Origin: Mobula hypostoma
Lineage: Eukaryota
Length of the DNA: 64,000 nucleotides
Direction: 5' to 3'
Assembly (NCBI RefSeq): GCF_963921235.1
Contig: NC_086097.1
Location: 4,464,001 to 4,528,000 of the forward strand
The notes beneath the pieces are model-generated. The model was not told the origin of the DNA and ran no database searches. It saw only the letters and a program-made list of their open reading frames with translations. This document shows, one piece after another, positions 1-64,000 of this stretch (positions are counted from its first letter, which is position 1; each line of letters opens with the position of its first letter). The position numbers and the translations under genes were made by a program.

Positions 1-374
1 GATTCAAACAGTTTTAGCAGCAGATACAGCAAGCAGCCAGGAATGCTAAGTAGATCTTACTATTTATTGCAAGTAGAGAGACCATGCTTCAGTTCTGTAG
101 GTCTTCAGTAAAACTGTAGTGAGAGTACTATGTTTGTATATTCCAGGCAGGACGTGCCCTCTTCTCATTGCTACCATCAAGGAAGAGGTACAGGTGCCTG
201 AAGACATGCGCTCAATGTTTAGGAAAAGCTTCTTCCCCTCCACCATCAGATTTCTGAACGGACAATGAACCCATGTATACTACCTCACTATATATTTTCT
301 CTCTTTTTGCACTAATTATTTAATTCAATTTTTAAAAATATATTTCTTATTGTTATTTATAGTTTATCATTATC

Positions 375-811
375 CCGTATCGGATCACAAGGCACCCCAG
401 CGGGTGGTGAAAACTGCTAGCGGATTATCGGCACCCAGTTGCCCACCTTTGAGAACATCTAACATAAACGCTGCCTGGGCAAGGCTAAGAGCATTATCAA
501 GGGTACATCTCAACCTAACCATGGACTTTTTACTCTCCTCCCATCCAGTAGGCGCTACAGGAGCCTCCGCTCCCGCACCAGCAGGCTCAAGATGAGCTTC
601 TTCCCTGAGGCTGTGACTCTGCTGAACCTCACATCACAGCGCTAAGCAGTATTGAACCCATATTGTACTGTCTCAGTACTTTTGTATTTGTGTGCTATAG
701 CACTTACGTTTTATTCGCAGTTATTTTGTAAATAACACTATTCTTTTGCAGTTCTGGACAGATGCTAATTGCATTTCATTGGCTTTGTATCTGTATTCAG
801 CACAATGACAA
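375..811 (+). mobile_element. 3' fragment of a Rex1/Babar-like LINE, split by the MITE (tail resumes at 1574)
   Basis: QRVVKTA-like remnant and caataaagttgaatctaatcta tail; paralog at about 33310-33730. Confidence 0.5.
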
Positions 812-813
812 TA

Positions 814-1571
814 CAAAGGGTGATTGATAAGTTCGTGGCCTAAGGTAGAAGGAGTCAATTTTAGAAAACCTAGCACATTTATTTTTCCTACATTTACACA
901 CTTAATCCAGCAGTTGTGGAGCATACGGATCCCTTCTTTGTAGAAATCGGTGTCTTGGATCTCTAGCAAGTGGTCCACAGCAGGGGTGATTGATAAGTTC
1001 ATGGCTTAAAGTAGAAGGAGATGAGAAGAAACTTCAAACTTTCTGCATTTTCACTCAAACAGTTGAACTGTACGTGCATGTAATGAGAGCTGTATAACTC
1101 ATCTCTATATATCTTAGGCCACAATCTTATCAATCACCCCTGCTGTGGACCACCTGGAGGTGCAAGACGCTCTCATTACATACAGATGCAGTTCAATTCT
1201 TTGAGTGATAATGCAGAAGGTTTGAAGTTAATAACTCATCTCCCTCTACCTTAGGCCACAAACTTATCAATCACCCCTGCTGTGGACCACCTGGAGGTCC
1301 AAGACGCTGTCGTTATATGCACGTTCAGTTCAACTCTGAGTGATAATGCATTAAGTTTGAAGTTAGTAACTCATGTCCTTCTACCTTAGGCCATGAACTT
1401 ATCAATCACCCCTGGTGTGGACCACTTCTACAAAGAAGGGATCCGTATGCTCCATGACCGCTGGACTAAGTGTGTACATGTAGGAGGGGAGTATGTTGAA
1501 GAATAAATGCGCTAGGTTTTCTAAAATTGACTCCTTCTACCTTAGGCCATGAACTTATCAATCACCCCTCG
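814..1571. mobile_element. Mariner-derived fold-back MITE (758 bp)
   Basis: TA flanks; inverted ends (C)GAGGGGTGATTGATAAGTTCGTGGCCTAAGG; arms encode a mariner C-terminus (FYKEGIRMLH..W.KC...YVE). Confidence 0.82.
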
Positions 1572-1904
1572 TAAAGTTGAATCTAATCTAATCTAATTCT
1601 GTATTGCAATGTACTGCTGCCACAAAAACTACAAATTTCACAACATATGCCAATGATATTAAACCCAATTTAATATCACTGTTTGGATATGTATAGTATA
1701 CATAGGGAATGTGGAGGGGTGGGTCAGTGGGTATATATGTATAGGATACGTATGGATTGTGGAGGGTGGTTCGTGCATTCATATTCAATGAGTGCATACA
1801 AACTTAAACATCTAAATTATCCCAATAAACCAAGCAGTACTTTCGTGATCTTCTGTTAGTTAACATAAACTGTATTCAATATAATCAATTTTCCAGTGGT
1901 TTAC

Positions 1905-2049
1905 CTTTGATAATTTTACAGGCTGTTCAGATATTCCAGAAAAGTTTGCATAGTTAGTAAATGCATCTTCGATACCCATGGAGCTCAGTAGGGGTTTGAG
2001 TTTGTAAGCTGTCTTCAACGTCATCTTTGGGAAATGCACATCTACAGAT
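1905..2049 (-). CDS. SERPINA1-like: Serpin copy 1, third coding exon (145 nt); last exon lies outside the window
   Basis: Hand translation SVDVHFPKMTLKTAYKLKPLLSSMGIEDAFTNYANFSGISEQPVKLSK; acceptor catgacag, donor AAG|gtaaac; phase fits the previous exon. Not in the ORF track. Confidence 0.92.
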
Positions 2050-2240
2050 CTGTCATGAACATAACACCAGAAGGGTATTGTATCATCTCACGTTTTCTCA
2101 CATCTTAGTTTTTTAAACTTTAACTGATAAATAAATTAAACTAACACAAAGGAAATCTAAAAATTAGTGCAACACACACAAAATGCTGAAGGAAAACAAC
2201 AGATCAGGCAGCATCCATGGATTCAAGGTTCAGGTTCAAG

Positions 2241-5200
2241 GTGGAAAGCAGCCAGTGAGTGAGTGGGCCAGTGAAGGAGTGGAGCTTTAAGGCTTTGACT
2301 CGAGAGATTCTGGCAGTTTTGGTAGTTGGTCTGTGCAATCAAGTCAATCAAGATTTGAATATATCAGCAGAAAGCCGTTGATTAGACCATCAAGATTTGA
2401 ATAGCTCAGACTCAGCAGAAAGCAACTGATTGGGCAATCGAGGTAAGGTGACCAAGCATTTTGAAAAGCTCAAACAGATTAAATAGAGGGATAGCTCAAG
2501 CAGAGTGGCCTGTGGAAAGTGTCCAGTGAGTGAATGGGCCAGTGAAGGAGTGGAGCTTTGAGGCTTTGACTCGAGAGGTTTTGACGAGAAGAGGCGGAGG
2601 ACGAGCTAGCTCGCAGTTAGTCTTTACAATGCCTCCTGAGACGGTGATGTGCCTATCATGTGAGATGTGGCAGTCTTGGGGGAACGCCCCTCTCCTGCAG
2701 AGTCACATCTGCCAGAAGTGCATACGGCTGGGTGATCTGGAAGACCGTGTAAGGAATCTGCAGCAGCAGCTGGATGACCTTCATCTCATAAGGGAGAATG
2801 AGGCAGTCATAGATGAGAACTACAGGGAGGTAGTCACACCTAGGCTGTTGGAAGCAGGTCGTTGGGTGACAATCAGAGGGGGGAAAGCGAAGATGAGCAG
2901 ACAGGTAGTGCAGAGCACCCCTGTAGCCATTCCCCTGAATAATAAGTTTATCGTCCTGGATACTGTTGGCGGGGACAACCGACCAGGTGTGAGCCACGGT
3001 GGCAGGGCCTCCAGCACTGAGTCTGACCCGGTGGTGCAGAAGCGTGGGACGGAGAAGAGGAGAGCTGTCGTCATTGGAGACTCTATAGTCAGGGGAGAAG
3101 ACAGGAGATTTTGTGGACGTGAGAAGGACACCCGCATGGTTTCTTGCCTCCCGGGTGCCAGGGTTCAGGATGTCTCTGACCGGGTGCACAACATCCTGGT
3201 ACGAGAGGGAAAGCAACCAGAAGTCGTGATACATGTTGGCACCAACGACATAGGCAGGAAGAAGGATGAGATCCTGAAGTGTGAGTTTCAGGAATTAGGC
3301 AGAAGGCTGAAGAACAGGACCTCAAGGGTGACGTTCTCAGGATTGCTGCCAGTGCTACGTGACAGTGATGGTAAGAATTGGAGGGGATAGCAGTTGAATT
3401 TGTGGCTGAGGAGTTGGTGCAGGGAGCAGGGTTTTAGATTTTTGGATCATTGGGACCTCTTCTGGGGAAGGTGGGACCTGTACAGATTGGATGGCTTGCA
3501 CCTGAACTCGAGGGGGAGCAATATCCTTGCAGGTAGGTTTGCTAGCATGGTTCGGGAGGGTTTAAACTAATTTGCAAGGGGGATGGGACCCAGAGCGATA
3601 GAGCAGTGAAAGAAGTGCATGGAGTAAAGCCAGATCTAACATACAGAGAGGCTTTGAGGAAAGAGAAGCAGAATAAACGGTGTAAAGACAGTAAGGTAGA
3701 AGGGCTGAAATGTGTGTACCTCAATGCAAGAAGCATCAGGAACAAAGGTGATGAACTGAGAGCTTGGATACATACATGGAATTATGAAGTAGTGGCCATT
3801 ACAGAGACTTGGCTGGCACCAGGGCAGGAATGGATTCTCAATATTCCTGGATTTCAGTGCTTTAAAAGGGATAGAGAGGGGGGGAAGGGGAGGAGGGGTG
3901 GCATTACTGGTCAGGGATACTATTACAGCTACAGAAAGGGTGGGGAATGTAGCAGGATCCTCTTTTGAGTCAGAATGGGTGGAAGTCAGGAACAGGAAGG
4001 GAGCAGTTACTTTATTGGGGTTATTCTAGAGGCCCCCGGTAACAGCAGAGATACAGAGGAGCAGATTGGGAGGCAGATTTTGGAAAGGTGCAAAAATAAC
4101 AGGGTTGTTATCATGGGTGACTTTAACTTCCCTAATATTGATTGGCACCTGATTAGTTCCAAGGGTTTAGATGGGGCAGAGTTTGTTAAGTGTGTCCAGG
4201 ATGGATTTCTGTCACAGTATGTGCACAGGCCGACTAGGGGGAATGCCATACTAGATCTAGTACTAGGTAATGAACCGGGTCAGGTCACAGATCTCTCAGT
4301 GGGTGAGCATCTGGGGAACATTGAGCACTGCTCCCTGGCCTTTAGCATTATCATGGAAAAGGATAGAATCAGAGAGGACAGGAAAATTTTTAATTGGGGA
4401 AGGGCAAATTATGAGGCTATAAGGCTAGAACTTGTGGGTGTGAATTGGGATGATGTTTTTGCAGGGAATTGTACTATGGACATGTAGTCGATGTTTAGAG
4501 TTCTCTTGCAGGATGTTAGGGATAAATTTGTCCCAGTGAGAAAGATAAAGAATGGAAGGGTGAAGGAACCATGGGTGACAAGTGAGGTGGAAAATCTAGT
4601 CAGGCGGAAGAAGGCAGCATACATGAGGTTTAGGAAGCAAAGATCAGATGGGTCTATTGAGGAATATAGGGAAGCAAGAAAAGAGCTTAAGAAGTGGCTG
4701 AGAAGAGCAGGAAGCGGGCATGAGAAGGCCTTGGTGAGTAGGATAAAGGGAAACCCCAAGACATTCTTCAATTATGTGAAGAAAAAAGGATGACAGGAGT
4801 GAAGGTAGGACCGATTAGAGATAAAGGTGGGAAGATGTGCCTGGAGGCTGTGGAAGTGAGCGAGGTCCTCAATGAATACTTCTCTTCGGTATTCACCAAT
4901 GAGAGGGAACTTGATGATGGTGAGGACAAAATGAGTGAGGTTGATGTTCTGGAGCATGTTGATATTAAGGGAGAGGAGGTGTTGGAGTTGTTAGAATACA
5001 TTAGGACGGGTAAGTCCCCGGGGCCTGATGGAATATTCCCCAGGCTGCTCCACGAGGCAAGGGAAGAGATTGCTGAGCATCTGGTTAGGATCTTTATGTC
5101 CTCGTTGTCCACGGGAATGGTACCGGAGGATTGGAGGGAGGTGAATGTTGTCCCCTTGTTGAAAAAAGGTAGTAGGGATAGTCCGGGTAATTACAGACCA

Positions 5201-6562
5201 GTGAGCCTTATGTCAGTGCTGGGAAAGCTGTTGGAAAAGATTCTTGAAGGTAGGATCTATAGGCATTTAGAGAATCATGGTCTGATCAGGGACAGTCAGC
5301 ATGGCTTTGTGAAGGGCAGATCGTGTCTAACAAGCCTGATAGAGTTCTTTGAAGGGGTAACCAGGCATATAGATGAGGGTAGTGCAGTGGATGTGATCTA
5401 TATAGATTTTAGTAAGGCATTTGACAAGGTTCCACACGGTAGGCTTATTCAGAAAGTCAGAAGGCATGGGATCCAGGGAAGTTTGGCCAGGTGGATTCAG
5501 AATTGGCTTGCCTGAAGAAGGCAGAGGGTGGTGGTGGAGGGAGTACATTCAGATTGGAGGATTGTGACTAGTGGTGTCCCACAAGGATCTGTTCTGGGAC
5601 CTCTACTTTTCATGACTTTTATTAACGACCTGGATGTGGGGGTAGAAGGGTGGGTTGGCAAGTTTGCAGACGACACAAAGGTTGGTGGTGTTGTAGATAG
5701 TGTAGAGGATTGTCGAAGATTGCAGGGAGACATTAATAGGATGCAGAAGTGGGCTGAGAAGTGGCAGATGGAGTTCAACCCAGAGAAGTGTGAGGTGGTA
5801 CACTTTGGAAGGACAAACTCTAAGGCAGAGTACAAAGTAAATGGCAGGATACTTGGTAGTGTGGAGGAGCAGAGGGATCTTGGGGTACATGTCCACAGAT
5901 CCCTGAAAGTTGCCTCACAGGTGGATAGGTTAGTTAAGAAAGTTTATGGGGTGTTAGCTTTCATAAGTCGTGGGATAGATTTTAAGAGTTACGATGTAAT
6001 GATGCCGCTCTATAAAACTCTGTTTAGGCCACACTTGGAGTACTGTGTCCAGTTCTGGTCGCCTCACTATAGGAAGGATGTGGAAGCATTGGAAAGGGTA
6101 CAGAGGAGATTTACCAGGATGCTGCCTGGTTTAGAGAGTATGCATTATGATCAGAGATTAAGGGAGCTAGGGCTTTGCTCTTTGGAGAGAAGGAGGATGA
6201 GAGGAGACATGATAGAGGTGTACAAGATAATAAGAGGAATAGATAGAGTGGATAGCCAGCGCCTCTTCCCCAGGGCACCACTGCTCAATACAAGAGGACA
6301 TGGTTTTAAGGTAAGGGGTGGGAAGTTCAAGGGGGACATTAGAGGAAGGTTTTTTACTCAGAGTGGTTGGTGCGTGGAATGCACTGCCTGAGTCAGTGGT
6401 GGAGGCAGATACACTAGCGAAGTTTGAGAGACTACTAGACAGGTATATGGAGGAATTTAAGGTGGGGGCTGATATGGGAGGGAGGGTTTGAGGGTCAGCA
6501 CAACATCGTGGGCCGAAGTCCCTGTACTGTGCTGTACTATTCTGTGTTCTATGTTCTATGTT
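2241..6562 (+). mobile_element. Near full-length CR1 LINE, disrupted, specific to unit A
   Basis: ORF1 2530-3390 (CxxC...CxxC, coiled coil, GDSIVR/PGA/HVGTND); ORF2 pieces 3606-6391 with ITETW, MGDFN, SPGPDG, DFSKAFD, PQGS, FADD; (TTCTATG)n tail; absent at 35000-35020 in unit B. Confidence 0.93.
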
Positions 6563-6689
6563 CAATGTTCAAGATTGCTTTATATAATTTCCAGTACACA
6601 AGTCCAAAGGAGAAAGAAGTAATTGCAGCTCCGGGTCTGATGCAGCTGCAAAAGAACACATTAAGACAAACACAATAACTGGAAAAGAT

Positions 6690-9590
6690 AGAGGAGGTAA
6701 AAGGGGGTGGGGTGCGGGATGCGGGGAGCAGCACTACTAATCAGGGACAATATCACAGCTGTACTCAGGGTAGACAATGGAGGGGTCAGATGTCAGATGC
6801 TGAGTCATTTGGATAGAACTCAGGAATAGGAAGGGTGCAATCACACTGATGGGATTGTACCACTGACCCCTAATAGCCAACGGGACATTGAGGAACAGAT
6901 ATGTAGTCAGATTAAGGAAATGTGTAAAAATATTAGGGTCGTTGTCATGGGGGATTTTAAACTCCCTAATATAAAATGGGAGCTTCTTAGTGTAAAGGGT
7001 TTAGATGGGGCAGAATTTGTTAAGTGTATCCAGGAAGGTTTCTGAAATCAATATATGGACAGTCCAACGTGAGGAGCGGCCGTACTGGACCTGGTGTTGG
7101 GTAATGGGCCTGACCAGAGGTGACTGACCTTTCAATGGGTGAACAGTTAGGCAACGGTGACCTCAACTCCTTGAATTTCAGGATAGCGATAGATAAGAAC
7201 AGGTATGGTCTTTGTGGGAGAGCTTTAAATTGGAATAGGGCAAATTAAGAGGATGTTAAGCAGGAACTAAGAAGCGTTATTTGGGAACATCTTTTCTCTG
7301 GAAAGTCCACATCAGACATGTGGAGTGTGTTTAAAGATGAATTGTGCAGAGTGCAGGAAAGATATGTTCCTGTTAGAAGGAAGGACAGGGTTGGAAAGAT
7401 AAGAGAACCTTGGATGTCAAGAACTGTGATGAATTTAGTCAGGAAGAAAAAGAAAAAGTATGTAAAACTTCAAAAGTTAAGATCAAATGAAGCACATGAG
7501 GAGTACAAAGAAGCCAAAAAAGAACTTGAGATGGGAATTAGGAAAGCCAGGAGAGGCCATGAAAAGTCCTTGGCAAGTAGGATTAAGGTGAATCCAAAGG
7601 AATTCTGTACTTACATCAAGAGCAAAAGGATAATGAGGGAGAGAGTGGGATCACTCAACGATAAAGAGGTGAACATTTGCAGAGATGCAGAGAATCTGAG
7701 TGAGGTACTTAGTGAGTACTTTGCTTCAATATTTATCAAGGAAAAAGGATTTGGAAGATCAGGGGATCAGTACTGCATGTATATTTACATTATATTTACA
7801 TGTATATTTACAGAGTTCAAGGAGAAGGAAGTGTTGGGCCTTCTGATGAGAATTAAGGTGGATAAGTCCCCAGGACCTGATGGGATTGAAGGATGCAAGA
7901 GACGAGATTGCTGGGCCCTTGACGGATATCTTCATGTCCTCTCTGGCCACAGGCAAGGTCCCAGAGGACTGGCGAGTGGCTAATGTTGTGCCTTTATTTA
8001 AGAAGAGGCAAGGGAAAATCCTGTGAACTACAGACCAGTGAGTCTCATGTCAGTTGTCAGGAAATTGCTGGAGAAAATTCTTAGGGATAGGATATATGAG
8101 CATTTGGCCTAATTAGGGAGAGTCAAGTGGCTTTGTATGGGGCAGGTCGTGCCTTACCAACTTGATTGAGTTTTTTGACAAGGTGACGAGAGAGATTGTT
8201 GAGGGAGGGCAGTGTCTACATGGATTTTAGGAAGACATTTGACAAAGTCACTCATATAAGACTAATCCAGAAGATTAAAATGCATGGTGATTTGGCTGTT
8301 TTTATTCAAAACTGGCTTGCTCATAGAAGACACAGGGTAATGGTTGAAGGGACTTATTCCATAAGACCATGAGACCATAAGACACAGGAGCAGAGATTCG
8401 AGCTGGAGGTCTGTAATTAGCGGCGTTCCACAGGGATCTGTGCTGGGACCTCTGCTGCTGTGATGTTTATAAATGACCTGGATGAAACTGTAGGTGGGTG
8501 GTTTAGTAAGTTTTCAGATGTACCAAGATTGGTGGAGTTGTCGATGGTGTAGAAGACTGGAGCATTGGAGGTTGAGAGGAGACCTGACTGAGGTTTACAA
8601 GATTATGAAAGGCATAGATCCTGAAGGCATAGAGGGACTATCTGTTTACCAGGGTTGAAATGTCTCATGCCAGAGGGCATGCATTGAAGGTGAGAGGGGG
8701 TAGGTTCAAGGGGGCTGTGAGGTGTAAGTTTTATACCTAGAGAGTCATAGGAGCCTGGAATGCGCTGCCTGGTATGGTGGTAGAGGCAAATACATCAGAG
8801 GCTATTAAGAGATGTATGGATAGGCACATGGATGTAAGGAAGATGGAGGGATATGGACATGGTGTAGGTAGGAGGGATTCGTGTTTGGTTGTTTTTGATT
8901 TGCATTTTAGCTGGTTTGGCACAACACTGTGGGCCGAATGGTCTCTTCGTGTGCTGTCTATGCTCCATCATGACTTGTGTCACTGGTAATAAATCTGACT
9001 CTGAAGAAGGCATTTGGCTTGTTTGTCTTCATTAGTCCTTGAGTTCAAAAGTTAGGAGGTTATGTTGCAACTTTATAAAACTCTGGTTAGGCCACATCTG
9101 GAGTATTGCATACAGTGCTGGTCACCTCATTATAGGAAGGATGTTGAGGTTTTGGAGAGAGTGCAGCCGAAGTTTACCAGGATGCTGCCAGGATTAGAGA
9201 GCATGTGCTATAATGAGACGTTGGATGTACTTGGTTTTCTTTTCTGTGGAGCAGTGAAGGCTGAGATGAGATGTGATAGCAACGAATGGCCTGTTCCTGT
9301 GCTGCACTGTTGAATGTCCTATTTTCTATGTTGCCCCTTTGGAGTAGAGATAAGGAGGAACTTTGTTAGTAAGAGGGTGGTAAATCACTGCCAGGGATGA
9401 CTGTGGGGATCAAGTCATTGAGTATATTTAAAGTGGAGGTTGATAGGTTCTTGATTAGTCAGGGCATCAAAAGTTACAGGGTGAAAGCAAGAGAATGGGG
9501 TTGAGAGGAATAATAAATCAACCATAATGGATTGGTGGGGCAGATATGATGGGCTGAATGGCCTAATTTTGCTCCTGCGTCTGATGGTCT
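6690..9590 (+). mobile_element. Old degenerate CR1 fragments predating the duplication
   Basis: APE/RT remnants (MGDF, SPGPDG, RPHLEYC); shared with 35160-36037 plus 41958-44400. Confidence 0.8.
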
Positions 9591-9670
9591 TTCCATCATG
9601 GTAATTTTTTTAGTTCACTTGTACAACTAGAAAATAATAATAACATTAAACTTGTTTTAATTGAACTTAC

Positions 9671-9941
9671 TGCTTTTGCATTGACAACGAGAGATGATCA
9701 AATCTTTGAACGGTCAGTTTCCGCTCCAGCTCTGCCAATTTTCCAGATTTCGGTAGCAAAATCAATAGGGAGGTATTTCCTGCATATTCCATCAGAAGCG
9801 CATCACTGGAGAGGTCCTCGGCATATGTCCAGTAATACATTCCTGTCCTTCTCATCATGTGAACTCTCACTGTTGTTCTGTCGTCGACATGAAAATCAGC
9901 TTCATAAGTGTGCTTAGTGTCAAAAGGCTGCAACCATTCAC
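9671..9941 (-). CDS. SERPINA1-like: Serpin copy 1, second coding exon (271 nt)
   Basis: tttctccag|GT GAA TGG completes FKG-EW; motifs PFD, FHVD, VRVHMM, LILLP; donor CA|gtaagt (phase 2). Confidence 0.93.
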
Positions 9942-12900
9942 CTGGAGAAATCAAAGAGATAAGCGTACTCAGGTAATTTGAAGACCCTGACCTGGAGTTA
10001 CACTCTGACTTCGGTTCTTTGCAGGAATGGGACCTGCTCATGCGGCCTCATAACTGTCGGCTTTTCGATATGCCAAGGACATGGCCTGGAAGACTAACGT
10101 GCCTCCGGGGTGCCGGATTTTTGTGGCTCTGGAGACGGGCTGATTCAAGGCCAGTGCTGCCACCGATGACGACTGATGTGTCACAGGAGAATGAGGAAGA
10201 TCGGAAGCAGCAGGCTGGCTGCTGGCTGTGTGCCCAGAGGCACAGAGCTCGGAAAAAGCGATGCAACAGACTTTTAACACCGTAGATCAACGAGTTGTTC
10301 TGCTACGTCTCCCCTCTCGCTGTGAAACGGGGACACCTCTTTTTCCCTCATTAGAGAAAGAGAGCCTGTGGTATGTCGAATACCGGGTGAGCGAGTAGTC
10401 TTTGGGCAAGTCTGTGTCTTTACTGATGCTTTGCTGCATGCTTGAGTGGGGCGCCACCGATTAAGGGGAATGTGAAGGGAAACTCCTTCACTCAGAGGGT
10501 GGTGAGGGTGTGGAAGTAGCTGCCAGTGCAAGTGCTACATGCAAGGTACTTGGATGGGAGGGGTACAGAGGGCTCTGGTCACGTGCAGCTCGATGGAAGG
10601 AGGTGGTTTACATGGTTAGGCTCAGATCAGATGAGCCAGATGAGACAAATGGCTTATCTCTGCTGTGCTTTTCTATGGCTTCTTATACCTTGCCTACTGT
10701 CTCAAGGCTGGGTGTGTCTGCCCCTGTACCAAGCCCACCCCCACCCATGACACTCCTTCTGTGCCATCGGTCCCACACTCCTTCTGCTGCCCTCCACCCT
10801 CCCCATTCCCAACATCCTTTCCTCCCGCCAGATTTACAAACTTGTTCTCCACTGCACGTTAACAAATACAGAACTGTGCAAAGGTCTTAGGTACACGAGC
10901 TATATGTATGTGCCTGAGACTGTCACACAGAACCGTAGCTGGACACAACATCATTGCCAAATGGCCTTTTCTCTGCTGTAACGTTTTCTGTTCAAACCAA
11001 TTTCCTGGCCATGATTTTATTCCTTTCTTGATGTTAACCAACAGACTGTAATCGGAAACACAAGAGGTTCTTTAGTTTCTGGAAATCCAGAGCAACACAC
11101 AAAAAAATGCTTGAGGAACTCAGCAAGTCAGGCAGCATCTGTGGAGGAGAATGACCAGTTGACATTTTGGGCCAAGCCCCTTCTTCAGGCTGATAAAGGA
11201 AGGAGAGGGGGTTGGAGAAAGAAGTTTGAGCTGGCAGATGATAGGTGAAACCATGTGAAGATGAAGGTGATTAAGTGGGACATGGGAGATGAGGTGAGAA
11301 GCTGGGAGGTGATGGGTGGAAGAGGTAAAGGGTTAAGAAGAAGGAGTCGGATAGTAGAGGAGAGTGTACCATGGGAGAAAGGGGAAACAGAGTGAGGTGA
11401 TGGAGAAGAAAATGGGTAAGAAGTGAGACAAAATGGGGAATAGCAGAAGAGAGAAGAGGGAGGTGGGAGAAATGACCAGAACTTGAGGTTGATGTTCAGA
11501 TTAATCTTGTCTTTTCTCTATGTTCAGTACGCAGAGCAACACACTTATAATGATATTGATGCTGCCAGTGGGAAATAAGCAACGTGCTAACTAGAATGCT
11601 AAAAGTGATCAGTGTGGGTACAGAATGTAAACCACAGGTACAGAACAGTTTCTCTACCTCTACTGAATTACAAATACTGCTAACATCCACTGAGGAATGG
11701 AATTGCTCTTTGCAGAAATTATAAAAGGAAATGGAGCCAATAACTTATTTTGTTGTTAGTCGCCCTTATTGAATCAATTGCTAGTTAGACACACGTCTCA
11801 AAGTAATTCATTGGGTTTGATGATTTTTGTGTCATATTGAGAACTTGTAGGTAGTGCAAGTTCTTTCCTTGAATACTCCCGTCTCTACCAATGACTCAAT
11901 CAGTGCGCCATGTCTGATCATGAGTCTTCTTAACAATGAAACTATAATTTGAATGAACAAGCGCCAAAAAGGAAAAGGAAAACAAACAAGAGAAACAGAC
12001 CATAAGATATAGGAGCAGAAGAAGGCTATTTGGCCCATTGAGTCTATTCTACCATTTCATCATGTTTGATCTATTTCCCTCTCAGCCCCAATCTCCTGCC
12101 TTCCCTCCTGTAACCCTTTATGCCATAACCAATCAAGAGTCTATCAATCTCTGCCTTAAATATACCTCATGACATAGTTTGAAATATGACCCAAAGATAG
12201 TTTGATGTAAGAGAGTTTCGAGCGGATCAAAGTAAAACTCATATCGGAGGAGAGATGGACAGAGATGTTTATGTTTGACTTTATTTATTTGGCGATACAG
12301 GGCAGAGTGGGCCCTTCTGGCCCTTCGAGCCACACCATCCCAGCAACCCCCACCACCCACAAACCCAATTAATCCTAACCTAATCACCAGTCAATTTACA
12401 ATCACCTATTAACCTATCCGGGACGACTTTGGAAACTGGAGCACCCAGAGGAAACCCACGCGTTCCATAGGAATGATGTACAGAGGCTCCTTACAGAACA
12501 GAATTCCAAACTCTGGAATGTCACACTAGCCGCTACCCTACTGTGGTGCCCCTGTGTGTGAGAGATGCACAGGATCAAGGATCAAGGATCAAGGAGAGGT
12601 GTACAAGATGGAGAACAGAGAGAGATCTGCAACTCCAGTGCATAACTTTAAAAATATGTGGAACTTCCTGGTGGTCAAACTTTTTAATTTCTCCTTTCCT
12701 CTTCCAATATGTTGGTCCATGGCTTCCTCTTGTGCCATGATAAGGCCATCCTCAGTGTGGAGGACTAACACCTTGTATTCCATCTGGGTGACCTCCAACC
12801 TGATGGAAGGAATATCAATTTCTTTTTACAGTTTAAAAAAAACGTTTACCTCCTCCTCCCCTTTACTATTCCCCTCCCTGTCCTCTTACCTGTTCTCACC

Positions 12901-14086
12901 TGACTGTCACCCCCCCCATGGGTCACCTCTTCATTCCTTTTCTCTCATGGTCAACTGTCCTCTCATATCAGATTCCTTCTTCTCCAGCCCTTTACCTTTC
13001 CTATTTACCTGGCTTCACCTATCACCTTAGCTATCTTCCTTCCCCATTTTTTATACAAGCATCTTCCCCTTTCCTTTCTAGTCACAAAGAAGCTCTCAGC
13101 CCAAAGTGTCGACTGTTTATTCATTTCCATAGATGCTGCCTGACCTGCTGAGTTCCTCCAGTATTTTGCATGTGTTGCTCTGGTTTTCCAGCATCTGCAG
13201 TATCTCATAATTATTAAAAGTAAAATATAACCAAACAAATATTGCGTTCTTTGGATTAATGTTTCAAATACCTAAAATAAAATAAATATATTGTCCTGAA
13301 AATTGATTACTGTTCAATTCACTTTAAGTTATCTGAGAAATAATTTTTTATAAATAGAATATAGTTCTAAGTTTTCTGGTTCACTAACAATAATCTTGCA
13401 TAGAGCCACACAAATTAACAATGCATTCAGAAATGTTTGAATTACAAGTTATTCTGACATCATCAATTTTGGGACATCAGTGTAAAAAATGGGAATTCAT
13501 GCACTGATGTATAAACTTTTAAATGATTAGATTTTTAAATTCTTGCATTGCAAAACAAGGGTGGTGGGGTGGAGAGACATCTCTACCAAAGGAAGTGTAA
13601 GGCCCTCCTTCCTTTCATGAGCTTGCAGCTACCCTAGGCAAGGTGCAGCACCTACTTAGACTCCACCCCCCCACCCCATCCCATCAGGGTCATGTGAAGC
13701 CACGGGAGCAGGTAGTGGGTGGTCGTATGAGCAGCTGGTGCATATCACAAGTCCTGGATATGCAACCACTGACACTAGGCAGATAATCTCTGAAGAGTAT
13801 TGATAATGACTGGGCTCACCCATCTTGTAAAGACACTGCCCAGAAGAAAGCAATAGCAAATCACTTCTGTGAAAAAATTTGCCAAGAAAAATCATGGTCA
13901 TGGAAAGACAATGATCACTCATGTCATACAACACAGCGCATAAAAAACAAACAATTGCAAAACACCCCTACCCTCACAGAGCATATAGAGATGTTTAGAA
14001 ATTGTCCTACTCAAGAAACAGAAGTTGAAGCATCAACTGATTCAGTCATTAAATGATGTGTGTTTAACATCCAAATGACATCTTAC

Positions 14087-14705
14087 CTTTGAACAAGATA
14101 TAGTTGAGAAGAAACATCAAAGTATCCGATGAGAGGGGCTCTTTAAGGAAGTCTGGGATTTTGCCATTGGTTTTGCTATTCACATAAGCATTTATTTTGT
14201 CTTTTGTACTTTGTTGTTCATGAAAATCAACAGTCACTGTTTCTGCATTATAAAATTCCTCGGCTTCTTTGAGGAACTTTTCATGAATTTCTTTTCCGTT
14301 TTGAACATACAGAGAGCTTCCCATGTGGATTCCAACACTCACATTGTTCAAATGCTCCAGAAGCTGGGGGAATGTCTCCCTCACGGCGACAGCACCATTG
14401 TTTGTCATGTTGCTGTATCCAAGAACCTGCAGGAGCTGAGCCCGAGTTCTTTCCTTGGCACCCAATGACAACATGCTCAGGGAGGCAGAGATGCTCAGTG
14501 GAGAAAAGAAAATATTTTGGGAAGCTGTGTCTGGTTGAGTGGCAATCTGTCTGTACAGACGCAATGCAAATTCTGAATTTGCTGCTGAGAGGCTGAGAAG
14601 GGAAGGATATGGGGTAAATTCATTGACAGCAGAGGCATATCCACTGACCATGCCACTGGAAGGCAAAGCCACCATCAGGAAAGCAAAAGCAAGCAACTTC
14701 TCCAT
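14087..14705 (-). CDS. SERPINA1-like: Serpin copy 1, first main coding exon (signal peptide to strand 3A), alpha-1-antitrypsin-like
   Basis: Hydrophobic leader MEKLLAFAFLMVAL; serpin motifs NSEFALRLY, NIFFSPLSISASLSMLSLGA, INAYVNSKTNGKI, LLNYILFKG. Acceptor ttttactttgcag at 14713 and donor G|gtaag at 14086 (phase 1). Confidence 0.93.
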
Positions 14706-15142
14706 GTTGAACCTGCAAAGTAAAACACAAACCTACAATGTATTTATGTGCACTATTTAGAGATACAGCGCAGAACAGGTTCTTCCAGTCTAATACGCCA
14801 CAATACCCAGAAACTCACCTATTTAACCCTAGTCAATTCACAGGACAACTGACAATGACCATTTAGCCGACTAACCTGTACATGTTTGGACCGTGGGAAG
14901 AAACTCGAACAGCTGGGGGAAAGCCATGCGCTCATGGGCAGGAAATACAAAGAATTGAACTCAGAACTCCAGACCCCCCTGAGCAGTAATAGCAACACAC
15001 TACCTACTATATTACTGGGTTCTGAGTTTGCTCAAAACCTTCCTTTTAGATACTCCACAAAGCTTATATTGAAACTCTATTACATTTCACAAGTTAACAA
15101 GATCAGATATTGCTCCTTAGGTTCTAACACAAGTTCACTTAC

Positions 15143-15360
15143 AGATTCATATTGGTAGCCTATTTATAATTTCAGAGTCCTATATGAAGTGAAGAAGCCT
15201 GTTCGTCTTTGGCAGTCCAACTTACTGAAGTATAATCCTTGGTCTCTAATGTCAATTTATACCATAGCAATTACAAACACTAGTTAGACATTAATTAATG
15301 AAGTGACTTTTGATCCGTAGATATCATTGTTTAAACAATTCGTTTGGTTTTGCAAATATG
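15143..15360 (-). promoter_or_regulatory. Putative promoter and short first exon of serpin copy 1
   Basis: Donor TCT|GTAAGT at 15142; TATAAAT 15255-15261; HNF1-like 15283-15295; DR1/HNF4-like 15304-15316; forkhead palindrome TTGTTTAAACAA 15327-15338; C/EBP-like 15348-15357. Motif matches only. Confidence 0.5.
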
Positions 15361-16077
15361 GATTTGACTACATCACTGTGTCTCAGCAAATATTCCGGGA
15401 AGAATCTTGTAATATCAGTTTCAGGTATTGGATTTTGCATAGAGACACGTTAGGATAAATTTCCATTTTTATCCGCTGATCTCCCCAAAACCATAAAGTC
15501 AGAACAGCTTGCAGATCAAACATTTCTGGGTACATTAAGGTTTGCATTGTTCATTGTGTTGTTTTACGCAAGATTATTGTTGTTAGTGAACCTGAACATT
15601 GAGAACTGCATTCTATTTTAGACAGAAAACTCCACCAAGGTCGAGAGGTACATCTATATTAAAAACTTTTCAGAGACATCTGTTTGAAAGTGTGTCAATA
15701 ATTTTTCTTAGATTGTGCAACAGTTCACCATCATAAATAGAATTCAAGAATTATAATTTATCAAGTACATGCTGGCTCTTTGTAAAGTAATCCACTCCCT
15801 CTTTCATCATGGTCCTGCTAAATATTTTTGACCAAGATCTCCAATCACCCTTTGAAAATCCACCACCCACCCTTAAAGACAATGTGTTCCAGCTTAGAAG
15901 TATTCTTGTGTAAAAGAACAGATTTCTGAACAGACAAGGAACCCATGTACACTGTCACTATTGTTTGATTTTTTGCTCTCTTTGCACTACTGATTTCATT
16001 TAATTTTTAATATATATTTGTTTTGCAATTTATAGTTGTTTTGTTATTATGAATTGCAATGTACTGCTGCCACAAAG

Positions 16078-17130
16078 CAGGTGGATACTTCCCTGGTGTC
16101 ATGGATTCTTGATTACCTGACTGGCAGACCACAGTACGTGTGCTTGCAACACTGTGTGTCCGACAGAGTGATCAGCAGCACTGGGGCTCCACAGGGGACT
16201 GTCTTGTCTCCCTTTCTCTTCACCATTTACACCTCGGACTTCAACTACTGCACAGAGTCTTGTCATCTTCAGAAGTTTTCTGATGACTCTGCCATAGTTG
16301 GATGCATCAGCAAGGGAGATGAGGCTGAGTACAGGGCTACGGTAGGAAGCTTTGTCACATGGTGTGAGCAGAATTATCTGTAGCTTAATGTGAAAAAGAC
16401 TAAGGAGCTGGTGGTAGACCTGAGGAGAGCTAAGGCACCGGTAACCCCTGTTTCCATCCATGGGCTCAGTGTAGACAAGGTGGAGGATTACAAATACCTG
16501 GGGATGTGAATTGACAATAAACTGGACTGGTCAAAGAACACTGAGGCTGCCTACAAGAAGGGTCAGAGCTGTCTCTATTTCCTGAGGACACTGAGGTCCT
16601 TTAACATCTGCCGGATGATGCTGAGGATGTTCTACGAGTCTGTGGTGGCCAGTGCAATCATGTTTGCTGTTGTGTACTGGGGCAAAAGGCTGAGGGTAGC
16701 AGACACCAACAGAATCAACAAACTCATTCGTAAGGCCAGTGATGTTTTGGGGATGGAACTGGACCCTCTGACGGTAGTGTCTGAAAAGAGGATGCTATCC
16801 AAGTTGCATGCCATCTTGGACAATGTCTCCCATCCACTACATAATGTACTGGTTGGGCACAGGAGTACATTCAGCCAGAGACTCATTCCACCGAGATGCA
16901 ACACTGAGCGTCATAGGAAGTCATTCCTGCCTGTGGCCATCAAACTTTACAACTCCTCCCTTGGAGGGTCAGACACCCTGAGCCAATAGGTGGGTCCTGG
17001 ACTTATTTCCTGGCATAATTTACATATTACATTCAATTATTTATGGTTTTATTACTATTTAATTATTTAAGGTGCAACTGTAATGAAAACCAATTTCCCT
17101 CGGGATCAATAAAGTATGACTATGACTATG
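16078..17130 (+). mobile_element. 5'-truncated Rex1/Babar-like LINE, specific to unit A
   Basis: WILDYLTGRPQYV, GAPQGTVLSPFLF, KFSDD; AATAAAG(TATGAC)n tail. Confidence 0.85.
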
Positions 17131-17426
17131 GCTATAAAAACTTGGTCTCCTTAGCTGCCAGTGGCAAAGAATTCCACATAATCACTACTCTCTGGCTAAA
17201 GAAATTCTTCCTCATCATACCAGAAAAGCCACATTTTGGAAAAACATTTTTGCATCATCATCATTCTGAATTTTGATCATTTCTTCTTGCAAGTTCTCTT
17301 CCTGTTCTTCCACCTTGCAAAGAAATGGGTTAATTTACCAGTCTGGAATTTCCAGATTGCTCAAATCCTTGAATCGATTCTAAAATTCCTTCTCTGGTGA
17401 GTGCAGGTGTAAGTAGTACTCTTGCA

Positions 17427-19435
17427 CAGCGGTCCCCAACCACCGGGCCGCAGAGCATTTGCTACCGGGCCGCGAGGAAACGATATGATTTGGCGATAGG
17501 AGTTAGCTGCACCTTTCCTCATTCCCTGTCACACACTGTTAAGCTTGAACGCACACGAGGTCATTACCCGCGCATCATCCACTTCAGCGCGGGAAGGAGA
17601 TTAACTCTTCGATCTTGCAAATGATGGCGGGCTGAAAAGTATATTTGACATAACATCTCTGTCGGCATTCTGCATCAAAGTCAAGGCTAAATATCCTGAG
17701 ATAGCCACGAAAGCACTGAAAACGTTGCTTCCATTTCCAACATATCTCTGCAATGAATACAACGAAAACTAAATCGTGGAATAGCTGGACATAAGGAACC
17801 CCCTTCGAGTATCGCTGTCTCCCATCACCCCTCGATGGCACCGTCTTGTTGCAGTGAAACAAGCCCTGGGCTCCCACTGATTCAGTGATATTGATGTGTT
17901 GCAATGATTTTATATGTTCATACAGGGAAAATATGTGCTGTGTGTGAATATCCAAACATTACTTAAAATGTTATGATGCTAGTGACTGATAAGTGACCTA
18001 TATAACCATATAACAATTACAGCACGGAAACAGGCCATCTCGGCCCTTCTAGTCCGTGCCGAAAGCGGCTCTCACCTAGTCCCACCGACCTGCACTCAGC
18101 CCATACCCCTCCATGCCTTTCCTGTCCATATACCTATCCAATTTTTCTTTAAATAATATCGAACCTGCCTCTACCACTTCTACTGGAAGTTCTTTCAACA
18201 TTTACTTCAAGCTCCCCGTCCTCCCCTGATGATTGACTTATCACTATATTCATGTGAGGAAAATATGCGCTGTGTGTTTAATATTAAATTCGTTAGATAA
18301 CCTCTTTTAGAAACGAAATTGAGTGTATTAGCCCGTTATTACCAATATTCCGTTGTGATTAACACCCCCCTCCACCCGAACAGAATCGCCAAAAACGATT
18401 TGCAGAGAATAATATCAGCAGGTCACGCATGTGTACTGGTGCCCGCGCTAAGGCCCCACCTCCCCCTCGTACCCCATCTGTTACTCATTTTTATGCACAC
18501 ATTCTTTCTCTCACTCTCCTTTTTCTCCCTCTGTCCCTCTGAATATACCCCTTGCCCATCCTCTGGGTCACCCCCCCCCCCTTGTCTTTCTTCCCGGACC
18601 TCCTGTCCCATGATCCTCTCGTATCCCTTTTGCCAATCACCTGTCCAGCTCTTGGCTCCATCCCTCCCCCTCCTGTCTTCTCCTATCATTTTGGATCTCC
18701 CCCTCCCCCTCCAACTTTCAAATCCCTTACTCACTCTTCCTTCAGTTAGTCCTGACGAAGGGTCTCGGCCTGAAACATCGACTGCACCTCTTCCTATAGA
18801 TGCTGCTTGGCCTGCTGCGTTCACCAGCAACTTTGATGTATGTTGCTTGAATTTCCAGCATCTGCAGAATTCCTGTTGCTTGTATTTTTTGACTGCTACT
18901 CTTGTCCGTTGACAACCCAACCCACCCACCCCCCCCCCGCCGGGTCAGCCGGTCCACAAGAATATTATCAATATTAAACAAGTCCGCAGCGCAAAAAAGA
19001 TTGGGGATCCCTGCCTTATACAACCTCGTCGTAACATTCCAGCTCTTATACTCAATACTTTGATTAATAAAGGCCAATGTACCAAAAGCTCTCTTTATGA
19101 CCCTATCTACCTGTGACACCACTTTTAGGGAATTTTGTATCTGTATTCCCAGATTCCTCTGTTCTACTGCACTCCTCAGTGCCTTCCCATTTACCCTGTA
19201 TGTTCTACCTTGGTTTGTCCTTCCAAAGTGGAATACCTCACACTTGTCTGTATTAAACTCCATCTGCCATTTTTCAGCCCATTTTTCCAGCTGGTCCAAG
19301 TCCCTCTGCAAGCTTTGAAAACCTTCTTCACTGTCCACTACACCTCCAATCTTTGTATCATCAGCAAATTTGTATAATCAAAAATATGTTATAATTATGT
19401 GATTTTTGCAGCGCAAAAAAGGTTGGGGACCCCTG
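17427..19435. mobile_element. Non-autonomous hAT element with 8-bp TSD and internal cargo
   Basis: Ends CAGCGGTCCCCAACC / GGTTGGGGACCCCTG; TSD CTCTTGCA at 17419-17426 and 19436-19443; single CTCTTGCA at 54977-54984 in unit B. Confidence 0.9.
18743..18784 (+). ncRNA. Hammerhead motif, mutated copy, in a Penelope fragment (about 18445-18880)
   Basis: AGTC-CTGACGA-AGGGTCTCGGCCT-GAAAC-ATC-GACT; G to A change breaks the stem III palindrome. Confidence 0.55.
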
Positions 19436-21924
19436 CTCTTGCAGATCTCCGTCTGTGAAAGAAAGAGTCATACTTTCTGTGCAGGGAAACTGTGAGAACA
19501 TTCTTCTCCCAATGTTTTACTTACAGTATCTCTTTCCAATTTTCCACTAAAAGTGGACAATGCCCTTTTTGCCTGGATTAAATTGAAATTCTCACCCTGC
19601 AGTTTCATATTTAGAATGTTCATTTTTTCATACAGATCGGTTTCACAGAGAACTTCAAACATTTTTTTCCCAAGCTCTTGTCGACTTTGAGTAAAAATTC
19701 AACCACAGTGTCAAAAAGATCAAAGAAATTTTTAAAGCAGCAGCCTTTTTCAGTGTGAAGAAGCAAGCATTCAAGCTCTTCATCATTATCTTGGCATAAC
19801 AGGTGAAATATTCTGCTATTTAATGGATGAGCTTTTATTTTGTTGATAACAAATATTACAAAAGTCATGCTTGAAAAAAGTTACTGGCTGAGGTTTTTGG
19901 CTGCGAGATGTTGCTGATGAATTTACACATGCGTTGCAAACAGACTGGGAATTGCCTTTTTCATAAATGCCACTAAACCAGCATGCTGACCTGTCATAGG
20001 GTCTCGGCCCAAAACATCAACTGTACTCTTCCGTAGATGCTGCCTGGCCTTCTAATTTCTTCCGGCATTTTATGTGTCTTGTTTAGATTTCCAGCATCTG
20101 CAGATTTTCTTTAGTTTGTGATATATGATTCATCTGTTGCACAAGAAATCATGTTCCTAATCATGGTCAGAATACTTTTATCCTCAATACACATTATGAG
20201 CTTGTTGTTCTGATTCTCCATTGATATTTGTTTTTAACTTTTTACAAAAGATAACCTCTTCATAAACTTTTCCATTTTTGATAAACCATACTTTTGCCAT
20301 TAGCAACGCCTCGTTGTCTTGCACAATTGACTCATCCAGATGTATCCCAAATTTTGGTTTTTGTAGCTCTGTGCATAGTTGATACTCAATATCTTCACTC
20401 ATTTCATCAATATGATGAGCTACAGAGTTATTACTCAGAAACTGATTTTAAAATATTGGTTTCCATTTTGAGAACAGTGGTGAGCACTTCTGATACAGCA
20501 GGCGTTATTAACCTTTCACCAGTTGTTTGAGATGTTCCACGCTTTGTTGTCATTGTGAAAATGTTATAAGAAGCAATGAGACCTCTATCAAGGTCATTTT
20601 TAGCTTTCTTGGCAAATGACTCGAATGTGCAATGCTTTTCAAATGCTTCTTTCATCTTCGTAACCGCACACTGGGGGTGGGGTGCGGTACAGCCCTCATT
20701 AGGAATCATTGTTTCAGACCACTAGTCAATAAGACATTCAACGGAATTAGGTCAGAATTTGGCTCATTGAGTCTGTTCCACCATTCCATCATGGCTGATT
20801 TATTATCTCTTTCAGGAGATTAATGAAATGGTTCTGTAGATGAGAATTTTTACTTGTAGGGTTAGATAGAACTGGTATGATGATGGGTCTCAGCCCAAAA
20901 CCACGTGCCAGTGAGGATAAGAGAATAATTTGGCAGATGAATCCATCTAAGAAAGGATGTTCTGACATTGCAGACGATTCAGAGCAGGTTCACGAAAATG
21001 ATTCCAGGAATGAAAGGCTTATTGTATGAGAAGCGTTTGATGGCTCTGGGCCAGCACTTGCTGGAACATAGAACATCGAAATCGACAGCACATTACAGGC
21101 CCTTCGACCCACGATGTTGTGCCGACCATGTAGCCTACTCTAGAAACTGCCTAGAATTCCCCACCGTATAGCCCTCTATTTTTCTGAGCTCCATGAACCT
21201 ATCTAAGAGTCTCTTAAAACTCCATTGTATCCACCTCCACCACCGTCACTGGCAGTGCATTCCACACACCCACCACTCTCTGTGTGCAATTTAGAAGAAT
21301 GAGAGGGATCTCACTGAAACCTATCGAAGCTTGAAAATCCTGCATAGAGTGGATATGGACAGGATGTTTCCTATAGCTGGGGGAGTCAAGGACCAGAGGG
21401 CACAGTTTCAGAATAGAGGGATGTCCTTTTAGAACGTAGGTGAGGAAGAATTTCTTTCGACAGAGGGTGGTGAGTCTGTGGAATTTCTTGCCACAGGTGG
21501 TTGTGGAGGCCAAGTCATTGGCTGTAATTAAGCCAGAGGTTGATGTATTCTTGATTAATTAGGAGGTGAGATATTACTGGAAGAAGGCAGGAGAATGGGG
21601 TTGAGATGGAAATGAATCAACCGTGATGGAATGACGGATCAGAGTCGAGGGGCCGAATGGCCTCATTCTGCTCCTTTGGTTGGTCTAAAAGAAATGTCAA
21701 ATATTTATTCCCCTCTTTAGAAGCTGCATATTCTGCTGAGTTCTTCCAGTACTTTCTGTGTTTTTCTGGATTTCCAGCATCTGCAGAATCTCTTGTGTTT
21801 TGACAGAAAAAGCTCACACTTTTTCTGTTTAGATAAAAGAAGTTTAAGAGAATTCTTAAGGTAATATTAACCTGATCCAGATGCAAAAATAAAACAATCC
21901 TTTAAAACTTGCTGAATGCATAAA

Positions 21925-24885
21925 ACCATAAGAAACAGGAGCAGAATTAGGCTAAGAGGCCCATTGAGTCTGCTCCGCCATTTCATCCTGGCCCATCCAT
22001 TTTCCGTTTAAGCCTCAATCTCCTGCTTCTTCCCGTATCTTTTCATGTCCTGACCAATCGAGAACCTATCAACCTTTGCCTTAAATATGCAAAAAGACTT
22101 GGACTCCCTAGCTGCCAGTGGCAAACAATTCCACATAATCACTACTGTCTGGCTAAAGAAATTCTTCCTCATCTTCGTTCTAAAAGGATGGCCCTCTATG
22201 ATGAGGCTGTGTCCTCTGTCTTAGACTGTCCTACCGTAGGAAACTCTCCCATTCTATCAAGGCCTTTCACCACTTGATGGGTTTCAATTACTGTGGGTCG
22301 CCCCTCATTCTGATGAATTCCTGTGAATACAGGCCCAGGACCATCAAACGTTTGTCATATGACAAGCCATTCAATCTTGGAATCATTTTCATGAACCCTC
22401 TTTGAACTCTCTCCAGTTACAGCACATCCTTTCTAAGATAAGGGGCCTGAAACTGCTCACACTACTCTGTGAGGCCTCACCAGTGTTTTATAAATTCTCA
22501 ACATTACATCTTTGCTTTTATATTCTAGTCCCCTTGAAATGAATGGTAGCATTGCATTTACCTTCTTCACCACAGACTCAACCTTTAGGCAATCTCGGAC
22601 AAGGTCTCCCAAGTCCCTTTGCACAAGAGTTGAGGCTCTACTTGAACTGGTATTGGAAATGAACCTGGTCAGCTGTCAAGTCTCTCTGTGACCAATGGTG
22701 TGTCTTAAGGATCTGTTCTTGGACATGTTCTCTTTGTGATTTTTATAAATGACCTGGATGAGGAAGTGGAGGGATGGGTTAGTAAATTTGCGGATGACGA
22801 ACAGGATGGGGGTGTTGTGGATAGTGTGGCAGGCTGTCAGAGGTTATAGCGGGACATTGATGGGATGCAAAACTGGGCTAAGAATTGTCAGATGGAGTTC
22901 AACCCAGATAAGTGTGAGGTGGTTCATTTTGGTAGGTCAAATGTGATGGCAGAATATATTACTAATGGTAAGACTCCTGGCAGCTTGGAGGATCAGATGG
23001 AACTTAGGGTCTGAGTCCATAGGACACTCAAAGCTATTGCACAGGTTGACTCTGTGGTTAAGAAGGCATTGACGTTCATCAATCATGGGATTGAATTTAG
23101 GAGCTGAGAGGTAATGTTGCAGGTATGTAATACCCTGGTCAGACCCCACTTGGAGTACTGTGCTCAGTTCTGGTGACCTCACTACAGGAAGGATGTGGAA
23201 ACTTTAGAAAGGGTGCAGAGGAGATTTACAAGGATGTTGCCTGGATTAGGGAGCATGCCTTATGAGAACAGGTTGAGTGAACGCGGCCTTTTCTCCTTGG
23301 AGTGGCAGAGGAGGAGATTTTACCTGATAGATGTGTATAAGATGATGAGAGACATTGATTGTGTGGACAGTCAGAGGCTTTTTCCCAGGGCTGAAATGTT
23401 TTAAAAAAGGCTCTAAACATAAACCAGGAAATTATAGACCACTGAGTCTGACATCCATTGTGGGAAACTTTTTGGAAAGCGTTCTAATGAACTGGATATA
23501 CAAATATTTGGATAGACATAGACTGATTAAGAATCGTCAGCATGACATCACGAGTGATAGGTCATGTCTAACCAATCTTATAGAGTTCTTTGAGGAAGTT
23601 TTTTCAGGGAAGTAGATGAATGCAAGGCAATATATGTTGTCTACATGGGCTTTGGCAAGGCATTTGACAGGGTCCCACGTGGGAGGTTGGTCAAGAAGGT
23701 TCTGTCGCTTGGCATTCAGGATGAGGTAGTAAATTAGATTAAACATTGTCTCTGTGGGAAAAGTCAGAGAGTGGTATCAGTTGCCTCTCGGATTGAAGGC
23801 TTGTGATTAGTAATGTGCTGCGGGGATTGGTGTTGAGTTCTTTGTTACTTATTATCTATATCAATAATTTGGATGATAATGTTGTTAAATCGATCAGAAA
23901 ATGTGTGGATGACACCAGAATTGGGTGTGTACTGGACAGTGAGGAAGTTTATCATAGTTTGGAGAGGGATCTGCATCAGCTGGAAAAATGGGCTGAAAAA
24001 TGGCAGATGGAACTTAATACAGACAAATGCGAGGTTTTGTACTTCAGTAGGACCAACCAGGGTCGATGGTACACAGTGAACGGTAGGGGACTGAGGAGTG
24101 TGGTAGAACAAACAAATCTGGGAATACAGGTCCATAAATTGTTGAAAGTGGCATCACATGTAGATAGGTTCATCAAGAAAGCTTTTCATGCATTGGCCTT
24201 CATAAATCAAAGTAAATGAGTTAGGATGTTATGTTGAAGTTCTATAAGATGTTGGTGAGGCCTAATTTGGAGTATTGTGTGCAGTTTTGGTCACCTATCT
24301 ACAGGAAAGATGTAAAGATGGTTGAAAGTGTACAGACCCCACTTAGAGTACTGTTTTCAGTTCAGGTCACCTTAGTACAGGAAGGATGTGGAAACTATAG
24401 AAAGGGTGTAGAGAAGATTTACAAGGATGTTGCCTGGATTGGGGAGCATGCCTTATGAGAATAGGTTGAGTGAACACGGCCTTTTCTCCTTGGAATGGTG
24501 GAGGATGACAGGTGACCTGATAGAGGTGTATAAGACTGTGAGAGGCATTGATCATGTGGATAGTCAGAGGCTTTTTCACAGGGCTGGAATGGCTAGCACG
24601 AGAGGGCACAGTTTTAAGGTGCTTGGAAGTAGGTACAGAGGAGATGTCAGGGGTAAGTTTTTTATGCAGAGAGTGGTGAGTGTGTGGAATGGGCTGCCGG
24701 CAATGGTGGTGGAGGCGAATAGAATAGGGTCTTTTAAGAGACTCCTGGATAGGTACATGGAGCACAGTGAAATAGAGGGCTATGGGTAACCCTCGGTAAT
24801 TTCTAAAGTAAGTACATGTTCGGTACAGCTTTGTGGGCTGAAGGTCTTGTATTGTGCTGTAAATTTTCGATGTTTCTATATTCTA
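21925..24885. mobile_element. Cluster of nested CR1 fragments (minus 21925-22624, plus 22630-24885)
   Basis: Repeated RT motifs (ERVQRRFTRMLPG, NYRPLSLTS, WAEKWQM) and TTCTAT-type tails. Confidence 0.8.
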
Positions 24886-24989
24886 GTCTTCTCGAAATGA
24901 ATGCTAACATTGTATTTGCCTTGCTTACCACCAAGTGACCCAGCAAATTAACCTCGCAATCACGAGGAAGTACAGAAGAGGTGTTTTTA

Positions 24990-26705
24990 AAAATGCAAAC
25001 ACGAGGATTTCTGCAGATGCTGGAAATTCAAGCAACACACATCAAAGTTGCAGGTGAACGCAGCAGGCCAGGCAGCATCTCTAGGAAGAGGTACAGTCGA
25101 CGTTTCAGGCCGAGACCCTTCGTCAGGACTAACTGAAGAAAGAGCTAGTAAAGGATTTGAAAGTGGGAGGGCAAGGAGGAGATCCAAAATGATAAGAGAA
25201 GACAGGAGGGATGGAGCCAAGGGCTGGATTGGTGATTGGCAAAAGGGATATGAGAGGATCATGGAACAGGAGGCTCAGGGAGAAGGAAAAGGGGGAGGGG
25301 TGGAAAAAAACCCAGAAGATGGGCAAAGGGTATAGTCAGAGGGACAGAGGGAGAAAAAGGAGAAAGAGAGAAAGAATGTGTGTATATAAAAATTAATAAC
25401 GGAGGGGGTACAAGGGGGAGGTGGGGCATTAGCGGAAGTTAGAGGAGTCAATGTTCATGCCATCAGGTTGGAGGCTACCCAAATGGAATATAAGGTGTTG
25501 TTCCTCCATCCTGAGTGTGGCTTCATCTTTACAGTAGAGGAGGGTGTGGATAGACATATCAGAATGGGAATGGGATGTGGAATTAAAATGTGTGGCCACT
25601 GGGAAGTCCTGCTTTCTCTGGCGGACAGAGCGTAGGTGTTCAGCAAAGCGGTCTCCCAGTCTGCGTTGGGTCTCGCCAATATATAGAAGGCCACATCGGG
25701 AGCACCGGACGCAGTATATCACCCCAGCCAACTCACAGGTGAAGTGTCGCCTCACCTGGAAGGACTGTTTGGGGCCCTGAATGGTGGTAAGGGAGGAAGT
25801 GTAAGGGCATGTGTAGCACTTGTTCCGCTTACACGGATAAGTGCCAGGAGGGAGATCAGTGGGGAGGGATGGGGGGGACAAATGGACAAGGCAGTCATGT
25901 AGGGAGTGATCCCCGTGGAAAGCAGAGAGAGGGGGGGAGGGAAAGATGTGCTTAGTAGTGGGATCCTGTTGGAGGTGGCGGAAGATATGGAGAATTATAT
26001 GTTGGACCCGGAGGCTGGTGGGGTGGTAGGTGAGGACCAGGGGAACCCTACTCCTAGTGGGGTGACGGGAGGATGGAGTGAGAGCAGATGTGAGTGAAAC
26101 GGGGGAGATGCGTTTGGGAGCAGAGTTAATAGTGGAGGAAGGGAAGCCCCTTTCTTTAAAAAAGGAGGACATCTCCCTCGTCCTGGAATGAAAAGCCTCA
26201 TCCTTAGAGCAGATGCAGCGGAGACGGAGGAATTGCGAGAAAGGGATGGCATTTTTGCAAGAGACAGGGTGAGAAGAGGAATAGTCCAGATAGCTGTGAG
26301 AGTCAGTAGGCTTATAGTAGACATCAGTAGATAAGCTGTCTCCAGAGATAGAGACAGAAAGATCTAGAAAGGGGAGGGAGGTGTGGGAAATGGACCAGGT
26401 AAACTTGAGGGCAGGGTAAAAGTTGGAGACAAAGTTAATGAAGTCAGTGAGTTCAGCATGCGTGCAGGAAGCAGCGCCAATGCAGTCGTCGATGTAGCGA
26501 AGGAAAAGTCGGAGACAGATACCAGAACAGGTTTGGAACAATGATTGTCCACAAAGCCAACAAAAAGGCAGGCATAGCTAGGACCCATACGGGTGCCCAT
26601 GGTTACACCTTTAGTTTGGAGGAAGTGGGAGGAGCCAAAGGAGAAATTATTAAGAGTAAGGACTAATTCTGCTAGACAGAGCAGAGTAGTGGTAGAGGGG
26701 AACTG
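24990..26705 (-). mobile_element. Penelope-like retroelement, 5'-truncated and frameshifted (RT plus GIY-YIG endonuclease)
   Basis: GVTMGTRMGPSYA, RYIDD, LPFLD, YYKPT, GVIYCVRCSRCGLLYIGET...RFAEH. Confidence 0.92.
25094..25135 (-). ncRNA. Minimal type I hammerhead ribozyme motif in the Penelope terminal repeat
   Basis: Minus strand AGUC-CUGACGA-AGGGUCUCGGCCU-GAAAC-GUC-GACU: intact core, stem I AGUC/GACU, palindromic ACGU stem III. Confidence 0.75.
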
Positions 26706-26733
26706 ATAAGGAAATGTCTCATTGCTATAGAAA

Positions 26734-27218
26734 TGAGGGATGATTGATAAGTTCATGGCCTACGGCAGAAGGAGTCAATTTTAGAAAACCTGGCACATTT
26801 ATTTTTCCTACATTTACACACTTAGTCCAGCGGTTGTGGACCATACGAACCCCTTCTTTGTAGAAGTCGACGCCTTGGACCTCCCGAAAGTGGTCCACAG
26901 CAGGGGTGATTGATAAGTTCGTGTCCTAAGGTAGAAGCAGATGAAGAGAAACTTCAAACTTTCTGCATTTTCATTCAAAGAGTTGAACTGCATATGCATA
27001 TAATGAGAGCTGTATAACTTATCTCCTTCTAGCTTAGGCCATGAGCTTATCAATCACCCCTGCTGTGGACCACTTCTACAAAGAAGGGATCCATATACTC
27101 CACGACCGCTGGACTAAGTGTGTACATGTAGGAGGGGACTATGTTGAAAAATAAATATGCTGGGTTTTCTAAAATTGACTCTTTCTACCACAGGCCACCA
27201 ACTTATCAATCACCCTGG
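26734..27218. mobile_element. Mariner-derived fold-back MITE (485 bp), independent insertion
   Basis: Same TIRs and arms, no extra internal unit. Confidence 0.8.
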
Positions 27219-28071
27219 TATTACATGGTTATATACGTTATATATAGGTATATAATTAAATGACAATAGACTTGACTTGACTGGTTTGTGCAGCCCTCAA
27301 CCTGATGGCATGAACATCATTTTTTCCGGTTAAAAAATATCTCTCCTCCTCTCTTCTTTTCCCATCTTTGGCCTCTTATTTCTTCTCACCTGCCTTCATC
27401 TCTCCCTGGTGACCCTCCTCCTTCCCTTTCTCCCATCGTCCATTCTCCTATCCTGTCAGATTCCTTTTTACCTTTCCCATCCACTTGGCTTCGCCTGGGC
27501 CTGAGATATACATTTGTTTATTCATTTCATAGACACTACCTGACCTGTTAAGTTTCTCCAGCATTTTGTGTGTTTTGTGCATGTTGCTCAAGGTTCCGAA
27601 TATCTGTAGAATCTCTCATGTTTATTGCATTTTTTACTGAGTGCCTGAGGATAAATGGATCATTTATACAGTTTGGAAATCTTCCTGTGACTCTTATTCT
27701 TGAAATACATGTCTACAAGAGCAAGTTGAAGAAGAGCTTTGAAGTAAAACCAATAACAAACTCGACTAGTAAAGATTAGGTGCAATTTCTACTTTAATAT
27801 AAATCATGTCATTCAATCAAACATGTATTAAGCAAATTATAACAATCAAGTCTATATTTGAAATATTTTGTTAATGTGGATATTGTTGAAGGGTTTACTT
27901 TGACTTGAAATCTCTTCAATCAATGCCTGACATGTTAACCTATTATAAAGCAAACCTAAATTATGTTAGCCAGCTCCCAATATTTAAATGTTACAAGTTT
28001 AAGTGTTAGAAGTAACTGCATTGTTTTCCATCCGGAGATGCACAAGTTTTGTGATGGTGTGGACTCTGTGA

Positions 28072-28260
28072 TCAAATGTTGGGGTTCATCACTCTCCCAG
28101 CAAACAGGACACTCTGGACATATTTATCAGCAAGTAGTAACAAGAAAGGTCTGTTACATTTAAACTCAATAGCATGAGACATTGGGATTATTTGAGAGCT
28201 TGTAACTGCAGTAGAATTTGTTCCTTTCTCATGTACTTTCAGCACAGCCTTATGAATCAT
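28072..28260 (-). CDS. SERPINA1-like: Serpin copy 2, last coding exon (hinge, reactive centre loop, C-terminus)
   Basis: Acceptor tttttttccctctgtag; IHKAVLKVHEKGT...IPMS...NRPFLLLL...LFAGRVMNP then TGA. The four exons total 1224 nt = 407 aa plus stop. Confidence 0.92.
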   Translation of the reverse strand: MIHKAVLKVHEKGTNSTAVTSSQIIPMSHAIEFKCNRPFLLLLADKYVQSVLFAGRVMNPNI

Positions 28261-28456
28261 CTACAGAGGGAAAAAAAGGCATCAAACTTGATTTATAACA
28301 AAAACATCCAATTTATAAGTTTCATAGATTTTCCAAATACTTTATTACTATATATCATTAATATCTTACAACTTACAAAAACAGTGTTGTTGTGTTTTAG
28401 GCCTATAAACATGCACTGAATTATTCAAACTGCCTATTTAATTATTTAGAGATAAT

Positions 28457-28480
28457 TAACCCTAACCCTAACCCTAACCC
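28457..28480. repeat. Short interstitial telomeric-type repeat (TAACCC)4
   Basis: Four perfect units read directly. Confidence 0.85.
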
Positions 28481-28719
28481 ACAGATTTAACACCAGCCTA
28501 AGTACATTTCCACCCACCCACCATCCAGGACATGCTCTCTTCTTGCTGCTGCCATGAGGAAGAAGGTAGAGGAGCCTCAGGACCCCCACTACCAGGTTCA
28601 CAAAGAGTTATTCCACCTCAACCATCAAGCTCTTGATAACTTCACTCATCCTAAGTTTCAAATGTTCCCACAAACTATGAACTTACTTTCAAATGTTCTC
28701 AGTATTTATTGCTTATTTG

Positions 28720-30932
28720 CAGTGGCATGCAAATGTTTGGGCACCCCGGTTAAAATTTCTGTTACTGTGAATAGCTAAGTGAGTAAAAGATGACCTGATT
28801 TCCAAAAAGCATAAAGGTAAAGATGACTCATTTCTTTAATATTTTAAGCAAGATTACTTTTTTATTTCCATCTTTTACAGTCTCAAAATAACAAAAAAGG
28901 AAAAGGGCCTGAAGCAAATGTTTGGGCACCGGGCATGTTCAGTACTTAGTAACACCTCCTTTGGCAAGTATCACAGCTTGTAAATCCTTCGTATCAAAGC
29001 TTGTAAATGCTTCCTGTAGGCAGCTCAGAGTCTTTCAATTCTTGTTTGGGTGATTCTCGTCCATTATTCCTCGCAAAAGGCTTTTAGTTCTGTGAGATTC
29101 TTGGGCCGTCTTGCATGCACTGCTCTTTTGAGGTCTATCCACAGATTTTCGATTCGGGGGACTGTGACGGCCATGGCAAAACCTTCAGCTTGCGCCTCTT
29201 GAGGTAGTCCATTGTGGATTTTGAGGTGTGTTTAGGATCATTATCCTGTTGTAGAAGCTATCCTCTTTTCATCTTCAGCTTTTTTCCAGACAGTGTGATG
29301 TTTGCTTACGGAATTTGCTGGTATTTAATTGAATTCATTCTTCCCTCTAGCAGTGAAATGTTCTCCGCCACTGGCTGCAACAAAAGCCCAAAGCATGATC
29401 GATCCAACCCCATGCTTAACAGTTGAAGAGGTGTTCTTTTCATGAATTTCTGCACCCTTTTTTCTCCAAACGTACCTTTGCTCATTGTGGCCAAAAAGTT
29501 CTATTTTAACTTCATCAGTCCACAGGACTTGTTTCCAAAATGCATCAGGCTTGTTTAGATGTACCTTTGCAAACTTCTGATGCTGAATCTTGTGGTGAGG
29601 ATGCAGGAAAGGTTTTCTTCTGATGGCTCTTCCATGATGGTCATATCTGTGCAGGTGTCGCTCCACAGTAGAACAGTGTATGGGGTGGGATGTATGGGGT
29701 GTCAGGGAGGCTAGCACCTCTGGTGGGGGAACATATCGTGTCCTTTTCAGGCAGGTTGTCCACCTTTGGTCCCCACCTGGCACTCAGCTCTCACCTGTGG
29801 GTCCCTGTAGCTGTTTGCATGTGACAGCAGTCAAACCCCGGGCAACGGCTTCGAGAAGCCGGCTAAACCTGGTGAGGGTAGCTGACGGGTCTGAAACCCT
29901 CGGTGAGATCGGGAGTTGTCTATCCCAGCATATGAGACAGACTCCAGTGGACTGAGTGGACGAGACCACTGGAAGGTCCAATGGTCAAGAAAGCAGTCTC
30001 TGCAAGCGTCCTGGAACGCGTAGAGCAGGACAAGACACAGAAGATGTCCTGGTCATCCACTGCGCCTAGTCCCATCCCCAGCCATCGCAACTATTGTCTT
30101 GTCACTGGATCCGGATGGGAATTGGGAAGAAAGAGTGAAGCTGACACTGCACAACTCTCCCTTACTTAAATCCAAATCAAGCGCTAGTCTCGACACCACC
30201 ATCATCATCATAATGGTGTTGAGATCTTCATGGACGACGATGGACGAACAACTAGAACAGTGCACCACCTCTCCAGAGTCTGTTAAATCTTCCTGAAGGT
30301 CTTTTGCAGTCAAACAGGGGTTTTGATTTGCCTTTCTAGCAATCCTACGAGCAGTTCTCTCAGAAATTTTTCTTGGTCTTCCAGACCTCAACTTGACCTC
30401 CACCACTCCTGTTAACTGTCATTTCTTAATTACATTACGAACTGAGGAAACAGCTACCTGAAAACTCTTTGTTATCTTCTTATAGCCTTCTCCTGCTTTG
30501 TGGGCATTATTTACTTTAATTGTCAGAGTGCTAGGCAGCTGCTTAGAGGAGCCCATTGCTGCTGATTGTTGGGACAAGGTTTGAGGAGTCAGCATATTTA
30601 TAAAGCTTTGAAATTTGCATCACCTGGCCTTTCCTAACGATGACTGTGAACAAGCCAGAGCCCTAACAAGCTAATTAAGGTCTGAGACCTTGGTAAAAGT
30701 TATCTGAGAGCTCAAATCTCTTGCGGTGCCCAAACTTTTGCATGGTGCTCCTTTCCTTTTTTCACTCTAAAATTGTACGAAACAAAAATAATACACTAAT
30801 CTTGCTTAAATGTTGAAAAGAATGTTTCATCTTTAACTTCATGACTTTTGGAGATCAGTTCATCTTTACTCACTGAACTATTCACAGTAACAGAAATTTT
30901 GACCGGAGTGCCCAAACTTTTGCATGCCACTG
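28720..30932 (-). mobile_element. Tc1-family DNA transposon with long IR/DR-type TIRs, defective
   Basis: Ends CAGTGGCATGCAAA(T/A)GTTTGGGCAC, repeated internally near 28916 and 30725; GRPRKIS, VLWTDEVKIELFG, TVKHG..SIMLW. Confidence 0.9.
29679..30252 (+). mobile_element. Unclassified 574-bp retroposon-like insert in the Tc1 transposase
   Basis: 10-bp TSD TAGAACAGTG at 29669-29678 and 30253-30262; short-repeat tail tggacgacgatggacgaacaac. Confidence 0.7.
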
Positions 30933-31679
30933 TATGTATAATGATTATTATTTTCTCTTTTGTACCTGCACAGTTTATTTTTTGATGTTGCCACGTTTGC
31001 CGAGCCTGCCAATTAGCTTGCAGATGTTTCCTCGCCAGTCGAGGCTCTTAAGAAATGTGAGGCAATAGAATTCAAAGGTCAACTGAAGGGCTCGCCAATC
31101 AGGATCAAAGCAAGTGAACAGGGGTCTCCATGAACACAAGCACCCCCAGAGAGAAACACCAACGACTACGCACTGAGGATGTCACCGCGACTGGAGATGA
31201 AACATCTGCAAGCTCAGCAAACACCAGAACATCAGACACCTGAACCCGAGCGACCAGGATTCACCACCATCCTAAACAGATTTTGTGGTCCTTTGCACAT
31301 TGGTTGTTTGTTCATCCTATTCAGTGCAGACTTTCATTGATTCTATTGTGTTTCTTGGATTTATAGACTATGCCCACAAGAAACTGAATCTCAGGGTTGT
31401 ATGTGTTGACATACAATATATGTACTGTGATAATAAATTTTCTTTAAACTTTGATTTGCAATGAGCAATTAGCCAACTAACCAGTACGACTTTGGGCTTT
31501 GGAGGGAACCCCAGGTAACCCGAAGTCAACCCATGTGTTCACGAGTAAGAAGTACAAACTCCTTCCAGACAGCATTGGCCTTGAACTCTGAACTCTGATC
31601 TCTGGAGTGCCCCAAGCTATCATTCCTTTTCAAATGTTTGAAATTCATAAGTTAAAATTTCACTGGTGTCCTCAATGAC

Positions 31680-32170
31680 ATGGGGTTGGAATGCAGATGC
31701 TTATTATTGAAGTTAGTTATTAACTTTTTGGCTTAAGATACTAAAATGTTACATCTGGTCAATCTTGCTGTATGCTTCCGAAACATGGACTATAACACCA
31801 GAACTCCAAAGAAACTTAGAAGCAACAGAAATGTGGTTTCTTAGAAGAATTTTGAAAATATCATATAGAGATAAGTAACTAATGAGACAGTACTCCAACG
31901 TGGCCACACAAAAAGATCTTTAATGAAACATTAAATGAGAGGAAACTTAAATTCCAGGGCCATGTCATCAGAAAGGGAGAAATAGAAAGCCTTACATTAC
32001 AAGGCTGTATGCCTGGGACATGCGGAAGAGGAAGGCAAAGAGGAAAATATATGGACACTGTGAAAGAAGTAACAGATCTAAGTGTGCGAGATATCATTGG
32101 CGCTGCGAGGGATCGTTCGATGTGGAGAGCCATGATCGCCCAAGTGTGTAACGCGCAAGGCACATGAAGG
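31680..32170 (+). mobile_element. RTE-clade LINE 3' fragment
   Basis: Translates to YASETWT...LEATEMWFLRRILKIS, typical of the RTE C-terminal region. Confidence 0.7.
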
Positions 32171-33732
32171 AGAATGTATTGATTTATTTATTGCAATATA
32201 GTGTGGAATAGGCCCTTCTGGAGGAGACGGTGGAGAGACGGGGAGCCGGAGGGGAGACGGGGAGGACGGAGGAGAGACGGGGAGTCAGAGGAGAGACGAG
32301 GAGGACGGCGGATGTGCGGAAAGACTCCGGTCGATCACTCTGGGTGGTCCCGAGCCATGAGTCGACAGGATTCAGGTGGTCGTCCGGAATCAATTGAGCT
32401 CCAACGGTTGTGTGCGAAGAACTTGGACTTTGGTAAGTGTTGGCGTTTTTTTTTTTCGTTACTTCCCTTTCTGTATCGAATTTATATTAATGTCATAGAA
32501 TTAGTAATATCTATAAAGTGTATTTGTTAAAATTTACTGGGTGTGCTGGCTGATGATTGATGTTTGGGCTTGATTCGGGCGGCAACCGACCCTGTGGGAA
32601 GCGTTGAGGCGGGTGCTGGGTGGGATCTCCCGCAGACATATACCAGCCAATATAACTGAACGTTACACTTAAATTATAAATCATAAATAGAAAATAGAAA
32701 AATGGAAAGTAAGGAAAAATGAAAGAAAAGTAAGTAACCTAAAGTCCCTAATTAGGCCATGGTTCTCCAAATACTCATAAATGCTGTTGCTGAGAATTTC
32801 CTCCAGTAACTTCCCAGCCACTGATGTCAGACTCACTGGTCCATAGTTTTAAGAATTATCCCTGGATCTCTCCCCATGACACAAAGATAGGCAGGAAACT
32901 AAGTTGTGAAGAAGACCTAGGGCGACTAGAAAGGGATATCGATTGTGTAAGTAAGTAGGCAGAGATCTGAGAAATGGAGTATTAGGTGGTAAAATGTGAA
33001 ATTGTCCATTTTGGGTGAAAAAGTGAAAAAAATATATCCTCAGAACAGTTGCAGAACACTAAGAAGGGATCTCGGTTCCAGTAAAAGATTCAAACGGTTT
33101 TAGGAGCAGATACAGCAAGCAGCCAGGAATGCTAAGAAGATCTTACTATTTGTTGCAAGTAGAGAGACCATGCTTCAGTTCTGTAGGAGAAAAAATGAGG
33201 TACCAAGGTAAACTAGCCAAGAATATAAAGAAGGATAGTAAAAGCTTCTTTAGGTATGTGAAAAGGAAAAAAAATAGTTAAAACCAAAACTGGGCCCTTG
33301 AAGACCGACGTGGATCACAAAGCACTCCAGCGGGTGGTGAAAACTGCTAGCAGATTATCGGCACCCATTGAGAACATCTAACATAAACGCTGCCTGGGCA
33401 AGGCTAAGAGCATTATCAAGGGTACATCTCAACCTAACCATGGACTTTTTACTCTCCTCCTATCCAGTAGGCGCTACAGGAGCCTCCGCTCCCGCACCAA
33501 CAGGCTCAAGATGAGCTTCTTCCCTGAGGCTGTGACCCTGCTGAACCTCACATCACAGCGCTAAGCAGTATTGCACCCATATCAAACAGTCTCAACACTT
33601 TTATATTTGAGTGCTGTAGCACTTACGTTTTATTCACAGTTATTTTGTAAACAATACTATTCTTTTGCACTTCTGGTCAAATGCTAATTACTTTTCATTG
33701 GCTTTGTATCTATACTCGGCACTATGACAATA

Positions 33733-34354
33733 TGAGGGGTGATTGATAAGTTCATTGCCTCGGGTAGAAGGAGTCAGTTTTAGAAAACCTAGCACATTTA
33801 TTTTTCCTACATTTACACACTTAGTCCAGCGGTCGTGGAGCATTCGGATCCCTTCTTTGTAGAAATCGGCGTCTTTGACCTCCAGAAAGTGGTCTTCAGC
33901 AGGGGTGATTGATATGTTTGTGGCTTAAAGTAGAAGGAGATGAGAAGAAACTTCAAATTTCTGCATTTTCACTCAAACAGTTGAACTGTACGTGCATGTA
34001 ACGAGAGCTGTATAATTCACCTCTTTCTACCTTAGGCCACAAACTTATCAATCACCCCTGCTGTGGACCACCTGGAGGTCTAAGACACTCTCGTTACATG
34101 CACGTGCAGTTCAACTCTTTGAGTGATAATGCATTAAGTTTGAAGTTAATAACTCATCTCCTTCTAGCTTAGGCCACGAACTTATCAATCACCCCTGCTG
34201 TGGACCACTTCTACAAAGAAGGGATCCGTATGCTCCATGACCGCTGGACTAAGTGTTTACATGTAGGAGGGGACTACGTTGAAAAATAACTGTGCTAGGT
34301 TTTCTAAAGTTGACTCCTTCTACCTTAGGCCATGAACTTATCAATCACCCCTCG
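33733..34354. mobile_element. Mariner-derived fold-back MITE (622 bp), paralog of 814-1571
   Basis: Same insertion site and TIRs, one fewer internal unit. Confidence 0.82.
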
Positions 34355-34688
34355 TAAAGTTGAATCTAATCTAATCTAATTCTGTATTGCAATGTACTGC
34401 TGCCACAAAAACTACAAATTTCACAATATATGCCAATGATATTAAACCCAATTTAATATCACTGTTTGGATATGTATAGTATACATAGGGAATGTGGAGG
34501 GGTGGGTCAGTGGGTAGATATGTATAGGATACGTATGGATTGTGGAGGGTGGGTTCGTGCATTCATATTCAATGAGTGCATACAAACTTAAACATTTAAA
34601 TTATCCCAATAAACCAAGCAGTACTTTCGTGATCTTCTGTTAGTTAACATAAACTGTATTCAATATAATCAATTTTCCAGTGGTTTAC

Positions 34689-34833
34689 CTCTGATAATTT
34701 TAGAGACCCTTCAGATATTCCAGAAAAGTTTGCAAGGTGAGTAAATGCATCTTCGATACCCATGGACCTCAGTAGGGGTTTGAGTTTGTAAGTTGCCTTC
34801 AGCGTCATCTTTGGGAAATGCACATCTACAGAT
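34689..34833 (-). CDS. SERPINA1-like: Serpin copy 2, third coding exon (145 nt)
   Basis: Hand translation SVDVHFPKMTLKATYKLKPLLRSMGIEDAFTHLANFSGISEGSLKLSE; AG/GT sites intact. Confidence 0.92.
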
Positions 34834-36394
34834 CTGTCATGAACATAACACCAGAAAGGTACTGTATCACCTCAAATTTTCTCACATCTTAGTTTTTTAA
34901 ACTTTTACTGATAAATAAATTAAACTAACATAAAGGAAATCTAACAATTAATGCAACACACACAAAATGCTGGAGGAAAACAACAGATCAGGCAGCATCT
35001 ATGGATTGAAGGTTCAAGATTGTTTTATATAATTTCCAGTACACAGGTCCAAAGGAGAATAAAATAATTGAAACTCCGGGTCTGATGCAGCTGCAAAAGA
35101 ACACATTAAGACAAACACAATAACTGGAAAAGATAGAGGAGGTAAAAGAGGGGGTGGGGTGGGGGATGTGGGGAGCAGCACTACTAATCAGGGACAATAT
35201 CACAGCTGTACTCAGGATAGACAATGGAGGGGTCAGATGTCAGATGCTGAGTCATTTGGATAGAACTCAGGAATAGGAAGGGTGCAATCACACTGATGGG
35301 ATTTTACCACTGACCCCTAATAGCCAACGGGACATTGAGGAACAGATATGTAGTCAGATTAAGGAAATGAGTGAAAATAGTTGTTGTCATGAGGGATTTC
35401 AACCTCCCTAATATAAAATGGGAGCTTCTTAGTGTAAAGGGTTTAGATGGGGCAGAATTTGTTAAGTGTATCCAGGAAGGTTTCTGAAATCAATATGTGG
35501 ACAGTCTAACAAGAGGAGGGGCCGTACTGGACCTGGTGTTAGGTAATGAGCCTGGCCAGAGGTGACTGACCTTTCAGTGTGTGAACAGTTAGGCAATGGT
35601 GATCTCAACTCCTTGAATTTCAGGACAGCGATAGATAAGTATAGGTATGGTCTTTGTGGGAGAGCTTTAAATTGGAGTAGGACAAATTTAGAAGATGTTA
35701 AGCAGGAACTAGGAAGCGTTATTTGGGAACACCTTTTCTCTGGAAAGTCCACATCAGACATGTGGAGTGTGTTTAAAGATGAATTGTACAGAGTGCAGGA
35801 AAGATATGTTCCTGTTAGAAGGAAGGACAGGGTTGGAAAGATAAGAGAACCTTGGATGTCAAGAGCGGTGATGAATTTAGTCGAGAAGAAAAAGAAAAAG
35901 TATGTAAAACTTCAAAATTTAAGATCAAATGAAACACATGAGGAGTACAAAGAAGCCAAAAAAGAACTTGAGATGAGAATTAGGAAAGCCAGGAGAGGTC
36001 ATGAAAAGTCCTTGGCAAGTAGGTTTAAGGTGAATCCTTTCTTTCTTTTTAAATCTTTTTATTGAGTAAGTATACAAAAAAGGTAAGCCATATAAACATT
36101 AATACAATGTTAAAGTATAATAAAATTCCAAAAGATAACAATACCAAAAAGAAAATACTACAAACAATGTAATTTAAACATAAGAAACCAAGATAACATA
36201 ATAGTATACTAGATTTTATATATATCAATGGAAAAAAAGAAAAAAAAAACCCCAAAAAAAAACCCACCGTGCAACTAACTAAAAGCAAAGCAAAGCAATG
36301 GGCTAACTTGAAACCAAACAGAGTTAAACTTAAAATCACGTCCTCAATCCCGACCTCCATTAAAACAGTGAAGAGAAAACAAGAAGGGTAAATA

Positions 36395-39300
36395 TTACAT
36401 TAAATGAAAATATCGAATAAAAGGTCCCCAAATCTGTTCAAATTTAAATGAAGAATCATAAAGGTTACTTCTAATTTTCTCCAGATTCAAACATAAAATC
36501 GTCTGAGAAAACCAAAAAAAGGTAGTTGGAGCATTAAGCTCTTTCCAATGTTGTAAAATACATCTTTTCGCCATTAAAGTAAGAAATGCAATCATTCTAC
36601 GGGCTGAAGGGGAAAGATTACTAGAAATTTTAGGTAGTCCAAAGATAGCAGTAATAGGGTGAGGAGAGATATCTATATTTAATACCTTAGAAATAATATT
36701 GAAAATATCTCTCCAAAAAGTTTCCAAAGTAGGGCAAGACCAAAACATATGAGTTAAAGAGGCTATCTGCCCCGAACATCTATCACAGAAAGGATTAATA
36801 TGCGAGTAAAAACGCGCTAACTTATCTTTGGACATATGTGCTCTATGAACCACTTTAAATTGAATTAGGGAATGTTTAGCACAAATAGAGGAAGTATTAA
36901 CTAATTGTAAAATCTGCCCCCAATCATCTACAGAAATGGTAAGCCCCAATTCCTGTTCCCAATCTACCCTAATCTTATCAAATGGAGCTTTCCTAAGTTT
37001 CATAATAATATTATAAATCATAGCCGATGCACCTTTCTGACATGGATTAAGGTTAATTATCGAATCTAAAATATATATAGGAGGAAGCATTGGAAAGGAA
37101 GTAAGTATAGTACTTAGGAAATTTCTAACTTGTAAATATCTAAAAAAATGTATTCTTGATAAGTTATATTTGTTAGATAATTGTTCAAAAGACATAAGGG
37201 AACCATCTAAAAATAAATCCAAAAACCGTAAAATACCCTTAGTCTTCCAAGTTTGAAAAGCGCGATCCGTAAAAGAGGGAGGAAAAAATATGTTACCTAA
37301 AATAGGAATCGCTAACCCGAATTGATTAAGATCAAAAAATTTTCTGAATTGAAACCAAATGCGCAAAGCATATTTAACTATCGGGTTAGAGACCTGCTTA
37401 AGACGTTTCGAATCAAAAGGAAGAGAGGAACCTAAAATAGAACCAAGTGTATAACCCTGAACAGATTGTAATTCCAATGCTACCCATTTAGGAATAAATA
37501 GTATGTCCCGATCAAGTAACCAAAATTTCATATGTCGAATATTAATAGCCCAATAATAAAATCTAAAGTTAGGTAATGCTAAACCTCCATCTCTCTTAGC
37601 TTTCTGTAAATGTATTTTACCCAGTCTCGGATTCTTGTTCTGCCAAATAAATGAAGAAATTTTAGAGTCAACTTTATCAAAAAAAGATTTAGGAACGAAA
37701 ATTGGTAATGCCTGAAACACATATAAAAATTTTGGCAAAAAAAACATCTTAACTGCATTAATACGACCAATCAAAGTTAAATATAAGGGAAACCATTTAG
37801 ATGAAAGTTGAGTAATATGGTCTATTAATGGTAAAAAGTTAGTCTTAAATAAATCTTTATGTTTACAAGTAATTTTAATCCCAAGATATGAAAAGTAATT
37901 ATTAATCAATTTAAATGGAAATTTATAATATAAGGGAAGATGTTTATTAATCGGAAAAAGTTCACTCTTACTAAGATTTAATTTATAACCTGAGAAAAGA
38001 CCAAATTGTGCTAATAACTCTAAAACAGCAGGAATGGATCTCTCAGGATTAGAAATATATAAAAGTAAATCATCAGCATAGAGTGATAATTTATGGGACT
38101 TTAATCCCCGAGTTATCCCAGTAATATTTAAAGATTCTCGAATAGCAATTGCAAGAGGTTCTAATGCAATATCAAATAATAGGGGACTAAGAGGACAGCC
38201 TTGTCGAGTACCACGAAAGAGAGGAAAAAAAGGTGAGTTTAAGGAGTTAGTACGAACCGAGGCTACAGGGGAATAATATAACAGTTTAATCCAGGATATA
38301 AATTTCAAGCTAAAATTAAACATTTCAAGCACCTTAAATAAATAAGGCCATTCTACTCTATCAAAAGCTTTCTCGGCATCTAAAGAAATAACACACTCAG
38401 GAACATTTTGTGAGGGAGTATAAACGATATTTAACAATGTACGAATATTATAAAAAGAGTAACGACCTTTAATAAAACCCGTTTGGTCTTCCGAAATAAT
38501 AGAAGGAAGTACTTTTTCTAGTCTATTTGCTAATAACTTAGAAAAAACTTTAGAATCAACATTTAATAAAGATATTGGTCTATAAGATGCACATTGAGCA
38601 GGGTCTTTATCCTTCTTTAGTATTAAAGAAATTGATGCTCTATTAAAAGATTCCGGAAGTTTACCAAGTTTCAAAGAAGCCTCAAAAACCTTATAGAGCC
38701 AAGGAATCAATAAAGAAGCAAAACATTTATAAAATTCAACGGTAAACCCATCAGGGCCAGGAGCTTTCCCCAGATTCATAGAAAAAATAACATTCTTAAT
38801 CTCATCCATTGTAATGGAAGTATCTAATAAAGAAGACATATCTTGTGAAATCAGAGGGAAGTCTAACTTATCTAAAAAATCATTCATATATTTAGAATCT
38901 CGAGGAGACTCTGATTGGTATAAAGAAGAATAAAAATCACAAAAGGTTTGATTAATCCCCACATGATCCAATATCAATCGATCATTTTGGTTATAAATCT
39001 GATTGATTTGAGATTTAACATAATTAGATTTCAATTGATTAGCCAGCAGCTTGCCAATTTTATCACTGTGAACATAAAAATCACTTCTTGTTTTCTTTAA
39101 TTGGTTTACAATCGAGGACGAGAGTAGTAAACTGTGTTCCATTTGAAGTTCAGTTCTTTGTTTGTATAGCTCCTCAGAAGGAGCCATAACATATTTCTTA
39201 TCAATTTCTTTAATCTTGTCCACAATTACCATCTCCTCCTGCTTCTGTTTCTTCCTCAAAGCAACGGAATACGAAATAATCTGACCCCGAATATAGGCTT

Positions 39301-40171
39301 TAAAAGTGTCCCAAAGAGTGTTAACCGAAATATCTTCTGTATGGTTAATTGTAAAAAAAAGCTCAATCTGTTCATTCATAAAATTAACAAAGTCCGAGTC
39401 CTGAAGTAACAGCGAATTAAAACGCCATTGTCTATTGTTTGGTATATTGGCCATAATTTTAATAGAAAGCTTAAGTGGAGCATGATCCGAAATGGTTATA
39501 GAATCATAATCACATTTAATCACTGAAGAAATGAGACGAGAATCAATGAAAAAATAATCAATTCTTGAATAGGAATGATGAACATGTGAAAAGAAGGAAA
39601 AATCTTTTTCCTGAGGATGCAGAAAACGCCAAATGTCCGTCGACCCAGAATCAGAAAGGAAAAAATTAATCAAATTTGCAGATTTATTAGGTAAAGTCCG
39701 TAAAGGAGCCGAACGGTCCAAAGCTGGAGATAAACAGGTATTAAGATCTCCGCCCCAAATCAATGAAAACTCGTTCAAATTCGGAAACTGATCAAACAAT
39801 GATTTATAAAATTCCGGACAATCCATATTAGGAGCATAAACATTAACCAAAACTACTTTTTTATTAAATAATAAACCACTAACCAATAAAAATCTACCAT
39901 TCGGATCAGAGATAATATCCTGTTGTATAAAAGTAACTGAGGAGTCTATAAAGATAGAGACGCCTCGAATCTTAGCATTGGAGTTCGAATGAAATTGTTG
40001 TCCCTTCCAAAATTTGAAAAAACGTAGTCTGTCCCCCCTCCGTACATGGGTCTCTTGTAAAAATAAAATTTGTGCTTTAAGTCTCCGGAACACTTTAAAA
40101 ACTTTTTTCCTTTTAATAGGATGATTAAGACCATTAGTATTCCAGGAGACAAAATTAATAATAGACTCCAT
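36395..40171 (-). CDS. L1 ORF2p (APE endonuclease, reverse transcriptase, CCHC), about 1258 aa
   Basis: ATG at 40171 (MESIINFVSWN); LQETH, GGDLN, SRIDY, ISDH, APGPDG, DAEKAFD, RQGCPLSP, YADD, YLG, CDRC...HMFWSC; no stops. Confidence 0.95.
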   Translation of the reverse strand: MESIINFVSWNTNGLNHPIKRKKVFKVFRRLKAQILFLQETHVRRGDRLRFFKFWKGQQFHSNSNAKIRGVSIFIDSSVTFIQQDIISDPNGRFLLVSGLLFNKKVVLVNVYAPNMDCPEFYKSLFDQFPNLNEFSLIWGGDLNTCLSPALDRSAPLRTLPNKSANLINFFLSDSGSTDIWRFLHPQEKDFSFFSHVHHSYSRIDYFFIDSRLISSVIKCDYDSITISDHAPLKLSIKIMANIPNNRQWRFNSLLLQDSDFVNFMNEQIELFFTINHTEDISVNTLWDTFKAYIRGQIISYSVALRKKQKQEEMVIVDKIKEIDKKYVMAPSEELYKQRTELQMEHSLLLSSSIVNQLKKTRSDFYVHSDKIGKLLANQLKSNYVKSQINQIYNQNDRLILDHVGINQTFCDFYSSLYQSESPRDSKYMNDFLDKLDFPLISQDMSSLLDTSITMDEIKNVIFSMNLGKAPGPDGFTVEFYKCFASLLIPWLYKVFEASLKLGKLPESFNRASISLILKKDKDPAQCASYRPISLLNVDSKVFSKLLANRLEKVLPSIISEDQTGFIKGRYSFYNIRTLLNIVYTPSQNVPECVISLDAEKAFDRVEWPYLFKVLEMFNFSLKFISWIKLLYYSPVASVRTNSLNSPFFPLFRGTRQGCPLSPLLFDIALEPLAIAIRESLNITGITRGLKSHKLSLYADDLLLYISNPERSIPAVLELLAQFGLFSGYKLNLSKSELFPINKHLPLYYKFPFKLINNYFSYLGIKITCKHKDLFKTNFLPLIDHITQLSSKWFPLYLTLIGRINAVKMFFLPKFLYVFQALPIFVPKSFFDKVDSKISSFIWQNKNPRLGKIHLQKAKRDGGLALPNFRFYYWAINIRHMKFWLLDRDILFIPKWVALELQSVQGYTLGSILGSSLPFDSKRLKQVSNPIVKYALRIWFQFRKFFDLNQFGLAIPILGNIFFPPSFTDRAFQTWKTKGILRFLDLFLDGSLMSFEQLSNKYNLSRIHFFRYLQVRNFLSTILTSFPMLPPIYILDSIINLNPCQKGASAMIYNIIMKLRKAPFDKIRVDWEQELGLTISVDDWGQILQLVNTSSICAKHSLIQFKVVHRAHMSKDKLARFYSHINPFCDRCSGQIASLTHMFWSCPTLETFWRDIFNIISKVLNIDISPHPITAIFGLPKISSNLSPSARRMIAFLTLMAKRCILQHWKELNAPTTFFWFSQTILCLNLEKIRSNLYDSSFKFEQIWGPFIRYFHLM

Positions 40172-40889
40172 AAATCCTAAAGTCAACCCATAACAAGGAG
40201 GATTGACAATAGGCGCGACCCACAGACCCGGAGAGGAAACAGAACATACAAAAGATACCGGGGAAAAGGACGTAACCAATACTTCAATAATGTATATAGC
40301 CCAAAGAGAAACAAACTAAAACGTGAAGCCCCTCCCACCGCCCCCCACCCCAGGACCCCAAGGCGAAATCTAAAGCAGACCCGCCAGAAAGAAGCAAGCG
40401 CTAAAACTACCCCCATGACTTCCGGTATACGCTCCCTAAAAAAAAGGTATAAATATGAAAAGGATCAGCTAATTGTAAAACAGTAAAAAATAAGTAAAAA
40501 AAAGTTAGCTCAATTAAAATACACACAGAACAGAACAAAAGCCGGAAAGTATATATTAAAAAAAACCACAATAAACCTCAAACTCATGAATAGACACAGC
40601 AACAAAAAAAATAGGATTATTAACATAAAATGATTATAAAAAGCAAAACAGAATAAAATTTAAAAAAAACTACAAAATTTAAGGCCGCACAGGAAATACG
40701 TAAGATGACAAAAGGGAAGTAACCACCCAGAATCCCCTGGGAAAAGAAAGAAATGACGCAGTTAAAAAGAAAGTTTAGCAGCCATATTAAGAAATCGAAA
40801 GTAAACTTTTCTGCCCAAATAGGGCACAGAAAAGTTAAAACCAACCAATTCACAGCCTCCGATCAACGGAGAAAATTAAAAAAAGGCAA

Positions 40890-41789
40890 TTAAGATGTTG
40901 AAGATGAAAGTTGATCCAGATAACTCTGGGCATCCGATGGAGAATCAAAAAAACGAAGAGCTCCATCTAACATGCGAATCCTTAGACGTGCAGGGTACAG
41001 CAGCGCTGGTCTTAAATCCATCTTATAGAATTCCGACATCACGGATCTGTAACGGACCCGTTGGTCCCAGATTGGTTTACTGAAATCTTCCACGAATCGG
41101 AACTTAAGATCCGAAAAATCAATGAAACCTTTAGATCGAGCGAATCGAAACAGTCTCTCCTTATCTTGAAAGTAATGAAAACGTAAGATAACATGCCTAG
41201 GTCTATCTGACCTAGACGAGTATGATGGGATTCTGTGAACACGATCCAGTAGCGGTGGTTGGTCAGGAAATACAGTAGGGAATGCATCTTTTAAAAGTTG
41301 GGAGAAATATTTCATAGGGTTGTTAGCTTCCACGGCTTCCCTGACGCCAATCATTCGTAAATTCTGCCGTCGCATTCTAGATTCCAAGTCAGAGTTTTTA
41401 AAAGTCAAAAAGTCAAGTTTCTTCTTCATTACATTAATTGTTTCTTCGACTTTCCCCATCTTAAGCTCACTTTGTTGCGCGGATTTTTGAAGACCAGATA
41501 TAGCCGACTGATGTTCCGCAATACATGTTTGCATCTTATCAATTAAATCGGCAATTTTCTGGAACTTAGTTGAGATTTCCATATGAATCAGGTCTTTAAC
41601 AAAGCCCATAATTTCTGTACGAATCATCTCCCTAACAGAGGTTGAAATTTCCCTCTGAATTAACTCCGATATAGCTTCCAAAGTCACCGGTGATTCAGTC
41701 GGAGGGAGATCCGTAGCTTTCGGTTTAACCGGAGGTTTACCATCCTTGCCGTCTTTCCCGTTCTTAGACATAGCAGATCTAAGTTCCAT
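40890..41789 (-). CDS. L1 ORF1p (coiled coil, RRM, C-terminal domain)
   Basis: 299-aa open frame with DLESRMRRQNLRMIGVRE, LDRVHRI, RPRHVILRF, FVEDFS, LLYPARL. Confidence 0.9.
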   Translation of the reverse strand: MELRSAMSKNGKDGKDGKPPVKPKATDLPPTESPVTLEAISELIQREISTSVREMIRTEIMGFVKDLIHMEISTKFQKIADLIDKMQTCIAEHQSAISGLQKSAQQSELKMGKVEETINVMKKKLDFLTFKNSDLESRMRRQNLRMIGVREAVEANNPMKYFSQLLKDAFPTVFPDQPPLLDRVHRIPSYSSRSDRPRHVILRFHYFQDKERLFRFARSKGFIDFSDLKFRFVEDFSKPIWDQRVRYRSVMSEFYKMDLRPALLYPARLRIRMLDGALRFFDSPSDAQSYLDQLSSSTS

Positions 41790-41957
41790 CCAATTGTCAG
41801 AGAATTCAGTTTAATTCAAAGTATTGTAAAAATTGATGCCTTAATAGTTAATTAAAGTATAGCTGACCATAGAGAGAAAAAACTCAGAGGTAATGGAGCG
41901 AGTCAAGAACGCGACTTCACTCCATGAGCGCTACCGGAAGTCTCCTAAGGTGAATCC

Positions 41958-44400
41958 AAAGGAATTCTGTACTTACATCAAGAGTAAAAGGATAATGAGG
42001 GAGAGGGTGGGATCACTCAACGATAAAGAGGTGAACATTTGCTGAGATGCTGAGAATGTGAGTGAGGTACTTCGTGAGTACTTTGCTTCAACATTTATCA
42101 AGGAAAAAGGATTTGGAGGACCAGGAGATCAGTGCTGCATGTATATTTACATTAGGGTGTTCAGAGTTCAAGGAGAAGGAAGTGTTGGGCCTTCTGATGA
42201 GAATTAAGGTGGATAAGCCTCCAGGACCTGATGGGATTGAAGGATGCAAGAGACGAGATTGCTGGGCCCTTAACTGGTATCTTCATGTCCTCTCTGGCCA
42301 CAGGCAAGGTCACACAGGACTGGCGAGTGGCTAATGTTGTACCTTTATTTAAGAAGGTGGCAAGGGAAAATCCTGGGAACCACAGACCAGTGAGTCTCAT
42401 GTCAGTTGCCAGGAAATTGCTGGAGAAAATTCTTAGGGATAGGATATATGAGCATTTGGCCTAATTAGGGAGAGTCAAATGGCTTTGTATGGGGCAGGTT
42501 GTGGCCTTACCAACTTGATTAAGATTTTTGACACGGTTACGAGAGAGATTGTTGAGGGAGGGCAGTGTCTACATGGATTTTAGTAAGGCATTTGACAAAG
42601 TCACTCATAAGGCTAATCCAGAAGATTAAAATGTATGGTGATTTGGCTGTTTAGATTCAGAACTAGCTTGCTCATAGAAGACGCAGGGTAATGGTTGAAG
42701 GGACTTATTCCATAAGACCATGAGACCATTAGACACAGGAGCAGAGATTCAAGCTGGAGGTCTGTAATTAGTGGCGTTCCACAGGGATCTGTGCTGGGAC
42801 CTCTGCTGTTGTGATGTATATAAATGACCTGGATGAGACTGTTGGTGGGTGGTTTAGTAAGTTTTCAGATGATACCAAGATTGGTGGAGTCATCATGGTG
42901 TAGAAGACTGGCAAAGCGTACAGCTGATATAGATCATTTGCAGATATAGGCAGAGAAATAGCAGATGGAGTTTAATCCAGATAAATGTGAGGTGTTGCAG
43001 GTTGGCAGGAGAAATGCAAGGAGACAGTACACTGTTGAGGGCAAGGTCCTTAACTGTGTTGCTGAGCAGAGAGATCTTGGGATCCAAGTTCATAGCTCCT
43101 TGAAAGTGGCTACACAGGTCAATAAGGTGATTACGAAGGAATATTTGCTTTTAATAGTCAAATAAATGAGTTCAAAAGGCAAGAGATTATTTACAAATTT
43201 ATAAAACCCTGATTAGGCTTTGTCTGGAGTATTGTGTACAGTTCTGGTCACCCCACCATAGGAAGGATGTTAAAGATTTGGAGAGGGTGCAGAAGAGGTT
43301 TACCTGTATGTTGCCTGGTTCAGAGGGCATATGCTATCATGAGAGACGGGATAAACTTGGGTTGTGTTCTCTGGAGAATTGGAGGTTGAGAGGAGACCTG
43401 ACTGAGATTTACAAGATTATGAAAGGCATAGATCCTAAAGGCATAGAGGGAGTAACTGTTTCCCAGGGTTGAAATGTCTAATGCCAGAGGGCATGCATCG
43501 AAGGTGAGAGGGGGTAGGTTCAAGGGGGCTGTGAGGTGTAAGTTTTATACCTAGAAGTCATGGGTGCCTGGAATGCACTGCCTGGTATGGTGGTAGAGGC
43601 AAATACATCAGAGGTTATTAAGAGATGTTTGGAAAGGCACATGGATGTAAGGAAGATGGAGGGATATGGACATGGTGTGGGTAGGAGGGATTAGTGTTTG
43701 GTTGTTTTTGATTTGCATTTTAGCTGGTTTGGCACAACACTGTGGGCCGATTGGCCTCTTCCTGTGTTGTCTATGCTCCATCATGACTTGTGTCACTGGT
43801 AATAAATCTGACTCTGAAGAAGGCATTTGGCTTGTTTGTCTTCATTAGTCCTTGAGTTCAAAAGTTAGGAGGTTATGTTGCAACTTTATAAAACTCTGGT
43901 TAGGCCACATCTGGAGTATTGCATACAGTGCTGGTCACCTCATTATAGGAAGGATGTTGAGGCTTTGGAGAGAGTACAGCAGAAGTTTACCAGGATGCTG
44001 CCAGGATTAGAGAGCATGTGCTATAATGAGACGTTGGATGTACTTGGTTTTCTTTTCTGTGGAGCAGTGAAGGCTGAGATGAGATGTGATAGCGACGAAT
44101 GGCCTGTTCCTGCGCTGTACTGTTGAATGTCCTATTTTCTATGTTGCCCCTTTGGAGTAGAGATAAGGAGGAACTTTGTGAGTAAGAGTGTGGTGAATCA
44201 CTGCCAGGGATGACTGTGGGGGTCAAGTCATTGAGTATATTTAAAGTGGAGGTTGATAGGTTCTTGATTAGTCAGGGCATCAAAGGCTACAGGGTGAAAA
44301 CAGGAGAATGGGGTTGAGAAGGATAATAAATCAGCCATAATGGATTAGTGGGGCAGATATGATGGGCTGAATGGCCTAATTGTGCTCCTGTGTCTGATGG
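41958..44400 (+). mobile_element. Old degenerate CR1 (unit B copy; its 5' part is 35160-36037, split off by the L1)
   Basis: Paralogous to 7596-9590; RT remnants MEFNPDKCEV, RPHLEYC. Confidence 0.8.
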
Positions 44401-44483
44401 TCTTTCCATCATGTTAATTTTTTTAGTTCACTTGTATAGCTAGAAAATAATAATAACATTAAATTTGATTTTATTGAACTTAC

Positions 44484-44754
44484 CGGTTTTCCATTGACGA
44501 CAAGAGATGATCAAATCTTTGAACGGTCAGTTTCCGCTCCAACTCTGCCAATTTTCCAGATTTCGGTAGCAAAATCAATAGGGAGGCATTTCCTGCATAT
44601 TCCATCAGAAGCACTTCACTGGAGAGGTCCTCGGCATATGTCCAGTAATACATTCCTGTCCTTCTCATCATGCGAACTCTCTCTGTTGTTCTGTCGTCGA
44701 CATGAAAATCAGCTTCATAAGTGTGCTTAGTGTCAAAAGGCTGCAACCATTCAC
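44484..44754 (-). CDS. SERPINA1-like: Serpin copy 2, second coding exon (271 nt)
   Basis: GEWLQPFD...LILLP...SMEN; acceptor tttctccag, donor CG|gtaagt. Confidence 0.92.
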
Positions 44755-45805
44755 CTGGAGAAATCAAAGAGATAAGCGTACTCAGGTAATTTGAAGACCC
44801 TGACCTGGAGTTACACTCTGACTTCGGTTCTTTGCAGGAATGGGACCTGCTCATGCGGCCTCATAACTGTCCGCTTTTCGATATGCCAAGGGCATGGCCT
44901 GGAAGACTAACGTGCCTCCAGGGTGCCGGATTTTTGTGGCTCTGGAGACGGGCTGATTCAAGGCCGGTGCTGCCACCGATGACGACTGATGTGTCACGGG
45001 AGAACAAGGAAGATCGGAAGCAGCAGGCTGGCTGCTGGCTGTGTTCCCAGAGGCACAGAGCTTGGAAAAAGCGATGCAACAGACTTTTAACACCGTAGAT
45101 CAACGAGTTGTTCTGCTACGTCTCCCCTCTCGCTGTGAAACGGGGACACCTCTTTTTCCCTCATTAGAGAAAGAGAGCCTGTGGTATGTCGAATACCGGG
45201 TGAGCGAGTAGTCTTTGGGCAATTCTGAGTCTTTACTGATGCTTTGCTGCATGCTTGAGTGGGGCGCCACCGATTAAGGGGAATGTGAAGGGAAACTCCT
45301 TCACTCAGAGGGTGGTGAGGGTGTGGAAGTAGCTGCCAGTGCAAGTGCTACATACAAGGTACTTGGATGGGAGGGGTACAGAGGGCTCTGGTCACGTGCA
45401 GCTCGATGGAAGGAGGTGGTTTACATGGTTAGGCTCAGATCAGATGAGTCAGATGAGACAAATGGCTTATCTCTGCTGTGCTTTTCTATGGCTTCTTATA
45501 CCTTGCCTACTGTCTCAAGGCTGGGTGTGTCTGCCCCTGTACCAAGCCCACCCCCACCCATGACACTCCTTCTGTGCCATCGGTCCCACACTCCTTCTGT
45601 CGCCCTCCACCCTCCCCATTCCCAACATCCTTTCCTCCCGCCAGATTTACAAACTCGTTCTCCACTGCACGTTAACAAATACAGAACTGTGCAAAGGTCT
45701 TAGGTACACGAGCTATATGTATGTGCCCCAATCTCCTGCCTTCCCTCCTGTAACCCTTCATGTCATAACCAATCAAGAATCTATCAATCTTTGCCTTAAA
45801 TATAC

Positions 45806-48800
45806 ATAGAACATAGAACAGTATAGCACATTACAGGCCCTTCGGCCCACAATGTTGTGCCGACCCTCAAACCCTGCCTCCCATATAACCCCCCACCTTA
45901 GATTCCTCCATATACCTGTCTAGTAGTCTCTTAAACTTCACGAGTGTATCTGCCTCCACCACTGACTCAGGCAGTGCATTCCATGCACCAACCACTCTCT
46001 GAGTAAAAAACCTTCCTCTGATATCCCCCTTGAACTTCCCACCCCCTACCTTAAAGCCATGTCCTCTTGTATTGATCAGTGGTGTCCTGGGGAAGAGGTG
46101 ATGGCTATCCACTCTATGTATTCTTCTTATTATCTTGTACACCTCTATCATGTCTCCTCTCATTCTCCTTCTCTCCAAAGAGTAAAGCCCTAGCTCCCTT
46201 AATCTCTGATCATAATGCATACCCTCTAAACCAGGCAGCATCCTGGTAAATCTCCTCTGTACCCTTTCCAATGTTTCCACATCCCTCCTATAGTGAGGTG
46301 ACCAGAACTGGACACAGTACTCCAAGTGTGGCCTAACCAGAGTTTTATAGAGCTGCATCATTACATCGCGACTCTTAAACTCTATCCCTCGACTTATGAA
46401 AGCTAACACCCCATAAGCTTTCTTAACTACCATATCTACCTGTGAGGCAACTTTCAGGGATCTGTGGACATGTACCCCGTGATCCCTCTGCTCCTCCACA
46501 CTACCAAGTATCCTGCCATTTACTTTGTACTCTGCCTTGGAGTTTGTCCTTCCAAAGTGTAGCACCTCACACTTCTCTGGGTTGAACTCCATCTGCCACT
46601 TCTCAGCCCACTTCTGTATCCTATCAATGTCTCTCTGCAATCTTTGACAATCCTCTACACTATCTACAACACCACCAATCTTTGTGTCGTCTGCAAACTT
46701 GCAACCCACCCTTCTACCCCGACATCCAGGTCGTTAATAAAAATCACGAAAAGTAGAGGTCCCAGAACAGATCCTTGTGGGACACCACTAGTCACAATCC
46801 TCCAATCTGAATGTACTCCCTCCACCACCACCCTCTGCCTTCTGCAGGCAAGCCAATTCTGAATCCACCCAGCCAAGCTTCCCTGGATCCCATGCCTTCT
46901 GACTTTCAGAATAAGCCTACAATAGAACCATAGAACCATAGAAACTACATCACAGAAACAGGCCCTTTGGCCCTTCTTGGCTGTGCCGAACCATTTTCTG
47001 CCTAGTCCCACTGACCTGCACACGGACCTAGTCCCACTGACCTGCACACGGACCATATCCCTCCATACACCTCCCATCCATGTGTCTGTCCAATTTATTC
47101 TTAAATGTTAAAAAAGAACCCGCATTTACCACCTCATCTGGCAGCTCATTCCATACTCCCACCACTCTCTGTGTGAAGAAGCCCCCCACTAATGTTCCCT
47201 TTAAACTTTCCCCCCCTCACCCTTAACCCATGTCCTCTGGTTTTTTTCTCCCCTTGCCTCAGTGGAAAAAGCCTGCTTGCATTCACTCTATCTATACCCA
47301 TCATAATTTTATATACCTCTATCAAATCTCCCCTCATTCTTCTACGCTCCAGGGAATAAAGTCCGAACCTATTCAACCTTTCTCTGTAACTGAGTTTCTC
47401 AAGTCCCGGCAACATCCTTGTAAACCTTCTCTGCACTCTTTCAACCTTATTTATATCTTTCCTGTAATTTGGTGACCAAAACTGAACACAATACTCCAGA
47501 TTCGGCCTCACCAATGCCTTATACAACCTCATCATAACATTCCAGCTCTTATACTCAATACTTTGATTATTAAAGGCCAATGTACCAAAAGCTCTCTTTA
47601 CGACCCTATCTACCTGTGATGCCACTTTTAGGGAATTTTGTATCTGTATTACCATTAACCCTGTATGTTCTACGTTGGTTTGTCCTTCCAACGTGCAATA
47701 CCTCACACTTGTCAGTATTAAACTCCATCTGCCATTTTTCAGCCCATTTTTCCAGCTGGTCCAAGTCCCTCTGCAGGCTCTGAAAACCTTCCTCACTGTC
47801 TACTACACCTCCAATCTTTGTATCATCAGCAAACTTGCTGATCCAATTTACCACATTATCATCCAGATCATTGATATAGATGACAAATAACAATGGACCC
47901 AGCACTGATCCCTGTGGCACACCACTAGTCACAGGCCTCCACTCGGAGAAGCAATTCTCTACTACCACTCTTTGGCTTCTTCCATTGAGCCAATGTCTAA
48001 TCCTATTTACCACCTCTCCATGTATACCTAGCGACTGAATTTTCCTAACTAACCTCCCATGCGGGACCTTGTCAAAGGGCTTACTGAAGTCCATGTAGAC
48101 AATATCCACTGCCTTCCCTTCATCCACTTTCCTGGCAACCTCCTTGAAAAACTCCAATAGATTGGTCAAACATGACCTACCACGCACAAAGCCATGTTGA
48201 CTCTTCCTAATAAGTCCCTGTCTATCCAAATGCTTGTAGGTTCTGTCTCTTAGTACTCCCTCCAATAATTTACCTACTACCGACGTTAAACTTACTGGCC
48301 TATAATTTCCCGGATTACTTTTCGATCCTTTTTTAAACAACAGAACAACATGAGCCACTCTCCAATTCTCCGGCACCTCACCTATAGACAGCGACATTTT
48401 AAATATTTCTGCCAGGGCCCCTGCAATTTCAACACTAGTCTCCTTCAAGGTTCGAGGGAACACCCTGTCAGGTCCCGGGGATTTATCCACTTTAATTTTC
48501 CTCAAGACAGCAAGGACCTCCTCCTTTTCGATCTGTACAGTTTCCATGATCTCACTACTTGTTTCCCTTAATTCCACAGACTTCATGCCAATTTCCTTAG
48601 TAAATACAGACGCAAAAAACCTATTTAAGATCTCCCCCACTTCCTTTGGTTCCGCACATACCCCGACCACTCTGATCTTCAAGAGGGCCAATTTTATCCC
48701 TTACAATCCTTTTGCTCTTAATATACCTGTAAAAGCTCTTTGGATTATCCTTCACTTTGACTGCCAAGGCAACCTCATGTCTTCTTTTAGCCCTCCTGAT

Positions 48801-49943
48801 GTCTTTCTTAAGTATTTTCTTGCTCTTCTTGTACTCCTCAAGCACCTTATTTACTCCCTGCTTCCTATACATGTCATACAACTCCCTCTTCTTCTTTATC
48901 AGAGTTGCAATATCCCTTGAGAACCAAGGTTCCTTATTCCTATTCACCTTGCCTTTAATCCTGACAGGAACATACAAATTCTGCACTCTCAAAATTTCTG
49001 CCTTGAAGGCTTCCCACCTACCGATCACATCCATGCCAGAGAACAACCTGTCCCAATCCACGCTTTTTAGATCTTTCCTCATTTCTTCAGATTTGCCCTT
49101 CCCCAATTAAAAATTTTCCCCAGTTAAAAATTATATCCTTTTCCATGATAATGCTAAAGGCCAGGGAGCGGTGGTCACTGTCTCCCAGATGCTCACCCAC
49201 TGAGAGATCTGTGACCTGACCCGGTTCATTACCTAGTACCAGATCTAGTATGGCATTCCCCCTAGTCGGCCTGTGCACATACTGTGATAGGAATCCGTCC
49301 TGGACACACTTAACATACTCTGCCCCATCTAAACCCTTGGAACTGACCAGGTGCCAATCAATATTAGGGAAGTTAAAGTCACCCATGATAACAACTGTTA
49401 TTTTTGCACCTTTCCAAAATCTGCCTCCCAATCTGCTCCTCTGTATCTCTACTGCCACCTGGGGGCCTACAGAATCCCCCCAATAGAGTAACTGCTCCCC
49501 TCCTGTTCCTGACTTCCACCCATACTGACTCAAAAGAGGATCCTGCTACATTACCCACCCTTTCTGTAGCTGTAATAGTATCCCTGACCAGTAATGCCAC
49601 CCCTCCTCCCCTCCCCCCCTCTCTATCCCTTTTAAAGCACTGAAATCCAGGAATATTGAGAATCCATTCCTGCCCTGGTGCCAGCCAAGTCTCTGTAATG
49701 GCCACTACATCATAATTCCATATATGTATCCAAGCTCTCTGTTCATCACCTTTGTTCCTGAAGCTTCTTGCATCGAGGTACACACACTTCAGCCCTTCTG
49801 CCTTACTATCTTTACACCGTTTATTCTGCTTCTCTTTCCTCAAAGCCTCTCTATATGTTAGATCTGGCTTTACTCCATGCACTTCTTTCACTGCTCTATC
49901 GCTCTGGGTATCATCCCCCTTGCAAATTAGCTTAATTTAGTTT
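45806..49943 (-). mobile_element. Composite CR1 insertion (family 1 with a family 2 element inside), specific to unit B
   Basis: 45806-46920 and 49091-49930 match the 2241-6562 family; 46921-49090 is a different CR1 with its own (GTTCTATG)n tail; empty site near 12165 in unit A. Confidence 0.88.
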
Positions 49944-51856
49944 AATACCCTATGACATAGTTTGAAATACACCCCAAAGATAATTCGATGTAAGAGAGTT
50001 TAGAGCACTTCAAAGTAAAACTCTATCGGAGGAGAGATGGACAGAGATGTTCATGTTTGACTTTATTTATTTGGCGATACAGGGCAGAGTGGGCCCATCT
50101 GGCCCTTCGAGCCACACCGTCCCAGCAACCCCCACCAACCACAAACCCAATTAACCCTAACCTAATCACCAGCCAATTTACAATCACCTATTAACCTATC
50201 CGGGACGACTTTGGAAACTGGAGCATCCAGAGGAAACCCACGCGTTCCATAGGAATGATGTACAGAGGCTCCTTACAGAACAGAATTCCAAACTCTGGAA
50301 TGTCACATTAACTGCTACCCTACTGTGGTGCCCCTATGTGTGAGAGATGCACAGGATCAAGAAGAGGTGTACAAGATGGAGAACAGAGAGGGATCTGCAA
50401 CTCCAGTGCATAACTTTAAAAATAACTTAAAAAAACAATGTGGAACTTCCTGGTGGTCAAACTTTTCAATTTCTCCTTTCCTCTTCCAACATGTTGGTCC
50501 ATGGCTTCCTCTTGTGCCATGATAAGGACATCCTCAGTGTGGAGGACTAACATCTTGTATTCCATCTGGGTGGCCTCCAACTTGATGGTAGGAATATCGA
50601 TTTCTCCTTCCGGTAAAAAATTACCTCCTCCTCCCCTTTACTATTCCCCTCCCTGTCCTCTTACCTCTTCTCACCTGACTGTCACCCCCCCCCCAATGCG
50701 TCACCTCTTCATTCCTTTTCTCTCATGGTCCACCGTCCTCTCCTATCAGATTCCTTCTTCTCCAGCCCTTTACCTTTCCTATTCACCTGGCTTCACCTAT
50801 CACCTTAGCTATCGTCCTTCCCCATTTTTTATACAAGCATCTTCTTTCCTTTCCAGTCATGAAGAAGCTCTCAGCCCTAAGTGTTGACTGTTTATTCATT
50901 TCCATAGATGCTGCCTGACCTGCTGAGTTCCTCCAGTATTTAGTATGTGTTGCTCTGGTTTTCCAGCATCTGCAGTATCTCATAATTATTAAAAATAAAA
51001 TATAACCAAACAAATATTGCATTCTTTGGATCAATATTTCAAATACCTAAAATAAAATAAATATATTGTCTTGAAAATTGATTACTGTTCAATTCACTTT
51101 AAGTTCCCTGAGAAATTTTTTTTTATAAATAGAATACAGTTCTAAGTTTTCTGGTTAACTAACAACAATCTTGCATAGAGCCACACAAATTAACAATGCA
51201 TTCAGAAATGTTTGAATTACAGGTAATTCTGACATCATCAATTTGGGGACATCAGTGTAAAAAATGGGAATTCATGCACTGATGTATAAACTTTTAAATG
51301 GTTAGATTTTCAAATTCTTGCATTGCATAACATGGGTGGTGGGGTGGAGAGACATCTCTACCAAAGGAAGTGTAAGGCCCTCCTTCCTTTCACGAGCTTG
51401 CAGCTCACCCTAGGCAAGGTGCAGCACCTACTTAGACTCCCCCCGCACCCCCCATCCCATCAGGATGAAGCCACGGGAGCAGGTAGTGGGTGGTCGTATG
51501 AGCAGCTGGTGCATATCACAAGTCCTGGATATGCAACCACTGCACTAGGCAGATAATCTCTGAAGAGTATTGATAATGACTGGGCTCACCCATCTTGTAA
51601 AGACACTGCCCAGAAGAAAGCAATAGCAAATCACTTCTGTCAAAAAATTTGCCAAGAACAATCATTATCATGGAAAGACAATGATCACTCATGTCATACA
51701 ACAGGGTGCATAACGAACAAACAATTGCAAAACACCCCTACCCTCACAGAGCATATAAAGATGTTTAGAAATTGTCCTACTCAATATACAGAAGTTGAAG
51801 CATCAACTGATTCAGTCATTAAATGATGTGTGTTTAACATCCAAATGACATCTTAC

Positions 51857-52475
51857 CTTTGAACAAGATATGGCTGAGAAGAAACATCAGAGAATCCGGT
51901 AAGAAGGGCTCTTTAAAGAAGTTTGGGTTTTTGACGTGGGTTATGTCACTCACATAAGCATTTATTATGTCTTTTGTACTTTGTTGTTCACGAGAATCAA
52001 TCCTCTCTATGGTGGCATTATAATATTCCTCGGCTTCTCTGAGGAACCTTTCATGAATTTCTTTTGTGTTTTGAACATACAGAGAGATTCTAATGTGGAT
52101 TCCATCACTCACATTGTTCAAATGCTTCAGAAGCTGGCGGAATGTCTCCCTCACGGCGACAGTACCATTGTTTGTCATGTTGCTGTATCCAAGAACCTGC
52201 AGGAGCTGAGCCCGAGTATTTTCCTTGGCACCCAATGACAACATGCTCAGGGAGGCAGAGATGCTCAGCGGAGAAAGGAAAATATTTTGGGAAGCTGTGT
52301 CTGGTTGAGCGGCAATCTTTTTGTACAGACGCAATGCAAATTCTGAATTTGCTGCTGAGAGGCTGAGGAGGGAAGGGTGTGGGGTAGATTCATTGACAGC
52401 AGAGGGATATCCACTGACCATGCCACTGGAAGGTAAAGTGACCATCAGGAAAGCAAAAGCAAGCAACTTCTCCAT
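51857..52475 (-). CDS. SERPINA1-like: Serpin copy 2, first main coding exon
   Basis: Gap-free paralog of 14087-14705 with identical splice sites and an open frame. Confidence 0.92.
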
Positions 52476-52841
52476 GTTGAACCTGCAAAGTAAAACACAA
52501 ACCTACAATGTATTTATTGTGCACTATTTAGAGATACAGCGCAGAACAGGTTCTTCCAGTCTATCGAGCCACAATACCCAGAAACTCACCTATTTAACCC
52601 TAGTCAAATCACAGGACAATTGACAATTGACAATGACCAATTAGCGACTAACCTGTACATGTTTGATGGTGAACCCCCTGAGCAGCGATAGCAACACACT
52701 ACCTACTATATTACTGGGTTCTGAGTTTGCTCAAAACATTCCTTTTAGATTCTCCACAAAGCTTATATTGAAACTCTATTACATTTCACAAGTTAACAAG
52801 ATCAGATATTGCTCCTTAGGTTCTAACACAAGTTCACTTAC

Positions 52842-53060
52842 AGATTCATATTGGTAGCCTATTTATAATTTCAGAGTCCTACCTGAAGTGAAGAAGCTCG
52901 TTCGTCTTTGGCAGCCCAACTTGCCGAAATATAGTTCTTGGTCTCTAATGTCAATTTATACCATAACAATTGCAAACACGATTTAGACATTAATCAATGA
53001 AGTGACTTTTGATCCATAGATATCTTTGTTTAAACAATTTGATTGGTTTTGCAAGTATGG
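52842..53060 (-). promoter_or_regulatory. Putative promoter and short first exon of serpin copy 2
   Basis: Same arrangement: donor at 52841, TATAAAT 52954-52960, DR1 53003-53015, TTGTTTAAACAA 53026-53037. Confidence 0.5.
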
Positions 53061-54305
53061 ATTTGACTACATCACTGTGTCTCAGCAAATATTCCGAGAA
53101 GAATCTTGTAATATCAGTTTCAGGTATTGGATTTTGCATAGAGACATGTTAGGATAAATTTCCATTTTTATCCACTGATCTCCCCAAAACCATGAAGTCA
53201 GAACAGCTTGCAGATCAAACATTAAGGTTTGCATTGTTCATTGTGTGGTTTTACGCATGTTTATTGTTGTTAGTGAACCTGAACATTTAGAACTGCATTC
53301 TATTTTAGACAGAAAACTCCACCAAGGTCGAGAGGTACATCTATATTAAAAACTTTTCAGTGACATCTGTTTGAAAGTGTGTCAATACATTTTCTTAGAT
53401 TGTGCAACAGTTCACCATCATAAATAGAATTCAAGAATTATAACTTATCAGGTACATGCTGGCTCTTTGTAAAGTAATCCACTCCCTCTTTCATCATGGG
53501 CCTGCTAAATATTTTTGACCAAGCTCTCTAATCACCCTTTGAAAATCCACCAACCACCCTTAAAGACAATATGTTCCAGATTAGAGGTATTCTTGTGTAA
53601 AATAACAGATTTCTGAACTGACAAGGAACCCATGTACACTATCACTATTGTTTGATTTTTGCTCTTTTTGCACTACTTATATCATTTAATTTTTAACATA
53701 TATTCGTTTTTCAATTTATAGTTTTTTTATTATTATGTATTGCAATGTACTGCTGCCACAAAGCAACTAATGGGCACGATGTACGTCGATGATACTAAAC
53801 CTGATTCGGATTCACATTTACTTCTTTATTGAGATACAGTGCAGAATAAACCCTTCTAACCCTTCGAGCTGCATCGCCCATCAGTCCCCTGGCCTAATCA
53901 CGGGACAATTTATAATGACAAATTAACCTACTAACCAGTAGGTCTTTGGACTGTGGGAGGAAACTGGAGCACCCAGGGGAAATCCACACAGTCACGGGAA
54001 GAATGTACAAACCCATTAGAGTGAGTTGCGGAATTGAACTCGTGTCGCCTCTGCTGTTAAGTGTTGAGCAATCCACTGCACTACCGTGCCGCCCGATTCT
54101 TATTCCTCACTCCTGCTCTATCAGTTACTCCTAATATTGATATATGTTACCCTTTACCCATTTCCAAGTGGCAACAATTTGTCTCTGCTTCACCTAAATC
54201 TGCATGATTTCATATCTTGATGATCTATCAAATCCCTCTCCAACCCCCATCTAACTTAAGAGCTGAAGTTTCTGTTCCCTGGAACTTTTCTAGTACATTT
54301 TAGAT

Positions 54306-56185
54306 CAGTGTATACCAACCTTTTTAGTCCCCTTAAAGCACTTTCATACTTGCCAACACTCCCCGAAAGCACCTTCATACTTGCCAATGCCCCTATTAGG
54401 CAAAATACTGTATACTTTCCAGCACCCCCATAGTGTAAAAACGTGTCTTCCGAATGCTAACATGAGAAAAATGATTGTGCTTTAAATTTCTATTTGTTTT
54501 TAATATAGCTTACACAGTACCTGGGTGCTGTACAGCAACTTCATATCAATGTGATCCTTGAGTTTGATGGTTTTTAGCAAGAGTTGAAATATCTGGTGAC
54601 AGCAGAAGCCTTAAGACCCCACACATAACAACATCCAAGCGGTTTCTGTTTCTTTGTGAATATGTGGTTCACTGCACTGAAGTTTCTTTCAACAAGGTAG
54701 AAGGATAGAAATGCAATGAAGAGCAGTTTGGCTCTTCTCCAAAGACCAGGAAACTTGTGATGACGATGTAGCCACATACCACAGAAGCCACATATTTGAA
54801 AACATTTTTGCATCGTCATCATTCTGGATTTTGATAATTTCTTCTTACAAGTTCTCTTCCTGCTCTTCCACCTTGCAAAGAAATGGGTTAATTTACCAGT
54901 CTGGAATTTCCAGATTGCTCAAATCCTTGAATTGATTCTAAAAATCCTTTACCAGTGACTGCATGTGTAAGCAGTACTCTTGCAGATCACTGCCTGTGAA
55001 AGAGAGAGTCACACTTTCTGTGCAGGGAAACTGTGAAAACATTCTTCTTCCAATGCTTTACTTATCTATTTCCAATTTTCTAATAAAAGTGGACACTGCA
55101 CTTTTCGCCTGGATTAAATTGAAATTCTCACCCTGCAGTTTCATATTTAGAATGTTCATTTTTTCATACAGATCGGCTTCACCGAGAATTTCAAACTTTT
55201 TTCCTAAGCTCTTGTCGACTTTGAGTCGACAATTCAACCACAGTGTCAAAAAGATCAAAGAAATTTTTTAAGCAGCAACCTTTTTCAGTGTGAAGAAGCA
55301 AGCATTCAAGCTCTTCATCATTATCTTGGCATAACAGGTGAAATATTCTGCTATTTTATGGATGAGCTTTTACTTTGTTGATAGCAAATATTACAAAAGT
55401 CATGCTTGAAAAAAGTTGCTGGCTGAGGGTTCTGGCTTTGAGATGTTGATGATGAATTACACAACGAGTTGCAGACTTGGAATTGCCTGTTTCATAAATG
55501 CCACTAAAACAGCATGGTGACCTGTCATAGGGTCTCGGCCCAAAACATCAACTGTACTCTTCCGTAGATGCTGCCTGGCCTTCTAATTTCTTCCGGCATT
55601 TTATGTGTCTTGTTTAGATTTCCAGCATCTGCAGATTTTCTTTAGTTTGTGATATATGATTCATCTGTTGCACAAGAAATCATGTTCCTAATCATGTCCA
55701 GAATACTTTTATCCTCAATATACATTATGAGCTTGTTGTTCTGATTCTCCATTGATATTTGTTTTTAACTTTTTACAAAAGAGAGCCTCTTCATAAACTT
55801 TTCCATTTTTGATAAATCATACTTATGCCATTAGCAACACCTCGTTGTCTTGCACAATTGACTTATTCAGTTGTATCCCAAATTTTGGTTTTTTAGCTCT
55901 GTGCATAGTTGATACTCAATGTCTTCACTCATTTCATCAATATAATGAGCTACAGAGTTATTACTCAGAGGAATTGATTTTAAAATACTGGTTTCTATTT
56001 TGAGAACAGTGGTGAGCACTTCTGATACAGCAGGCGTTATTAATCTTTCACCAGTTGTATGAGATTTTCCACACTTTGCTGTCATTGTGAAAATGTTATA
56101 AGAAGCAATGAGAACTCTATCAAGGTCATTTTTAGCTTTCTTGGCAAATGACTGGAATGTGCAATGCTTTTCAAATGCTTCTTTC
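54306..56185 (-). mobile_element. Degenerate hAT (Buster/Charlie-like) transposon remnant, unit B
   Basis: Paralog of the unit A remnant; SIPLSNNSVAHYIDEMSEDIE; TIR-like CAGTGTATACCAACCTTTT at 54306. Confidence 0.8.
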
Positions 56186-57464
56186 ATCTTCATAACCGCG
56201 CCATTGGGGGTCAGGGGGCTGGGTGCGGTACGGCCCTCATTAGGAATCATTGTTTAAGACCACTAGTCAATAAGACATTCAGCAGAATTAGGTCAGAATT
56301 TGGCTCATTGAGTCTGTTCCACCATTCCATCATGGCTGATTTATTATCTGTTTCAGGAGATTAATGAAATGGTTCTGTAGATGAGAATTTTCAGTTGTAG
56401 GGTTAAATGGAACTGGCATGATGAAGGATCTCATCCCAAAACCACGTGCCAGTGAGGATAAGAGAATAATTTGGCAGATGAATCCATCTAAGAAAGGATG
56501 TTCTGACATTGCAGACGATTCAGAGAAGGTTCACGAAAATGATTCCAGGAATGAAAGGCTTATTGTATGAGAAGCATTTGATGGCTCTGGGCCAGCACTT
56601 GCTGGAACATAGAACATCGAAATCGACAGCACATTACAGGCCCTTCGACCCACGATGTTGTGCCGACCATGTAGCCTACTCTAGAAACTGCCTAGAATTT
56701 CCCCACCGTATAGCCCTCTATTTTTCTGAGCTCCATGAACCTATCTAAGAGTCTCGTAAAGACCCCATTGTATCCACCTCCACCACCGTCACTGGCAGTG
56801 CATTCCACACACCCAGCACTCTCTGTGTGCAGTTTAGAAGAATGAGAGCGATCTCACTGAAACCTATCGAAGCTTGAAATTCCTGCATAGAGTGGATATG
56901 GACAGGATGTTTCCTATAGATGGGGGAGTCAAGGACCAGAGGGCACAGTTTCAGAACAGAGGGATGTCCTTTTAGAACGTAGATGAGGAAGAATTTCTTT
57001 AGATAGAGGGTGGTGAATCAGTGGAATTTCTTGCCGCAGATGGTTGTGGAGGCCAAGTCATTGGGTGTATTTAAGGCAGAGGTTGATGTATTCTTGATTA
57101 ATTAGGAGGTGAGATATTACTGGAAGAAGGCAGGAGAATGGGGTTGAGATGGAAATGAATCAGCCGTGATGGAATGATGGATCAGAGTCGAGGGGCCGAA
57201 TGGCCTCATTCTGCTCCTTTGGTTGGTCTAAAAGAAATGTCAAATATTTATTCCCCTCTTTAGAAGCTGCATATTCTGCTGAGTTCTTCCAGTACTTTCT
57301 GTGTTTTTCTGGATTTCCAGCATCTGCAGAATCTCTTGTGTTTTGACAGAAAAAGCTCACACTTTTTCTGTTTAGATAAAAGAAGTTTAAGAGAATTCTT
57401 AAGGTAATATTAACCTGATCCAGATGCAAAAATAAAACAATCCTTTAAAACTAGCTGAATGCAT

Positions 57465-60400
57465 AAAACCATAAGAAACAGGAGCAGAATTAGGCTAAGA
57501 GGCCCATTGAGTCTGCTCCGCCATTTCATCCTGGCCCATCCATTTTCCGTTTAAGCCTCAATCTCCTGCTTCTTCCCGTATCTCTTCCTGTCCTGACCAA
57601 TCGAGAACCTATCAACTTTTGCCTTAAATATGCAAAAAGACTTGGACTCCCTAGCTGCCAGTGGCAAACAATTCCACATAATCACTACTGTCTGGCTAAA
57701 GAAATTCTTCCTCATCTCCGTTCTAAAAGGATGGCCCTCTATGATGAGGCTGTGTCCTCTGGTCTTAGACTGTCCTACCGTAGGAAACTCTCCCATTCTA
57801 TCAAGGCCTTTCACCACTTGATGGGTTTCAATTACTGTGGGTCGCCCCTCATTCTGATGAATTCCTGTGAATACAGGCCCAGAACCATCAAACGTTTGTC
57901 ATATGACAAGCCATTCAATCTTGGAATCATTTTCATGAACCCTCTTTGAACTCTCTCCAGTTACAGCACATCCTTTCTAAGATAAGGGGCCTGAAACTGC
58001 TCACACTACTCTGTGAGGCCTCACCAGTGTTTTATAAAGTCTCAATATTACATCTTTGCTTTTATATTCTAGTCCCCTTGAAATGAATGGTAGCATTGCA
58101 TTTACCTTCTTCACCACAGACTCAACCTTTAGGCAATCTTGGACAAGGTCTCCCAAGTCCCTTTGCACTAATTTTTATCTATTTTCAAAATAGTCAATCT
58201 TTTCATTCCCAATGGTGTGTTCAGGTACACAGAAAACCTAAGAAAAGACTTGAAAGAAGCTTTCAAATGAGCAAGCATTTATTTTAATATCAGTGTCGTA
58301 TAGTTGAGGGTCTCAGATTTCAGTAATAAGGGAACCAAGATTAAGGAGCAGGATCTGTTTTAAACTGGCAACTTGTTATCATTAACTTCTATTTGAATGA
58401 AGGTGTGCTTTATCTGCAAACTGCAAGGTAAAGTTGGAATCAATCTGACTGACATTGCTTAGGTTGAAGACTCTAAGGAACTTCTTCGGCAATATTGTGG
58501 ATGGTCAGCACAGAGTGCTGGGAGGATACAGCAGATGACCGCAACAAATGTAACACCTAGAGCGTGGTGAAAGAGTGATCCTGAGTCAGTTTGAGGAGCA
58601 GAGAGCTAAACGGAGGGCACAGCGGACAGCAGACAACAATTCCATGGCACCCTACGCATGCAGCAACTGTGGCAGAGCCTACCTACCGTTCCAGGATCGG
58701 CCTCAATAGTCACAGTCGACACTGCTCGACAAACCACTGACTACCAGAGGCGCAGTACCCATGGTCGACCACGACCGACGGAGGCCACAGGTTGGGAAGA
58801 CATTGCAGTCGATTGTTAAAGATGTAGTTCTGGGGTACTTGGAGGCACATGATAAAATAGGCTGAAGTCAGCATGGTTTCCTTAAAGGAAAATCTTGTCT
58901 GTCAAATCTGTTGGAATTCCTTGAAGAAGTAACTATGAGGATAGATAAAGGAGAACTGGCTGATGTTATGTACTTGGATTTTCAGAAGGCCTTTGACAAG
59001 GTGCCACACATGAAGCTGCTTAACAAGCTATGAGCCCATGGTATTACAGGAAAGATTCTGGCATGGATAATGCTGTGGCTGATTGGCTGGAGGCAAAGGG
59101 TGAGAATAAAGGGAGCCTTTTCTGGTTGGCTGCTGGTGGCTATTGGGGTTCCATAAGGGTCTGTGTTGGGACCACTTCTTTTCACATTATACAGGTATGT
59201 CAATGATTTGGATGATGGAATTGATAGCTTTATTGTAAAGTTTGCAGATGATATGAAGATAGGTGAAGGGGCATGTAGCTTTGAGGAAGTAAAGAGGCTA
59301 CATTGGAACAAATAGAGAATGGTCTATTTGATGCCATGTCTTTGGGATGTTTTGCTGGAGTAACCTGCTGTTTTCCCCAGAAAAAAAATCCAAGTATAAA
59401 TTCAGGCCCAGGGTTCCCTGAACTAAATCTCCCAACCCCAAATAGTTTTACCTTCTCAGCAGAATCACAGAAGATAGCAAAGGTGCTATAATCTTTAAGG
59501 ATAAATCAGTTTTAATCAGTAATTATGGGTTGGTGTTCAGTAACAAATGAGAACCAGTCTTCAGGTATTTTGAAGGCCAAATCATTGTGTATATTTAAAA
59601 TGGAGGCTGATAAGTTCCTTATTTGCCAGGGCATCAAATGTTACGGGGAGAAGGCTGGTGAATGGGGTTGAGTGAGAAAATAAATCAGCCACGATGGAAT
59701 GGCAGAGCAGACTCGATGGATCAAATGGCCTAATTCTGCTCCCATGTCTTATGGTTTTATGGTCTTATTTCAAAAGCAACCTGTACAAACAGCAATTCTG
59801 CTGGAAATTCCAAGGACAGCTGGATGAATGCGCACCATTGTTAGTTAAGGGAGAAGCTACTGACTTATAGTGGGAAGCCTCTTTAGTGGTATCGTTCATA
59901 AACTGACATGACTGTGGGCCCCTGCAGAGTGCCAAAGAGTGTTAGATTTCTGCATTTCTTAAGCACCCGTGTTTACTAATTGTTGACTTAACGAGAGTCA
60001 TTAAGCCTTGTGCTTTCTGCTTAATCTAGTTAATAGGAGTGGCATGGGTTTTCTGCTTTCGTTGGCTATGTTTCCTTATGTTTATGATTCGTCTGGTCAT
60101 GCCATCAAGACCCTGTTGGTATTCTCATGTATAACCTCTTGGGAGCCTGTCCTTCCTCTGCCCCTGGGGTCAGTCAGTGCAGGACTTGCTGTGACAGAAG
60201 GACTCCACCATTAGCGGGCTCAGCGGATGTACACCACAGGTGGCTGGAGACGAGTATGCCTCCTTTACTCAGTTCATGTCCCGAGTGCCTGGAGTCTATG
60301 TTCCCAGTGATCACTCTGAGCTCCTCCAGTCTACATTCAATGTTTTCTTCTGAGGTCCTCTGGGTCGACAATGTTCATTTGGTCTCCTGTGGTATTCAAT

Positions 60401-61455
60401 GTTTCCGAGCTAAGTGTAAACTCACAAGATATAAGACCATAAGACCAAAAGATATAGGAGCAGAATTAGGCCATTTGGCCCATTGAGTCTGCTCCACCAT
60501 TTCACCATGGCTGATCCAAATTTCCTCTCACCCCAGTCTCCTACTTTCTCCCCATATCCCTTCATACCCTGACCAATCAAGAATCTATCAATCTCTGCTT
60601 AAATATACAGAAAGACTTGGCCTTCACAGCTGCCCGTGTAAAGAATCCCACATTCACCACTTTCTGGCTAAAGAAATTCCTCTTCATTTTCACCCCTCTA
60701 TTCTGAGGTTGTGTTTTCTGGTCTTAGACTCCTCTGCCATAGGAAATATCCTCTCCATATCCACTCTATCAAGGCCATTCACCATTCGATAGGTTTTACT
60801 GAGGTCACCCCTCACTCTTCCTAATTCTAATGAATAGAGACCCAAAGCCATCAAATGCTGTTCGTATCACAAGCCACTCAATCCTGGAATCATTTTCATG
60901 AAACTCCTTTGAACTCTCTACAGTTTCAGCACATCCTTTCTAAGATAAGACAACCAAAACTGCTCACAATACTCCTAGTGAGGCCTCACAACTGTTTTAT
61001 AAATTCACAACATTACATCCTTGCTTTTGTATTCTAGTCCTCTTGAAATGAATGCTAACATTGTATTTGCCTTCCTCACGACTGACTCAACCTATAAGTT
61101 CAAAGGTTCAATTTGATGTCGGAGAAATGCATACAATATACATCCTGAAATGCCTTTTCATCAGGGAATCCTGCACAAGGACTCCCAAGTCCCTTTGTGC
61201 CTCAGTTTTTTGTATTTTTTCTCTATTTAAAAAATAGTCAACCCTTTTATTTCTTCTACCGAAGTGCATAACCATACACATCCTGACACTATATTCCATC
61301 TGTCATTTATTTTCCCATCCTCCTAATCTGTCTACTTCCTCCTGCAGCCTCTCTACTTCCTCAAAACTACCTGCCCATCCACCTATCTTTATATCGTCTG
61401 AAAACTTTGCAACAAAGTCATCCATTTCATCATCCAAATCATTTGCATAGAACGT
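57465..61455. mobile_element. Cluster of CR1 fragments (minus 57465-58168 and 60430-61455, plus 58790-59300) with other degraded repeats
   Basis: DFQKAFDKVPH, KFADD/KFSDD remnants and (CCATAAGA)n tails. Confidence 0.65.
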
Positions 61456-61894
61456 AAAAGTAATCAGTCTCATCATTATTCCCATCCATAGATGCTGCTT
61501 GACCTGCTGAGCTCCTCCAGCACATTATGTGTATTGCTTTTGATTTACAGCATCTGCAGTACCTCTTGCGTCTTTATCTTATTGTGTCTTTTTTTTGTGC
61601 TGTATTGGATCCTGAGTAACAATTATTTAATTCTCCTTTACACTTGTGTACTGGAAATGCAATTAAACAATATTGAATCCTGTATTTTGAACTTTAATGT
61701 AAATTACTTAACCAACCTTACACTCAGCTTTGTACAATGCATGACAAGCACGTCCACACTCGATGTGCTAGGCTTATTTGAGAAGAGTAGTTTATTTGGT
61801 TATCCTTTGAACTTTTGAACATTAGTGGAAGTAACACCATTGTTTACAATTTATGGATGTTGCATGTTTAGGGGATCGGTGGAGTTGGCATATT

Positions 61895-62083
61895 TTAAAC
61901 AGTGGGATTTATCACTCTTCCTGCAAAAAGGACATTCTTTGTGTTGTGATCGGCAATTAATAGCAAGAATGGCCTGTTGAATTTAAGCAGAGGAGCCCTT
62001 GACATTGGCATTAAACCAACTGTGGTCACTACAGAAGCTTCTGTGCCTTTTTCATCGATGTTCAGCACGGCCTCGTGAACCAC
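61895..62083 (-). CDS. SERPINA1-like: Serpin copy 3, last coding exon; remaining exons lie beyond the right edge
   Basis: Acceptor tttctctgctcctgtag; VVHEAVLNIDEKGTEAS...MPMS...FNRPFLLLI...LFAGRVINP then TAA; AATAAA on the minus strand at 61791-61796. Confidence 0.9.
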   Translation of the reverse strand: MVHEAVLNIDEKGTEASVVTTVGLMPMSRAPLLKFNRPFLLLIADHNTKNVLFAGRVINPTV

Positions 62084-62260
62084 CTACAGGAGCAGAGAAA
62101 GCAAGAAATCTGATTAATGAAGTTAACGTTCCTCTCAGCTGCTCAAATGGCGCTTCAGAAACAGGCTTAGTATTGGTTGTTTTGCTGCAGCAGTGTAATG
62201 TATAATAAAATAACTCTAAATTATGATGAGAAATATATATAAATTAATGTAAATAAGTAG

Positions 62261-62790
62261 TGTCAGGCCTCCACATGCAAGCTCCTTCCAGTCTCCATCC
62301 AGCTAATAGGAGTCACTTGCCACTCATTTCCAATTCATCACCTTATTATTCCTCTCCACGGCCTGAGGCAACCTCGCCATGTCTTTAGCATTTCGTCTGT
62401 ATTTTACGAAGCCAAGTTGCAAGCTTGATGCTCAACCCAGCACGGACAGAGGCCATGCAAGGATCCGTCCAGATTCGAACCAGGACCGCTCGCCTTGAAG
62501 TCCAGTGCTGATGCCATTACGTCACCGGCCAGCAAACTCATCACCTGCAACTTATTTAAACCCAGCTGCCCCTCACAATCCTTGGTCACTCATGTGAGCC
62601 AGCCAGCCAGCGTCAACCAGTTGCTCCTAACGCTCAGTTACCTCATTGCCTGTGTGCTTAGTATCTGTTCTCTCTCTTGTTTTCTGGCACTCATGGCTTG
62701 TTTTGCAGCTGGTTATTAAAGTGATTGCTCGCCACTAAATTGCCTCCAATAGTTTGCTTTTGGGTCAAGCCTTCTCTATATTTCCTGACA
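62261..62790. mobile_element. Solo LTR with 5-bp TSD
   Basis: TGTCAGG...CCTGACA inverted termini flanked by AGTAG on both sides. Confidence 0.75.
62344..62534 (-). mobile_element. tRNA-derived SINE nested in the solo LTR
   Basis: A-box-like TGACGTAATGG, B box GGTTCGAATC; imperfect TSD AA(T/C)TCATCACCT. Confidence 0.65.
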
Positions 62791-62856
62791 AGTAGTGCAG
62801 AAGGACAGCAAAAAGACCTAGCTGTTTTACATTCATGCTAACCCTGAGCATCTCAT

Positions 62857-63296
62857 TGTCATAGTCATAGTCATACTTTATTGATCCTGGGGGAAATTGG
62901 TTTTCGTTACATTTGCACCATAAATAATAACGAGTAATAGAACCATAAATAGTTAAATAGTAATATGTAAATTATACCAGTAAATTACGAAATAAGTCCA
63001 GGACCAGCCTATTGGCTCAGGGTGTCTGACCCTCCAAGGGAGGAGTTGTAAAGTTTGATGGCCACAGGCAGGAATGACTTCCTATGACGCTCAGTGTTGC
63101 ATCTCGGTGGAATGAGTCTCTGGCTGAATGTACTCCTGTGCCCACCCAGTACATTATGTAGTGGATGGGAGACATTGTCCAAGATGGCATGCAACTTGGA
63201 CAGCATCCTCTTTTCAGACACCACCGTCAGAGAGTCCAGTTCCATCCCCACAACATCACTGGCCTTACGAATGAGTTTGTTGATTCTGTTGGCATT
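62857..63296 (-). mobile_element. 3' fragment of the same Rex1/Babar-like family
   Basis: Near-identical peptide RINKLIRKASDV...SDTLSQ and (TATGAC)n tail. Confidence 0.85.
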
Positions 63297-63429
63297 CATC
63301 CAGCAATATACAAACAAGCAATAAATATTGAAGCAATAAACAGTTTTCTCAAAGAGTTCAGTGGGACAGGCAGCATCTGTGGGGGGAAAGGGATGGTCGG
63401 CGTTTTGGGTCAAGATTTTGTATCGGGAC

Positions 63430-64000
63430 TGTGACGGGATCCTGAATTATCCCTGTGAACTGTGCTTTTAAAAGAGAAAGAGAGAGAGATGTGTCCAACA
63501 CAGACACCTTGTTATTAAGAGACAGAGAGGCGAAGACTGCTTAGAGAGGCTGTTATGGTTTCTCTGCAGCATATTTACACTTCTGCCAGGACACTGGCAG
63601 CTTCTAAGTTCTTACAGAGGGAGAAGGGAGGAGCTACTTGATGGACAGTTGGTGTTTAGCACAACAGTATTTAAACCAGCGTAATTGCTTGTTTCACAGG
63701 ACACAGGACACGCAGACGCACAAGGGTGTGCTGAAGTTACCACTATCCTGTTCAAGTGCCCACGAGTGTGGGACTGAGGATCGATTACGAGGTATCTGTC
63801 TGTGTTTGCGACCTTGTGGAGTCTACTAGTGCATCTAACCCTTGCCTGAGTTGGTAGACTATCACTTGAAGACGGTGCTCTTAAGTTGGTCAAGTTTGGC
63901 TAACTTGGAAATTTCGGAGGACAGCGGAAGAATCAACGGCATCAACTTACGTGAACAAAAACAACACTCCTCCCTCTTCATCACTACTCAACTCAATACC
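63430..64000. mobile_element. Possible LTR running off the window edge
   Basis: Abrupt TGTGACGG start interrupting a Penelope-type fragment; other end not visible. Confidence 0.3.

Follow-up and report, generated by a model that had tools for sequence, protein, structure and literature searches.

Two serpin genes in one stretch of the Mobula hypostoma genome were predicted to be young paralogs whose exons diverge faster than their introns. This raises the question of whether the encoded proteins have been diversified by positive selection and, if so, in which part of the serpin fold. The sequence analysed, hereafter called the window, is 64,000 nucleotides long (GCF_963921235.1, NC_086097.1:4464001-4528000).

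Gene anatomy, family and transcripts

The window is part of a tandem array of clade A serpins in Mobula hypostoma. Two of the genes, copy A (NCBI protein P0001) and copy B (P0006), are contained in collinear duplicated units. The features are as follows.

382..22624, no strand: duplicated unit with copy A, collinear with 33312-58168
33312..58168, no strand: duplicated unit with copy B, collinear with 382-22624
1905..2049, minus strand: copy A exon 4, 145 nt
9671..9941, minus strand: copy A exon 3, 271 nt
14087..14705, minus strand: copy A exon 2, first coding exon, from ATG to donor, 619 nt, ending in phase 1
28072..28260, minus strand: copy B exon 5, 62 codons and stop, with the reactive centre loop
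34689..34833, minus strand: copy B exon 4, 145 nt, 12 differences from copy A
44484..44754, minus strand: copy B exon 3, 271 nt, 11 differences from copy A
51857..52475, minus strand: copy B exon 2, 619 nt, 56 differences from copy A
61895..62083, minus strand: last exon of gene C, a third and more distant serpin whose upstream exons lie past the window end

The duplicated units align in self-BLAST blocks at 90.9-96.9% identity. Mobile elements have inserted independently, in different introns, in A and B, which shows that the two units were not wholly homogenised afterwards. Reading frames are open in both copies and all AG acceptors and GT donors are in place, as predicted; in copy B, frame, splice sites and stop are intact across 407 codons. 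The translation of copy A exon 2 is 100% identical to P0001, and that of copy B exon 5 is the C-terminus of P0006. The last exon of copy A, which carries the reactive loop, lies before the window start: a motif search of the window found no serpin C-terminal motif below position 1905, and exon 5 and the loop of this copy were read from the database protein.

Both proteins match the Serpin domain (Pfam PF00079) over profile positions 2-370 of 370, with 394 bits for A and 356 bits for B against a cut-off of 27, which places them in the superfamily. The closest natural relatives with a solved structure in a PDB search are alpha-1-antitrypsin chains (E about 1e-74), while a stricter search matched engineered conserpins only. 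A structure model (pTM 0.79), used for its secondary structure, has a serpin-like order of helices and strands. Three introns (phases 1, 2 and 0, equivalent to classes a, b and c) interrupt the coding sequence after nucleotides 619, 890 and 1035. Applying the 14-15 residue offset given by the alpha-1-antitrypsin match ranges puts them at about positions 192, 282 and 331. This corresponds to group V2, for which the available text of one paper gives coding introns 192a, 282b and 331c and an intron in the 5' untranslated region (PMC4476131). Copies A and B are alpha-1-antitrypsin-like serpins of clade A and intron group V2, and are predicted to be secreted.

Three contig sets presumed to be RNA (X10, X11 and X19) were compared with positions 9600-29599. 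Mobile-element contigs dominated the matches listed; among the others, record 8 of X11 and record 1 of X10 span copy A exon 2 without a difference and run on into exon 3, which is itself matched by spliced presumed-RNA contigs with 0 differences. The X11 record continues for 79 letters beyond the 5' end of exon 2, consistent with a 5' exon, and 146 letters separate its exon-5-like piece from its exon-3 piece. Going by these two presumed-RNA sets, copy A is transcribed and correctly spliced. Assembly error at copy A was rejected, since the contigs match it exactly.

Other matches were recorded in passing. One X19 contig differs from the 3' untranslated region of copy B at 1 of 164 positions, and another lies over copy A exon 2 with 30 differences in 626; the two may stem from either orthologs or paralogs. 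A word share of 0.35 for the relative, organism B, against 0.66 for organism A suggests a divergence of roughly 2%, as rough arithmetic only.

Coding and non-coding divergence between copies A and B

The three shared coding exons align without indels and differ at 79 of 1035 nucleotides (56/619, 11/271 and 12/145). The resulting 61 amino-acid differences in 345 codons leave only eight codons with purely synonymous change. These counts reproduce exactly those of the original prediction. By codon position the differences number 33, 32 and 14, and nine codons carry more than one.

The predicted excess over introns holds, at a smaller size than was claimed. Both intron samples behind that claim came from the least diverged non-coding parts: 9 differences in 300 positions at 9961-10260 were found again, and 1741-1900 has one mismatch and one gap column in 160. 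Over all alignable duplicated non-coding DNA, 547 of 12131 sites differ (4.5%; 3.0% to 8.6% in single blocks). Exons at 7.6% thus stand against non-coding DNA at 4.5%, and a contrast of 8% with 1-3% was too wide. The exons exceed the pooled non-coding DNA (Fisher p=1.6e-5), and only 0.18% of non-coding windows of 1035 columns hold 79 or more differences. Non-coding divergence is strongly over-dispersed (index 3.8, p=2e-11), which makes Fisher p-values against pooled introns too optimistic. Per 400 columns it varies between about 1% and 10%, the longest identity run measuring 274 bp, and a non-coding repeat zone at about 590-1200 has diverged as much as exon 2; one A/B identity run, 189 bp long, reaches across the beginning of exon 3. 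Taken singly and compared with its own 1-kb flanks, exon 2 alone stands out (p=1e-4), its flanks having an ordinary divergence of 4.7%, while exons 3 and 4 give p=0.17 and p=0.12.

Substitution counts point the same way. NG86 gave Sd=11 for S=229 and Nd=68 for N=806, hence dS 0.0496, dN 0.0895 and omega 1.80 (Fisher p=0.041). Pairwise maximum likelihood under three codon-frequency models gave omega 2.62-2.70 (LRT 9.3-10.0, p=0.0016-0.0023). Across methods dS lies between 0.037 (ML) and 0.050 (NG86), close to the non-coding divergence of 0.0465, and dN (0.09-0.10) is about twice that neutral level. Set against non-coding DNA, Nd is in excess (p=2.3e-6) and Sd is not (p=0.75). A neutral simulation, run at the CpG and transition/transversion rates of the duplicated non-coding DNA, predicted 19 synonymous-only codons where 8 were observed (P=0.002) and 27 third-position changes where there are 14 (P=0.0003-0.0013). 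Pure CpG or transition bias, both modelled in this simulation, was rejected as the cause.

The differences are also clustered. Nine fall within 18 nt at codons 154-159, and neighbouring differences lie no more than 3 nt apart in 41% of cases in exons, compared with 24% in non-coding DNA. Omega can be inflated by multi-nucleotide events and by patches of conversion. An omega of 1.9-2.0 persists when either this densest 6-codon patch or all nine multi-hit codons are removed. The simple counting test is marginal (p=0.04-0.06). Within this one pairwise comparison, with only 11 synonymous changes, dN/dS is significantly above 1 and dN exceeds the non-coding yardstick, which is the pattern of positive selection.

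Location of the changes and history of the array

The amino-acid changes are far from evenly spread. The densest segment, hereafter the hot zone, comprises helix E, strand 1A, helix F and the loop from helix F to strand 3A.

14121..14279, minus strand: hot zone in copy A exon 2, codons 143-195
51891..52049, minus strand: hot zone in copy B exon 2, codons 143-195

Here 23 of 53 residues differ, compared with 38 of 292 elsewhere (Fisher p=1.3e-6), with an Sd of only 4, so that 23 of the 61 changes lie within residues 143-195. This helix E/strand 1A/helix F/loop face covers the lower half of sheet A. The reactive loop is just as variable: A and B differ at 10 of the 21 positions from P17 to P4' and at 20 of the 62 residues of exon 5, so the usual loop hypervariability is present. 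There are two equally dense hot spots, the reactive loop and the helix F face, in place of the predicted spread over the serpin body away from the loop.

In the hinge of inhibitory serpins P17 is Glu, P15 is Gly and P14 is Thr or Ser, with small residues from P12 to P9; an exposed loop with the P1-P1' bond follows. By sequence only, the hinge residues of both copies are compatible with this consensus: E-E-G-T-K-A-T-A-V-T with Leu-Ser at P1-P1' in A, and E-K-G-T-N-S-T-A-V-T with Met-Ser in B. Copy B, however, has an N-S-T sequon at hinge positions P13-P11, and Ser and His in place of a conserved Asn and Tyr of strand 3A (Asn201Ser, Tyr202His). Over 106 columns conserved in 28 non-Mobula homologs, B departs at 17 and A at 3. 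Exons 2-4 hold eight N-glycosylation sequons in B and four in A, the hinge sequon of B being additional. Copy A thus appears to be the conservative member, with a canonical hinge, and the conserved-residue losses of copy B look in part like loosened constraint. Unique changes number 18 in B and 7 in A. When the 61 changes were polarised with stingray outgroups, 30 fell on the B side and 17 on the A side, with 14 unassignable; both lineages have changed. Three P1 variants occur naturally, Leu, Met and Arg.

Copies A and B are not as young as first thought. In the protein tree the Mobula paralogs form a clade of their own, separate from the stingray copies, and within it A and B are not closest relatives: P0002 of M. 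birostris is the partner of A (support 80/83), and B falls together with gene D, a third paralog, and two M. birostris proteins (98/97). Their neutral divergence is 4.5%, A has an M. birostris ortholog, and the pair are not lineage-specific duplicates. Copy B represents, together with D, a faster-evolving paralog lineage, and its terminal branch is the longest (0.13).

Relationships change along the genes. In exon 3, A differs at 10 sites from B and at 11 from its M. birostris partner; over residues 1-116, B has 2 differences from Mbir_3 and 11 from A; and D is nearest to Mbir_3 in exons 3-4, but in exon 5 and the hot zone Mbir_4 is its closest match. All Mobula paralogs except A, with A's own ortholog among them, share the patch at codons 154-159. 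Of the 61 differing sites, 36 show both states in other paralogs or species. Gene conversion among paralogs would have reshuffled variants in this way, and the history of the array appears mosaic.

Explanations and known systems

We consider it probable that the genes of this array are diversifying under positive selection. Amino-acid changes have built up roughly twice as fast as neutral change, whereas synonymous sites stayed level with introns. They are densest in the reactive centre loop, which acts as bait and determines the target protease, and on the helix E/strand 1A/helix F/loop face. After duplication, selection for different protease targets may have acted through the loop, and at the helix F face it may have altered the kinetics of loop insertion, protein stability, glycan cover or the binding of partners. 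The most likely driver would be foreign proteases that keep changing, those of parasites or pathogens, or the ray's own immune proteases, and gene conversion among paralogs may have moved segments about.

Loosened constraint combined with chance would give a different account, in which a redundant copy B, or the B/D lineage, evolves nearly neutrally and is perhaps becoming a non-inhibitory or dead gene, while omega above 1 is an artefact of a small number of synonymous sites, of mutations that hit several nucleotides at once and of mutation rates that vary locally. The departures of B from conserved columns, its long branch and surplus of unique changes, its hinge sequon and replaced strand 3A residues, the marginal counting test, the clustering of changes and the over-dispersed non-coding divergence all fit this account. 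However, one drifting copy paired with a constrained one should yield a pairwise omega below 1, and 1.8-2.7 was observed, with p=0.002 in both the likelihood-ratio test and the simulation. Non-coding rates predict about 50 exon differences, about 38 of them non-synonymous, against the 68 non-synonymous observed. The coding structure of B is intact, and the A side has changed too, at 17 sites at least. We regard this explanation as unlikely.

An age mismatch created by gene conversion seems a little less likely again. Here the array would be old and evolving in concert, and the exon excess would reflect different coalescence times, not repeated adaptive substitution: either conversion between A and B homogenised introns and silent sites while selection or chance kept the replacements, or patches of more diverged paralogs were copied into exons only. 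The segment-by-segment relationships of A, B and D with Mbir_3 and Mbir_4, the many sites with both states shared, the uneven non-coding divergence with its long identity runs (that at exon 3 included) and the distribution of the codon 154-159 patch speak for it. Yet imported or older exon sequence should raise dS as well, and dS equals intron divergence, which counts against old exons within homogenised introns; the hot zone has few synonymous differences, and the flanks of exon 2 are ordinary. B has hot-zone states of its own; a search of 5.8 billion annotated proteins, blind to unannotated genes and pseudogenes, turned up no donor, and paralog D was the best match at 74%. Moreover, holding replacement differences against homogenisation would itself require diversifying selection.

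Under the favoured reading of positive selection, the predicted new binding function or arms race in A and B is possible. PAI-1 binds vitronectin through its helix E/strand 1A/helix F/loop face. A bolder version, which we hold to be a long shot, is that in the B/D-type paralogs of devil and manta rays this face has become a new interaction surface, perhaps also shielded by added N-glycans. The serpin body, as well as the bait loop, would then stand at the front of an arms race with factors from parasites or pathogens that bind the inhibitor or disable it, and in B the sequon in the hinge and the replacements in strand 3A would mark a switch to non-inhibitory binding.

A literature search found no paper on this Mobula hypostoma serpin locus, which adds to a known kind, the diversifying clade A serpin arrays. 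Exon divergence above intron divergence is also seen in the tandem red and green opsin genes of primates, where gene conversion homogenises the introns; silent exon sites near the selected sites then retain an older divergence, whereas dS in the ray pair equals that of introns and is not older. Hill and Hastie reportedly described in Nature in 1987 that serpin reactive centres evolve fast, with replacements outrunning silent and non-coding change. Their case concerned the loop region, and the ray pair has a second hot spot outside it. In the available part of a study of SERPINB3 and SERPINB4 in great apes, selected sites comprise loop positions 351-364 and body positions 163, 166, 167 and 171 (PMC4136820). 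Those genes, as there described, are a young pair of serpin duplicates under positive selection; they differ in being intracellular clade B serpins studied by site models over nine primate species.

The closest parallels are the rodent arrays (mouse Serpina1a-e, the Serpina3 paralogs and woodrat SERPINA3), which, as far as the accessible text goes, resemble the ray array in being tandem clade A genes with a hypervariable loop, varied P1 and episodic diversifying selection. For the rodent SERPINA1 and SERPINA3 arrays, that text reports 48 and 37 selected sites, with only 8 and 9 in the loop, and urges study of the selected residues of the serpin body (PMC12646145). The ray array differs in that it is independent, belongs to an elasmobranch host and has its body changes clustered on the helix E to helix F face. 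Its evidence is an intron-calibrated pairwise comparison from sequence alone, that for rodents a site-model analysis. This calibration makes the locus a clean case of protein change faster than neutral in a cartilaginous fish, and indicates that diversification of alpha-1-antitrypsin-like arrays, most familiar from rodents, arose independently in rays. With two hot spots and Leu, Met or Arg at P1, the ray genes offer a small protein set for probing the effects of selected changes in the serpin body, a question that the recent rodent-array paper, in its accessible part, leaves open (PMC12646145).

Two intact clade A serpin genes within a broken tandem duplication

The DNA of the window is vertebrate and rich in repeats. 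Self-comparison revealed a single large tandem duplication (382-22624 versus 33312-58168; block identity 90.9-96.9%), broken up by insertions carried by one copy only. Two intact clade A serpin genes, hereafter A and B, were found together with part of a third serpin gene, C:

14087-14705, minus strand, copy A, coding exon 2
9671-9941, minus strand, copy A, coding exon 3
1905-2049, minus strand, copy A, coding exon 4 (final exon outside the window, beyond its start)
51857-52475, minus strand, copy B, coding exon 2
44484-44754, minus strand, copy B, coding exon 3
34689-34833, minus strand, copy B, coding exon 4
28072-28260, minus strand, copy B, last exon (exon 5)
61895-62083, minus strand, gene C, last exon (rest of the gene beyond the window)

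When translated, 14088-14705 (minus strand) matches NCBI protein P0001 of Mobula hypostoma (lesser devil ray) at 100% identity; P0001, encoded by A, is an alpha-1-antiproteinase-like protein of 412 aa, and B encodes P0006, an alpha-1-antitrypsin-like protein of 407 aa. Both span the whole Pfam serpin domain (394 bits for A, 356 for B), and of the natural proteins with solved structures, alpha-1-antitrypsin is the best match to them. The three coding introns (phases 1, 2 and 0) fit the 192a/282b/331c pattern by which vertebrate serpin group V2 is defined in a section of PMC4476131. Frames, AG acceptors and GT donors are intact in both copies, as originally noted. Contigs joining A exon 2 to exon 3 with 0 mismatches were present in two contig sets guessed to be RNA, which argues for transcription of A and for splicing in line with its annotation; one such contig (1601 letters) runs on into a part of exon-4 size and a part resembling exon 5. 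In the NCBI models, B starts at the exon-2 ATG, whereas A has five extra leading codons (MNLFN) in an upstream exon (14706-14711 and upstream); the spliced contig X11 record 8 extends 79 letters beyond A exon 2 on its upstream side. The last exon of gene C encodes a hinge of canonical form (E-K-G-T-E-A-S-V-V-T) and, judged from the alignment register, Met-Ser at P1-P1'; C is much more distant from A or B than these are from each other.

Several mobile elements were also detected. Intron 3 of B holds a full-length L1-like retrotransposon (36037-41946, minus strand), with an open ORF2 of 1306 aa (36395-40315, minus strand; endonuclease, reverse transcriptase and zf-RVT) and an ORF1 of 306 aa (40890-41810, minus strand; L1 RBD-like domain). 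The corresponding site in A lacks it, so it was inserted after the duplication and may still be active. Two copies of a related retroelement (~94% identity), at 2232-6555 (plus strand, A intron 3) and 45804-49935 (inverted, B intron 2), lie in different introns and opposite orientations and are independent insertions made after the duplication; they have diverged from each other about as far as the duplicated units have. Between A and B, a 382-aa open frame (25429-26577, minus strand) with a weak GIY-YIG domain match (E=1.2e-4) suggests a Penelope-like element.

Replacement change faster than neutral

Our counts of exon differences agreed to the digit with those made earlier from the sequence alone: 56/619, 11/271 and 12/145 in exons 2 to 4 (79/1035 in total), giving 61 amino-acid differences and 8 synonymous-only codons. 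Third codon positions changed least (33, 32 and 14 differences at positions 1, 2 and 3). The two earlier intron samples were recovered as well (9/300; 1 mismatch and 1 gap column in 160), and both fall in the least diverged stretches. As a neutral yardstick, all eight collinear duplication blocks were aligned, minus exons and 10 nt on each side. Non-coding divergence between A and B was 547/12131 aligned sites, or 4.51% (Jukes-Cantor 0.0465), ranging from 3.0% to 8.6% per block. Compared with this pool, divergence was higher in exons (7.6%, Fisher p=1.6e-5) and at non-synonymous sites (68/806, p=2.3e-6), and no different at synonymous sites (11/229, p=0.75), so that exon dS, set against the full intron alignment, does not match an older split. 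Non-coding divergence is over-dispersed (index of dispersion 3.8, p=2e-11, 30 windows of 400 columns), which makes these pooled p-values too optimistic, and comparison with actual non-coding windows is the fairer test. At least 79 differences occurred in 0.18% of 1035-column non-coding windows, and at least 56 in 1.3% of 619-column windows, the latter all within one repeat zone near 590-1200. This intron 4 zone is ~10% diverged between A and B, equal to exon 2, and overlaps an inverted SINE-like repeat with further copies at 26733-27215 and 33731-34356. Against its own 1-kb flanks, exon 2 was the sole exon to stand out (9.0% vs 4.7%, p=1e-4), with no significant excess for exon 3 (4.1% vs 2.8%, p=0.17) or exon 4 (8.3% vs 5.5%, p=0.12).

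For this one pair, with 11 silent changes, the Nei-Gojobori method gave dS 0.0496, dN 0.0895 and omega 1.80 (one-sided Fisher p=0.041). Pairwise Goldman-Yang maximum likelihood gave omega 2.62-2.70 and kappa ~3.6 under equal, F1x4 and F3x4 codon frequencies (likelihood ratio vs omega=1, 9.3-10.0; p ~0.002). For a neutral null, CpG, transition and transversion rates were taken from the non-coding part of the duplication and used to place 79 substitutions on one or the other coding sequence, stop codons being rejected. Synonymous-only codons (8 observed vs 19 expected, P=0.002) and third-position changes (14 vs 27, P=0.0003-0.0013) were both depleted. By an arithmetic estimate, non-coding rates predict ~50 exon differences vs the 79 observed. 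Yardstick and rate tests together show silent sites keeping to the neutral rate and replacement sites changing about twice as fast; replacement change between A and B is thus faster than neutral.

Two hot spots of change

The AlphaFold model of B (mean pLDDT 78, pTM 0.79) has the usual serpin element order. Residues 143-195, which form helix E, strand 1A, helix F and the loop to strand 3A in this model, hold 23 of the 61 differences (43% of positions vs 13% elsewhere, p=1.3e-6). Exon 5 of A, which lies off the window, was compared via the database protein: 20/62 residues differ from B, and 10/21 positions of the reactive loop (P17 to P4') differ. These counts put the hypervariability of the loop on a par with that in other clade A arrays and show a second, equally dense hot spot in the serpin body. 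The original reading, of change spread over the body and not centred on the loop, is not supported in that form: the body changes are uneven, and the loop varies as well. By alignment to an alpha-1-antitrypsin loop graft, the P1-P1' bond is Leu-Ser in A, Met-Ser in B and Arg-Ser in a third paralog, D. Exons 2-4 encode 8 N-glycosylation sequons in B vs 4 in A.

A and B would be secreted, glycosylated inhibitors that trap serine proteases via the reactive loop, and duplication may have let selection fit the loops to different targets (P1 Leu, Met or Arg). The face formed by helix F would overlie the part of sheet A that receives the inserted loop, and changes on it could affect how fast the loop inserts, the stability of the protein, its glycan cover or its binding of partners. 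In PAI-1, the helix F face binds vitronectin. In B, the conserved Asn-Tyr of strand 3A is replaced and an additional N-S-T sequon lies at the hinge (P13-P11); because of these two features, B may inhibit poorly or not at all.

A mosaic array and the causes of its divergence

In the protein tree, A groups with M. birostris P0002 (support 80/83), and B, on the longest terminal branch, with D and two M. birostris proteins (98/97). The A/B split therefore predates that of the two Mobula species, and A and B are not mutual nearest relatives, contrary to their earlier description as young paralogs. The history of the array is mosaic. For 36 of the 61 differing sites, each of the two states is also seen in other paralogs or in outgroups; of the other states, 18 are found solely in B and 7 solely in A. 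In exon 3, A differs from B at 10 sites and from its own M. birostris ortholog at 11; B differs from the M. birostris protein Mbir_3 at 2 sites in residues 1-116 and at 28 in the 143-195 hot spot. Exon 3 lies within a low-divergence domain, and a 189-bp identity run spans its start. Relationships shifting along the gene and low divergence around exon 3 point to gene conversion among array members. For the B hot spot, no donor was found among annotated proteins (best match D, 74%). Two non-coding stretches (21599-22598 and 10267-10866) show only ~1% divergence vs the 4.5% average, with a 274-bp identity run at 21636-21910, and are likely tracts of recent A-to-B conversion. At 14335, contigs of a related organism all read T (5 DNA and 1 RNA-type) vs A in the window, changing on the coding strand the Val124 codon unique to A to an Asp codon; Asp is present at 124 in every other Mobula paralog, and the contigs indicate that Val124 is a recent change of A.

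Diversifying selection is probably the main cause of the excess replacement change. Loosened constraint combined with chance and multi-nucleotide events is an unlikely explanation of it, although loosened constraint may account for part of the excess in B. At 106 columns conserved in 28 non-Mobula homologs, A deviates 3 times, B 17 and D 14, and three M. birostris proteins 8, 15 and 11 times; polarised by stingray proteins, 30 changes fall on the B side and 17 on the A side, with 14 having no assignable side. Part of the exon differences is clustered, and omega remains at 1.9-2.0 (p 0.04-0.06) without the densest 6-codon patch or without all 9 multi-hit codons. An age mismatch driven by gene conversion is a rather improbable main cause of the excess. 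The one-copy insertions show that the units did not undergo wholesale homogenisation after those insertions.

Rapid, selection-driven divergence is well known from the tandem clade A serpins of rodents. Accelerated evolution of serpin reactive centres was reportedly described by Hill and Hastie in 1987. Our literature search found no paper on selection in Mobula or elasmobranch serpins. In passages of PMC12646145 on rodent arrays, only 8 and 9 of 48 and 37 selected sites, respectively, fall within the loop, and work on selected body residues is called for; for SERPINB3/B4, part of PMC4136820 places selected sites in the loop and at 163-171. Since rodent arrays diverge likewise, the rays provide a fresh and independent instance of a serpin array of already known behaviour, in which the body hot spot is unusually sharp.

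Follow-up and report, generated by a model that had tools for sequence, protein, structure and literature searches.

Fast-evolving exons in two alpha-1-antitrypsin-like serpins of a four-gene devil-ray burst, probably under positive diversifying selection

Two serpin genes, copy A (protein P0001) and copy B (protein P0006), have all their exons on the minus strand of a Mobula hypostoma contig. They were analysed in a 64,000-nt stretch, here called the window (GCF_963921235.1, NC_086097.1, positions 4,464,001-4,528,000 of the forward strand). Gene models were obtained by tblastn with the identical NCBI proteins and by reading the splice sites. Exon 2 of copy A, counted from the ATG, spans 14087..14705 (619 nt) and encodes the protein from the putative signal peptide to the start of strand 3A; tblastn with P0001 gave 99.5% identity, the GT of its donor site was read in the sequence itself, and A and B have 12 flanking bases in common. 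Exon 3 (the second coding exon, 9671..9941, 271 nt) and exon 4 (the third, 1905..2049, 145 nt) are both bounded by AG/GT. The last exon of A, exon 5, which carries the reactive loop, was found by genome search ~83 kb downstream, outside the window (G000:C1:4382614-4382802), and equals P0001 residues 351-412 at 100%. For copy B, the window holds exon 2 from the ATG (51857..52475, 619 nt; 99.5% identity in tblastn with P0006), exon 3 (second coding, 44484..44754, 271 nt), exon 4 (third coding, 34689..34833, 145 nt) and a last exon that includes the stop codon (28072..28260), and the spliced translation is P0006. This last exon matches P0006 residues 346-407 at 100% and codes for strand 5A, the reactive loop and strands 1C, 4B and 5B. 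As a preliminary description of this DNA had stated, frames and splice sites are intact in both copies: AG/GT stands at every internal boundary, the frames are open, and there are zero indels between A and B. The duplicated unit of copy A (1..22624) comprises exons 2-4, the introns and ~8 kb upstream; it forms a collinear chain with 33087-58168 by self-blast and continues past the left end of the window. That of copy B occupies 26703..58168, of which 26703-32085 is collinear with the region around the distant exon 5 of A. The two copies contain different transposon insertions.

Pfam PF00079 (Serpin) was matched above its gathering score by the exon translations of A and B, with E values from 7.5e-48 (exon 2 of A) through 5.6e-22 to 1.2e-21 (exon 3 of A); exon 2 of B scored 30 bits below that of A. 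The best solved relatives were conserpin and alpha-1-antitrypsin (E=1e-74 to 1e-79; 1e-74 for full-length B against alpha-1-antitrypsin chains). The AlphaFold2 model of B, a prediction and not a solved structure (pLDDT 82.3; below 50 for loop residues 359-369), has the fold of a native serpin, its reactive-centre loop exposed, and its top Foldseek matches were native alpha-1-antitrypsin (TM 0.85/0.93, rmsd ~2 A, ~37% identity). The hydrophobic N-terminus is modelled in B as a helix at residues 3-13, with low confidence. The introns of A and B interrupt codon 207 after its first base and codon 297 after its second, and the third intron follows codon 345; these codons align to alpha-1-antitrypsin residues 192, 282 and 331, which gives positions 192a, 282b and 331c. 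The same three coding-region introns, in alpha-1-antitrypsin numbering, are the signature of vertebrate group V2 in PMC4476131, and by this alignment A and B are classed as group V2 (alpha-1-antitrypsin-like, clade A/D).

Besides A and B, the genome contains two further paralogs of this kind, D and E, ~0.9-1 Mb away in the opposite orientation; the coding sequences of the four are each 1224 nt, gap-free and open. The reactive-centre loop of B lies at 28168..28230 (minus strand; codons 356-376, P17 to P4'). This loop is the bait of a serpin and decides which protease gets trapped. The predicted P1-P1' bond of B is Met372-Ser373, with Met372 aligned to Met358 of human alpha-1-antitrypsin; for A, D and E the P1 prediction is Leu, Arg and Asn, respectively. 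P1 differs even between presumed orthologs (A Leu against Met in P0002; E Asn against Arg in P0003). The consensus of an inhibitory hinge is Glu at P17, Gly at P15, Thr or Ser at P14 and small residues at P12-P9; P17-P9 reads E-E-G-T-K-A-T-A-V in A and E-K-G-T-N-S-T-A-V in B, a broad fit in both. P12 is Ser in B, D and E and Ala in 99% of 70 homologues, B has an N-S-T sequon at P13, and E has Ile at P14. N-glycosylation sequons number 4 in A, 9 in B, 8 in D and 8 in E.

The observation that the exons of A and B diverge faster than their introns, and mostly non-synonymously, was confirmed. The exon counts of the preliminary description were exact: 56/619, 11/271 and 12/145 differences, or 79/1035 (7.6%) in sum, with 61 amino-acid differences among 345 codons and 8 codons that differ only synonymously. 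Nine codons had multiple hits, and the differences were distributed 33/32/14 over the codon positions. The intron samples were also reproduced, with 9/300 at 9961-10260 and, for the 'about 2' reported in 160 at 1741-1900, one mismatch plus one gap column. The intron divergence of 1-3% taken from them was too low, however, because both samples fall in unusually similar stretches: over ten collinear non-coding blocks the value is 567/12423 (4.56%; blocks ranging from 3.0% to 8.6%). Non-coding windows of 300 bases had a median of 14 differences, with some nearly identical (2 differences in 300) and 3 of 41 as divergent as the exons. The exons were still more divergent than the non-coding DNA (Fisher p=3.8e-5). 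Non-synonymous sites (68/806) exceeded non-coding DNA (p=5e-6), whereas synonymous sites (11/229) did not differ from it (p=0.87). Against positive selection, a count test within the exons, 68N vs 11S, was marginal with its 229 synonymous sites (Fisher p=0.068). The reading frame is under constraint: at the non-coding rate of 38 gap openings per 12.4 kb, 3.2 indels are expected in 1035 nt, and none was seen (P(0)=0.04).

Likelihood tests used an in-house implementation in place of PAML or HyPhy, with four sequences. Across exons 2-4, A-B dN was 0.090-0.099 and dS 0.037-0.050 (dN/dS 1.8-2.8). The preliminary description had staked its reading on a dN/dS significantly above 1, and pairwise maximum likelihood gave an omega of 2.7-2.8 (2dlnL 9.7-10.6, p=0.001-0.002), rising to 3.5 for the full coding sequence (p=3e-5). 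It had also warned of introns homogenised by gene conversion beside an older dS in the exons; this scenario was not seen, since dS equals the intron divergence of 0.046. On the other side, body omega was 0.45-1.9 in the other five paralog pairs. As judged from these sequences, A and B bear the marks of positive selection, with omega above 1 by likelihood ratio and dN above the neutral rate. A mutational or technical artefact (hypermutation confined to exons, decay of CpG, multi-nucleotide mutations, or haplotypes that were collapsed or misassembled) is highly improbable as the source of this excess. It could draw on the nine multi-hit codons and on an A-specific run at codons 154-158, where ~8 of 15 bases and four codons (155-158) have changed and which may be a single mutational event, but omega was 2.75 (p=0.004) with the multi-hit codons dropped and 2.93 (p=0.001) with codons 154-159 dropped. 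CpG is slightly denser in exons (4.8% vs 3.3% in non-coding DNA), yet removal of CpG sites left 6.9% in exons vs 3.85% in non-coding DNA (p=1.7e-5), and synonymous sites of the same exons were not raised. The different transposon insertions and the separate annotation of the two proteins also argue against an artefact of assembly.

The changes had been described as spread over the serpin body and not concentrated in the reactive loop, a comparison that could not include exon 5 because that of A sits outside the window. The body does take part, with an omega of 3.07 (p=3e-4) for the full coding sequence minus the reactive loop, but the loop is the fastest part and the body changes are clustered. 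A-B dN was 0.33 in the reactive loop (dS 0.03), 0.18 in exon 5 and 0.09 in exons 2-4, and exon 5 of the four genes gave an omega of 3.56 (p=0.0026). The body hot spot comprises codons 124-202, at 14100..14336 in copy A and 51870..52106 in copy B (both minus strand). On the B model it covers strand 2A, helix E, strand 1A, helix F, the loop from helix F to strand 3A and the start of strand 3A. Here 30/79 residues differ between A and B, vs 31/266 elsewhere in exons 2-4 (p=5e-7), and omega was 4.3 (p=0.009); outside the hot spot and the loop exon it was 2.1, a marginal value (p=0.057). Loop insertion is governed by this strand 2A-helix F-strand 3A face, which in other serpins is also a site of cofactor binding.

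A and B had been taken for young paralogs, and this part of the description has to be revised. All six non-coding distances among A, B, D and E are nearly equal, at 4.5-5.4%, and in the protein tree each of A, D and E has a Mobula birostris protein as its partner, which places the split before the speciation of M. hypostoma and M. birostris. An annotated M. birostris partner of B was looked for and none was found. Four paralogs ~5% apart, at least three of them with M. birostris counterparts, indicate an older four-gene burst and not one young pair. Within it, the acceleration is specific to A and B. Lineage-only changes in exons 2-4 were 32N:6S in A and 26N:1S in B, vs 10N:7S in D and 7N:7S in E (A plus B against D plus E, p=3e-4). 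A two-ratio maximum-likelihood model gave an omega of 2.58 for A and B vs a background of 0.69 (p=0.0018 against one ratio; p=0.0024 against omega=1 for A and B), with agreement among all three topologies. Relative to the lineage-specific non-coding rate, the non-synonymous rate was 1.85 in A (p=0.003), 2.10 in B (p=0.001), 0.61 in D and 0.48 in E.

B groups with D and E in the protein tree, whereas informative non-coding sites (AB|DE 56, AD|BE 27, AE|BD 22) weakly favour A with B. Because of this conflict the genes have to be seen as mosaics, and single-tree tests as approximate. Mosaicism is also what concerted evolution with selective retention would produce, in which the paralogs are old, conversion homogenises introns and most exon sequence, and selection spares the differentiated codons. 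In keeping with it, B is closest to D over codons 1-123 (7/369 nt) and closest to A in exons 3-4, both states of 38/81 A-B amino-acid differences are shared with other paralogs or M. birostris proteins, A-B dS in the hot region (0.09; 0.07-0.17 in other pairs) exceeds that of the flanking exon parts (0.02-0.06), and some non-coding stretches are almost identical. We nevertheless consider it unlikely. An overall dS of 0.04-0.05 that equals intron divergence means that the exons lack an older silent layer, and the six distances agree despite ~0.9 Mb and opposite orientation between A/B and D/E, where ongoing local conversion would make neighbours much more alike. Moreover, most of the excess is unique to A or to B and not made of shared states, and a search for a donor of A's clustered change found none. 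Under concerted evolution the excess would be old variation kept and not fast fixation, still a form of diversifying selection but through another mechanism.

Where B alone has replaced an otherwise conserved residue, the site lies mostly in the hot spot, and B has replaced residues kept in 80-100% of 70 non-Mobula homologues (G129R, F161S, I183N, N201S, V231E, A361S and others). Relaxed constraint would give the same picture. On that account B, and perhaps A, would be redundant and drifting towards a pseudogene, with omega ~1 plus sampling noise; the lower Pfam score of exon 2, the longest branch of the protein tree and the missing annotated M. birostris partner of B are compatible with this, as is the slightly higher variability of A-B differing sites (entropy 1.64 vs an average of 1.42, p=0.047). 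Yet omega=1 was rejected for A against B, both in the body (p=0.002) and over the full coding sequence, as well as for the branches leading to A and B, and each copy replaces amino acids at ~2x its own non-coding rate, in B with a single silent change. None of the four copies has a stop or frameshift, and their splice sites are all intact. Indeed, A is transcribed and spliced: in run X1 a very deep contig matches A exactly, it differs from B at 27 positions over 51950-52276, as many as A does, and at its loose ends, including an exon 3-exon 4 junction, it agrees with A only. Drift of this kind is thus quite improbable. The junction of 44754 with 51857 is reproduced exactly by contigs of three public runs. 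These originate from paralogs or orthologs, and a search for a B transcript in the contigs of the three runs found none from B itself.

We therefore favour, with a probability of about 0.72, the reading that A and B are functional secreted alpha-1-antitrypsin-like serpins of a four-gene devil-ray burst under positive diversifying selection. The preliminary interpretation survives in its core of selection (omega >1, dS equal to intron divergence) and not in its young pair, its 1-3% introns or its spread over the body in place of the loop. A burst of duplications in devil rays would have given rise to A, B, D and E, after which the A and B lineages have fixed amino-acid changes ~2x faster than neutral DNA. 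Selection would have acted most strongly on the reactive-centre loop, where the four paralogs differ in the predicted P1 (Leu, Met, Arg and Asn), and in second place on a face of the body made up of strand 2A, helix E, strand 1A, helix F and the loop that leads to strand 3A. We infer inhibitory activity and protease targets for A and B; the likely driver would be retargeting to different host or parasite proteases, in an arms race or by subfunctionalisation.

Whole-gene dN/dS well above 1 is rare, and the ray case has an internal neutral yardstick in the 12 kb of introns and flanks of the same duplication. A full-text literature search returned nothing on ray or Mobula serpins. Tandem clusters of rodent SERPINA1 and SERPINA3 were reportedly described by Hill & Hastie in 1987 and later by Barbour (2002) and Forsyth (2003), the last two cited in PMC12646145. 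The ray genes resemble these, as PMC12646145 describes them, in being tandem clade-A duplicates with a hypervariable loop, gene-wide diversifying selection, P1 switching and selected body sites; MEME sites outside the loop are given there as 40/48 and 28/37. Unlike the rodent clusters, the ray genes belong to a cartilaginous fish, number only four copies in two pairs ~0.9 Mb apart and in opposite orientation, show an unusually high whole-gene pairwise omega of ~3.5, and concentrate their body signal on the strand 2A-helix F-strand 3A face. Primate SERPINB3/SERPINB4 are duplicates too, and positive selection has acted on their loop and on a few body sites, according to PMC4136820, which lists sites 163-171 of SERPINB3; by rough, unaligned numbering these would lie near helix F and the following loop. 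They differ from the ray copies in being clade B and intracellular, with another gene structure and known targets (cysteine vs serine proteases). Human alpha-1-antitrypsin (SERPINA1; 1QLP, 3CWM and others) is the best structural match, has the same three intron positions and, by alignment, shares the Met-Ser reactive bond with copy B. However, human SERPINA1 is a single copy under ordinary constraint, whereas ray A and B differ at 20% of residues but at only ~5% of silent sites.

That tandem clade-A serpins diversify under selection is a rule drawn from rodents, and the ray genes would carry it over to cartilaginous fishes. Four close natural variants, which differ in P1 (Leu/Met/Arg/Asn), in the helix F region and in sequon number (4 vs 8-9), could serve to test how sequence outside the loop tunes serpin specificity and the kinetics of loop insertion. 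In PAI-1, the helix E/helix F/strand 1A face binds vitronectin. It is conceivable, though doubtful, that B is no longer an ordinary antitrypsin, having gained a new exosite or cofactor surface, or an altered metastability that would turn it into a binder without inhibitory activity or into a decoy of parasite proteases. If so, B would be a serpin that has altered not just its bait but its mechanism, in an event that can be dated. The lineage-only burst in B touches positions without variation in 70 other fish and shark homologues, where helix F ends, in the loop that joins it to strand 3A and at a shutter-region Asn, and it adds the hinge sequon at P13.

Copies A and B are antitrypsin-like serpin genes on the minus strand of the window, which is G000:C1:4464001-4528000. 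Copy B has its coding exons, numbered from the ATG-bearing exon 2, at 51857-52475 (exon 2), 44484-44754 (exon 3), 34689-34833 (exon 4) and 28072-28260 (exon 5, the last, with the reactive loop). The corresponding exons 2 to 4 of copy A are at 14087-14705, 9671-9941 and 1905-2049, and its exon 5 lies outside the window, ~83 kb further downstream, at G000:C1:4382614-4382802 on the same contig. The spliced products are the NCBI Mobula hypostoma proteins P0001 (A) and P0006 (B), and the DNA round the distant exon 5 of A is collinear with the region round the last exon of B. Intron 4 spans ~83 kb in A (window 1-1904 plus G000:C1:4382614-4464000), compared with 6.4 kb in B and only 4-6 kb in two close paralogs elsewhere, D and E. 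As both of its ends are collinear with the intron of B, roughly 78 kb was inserted between them. Exon boundaries and alignment place the introns of A and B at positions 192a, 282b and 331c in alpha-1-antitrypsin numbering, a combination that marks vertebrate serpin group V2 according to PMC4476131. Upstream of B, a third and more distantly related serpin gene, C, has a single exon inside the window, its last (61898-62083, minus strand). Its further exons lie at G000:C1:4542290-4566645; exon 2 encodes a product with 52% identity to P0005, the protein of D, and the reactive loop is different.

Over exons 2-4, which encode the serpin body, A and B differ at 79 of 1035 nucleotides (56/619, 11/271 and 12/145) without a single indel, and all internal boundaries carry AG/GT. 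The differences alter 61 of 345 residues and leave only 8 codons that differ synonymously, with 33, 32 and 14 falling at first, second and third codon positions, the third having the fewest. The exon, amino-acid, silent-codon and indel counts of the preliminary description were thus reproduced exactly, and its two intron samples were also correct (9/300 in one, and a single mismatch and one gap over 160 bases in the other). These samples come from unusually similar stretches beside exons. As a broader yardstick we used the gap-free columns of all ten collinear blocks of the duplicated units (1-22624 versus 33087-58168), which gave a divergence of 567/12,423, or 4.56%, with single blocks at 3.0%-8.6%. 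Against this full alignment the exons are still the more divergent, as had been proposed (p=3.8e-5), and removal of CpG sites left the excess in place (6.9% versus 3.85%, p=1.7e-5).

Four methods gave dN of 0.088-0.099 and dS of 0.037-0.050 for exons 2-4, and hence omega (dN/dS) of 1.8-2.7. Pairwise likelihood, in our own Goldman-Yang implementation under three codon-frequency models, gave omega of 2.7-2.8 and rejected omega=1 (2dlnL 9.7-10.6, p=0.0012-0.0018), so that the excess of replacement over silent change suspected from the counts is statistically significant. A count test on exon sites alone was marginal (68 replacement versus 11 silent differences, p=0.068). Silent sites diverge as much as non-coding DNA (11/229, p=0.87), and replacement sites nearly twice as much (68/806, p=5e-6), which excludes a scenario in which gene conversion homogenised the introns while exon dS retained an older split. 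The result withstood two exclusions: omitting the 9 codons with multiple hits left omega at 2.75 (p=0.004), and omitting codons 154-159, which contain an A-specific cluster, left it at 2.93 (p=0.001). The CpG and multi-hit controls speak against a mutational or technical artefact, which is very improbable. Across the full coding sequence, including exon 5 of A, 103/1221 nucleotides and 81/407 residues differ, with omega of 3.5 (p=3e-5), or 3.07 (p=3e-4) without the reactive loop. Our preferred explanation, with a probability of roughly 0.72, is that functional secreted inhibitors are under positive diversifying selection.

A search of the same genome with a paralogous protein recovered D and E, ~0.9 Mb from A and B on the opposite strand. 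The coding sequences of all four copies are 1224 nt long, open and alignable without gaps. Over 6,908 non-coding columns common to the four, pairwise distances are close to one another (AB 4.5%, BE 4.6%, DE 4.6%, BD 4.9%, AE 5.2%, AD 5.4%), and the topology (A,B),(D,E) is weakly favoured, with 56 informative sites compared with 27 and 22 for the others. In the protein tree, E pairs with the Mobula birostris protein P0003 (386/407 identical), A stands beside P0002 (362/407) and D is adjacent to P0004, with support below 80 at the A and D forks. B stands alone on the longest branch, and the searched collection contained no M. birostris protein closer to it. The grouping of A, D and E with M. birostris proteins indicates that the duplication burst predates the split of the two species. 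A and B are accordingly not the young pair they had been taken for, but members of a four-copy set with near-equal distances that is older than this split.

The main competing explanation is concerted evolution, in which selection blocks conversion at differentiated codons. Mosaic signals among the copies speak for it, but as the main cause it is at odds with the equality of dS and intron divergence and with the similarity of all six pairwise distances within the set, and we consider it unlikely. Diversifying selection, in turn, is reflected in the rates of single lineages. In exons 2-4, copy-unique changes numbered 32 replacement and 6 silent in A and 26 and 1 in B, compared with 10 and 7 in D and 7 and 7 in E (A + B versus D + E, p=3e-4). 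Relative to its own non-coding singleton rate, the replacement rate was 1.85x in A (p=0.003) and 2.10x in B (p=0.001), and 0.61x and 0.48x in D and E. A two-ratio likelihood model estimated omega at 2.58 on the A and B branches versus 0.69 elsewhere, and outperformed both a single ratio (p=0.0018) and omega(A,B)=1 (p=0.0024), with the same outcome under all three topologies. Neutral decay of B conflicts with an omega significantly above 1 and with the intact frames, and is less probable still than concerted evolution.

To place the changes, an AlphaFold2 model of B was built from a 76-sequence alignment, after a 14-sequence alignment had given a pLDDT of 49.6 and been discarded. The predicted structure (pLDDT 82.3) matches native alpha-1-antitrypsin, with TM of 0.85/0.93. 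From their order in the serpin fold, we take its elements to be strand 2A (126-135), helix E (142-152), strand 1A (154-159), helix F (164-179), a loop (180-196), strand 3A (197-205), strand 5A (343-354) and the reactive loop (~355-375). Residue differences between A and B are concentrated in codons 124-202, from strand 2A to the start of strand 3A (30/79, versus 31/266 elsewhere in exons 2-4, p=5e-7), where omega is 4.3 (p=0.009), compared with 2.1 for the remaining body (p=0.057). The loop exon evolves faster still: dN is 0.33 in the 21 loop codons, 0.18 in exon 5 and 0.09 in exons 2-4, and the four-gene omega of exon 5 is 3.56 (p=0.0026). The earlier view that change is spread over the body instead of the loop is thus not supported: the classical hypervariable loop is present, and the body hot spot is additional to it, not a replacement. 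Aligned to Met358 of alpha-1-antitrypsin, the predicted P1 residues of A, B, D and E are Leu, Met, Arg and Asn, respectively, and those of the M. birostris proteins are Met, Arg and Arg, so that P1 differs even between presumed orthologues. These orthologues differ at 45 (A-P0002), 45 (D-P0004) and 21 (E-P0003) positions, and in none of the three comparisons was clustering in codons 124-202 found, so the hot spot arose mainly in the B lineage, together with one cluster in A. Under the preferred explanation, selection retargets the reactive (bait) loop and also tunes the face of helix F, by which loop insertion is controlled.

Several body changes affect residues common to 80-100% of 70 non-Mobula homologues. 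Such replacements are G137T, F161S, I183N, L191F, N201S and I388L in B only, and G129R, Y202H, V231E and A361S (P12) in B and some other copies. N-glycosylation sequons number 4 in A and 9 in B, and five A-B differences toggle them; B alone has those at 296 and 360, the latter being P13 of the hinge. A run of four consecutive codons changed only in A (155-158, window ~14232-14243; ~8/15 bases differ from B, D and E) removes a sequon that B, D and E have in common with three M. birostris proteins. Gene C differs in sequence there, and a genome-wide pattern search returned, besides A, a single place with 2 mismatches (contig C81) and five with 3, compared with 1 match for the control. The match on C81 does not lie in a serpin, and neither gene C nor this search yielded a donor.

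In three public sequencing runs, contigs connect exons 2 and 3 exactly at the predicted splice sites; most of the read depth falls on transposon copies. The contigs bridging intron 2 differ by 6-8% from B and thus derive from paralogs or orthologs. In one run, X1, a very deep contig has 27 differences from B, as many as A itself shows in the region covered. Its loose ends, one of them with an exon 3-exon 4 junction, fit no copy but A. Copy A, the only copy identified exactly among read contigs, is therefore transcribed and spliced. Among runs with sampled words of B exon 2, none was recorded as RNA and none contained more than 0.26 of those words, and 45% of the 31-mers of B are shared with A, D or E. 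These results have no bearing either way on B expression.

The locus is of the same kind as the rodent tandem clade-A serpin clusters, but in a cartilaginous fish. For those clusters, PMC12646145 describes diversifying selection with a reactive-loop hot spot (8/48 and 9/37 selected sites in the loop) and further selected body sites. Primate SERPINB3/B4 (PMC4136820) is a similar case. A full-text literature search found no publications on ray or Mobula serpins. The signal at the ray locus is unusually strong and internally calibrated, with a defined non-loop hot spot.

Within the non-coding DNA, three stretches are nearly identical between A and B (10451-10750, 8980-9279 and 21602-22501; 2-5 differences per 300 bases versus a median of 14), and the intron 2 block directly upstream of exon 3 is very alike in all four paralogs (1.7-3.6%). 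Conserved elements for regulation or splicing could account for these similar stretches, as could local tracts of conversion. Intron 3 of B contains a full-length L1-type LINE (36038-41945), absent from A, with open frames on the minus strand for ORF2 (36395-40315, 1306 aa, endonuclease and reverse-transcriptase domains) and ORF1 (40890-41810, 306 aa, L1 RBD-like domain); it was inserted after the duplication and looks recent. Another LINE family, bearing reverse transcriptase, has two ~94% identical copies, at 2233-6554 (plus strand, A intron 3) and 45728-49944 (minus strand, B intron 2), which sit in opposite orientation in different introns and are independent insertions that postdate the duplication. 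The repeat-rich DNA that separates the units has a 382-aa open frame (25429-26577, minus strand) with no Pfam match at E<=1e-5, which probably belongs to a transposable element. Finally, a ~137-base repeat is tandemly arranged in intron 4 of A (1094-1425), with related copies in intron 4 of B (33722-34350 and 26725-27215), and it is in this region that the A/B alignment is most divergent (8.1%).

What the first reader, a model, noticed from the sequence alone, without database searches (positions are those of the whole stretch)
51857..52110. Copy 2 has rewritten the conserved strand 1A/helix F/strand 3A region
Seen: 38 of the 56 differences in this exon fall in about 240 nt. Copy 1 keeps consensus-like AETVTVDF, INAYVNSKTNGKI and LLNYILFKG, whereas copy 2 has ATIERIDS, INAYVSDITHVKN and LLSHILFKG. 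Known: the F before helix F, the T.GKI loop and the strand 3A Asn are highly conserved in serpins and take part in beta-sheet A opening. Inference: change is asymmetric, and copy 2 may have lost or altered the inhibitory conformational switch and become a carrier, decoy or secreted structural glycoprotein.
Basis: partly seen in the sequence, partly recalled or inferred. Interest (0 to 1): 0.72.

Follow-up and report, generated by a model that had tools for sequence, protein, structure and literature searches.

The report
Devil ray antitrypsin copy losing inhibition
A duplicated devil-ray protease-inhibitor gene has rapidly rewritten the helix that helps it trap enzymes while keeping its bait loop, so it has probably become a sugar-coated decoy or a fading spare copy, a known fate for such duplicates reached by an unusual route.

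Summary
The counts are exact: 38 of 56 exon differences lie in 254 nt (15% against 3.9% in paired non-coding DNA), and 30 of 32 changed codons change the amino acid. Both copies are intact alpha-1-antitrypsin-like (clade A) serpin genes; the identical database protein is labelled Mobula hypostoma. Change is asymmetric, but less than read: copy 2 belongs to a derived, glycan-rich Mobula subclade, and ATIER is shared by five of six Mobula paralogs. Only 13 of 30 substitutions are private to copy 2, among them antitrypsin-equivalent F147S, G167V, I169N and N186S. In published PAI-1 scanning data the F-to-S equivalent is strongly depleted, G-to-V and N-to-S mildly, and I-to-N is tolerated. Copy 2 keeps a passable hinge and a Met-Ser bait, while its three sister paralogs carry a blocking P8 Arg instead. 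Pairwise dN/dS is 1.8, so uniform decay does not fit, but selection on copy 2's own branch and its expression are not shown. Best reading (0.5): a selected, weak or non-inhibitory secreted glycoprotein; rivals are a decaying duplicate (0.25), a retuned inhibitor (0.15) and a conversion tract (0.1).

The parts
51857..52475 (-). Copy 2, first coding exon (signal peptide to strand 3A; codons 1-206)
   Evidence: spliced product identical to P0001
51857..52110 (-). Fast-changing stretch: strand 2A, helix E, strand 1A, helix F, loop to strand 3A, strand 3A (codons 123-206); 38 differences from copy 1
51993..51995 (-). F161S, antitrypsin F147S, before helix F; private to copy 2; Ser in 3 of 304 outgroup domains
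51927..51935 (-). G181V and I183N (antitrypsin G167V, I169N); private to copy 2; each 0 of 304 outgroup domains
51870..51875 (-). N201S (antitrypsin N186S, shutter; private) and Y202H (shared with P0002)
52086..52091 (-). G129R and S130I (antitrypsin positions 115-116, strand 2A); shared with P0002 only
44484..44754 (-). Copy 2, second coding exon
34689..34833 (-). Copy 2, third coding exon
28072..28260 (-). Copy 2, last coding exon with stop codon
28177..28230 (-). Copy 2 hinge and reactive loop P17-P1': passable hinge, new N-glycan sequon at P13, Met-Ser bait
52584..52960 (-). Copy 2 upstream region: two splice donors (52836-52849, 52584-52595) and TATA-like sites, the same motifs as in copy 1
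   Evidence: a spliced joint 52480-52588 was seen only in a contig with copy-1 features
36027..41957 (-). L1-type LINE with two open frames, inserted in the gene's sense in a copy 2 intron, 12-bp target-site duplication; absent from copy 1 (end coordinates approximate)
   Evidence: L1 type judged from ORF layout, recalled
14087..14705 (-). Copy 1, first coding exon (part of P0006)
9671..9941 (-). Copy 1, second coding exon
1905..2049 (-). Copy 1, third coding exon; its last exon lies outside the window
61895..62083 (-). Last exon of a third, slowly evolving clade A serpin upstream (96.8% identical to Hypanus P0019)

Best explanation
Copy 2 is an intact, secretable, glycan-rich member of a Mobula-specific derived branch of the stingray alpha-1-antitrypsin-like genes that has given up efficient protease trapping. 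Shown: full reading frame, native serpin fold in the model, 9 N-glycan sequons, a burst of private changes on one contiguous face (strand 2A, helix E, strand 1A, helix F and its loop), a passable hinge and a Met-Ser bait. Inferred: loss of the Phe anchoring helix F, plus G167V, N186S and the strand 2A changes, loosens the helix F clamp and the shutter, so an elastase-like enzyme would still cut the bait but mostly be released (substrate or decoy behaviour), or the rewritten face binds a new partner. Inferred: selection drove part of the divergence between the copies. Its sister paralogs reached the same end by a different route, a P8 Arg in the hinge.
For: Exons 2-4 dN/dS 1.8 (68 of 806 N sites, 11 of 229 S sites, one-sided p 0.04); hot stretch pN 0.167 against 0.039 non-coding; 68 N changes against 31 expected if both copies were neutral, p 7e-9. 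Private residues on copy 2: 1 in codons 1-122, 13 in 123-206, p 1e-4 against uniform decay; terminal branch 0.008 against 0.27. None of 304 outgroup domains breaks all four scored conserved sites; one breaks three, and it has a dead hinge. PAI-1 scan at 0 h (PMC9667310 supplement 1): F126S log2 -3.16, G146V -0.98, N167S -0.78, none of them found in the 'functionally active' sheet; P12 A335S +0.59 active; P8 T339R -3.96. N186 bonds to S56, N116 and H334 (PMC8198886); copy 2 alters two of these four positions. Helix F disruption gives substrate behaviour in neuroserpin and PAI-1 (PMC5322333). Model confidence over residues 161-200 is 80, 72, 63, 76 in copy 2 against 89-96 in copy 1 with the same 107 sequences. 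Sequons 9 against 4 in copy 1 and at most 7 in 304 domains. Tree places copy 2 with P0002-P0004 at 100/99.
Against: dN/dS within the hot stretch alone is not significant (2.2, p 0.09), and the test is pairwise: no DNA of the sister paralogs was available, so selection on copy 2's own branch is not shown. The 13 private changes against the whole pairwise neutral expectation give only p 0.057. The hot stretch is only marginally faster than exons 3-4 in private changes (p 0.051). I148N (+0.12) and T161S (+0.21) are tolerated in PAI-1. 2 of the 3 outgroup domains with Ser at the F147 site have inhibitor-like hinges. PAI-1 is a latency-prone, distant serpin. Lower model confidence may only reflect mismatch with the alignment. 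No database protein 90% identical to copy 2 exists in the second Mobula species (cluster of one). Transcription of copy 2 is not shown.
Confidence: 0.5

Rival explanations
1. Copy 2 is a decaying duplicate: the adaptive phase happened earlier in the subclade, constraint has since relaxed, conversion recently refreshed the first 122 codons, and the protein misfolds or is barely made.
For: Private changes hit buried conserved sites and are mostly single-base steps. Outside codons 1-122 they are spread: 13, 4, 5 and 9 in the hot stretch and the three later exons. A sense-strand LINE with open frames sits in a copy 2 intron; that such insertions lower transcription is recalled. No close counterpart in the other Mobula species. 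Shutter variants of antitrypsin are retained and polymerise (PMC8198886).
Against: 407-codon frame, all splice sites, upstream donors, TATA-like and poly(A) motifs intact, with no indel. The C-terminal sheet core and bait are kept. The N excess over both neutral references needs selection somewhere.
Confidence: 0.25
2. Copy 2 is still a working inhibitor of elastase-like enzymes with retuned stability or speed; the changes compensate one another, or shield the helix F face from a pathogen or parasite protein.
For: P17 E, P15 G, P14 T, P12 S, P10 A, P8 T and Met-Ser are kept while three sisters lost them. A335S and I148N are active in PAI-1. N186S occurs in 19 domains with passing hinges. The model matches native antitrypsin (TM 0.85, rmsd 2.0).
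Against: Even F126L is strongly depleted in PAI-1 (-2.5). Four conserved-site breaks together are unmatched in 304 domains. The P13 sequon is seen in only 2 of 304. Only 1 of 4 residues at P12-P9 is Ala.
Confidence: 0.15
3. The dense stretch is a gene-conversion tract copied from an older, degenerate paralog not seen here, so its changes did not arise in, or for, copy 2.
For: The family is mosaic: region trees differ, and P0005 joins the derived strand 1A to an ancestral-type hinge. Non-coding divergence is patchy, 1.7-6.9%. With 4 synonymous steps counted, a neutral donor is not excluded (p 0.09).
Against: Only 2 purely synonymous codons where about 8 synonymous changes are expected (p 0.012). 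The stretch carries the subclade's own derived residues. No donor among the 6 Mobula proteins found or in the window. The adjoining intron is nearly identical between the copies.
Confidence: 0.1

Closest known systems
Human alpha-1-antitrypsin (SERPINA1)
   Same: Four-coding-exon layout (recalled), native fold, Pfam PF00079, Ile-Pro-Met-Ser bait (one search shows it against an antitrypsin-loop construct).
   Different: About 36% identical; F147, G167, I169, N186 and G115 equivalents changed; 9 sequons.
Primate SERPINA2 (PMC3691238; abstract and passages seen)
   Same: Tandem duplicate of an antitrypsin gene with branch-specific positive selection, divergent fate and a pseudogene question.
   Different: Its selected sites lie at P1, the breach and scattered places, and it stays in the ER; here the bait is kept and the helix F face is rewritten.
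Uterine serpins (SERPINA14 name recalled; PMC2254604 passages seen)
   Same: Clade A-derived, secreted glycoproteins that gave up serine protease inhibition.
   Different: They lost the hinge; copy 2 has not. No uterine expression is known for the ray genes.
Corticosteroid-binding globulin-like P0121 (ground squirrel, source's name)
   Same: Only one of 304 domains with Ser, a polar residue and Ser at the F147, I169 and N186 sites together.
   Different: 35% identical, dead hinge, other odd residues; a single parallel, not evidence of hormone carriage.
Sister paralogs P0002, P0003, P0004 (Mobula)
   Same: Same derived subclade, 7-8 sequons, shared strand 1A string, P12 Ser.
   Different: They keep F147, G167, I169 and N186 but have P8 Arg, P1 Arg and a changed F312 equivalent.

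Membership tests
Serpin superfamily | Serpin domain above the curated cut-off | tested here: met
   PF00079 356 bits, cut-off 27
Serpin superfamily | Native serpin fold | tested here: met
   Model pTM 0.83; best solved matches are native antitrypsin, TM 0.85; the model leans on its alignment
Clade A, antitrypsin-like | Nearest relatives are clade A serpins; signal peptide and four coding exons | tested here: met
   signal peptide judged by eye; exon rule recalled
Inhibitory serpins | Hinge P17 E, P16 E/K/R, P15 G, P14 T/S | tested here: met
   E-K-G-T; consensus from PMC2689274
Inhibitory serpins | Small residues (A/G/S) at P12-P9 | tested here: inconclusive
   S-T-A-V: 2 of 4, the same count as copy 1 (A-T-A-V); passes my looser script rule, not the strict consensus
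Inhibitory serpins | 17-residue loop ending in a plausible P1-P1' | tested here: met
   E356 to M372, then S373
Inhibitory serpins | Conserved helix F anchor and shutter residues (F147, I169, S56, N186, H334) | tested here: not met
   F147S, I169N, N186S; S56 and H334 kept. These are strongly conserved, not absolute
Inhibitory serpins | SDS-stable complex with a protease and stability gain on cleavage | not testable with these tools
   needs recombinant protein
Hormone-carrier serpins (CBG, TBG) | Orthology and a ligand pocket | not tested
   pocket residues not examined and no carrier was in the tree; 35% identity to P0121
Uterine serpins | Degenerate hinge | tested here: not met
   copy 2 keeps the hinge; the three sisters do not; feature from PMC2254604
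Uterine serpins | Uterine secretion in pregnancy | not testable with these tools
   run identities are coded and no tissue is given
Pseudogene | Broken frame or splice signals | tested here: not met
Pseudogene | No transcription | tested here: inconclusive

The most novel reading that the evidence does not exclude
The derived Mobula subclade is a set of non-inhibitory, heavily glycosylated serpins recruited into a secretion, most strikingly the uterine milk on which myliobatiform embryos feed, converging on the mammalian uterine serpins, with the switch disabled twice independently: at the hinge in three paralogs, and at helix F with the bait left intact in copy 2.
Probability: 0.1. Interest if true: 0.8.

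Novelty: new variant of a known kind. Interest (0 to 1): 0.42.

Why it matters
Known non-inhibitory serpins are usually recognised by a broken hinge, so a natural serpin with a normal-looking hinge and bait but a dismantled helix F anchor would be misfiled as an inhibitor. With copy 1, about 96% identical in its introns, as control, the pair is a ready natural test of how much helix F contributes to trapping. The stingray and devil-ray branch of these genes evolves fast (stem 0.43 changes per site) and none of my searches found it described. If copy 2 is only decaying, the finding is ordinary duplicate turnover.

Tried and rejected
No genome is held for this window, so paralog DNA, a conversion donor and gene order beyond the window could not be examined. 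Cluster members could not be listed, so hidden members of the P0003 cluster are unseen. Expression: no RNA holder listed (11 rows, best share 0.26). Laid contigs of 4 of the 11 runs: X1 holds a 352-nt contig whose 26 listed letters, total of 27 and loose end all equal copy 1 and a spliced joint with copy-1 features, plus one copy-2-exact 151-nt piece; their depths are 14,790 and 3.2, but contig depth cannot rank genes and the piece may be DNA, so I draw no conclusion on copy 2's expression. X11 and X3 hold exon-long contigs of the sister type (38 and 45 other letters). CpG hypermutation rejected: 3 of 38 differences in CpG context. The exhaustive profile search gave no further devil-ray or stingray member, as the library clusters at 50%. 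A link to uterine milk, or any account of this gene family in rays, was not found in the listings of searches; most subscription papers are not in the library, Kina et al. 2021 on stingray uterine milk was seen only as a citation in PMC10015161, and bioRxiv supplements are closed. One search for antitrypsin variants at these sites returned nothing. The recollection that the rewritten face is where vitronectin binds PAI-1 was not confirmed by the passages of PMC5529462. V334N is absent from the PAI-1 file. No complex prediction was run: enzyme-bait docking would pass by likeness to solved structures. Polarity was read from alignment columns and outgroups, not from reconstructed ancestors.

Full report
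What is there. The minus strand holds two tandem copies of an alpha-1-antitrypsin-like serpin gene and the last exon of a third. Copy 2 is complete: coding exons 51857-52475, 44484-44754, 34689-34833 and 28072-28260 give a 407-residue frame with canonical splice sites, identical to database protein P0001, which its source labels Mobula hypostoma. Copy 1 lacks only its last exon in the window and is part of P0006. The third exon is 96.8% identical to a slowly evolving Hypanus serpin.

The observation. The first coding exons differ at 56 of 619 sites, 38 of them in 51857-52110. That is 15% against 349 of 9053 (3.9%) in seven paired non-coding blocks; a scan statistic gives p 0.0006 within the exon, and the densest 254 nt in five non-coding blocks holds 9-21 differences. 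30 of 32 changed codons alter the residue. A contig of run X1 matches copy 2 exactly over 151 nt of the stretch, so it is not an assembly error. By alignment to antitrypsin and the model the stretch runs from strand 2A through helix E, strand 1A and helix F to strand 3A.

Who changed. Six Mobula proteins (three per species) and four from two stingray genera form a fast clade (stem 0.43) whose sister is a skate-type gene (29 rows). Copy 1 sits near the base of the Mobula group (end branch 0.036); copy 2 (0.13) groups at 100/99 with P0002-P0004 from both species, so the two copies are not sisters. Of the 30 substitutions, 13 are found only in copy 2, 7 only in copy 1 and 10 vary among the other four. 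Against each of 8 outgroups copy 2 carries 12-17 derived residues in the stretch and copy 1 0-6 (p under 0.05 in 6 of 8; the outgroups are not independent), with no significant asymmetry elsewhere. Copy 2 has 1 private residue in codons 1-122 and 13 in 123-206.

Selection or decay. Over exons 2-4 dN/dS is 1.8 (p 0.04), with dS 0.05 close to the non-coding rate; 68 nonsynonymous changes stand against 31 expected if both copies were neutral. Selection therefore acted somewhere between the copies. Region trees differ, so conversion is likely in this cluster and could have refreshed the 5' part of a decaying gene.

What the changes should do. In antitrypsin numbering copy 2 has G115R, position 116 to Ile, F147S, G167V, I169N, T180S, N186S and Y187H. 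Among 304 outgroup domains (355 aligned; 41 dropped as incomplete at the scored sites, 10 as members of the ray clade) these residues occur 1, 3, 3, 0, 0, 19, 28 and 0 times; none breaks all four of the sites G115, F147, I169 and N186, and the one that breaks three has a dead hinge. N186 bonds to S56, N116 and H334 across the insertion site, and N186Y causes polymers and deficiency (PMC8198886; abstract, passages and discussion seen). In the PAI-1 scan (PMC9667310; passages and rows of supplement 1 seen; meaning of depletion from PMC8458277, abstract and section 7) the equivalents at 0 h score F126S -3.16, G146V -0.98, N167S -0.78, I148N +0.12 and T161S +0.21. The mapping starts from recalled numbering and is supported by matching wild-type letters and spacing in the file. 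So the Phe loss is the weighty change, and two of the five tested are tolerated. Helix F damage turns neuroserpin and PAI-1 into substrates (PMC5322333; passages). With the same 107 sequences, model confidence over helix F and its loop is 63-80 in copy 2 and 89-96 in copy 1, which may only mirror mismatch with the alignment.

The reactive loop. Copy 2 keeps E-K-G-T at P17-P14, Ser, Ala and Thr at P12, P10 and P8, and Met-Ser at P1-P1' (consensus from PMC2689274, passages). It adds a sequon at P13, seen in 2 of 304 domains. Its three sisters have Arg at P8; the PAI-1 equivalent T339R scores -3.96 while A335S is active (P-numbering of PAI-1 recalled). The subclade carries 7-9 sequons against 3-5 in copy 1's branch and the stingray genes. 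The simplest reading is a glycan-rich branch released from inhibition, with two separate ways of disabling the switch.

Expression. Not settled. Contigs show a spliced transcript with copy 1's letters and one short copy-2-exact piece that may be DNA; the tools give no tissue and no valid level. Upstream donors, TATA-like and poly(A) motifs are intact in copy 2, but a LINE with open frames has inserted in its sense in one intron.

Comparison and verdict. Copy 2 is a clade A serpin by domain, fold and relatives; whether it is an inhibitory serpin is open, since the hinge passes in part and the helix F and shutter features fail. It works most like primate SERPINA2 in history (PMC3691238; abstract and passages) and like the uterine serpins in possible fate (PMC2254604; passages), but is a member of neither. 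Myliobatiform embryos feed on uterine milk (PMC10015161; passages), which makes a uterine role an attractive guess with no evidence here. I found no account of this family in rays in searches, which cover open-licence papers only. An earlier first-stage note on this window says the same about exon versus intron divergence; it is not independent, and I tested it. Verdict: real, a new variant of a known kind; interest 0.42.

Noticed in passing
window 36027-41957 (-): L1-type LINE with two open frames (40890-41810 and 36395-40315) and a 12-bp target-site duplication, inserted in the gene's sense in a copy 2 intron; the empty site is at about 7584-7595 in copy 1. It looks young.
   Followed up: partly
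window 45805-49944 and 2233-6554: Further copy-specific insertions of reverse-transcriptase repeats, about 4 kb each, in an intron of copy 2 and of copy 1.
   Followed up: partly
window 14889-14971: About 84 bp present upstream of copy 1's first coding exon and absent from copy 2, inside the region covered by a spliced copy-1-type contig.
   Followed up: partly
window 61895-62083 (-): Last exon of the conserved elasmobranch clade A serpin, almost unchanged from Hypanus, next to the fast-evolving copies: a built-in rate control.
   Followed up: partly
P0002, P0003, P0004: Sister paralogs with Arg at P8 and P1 and a changed F312 equivalent; P0002 also has Tyr at the H334 site. They are clearer candidates for non-inhibitory serpins than copy 2.
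   Followed up: partly
P0005: Mosaic protein: derived strand 1A string joined to a copy-1-type helix F and hinge, a sign of conversion between paralogs.
   Followed up: partly
P0007-P0010: The four stingray members all have Gln at the H334 site and Ser/Thr-rich hinges, with varied P1 residues (Met, Met, Gln, Leu).
   Followed up: no
P0121: A ground squirrel protein named corticosteroid-binding globulin shows the same three changes at the F147, I169 and N186 sites and several other odd residues; it may be a degenerate duplicate.
   Followed up: partly
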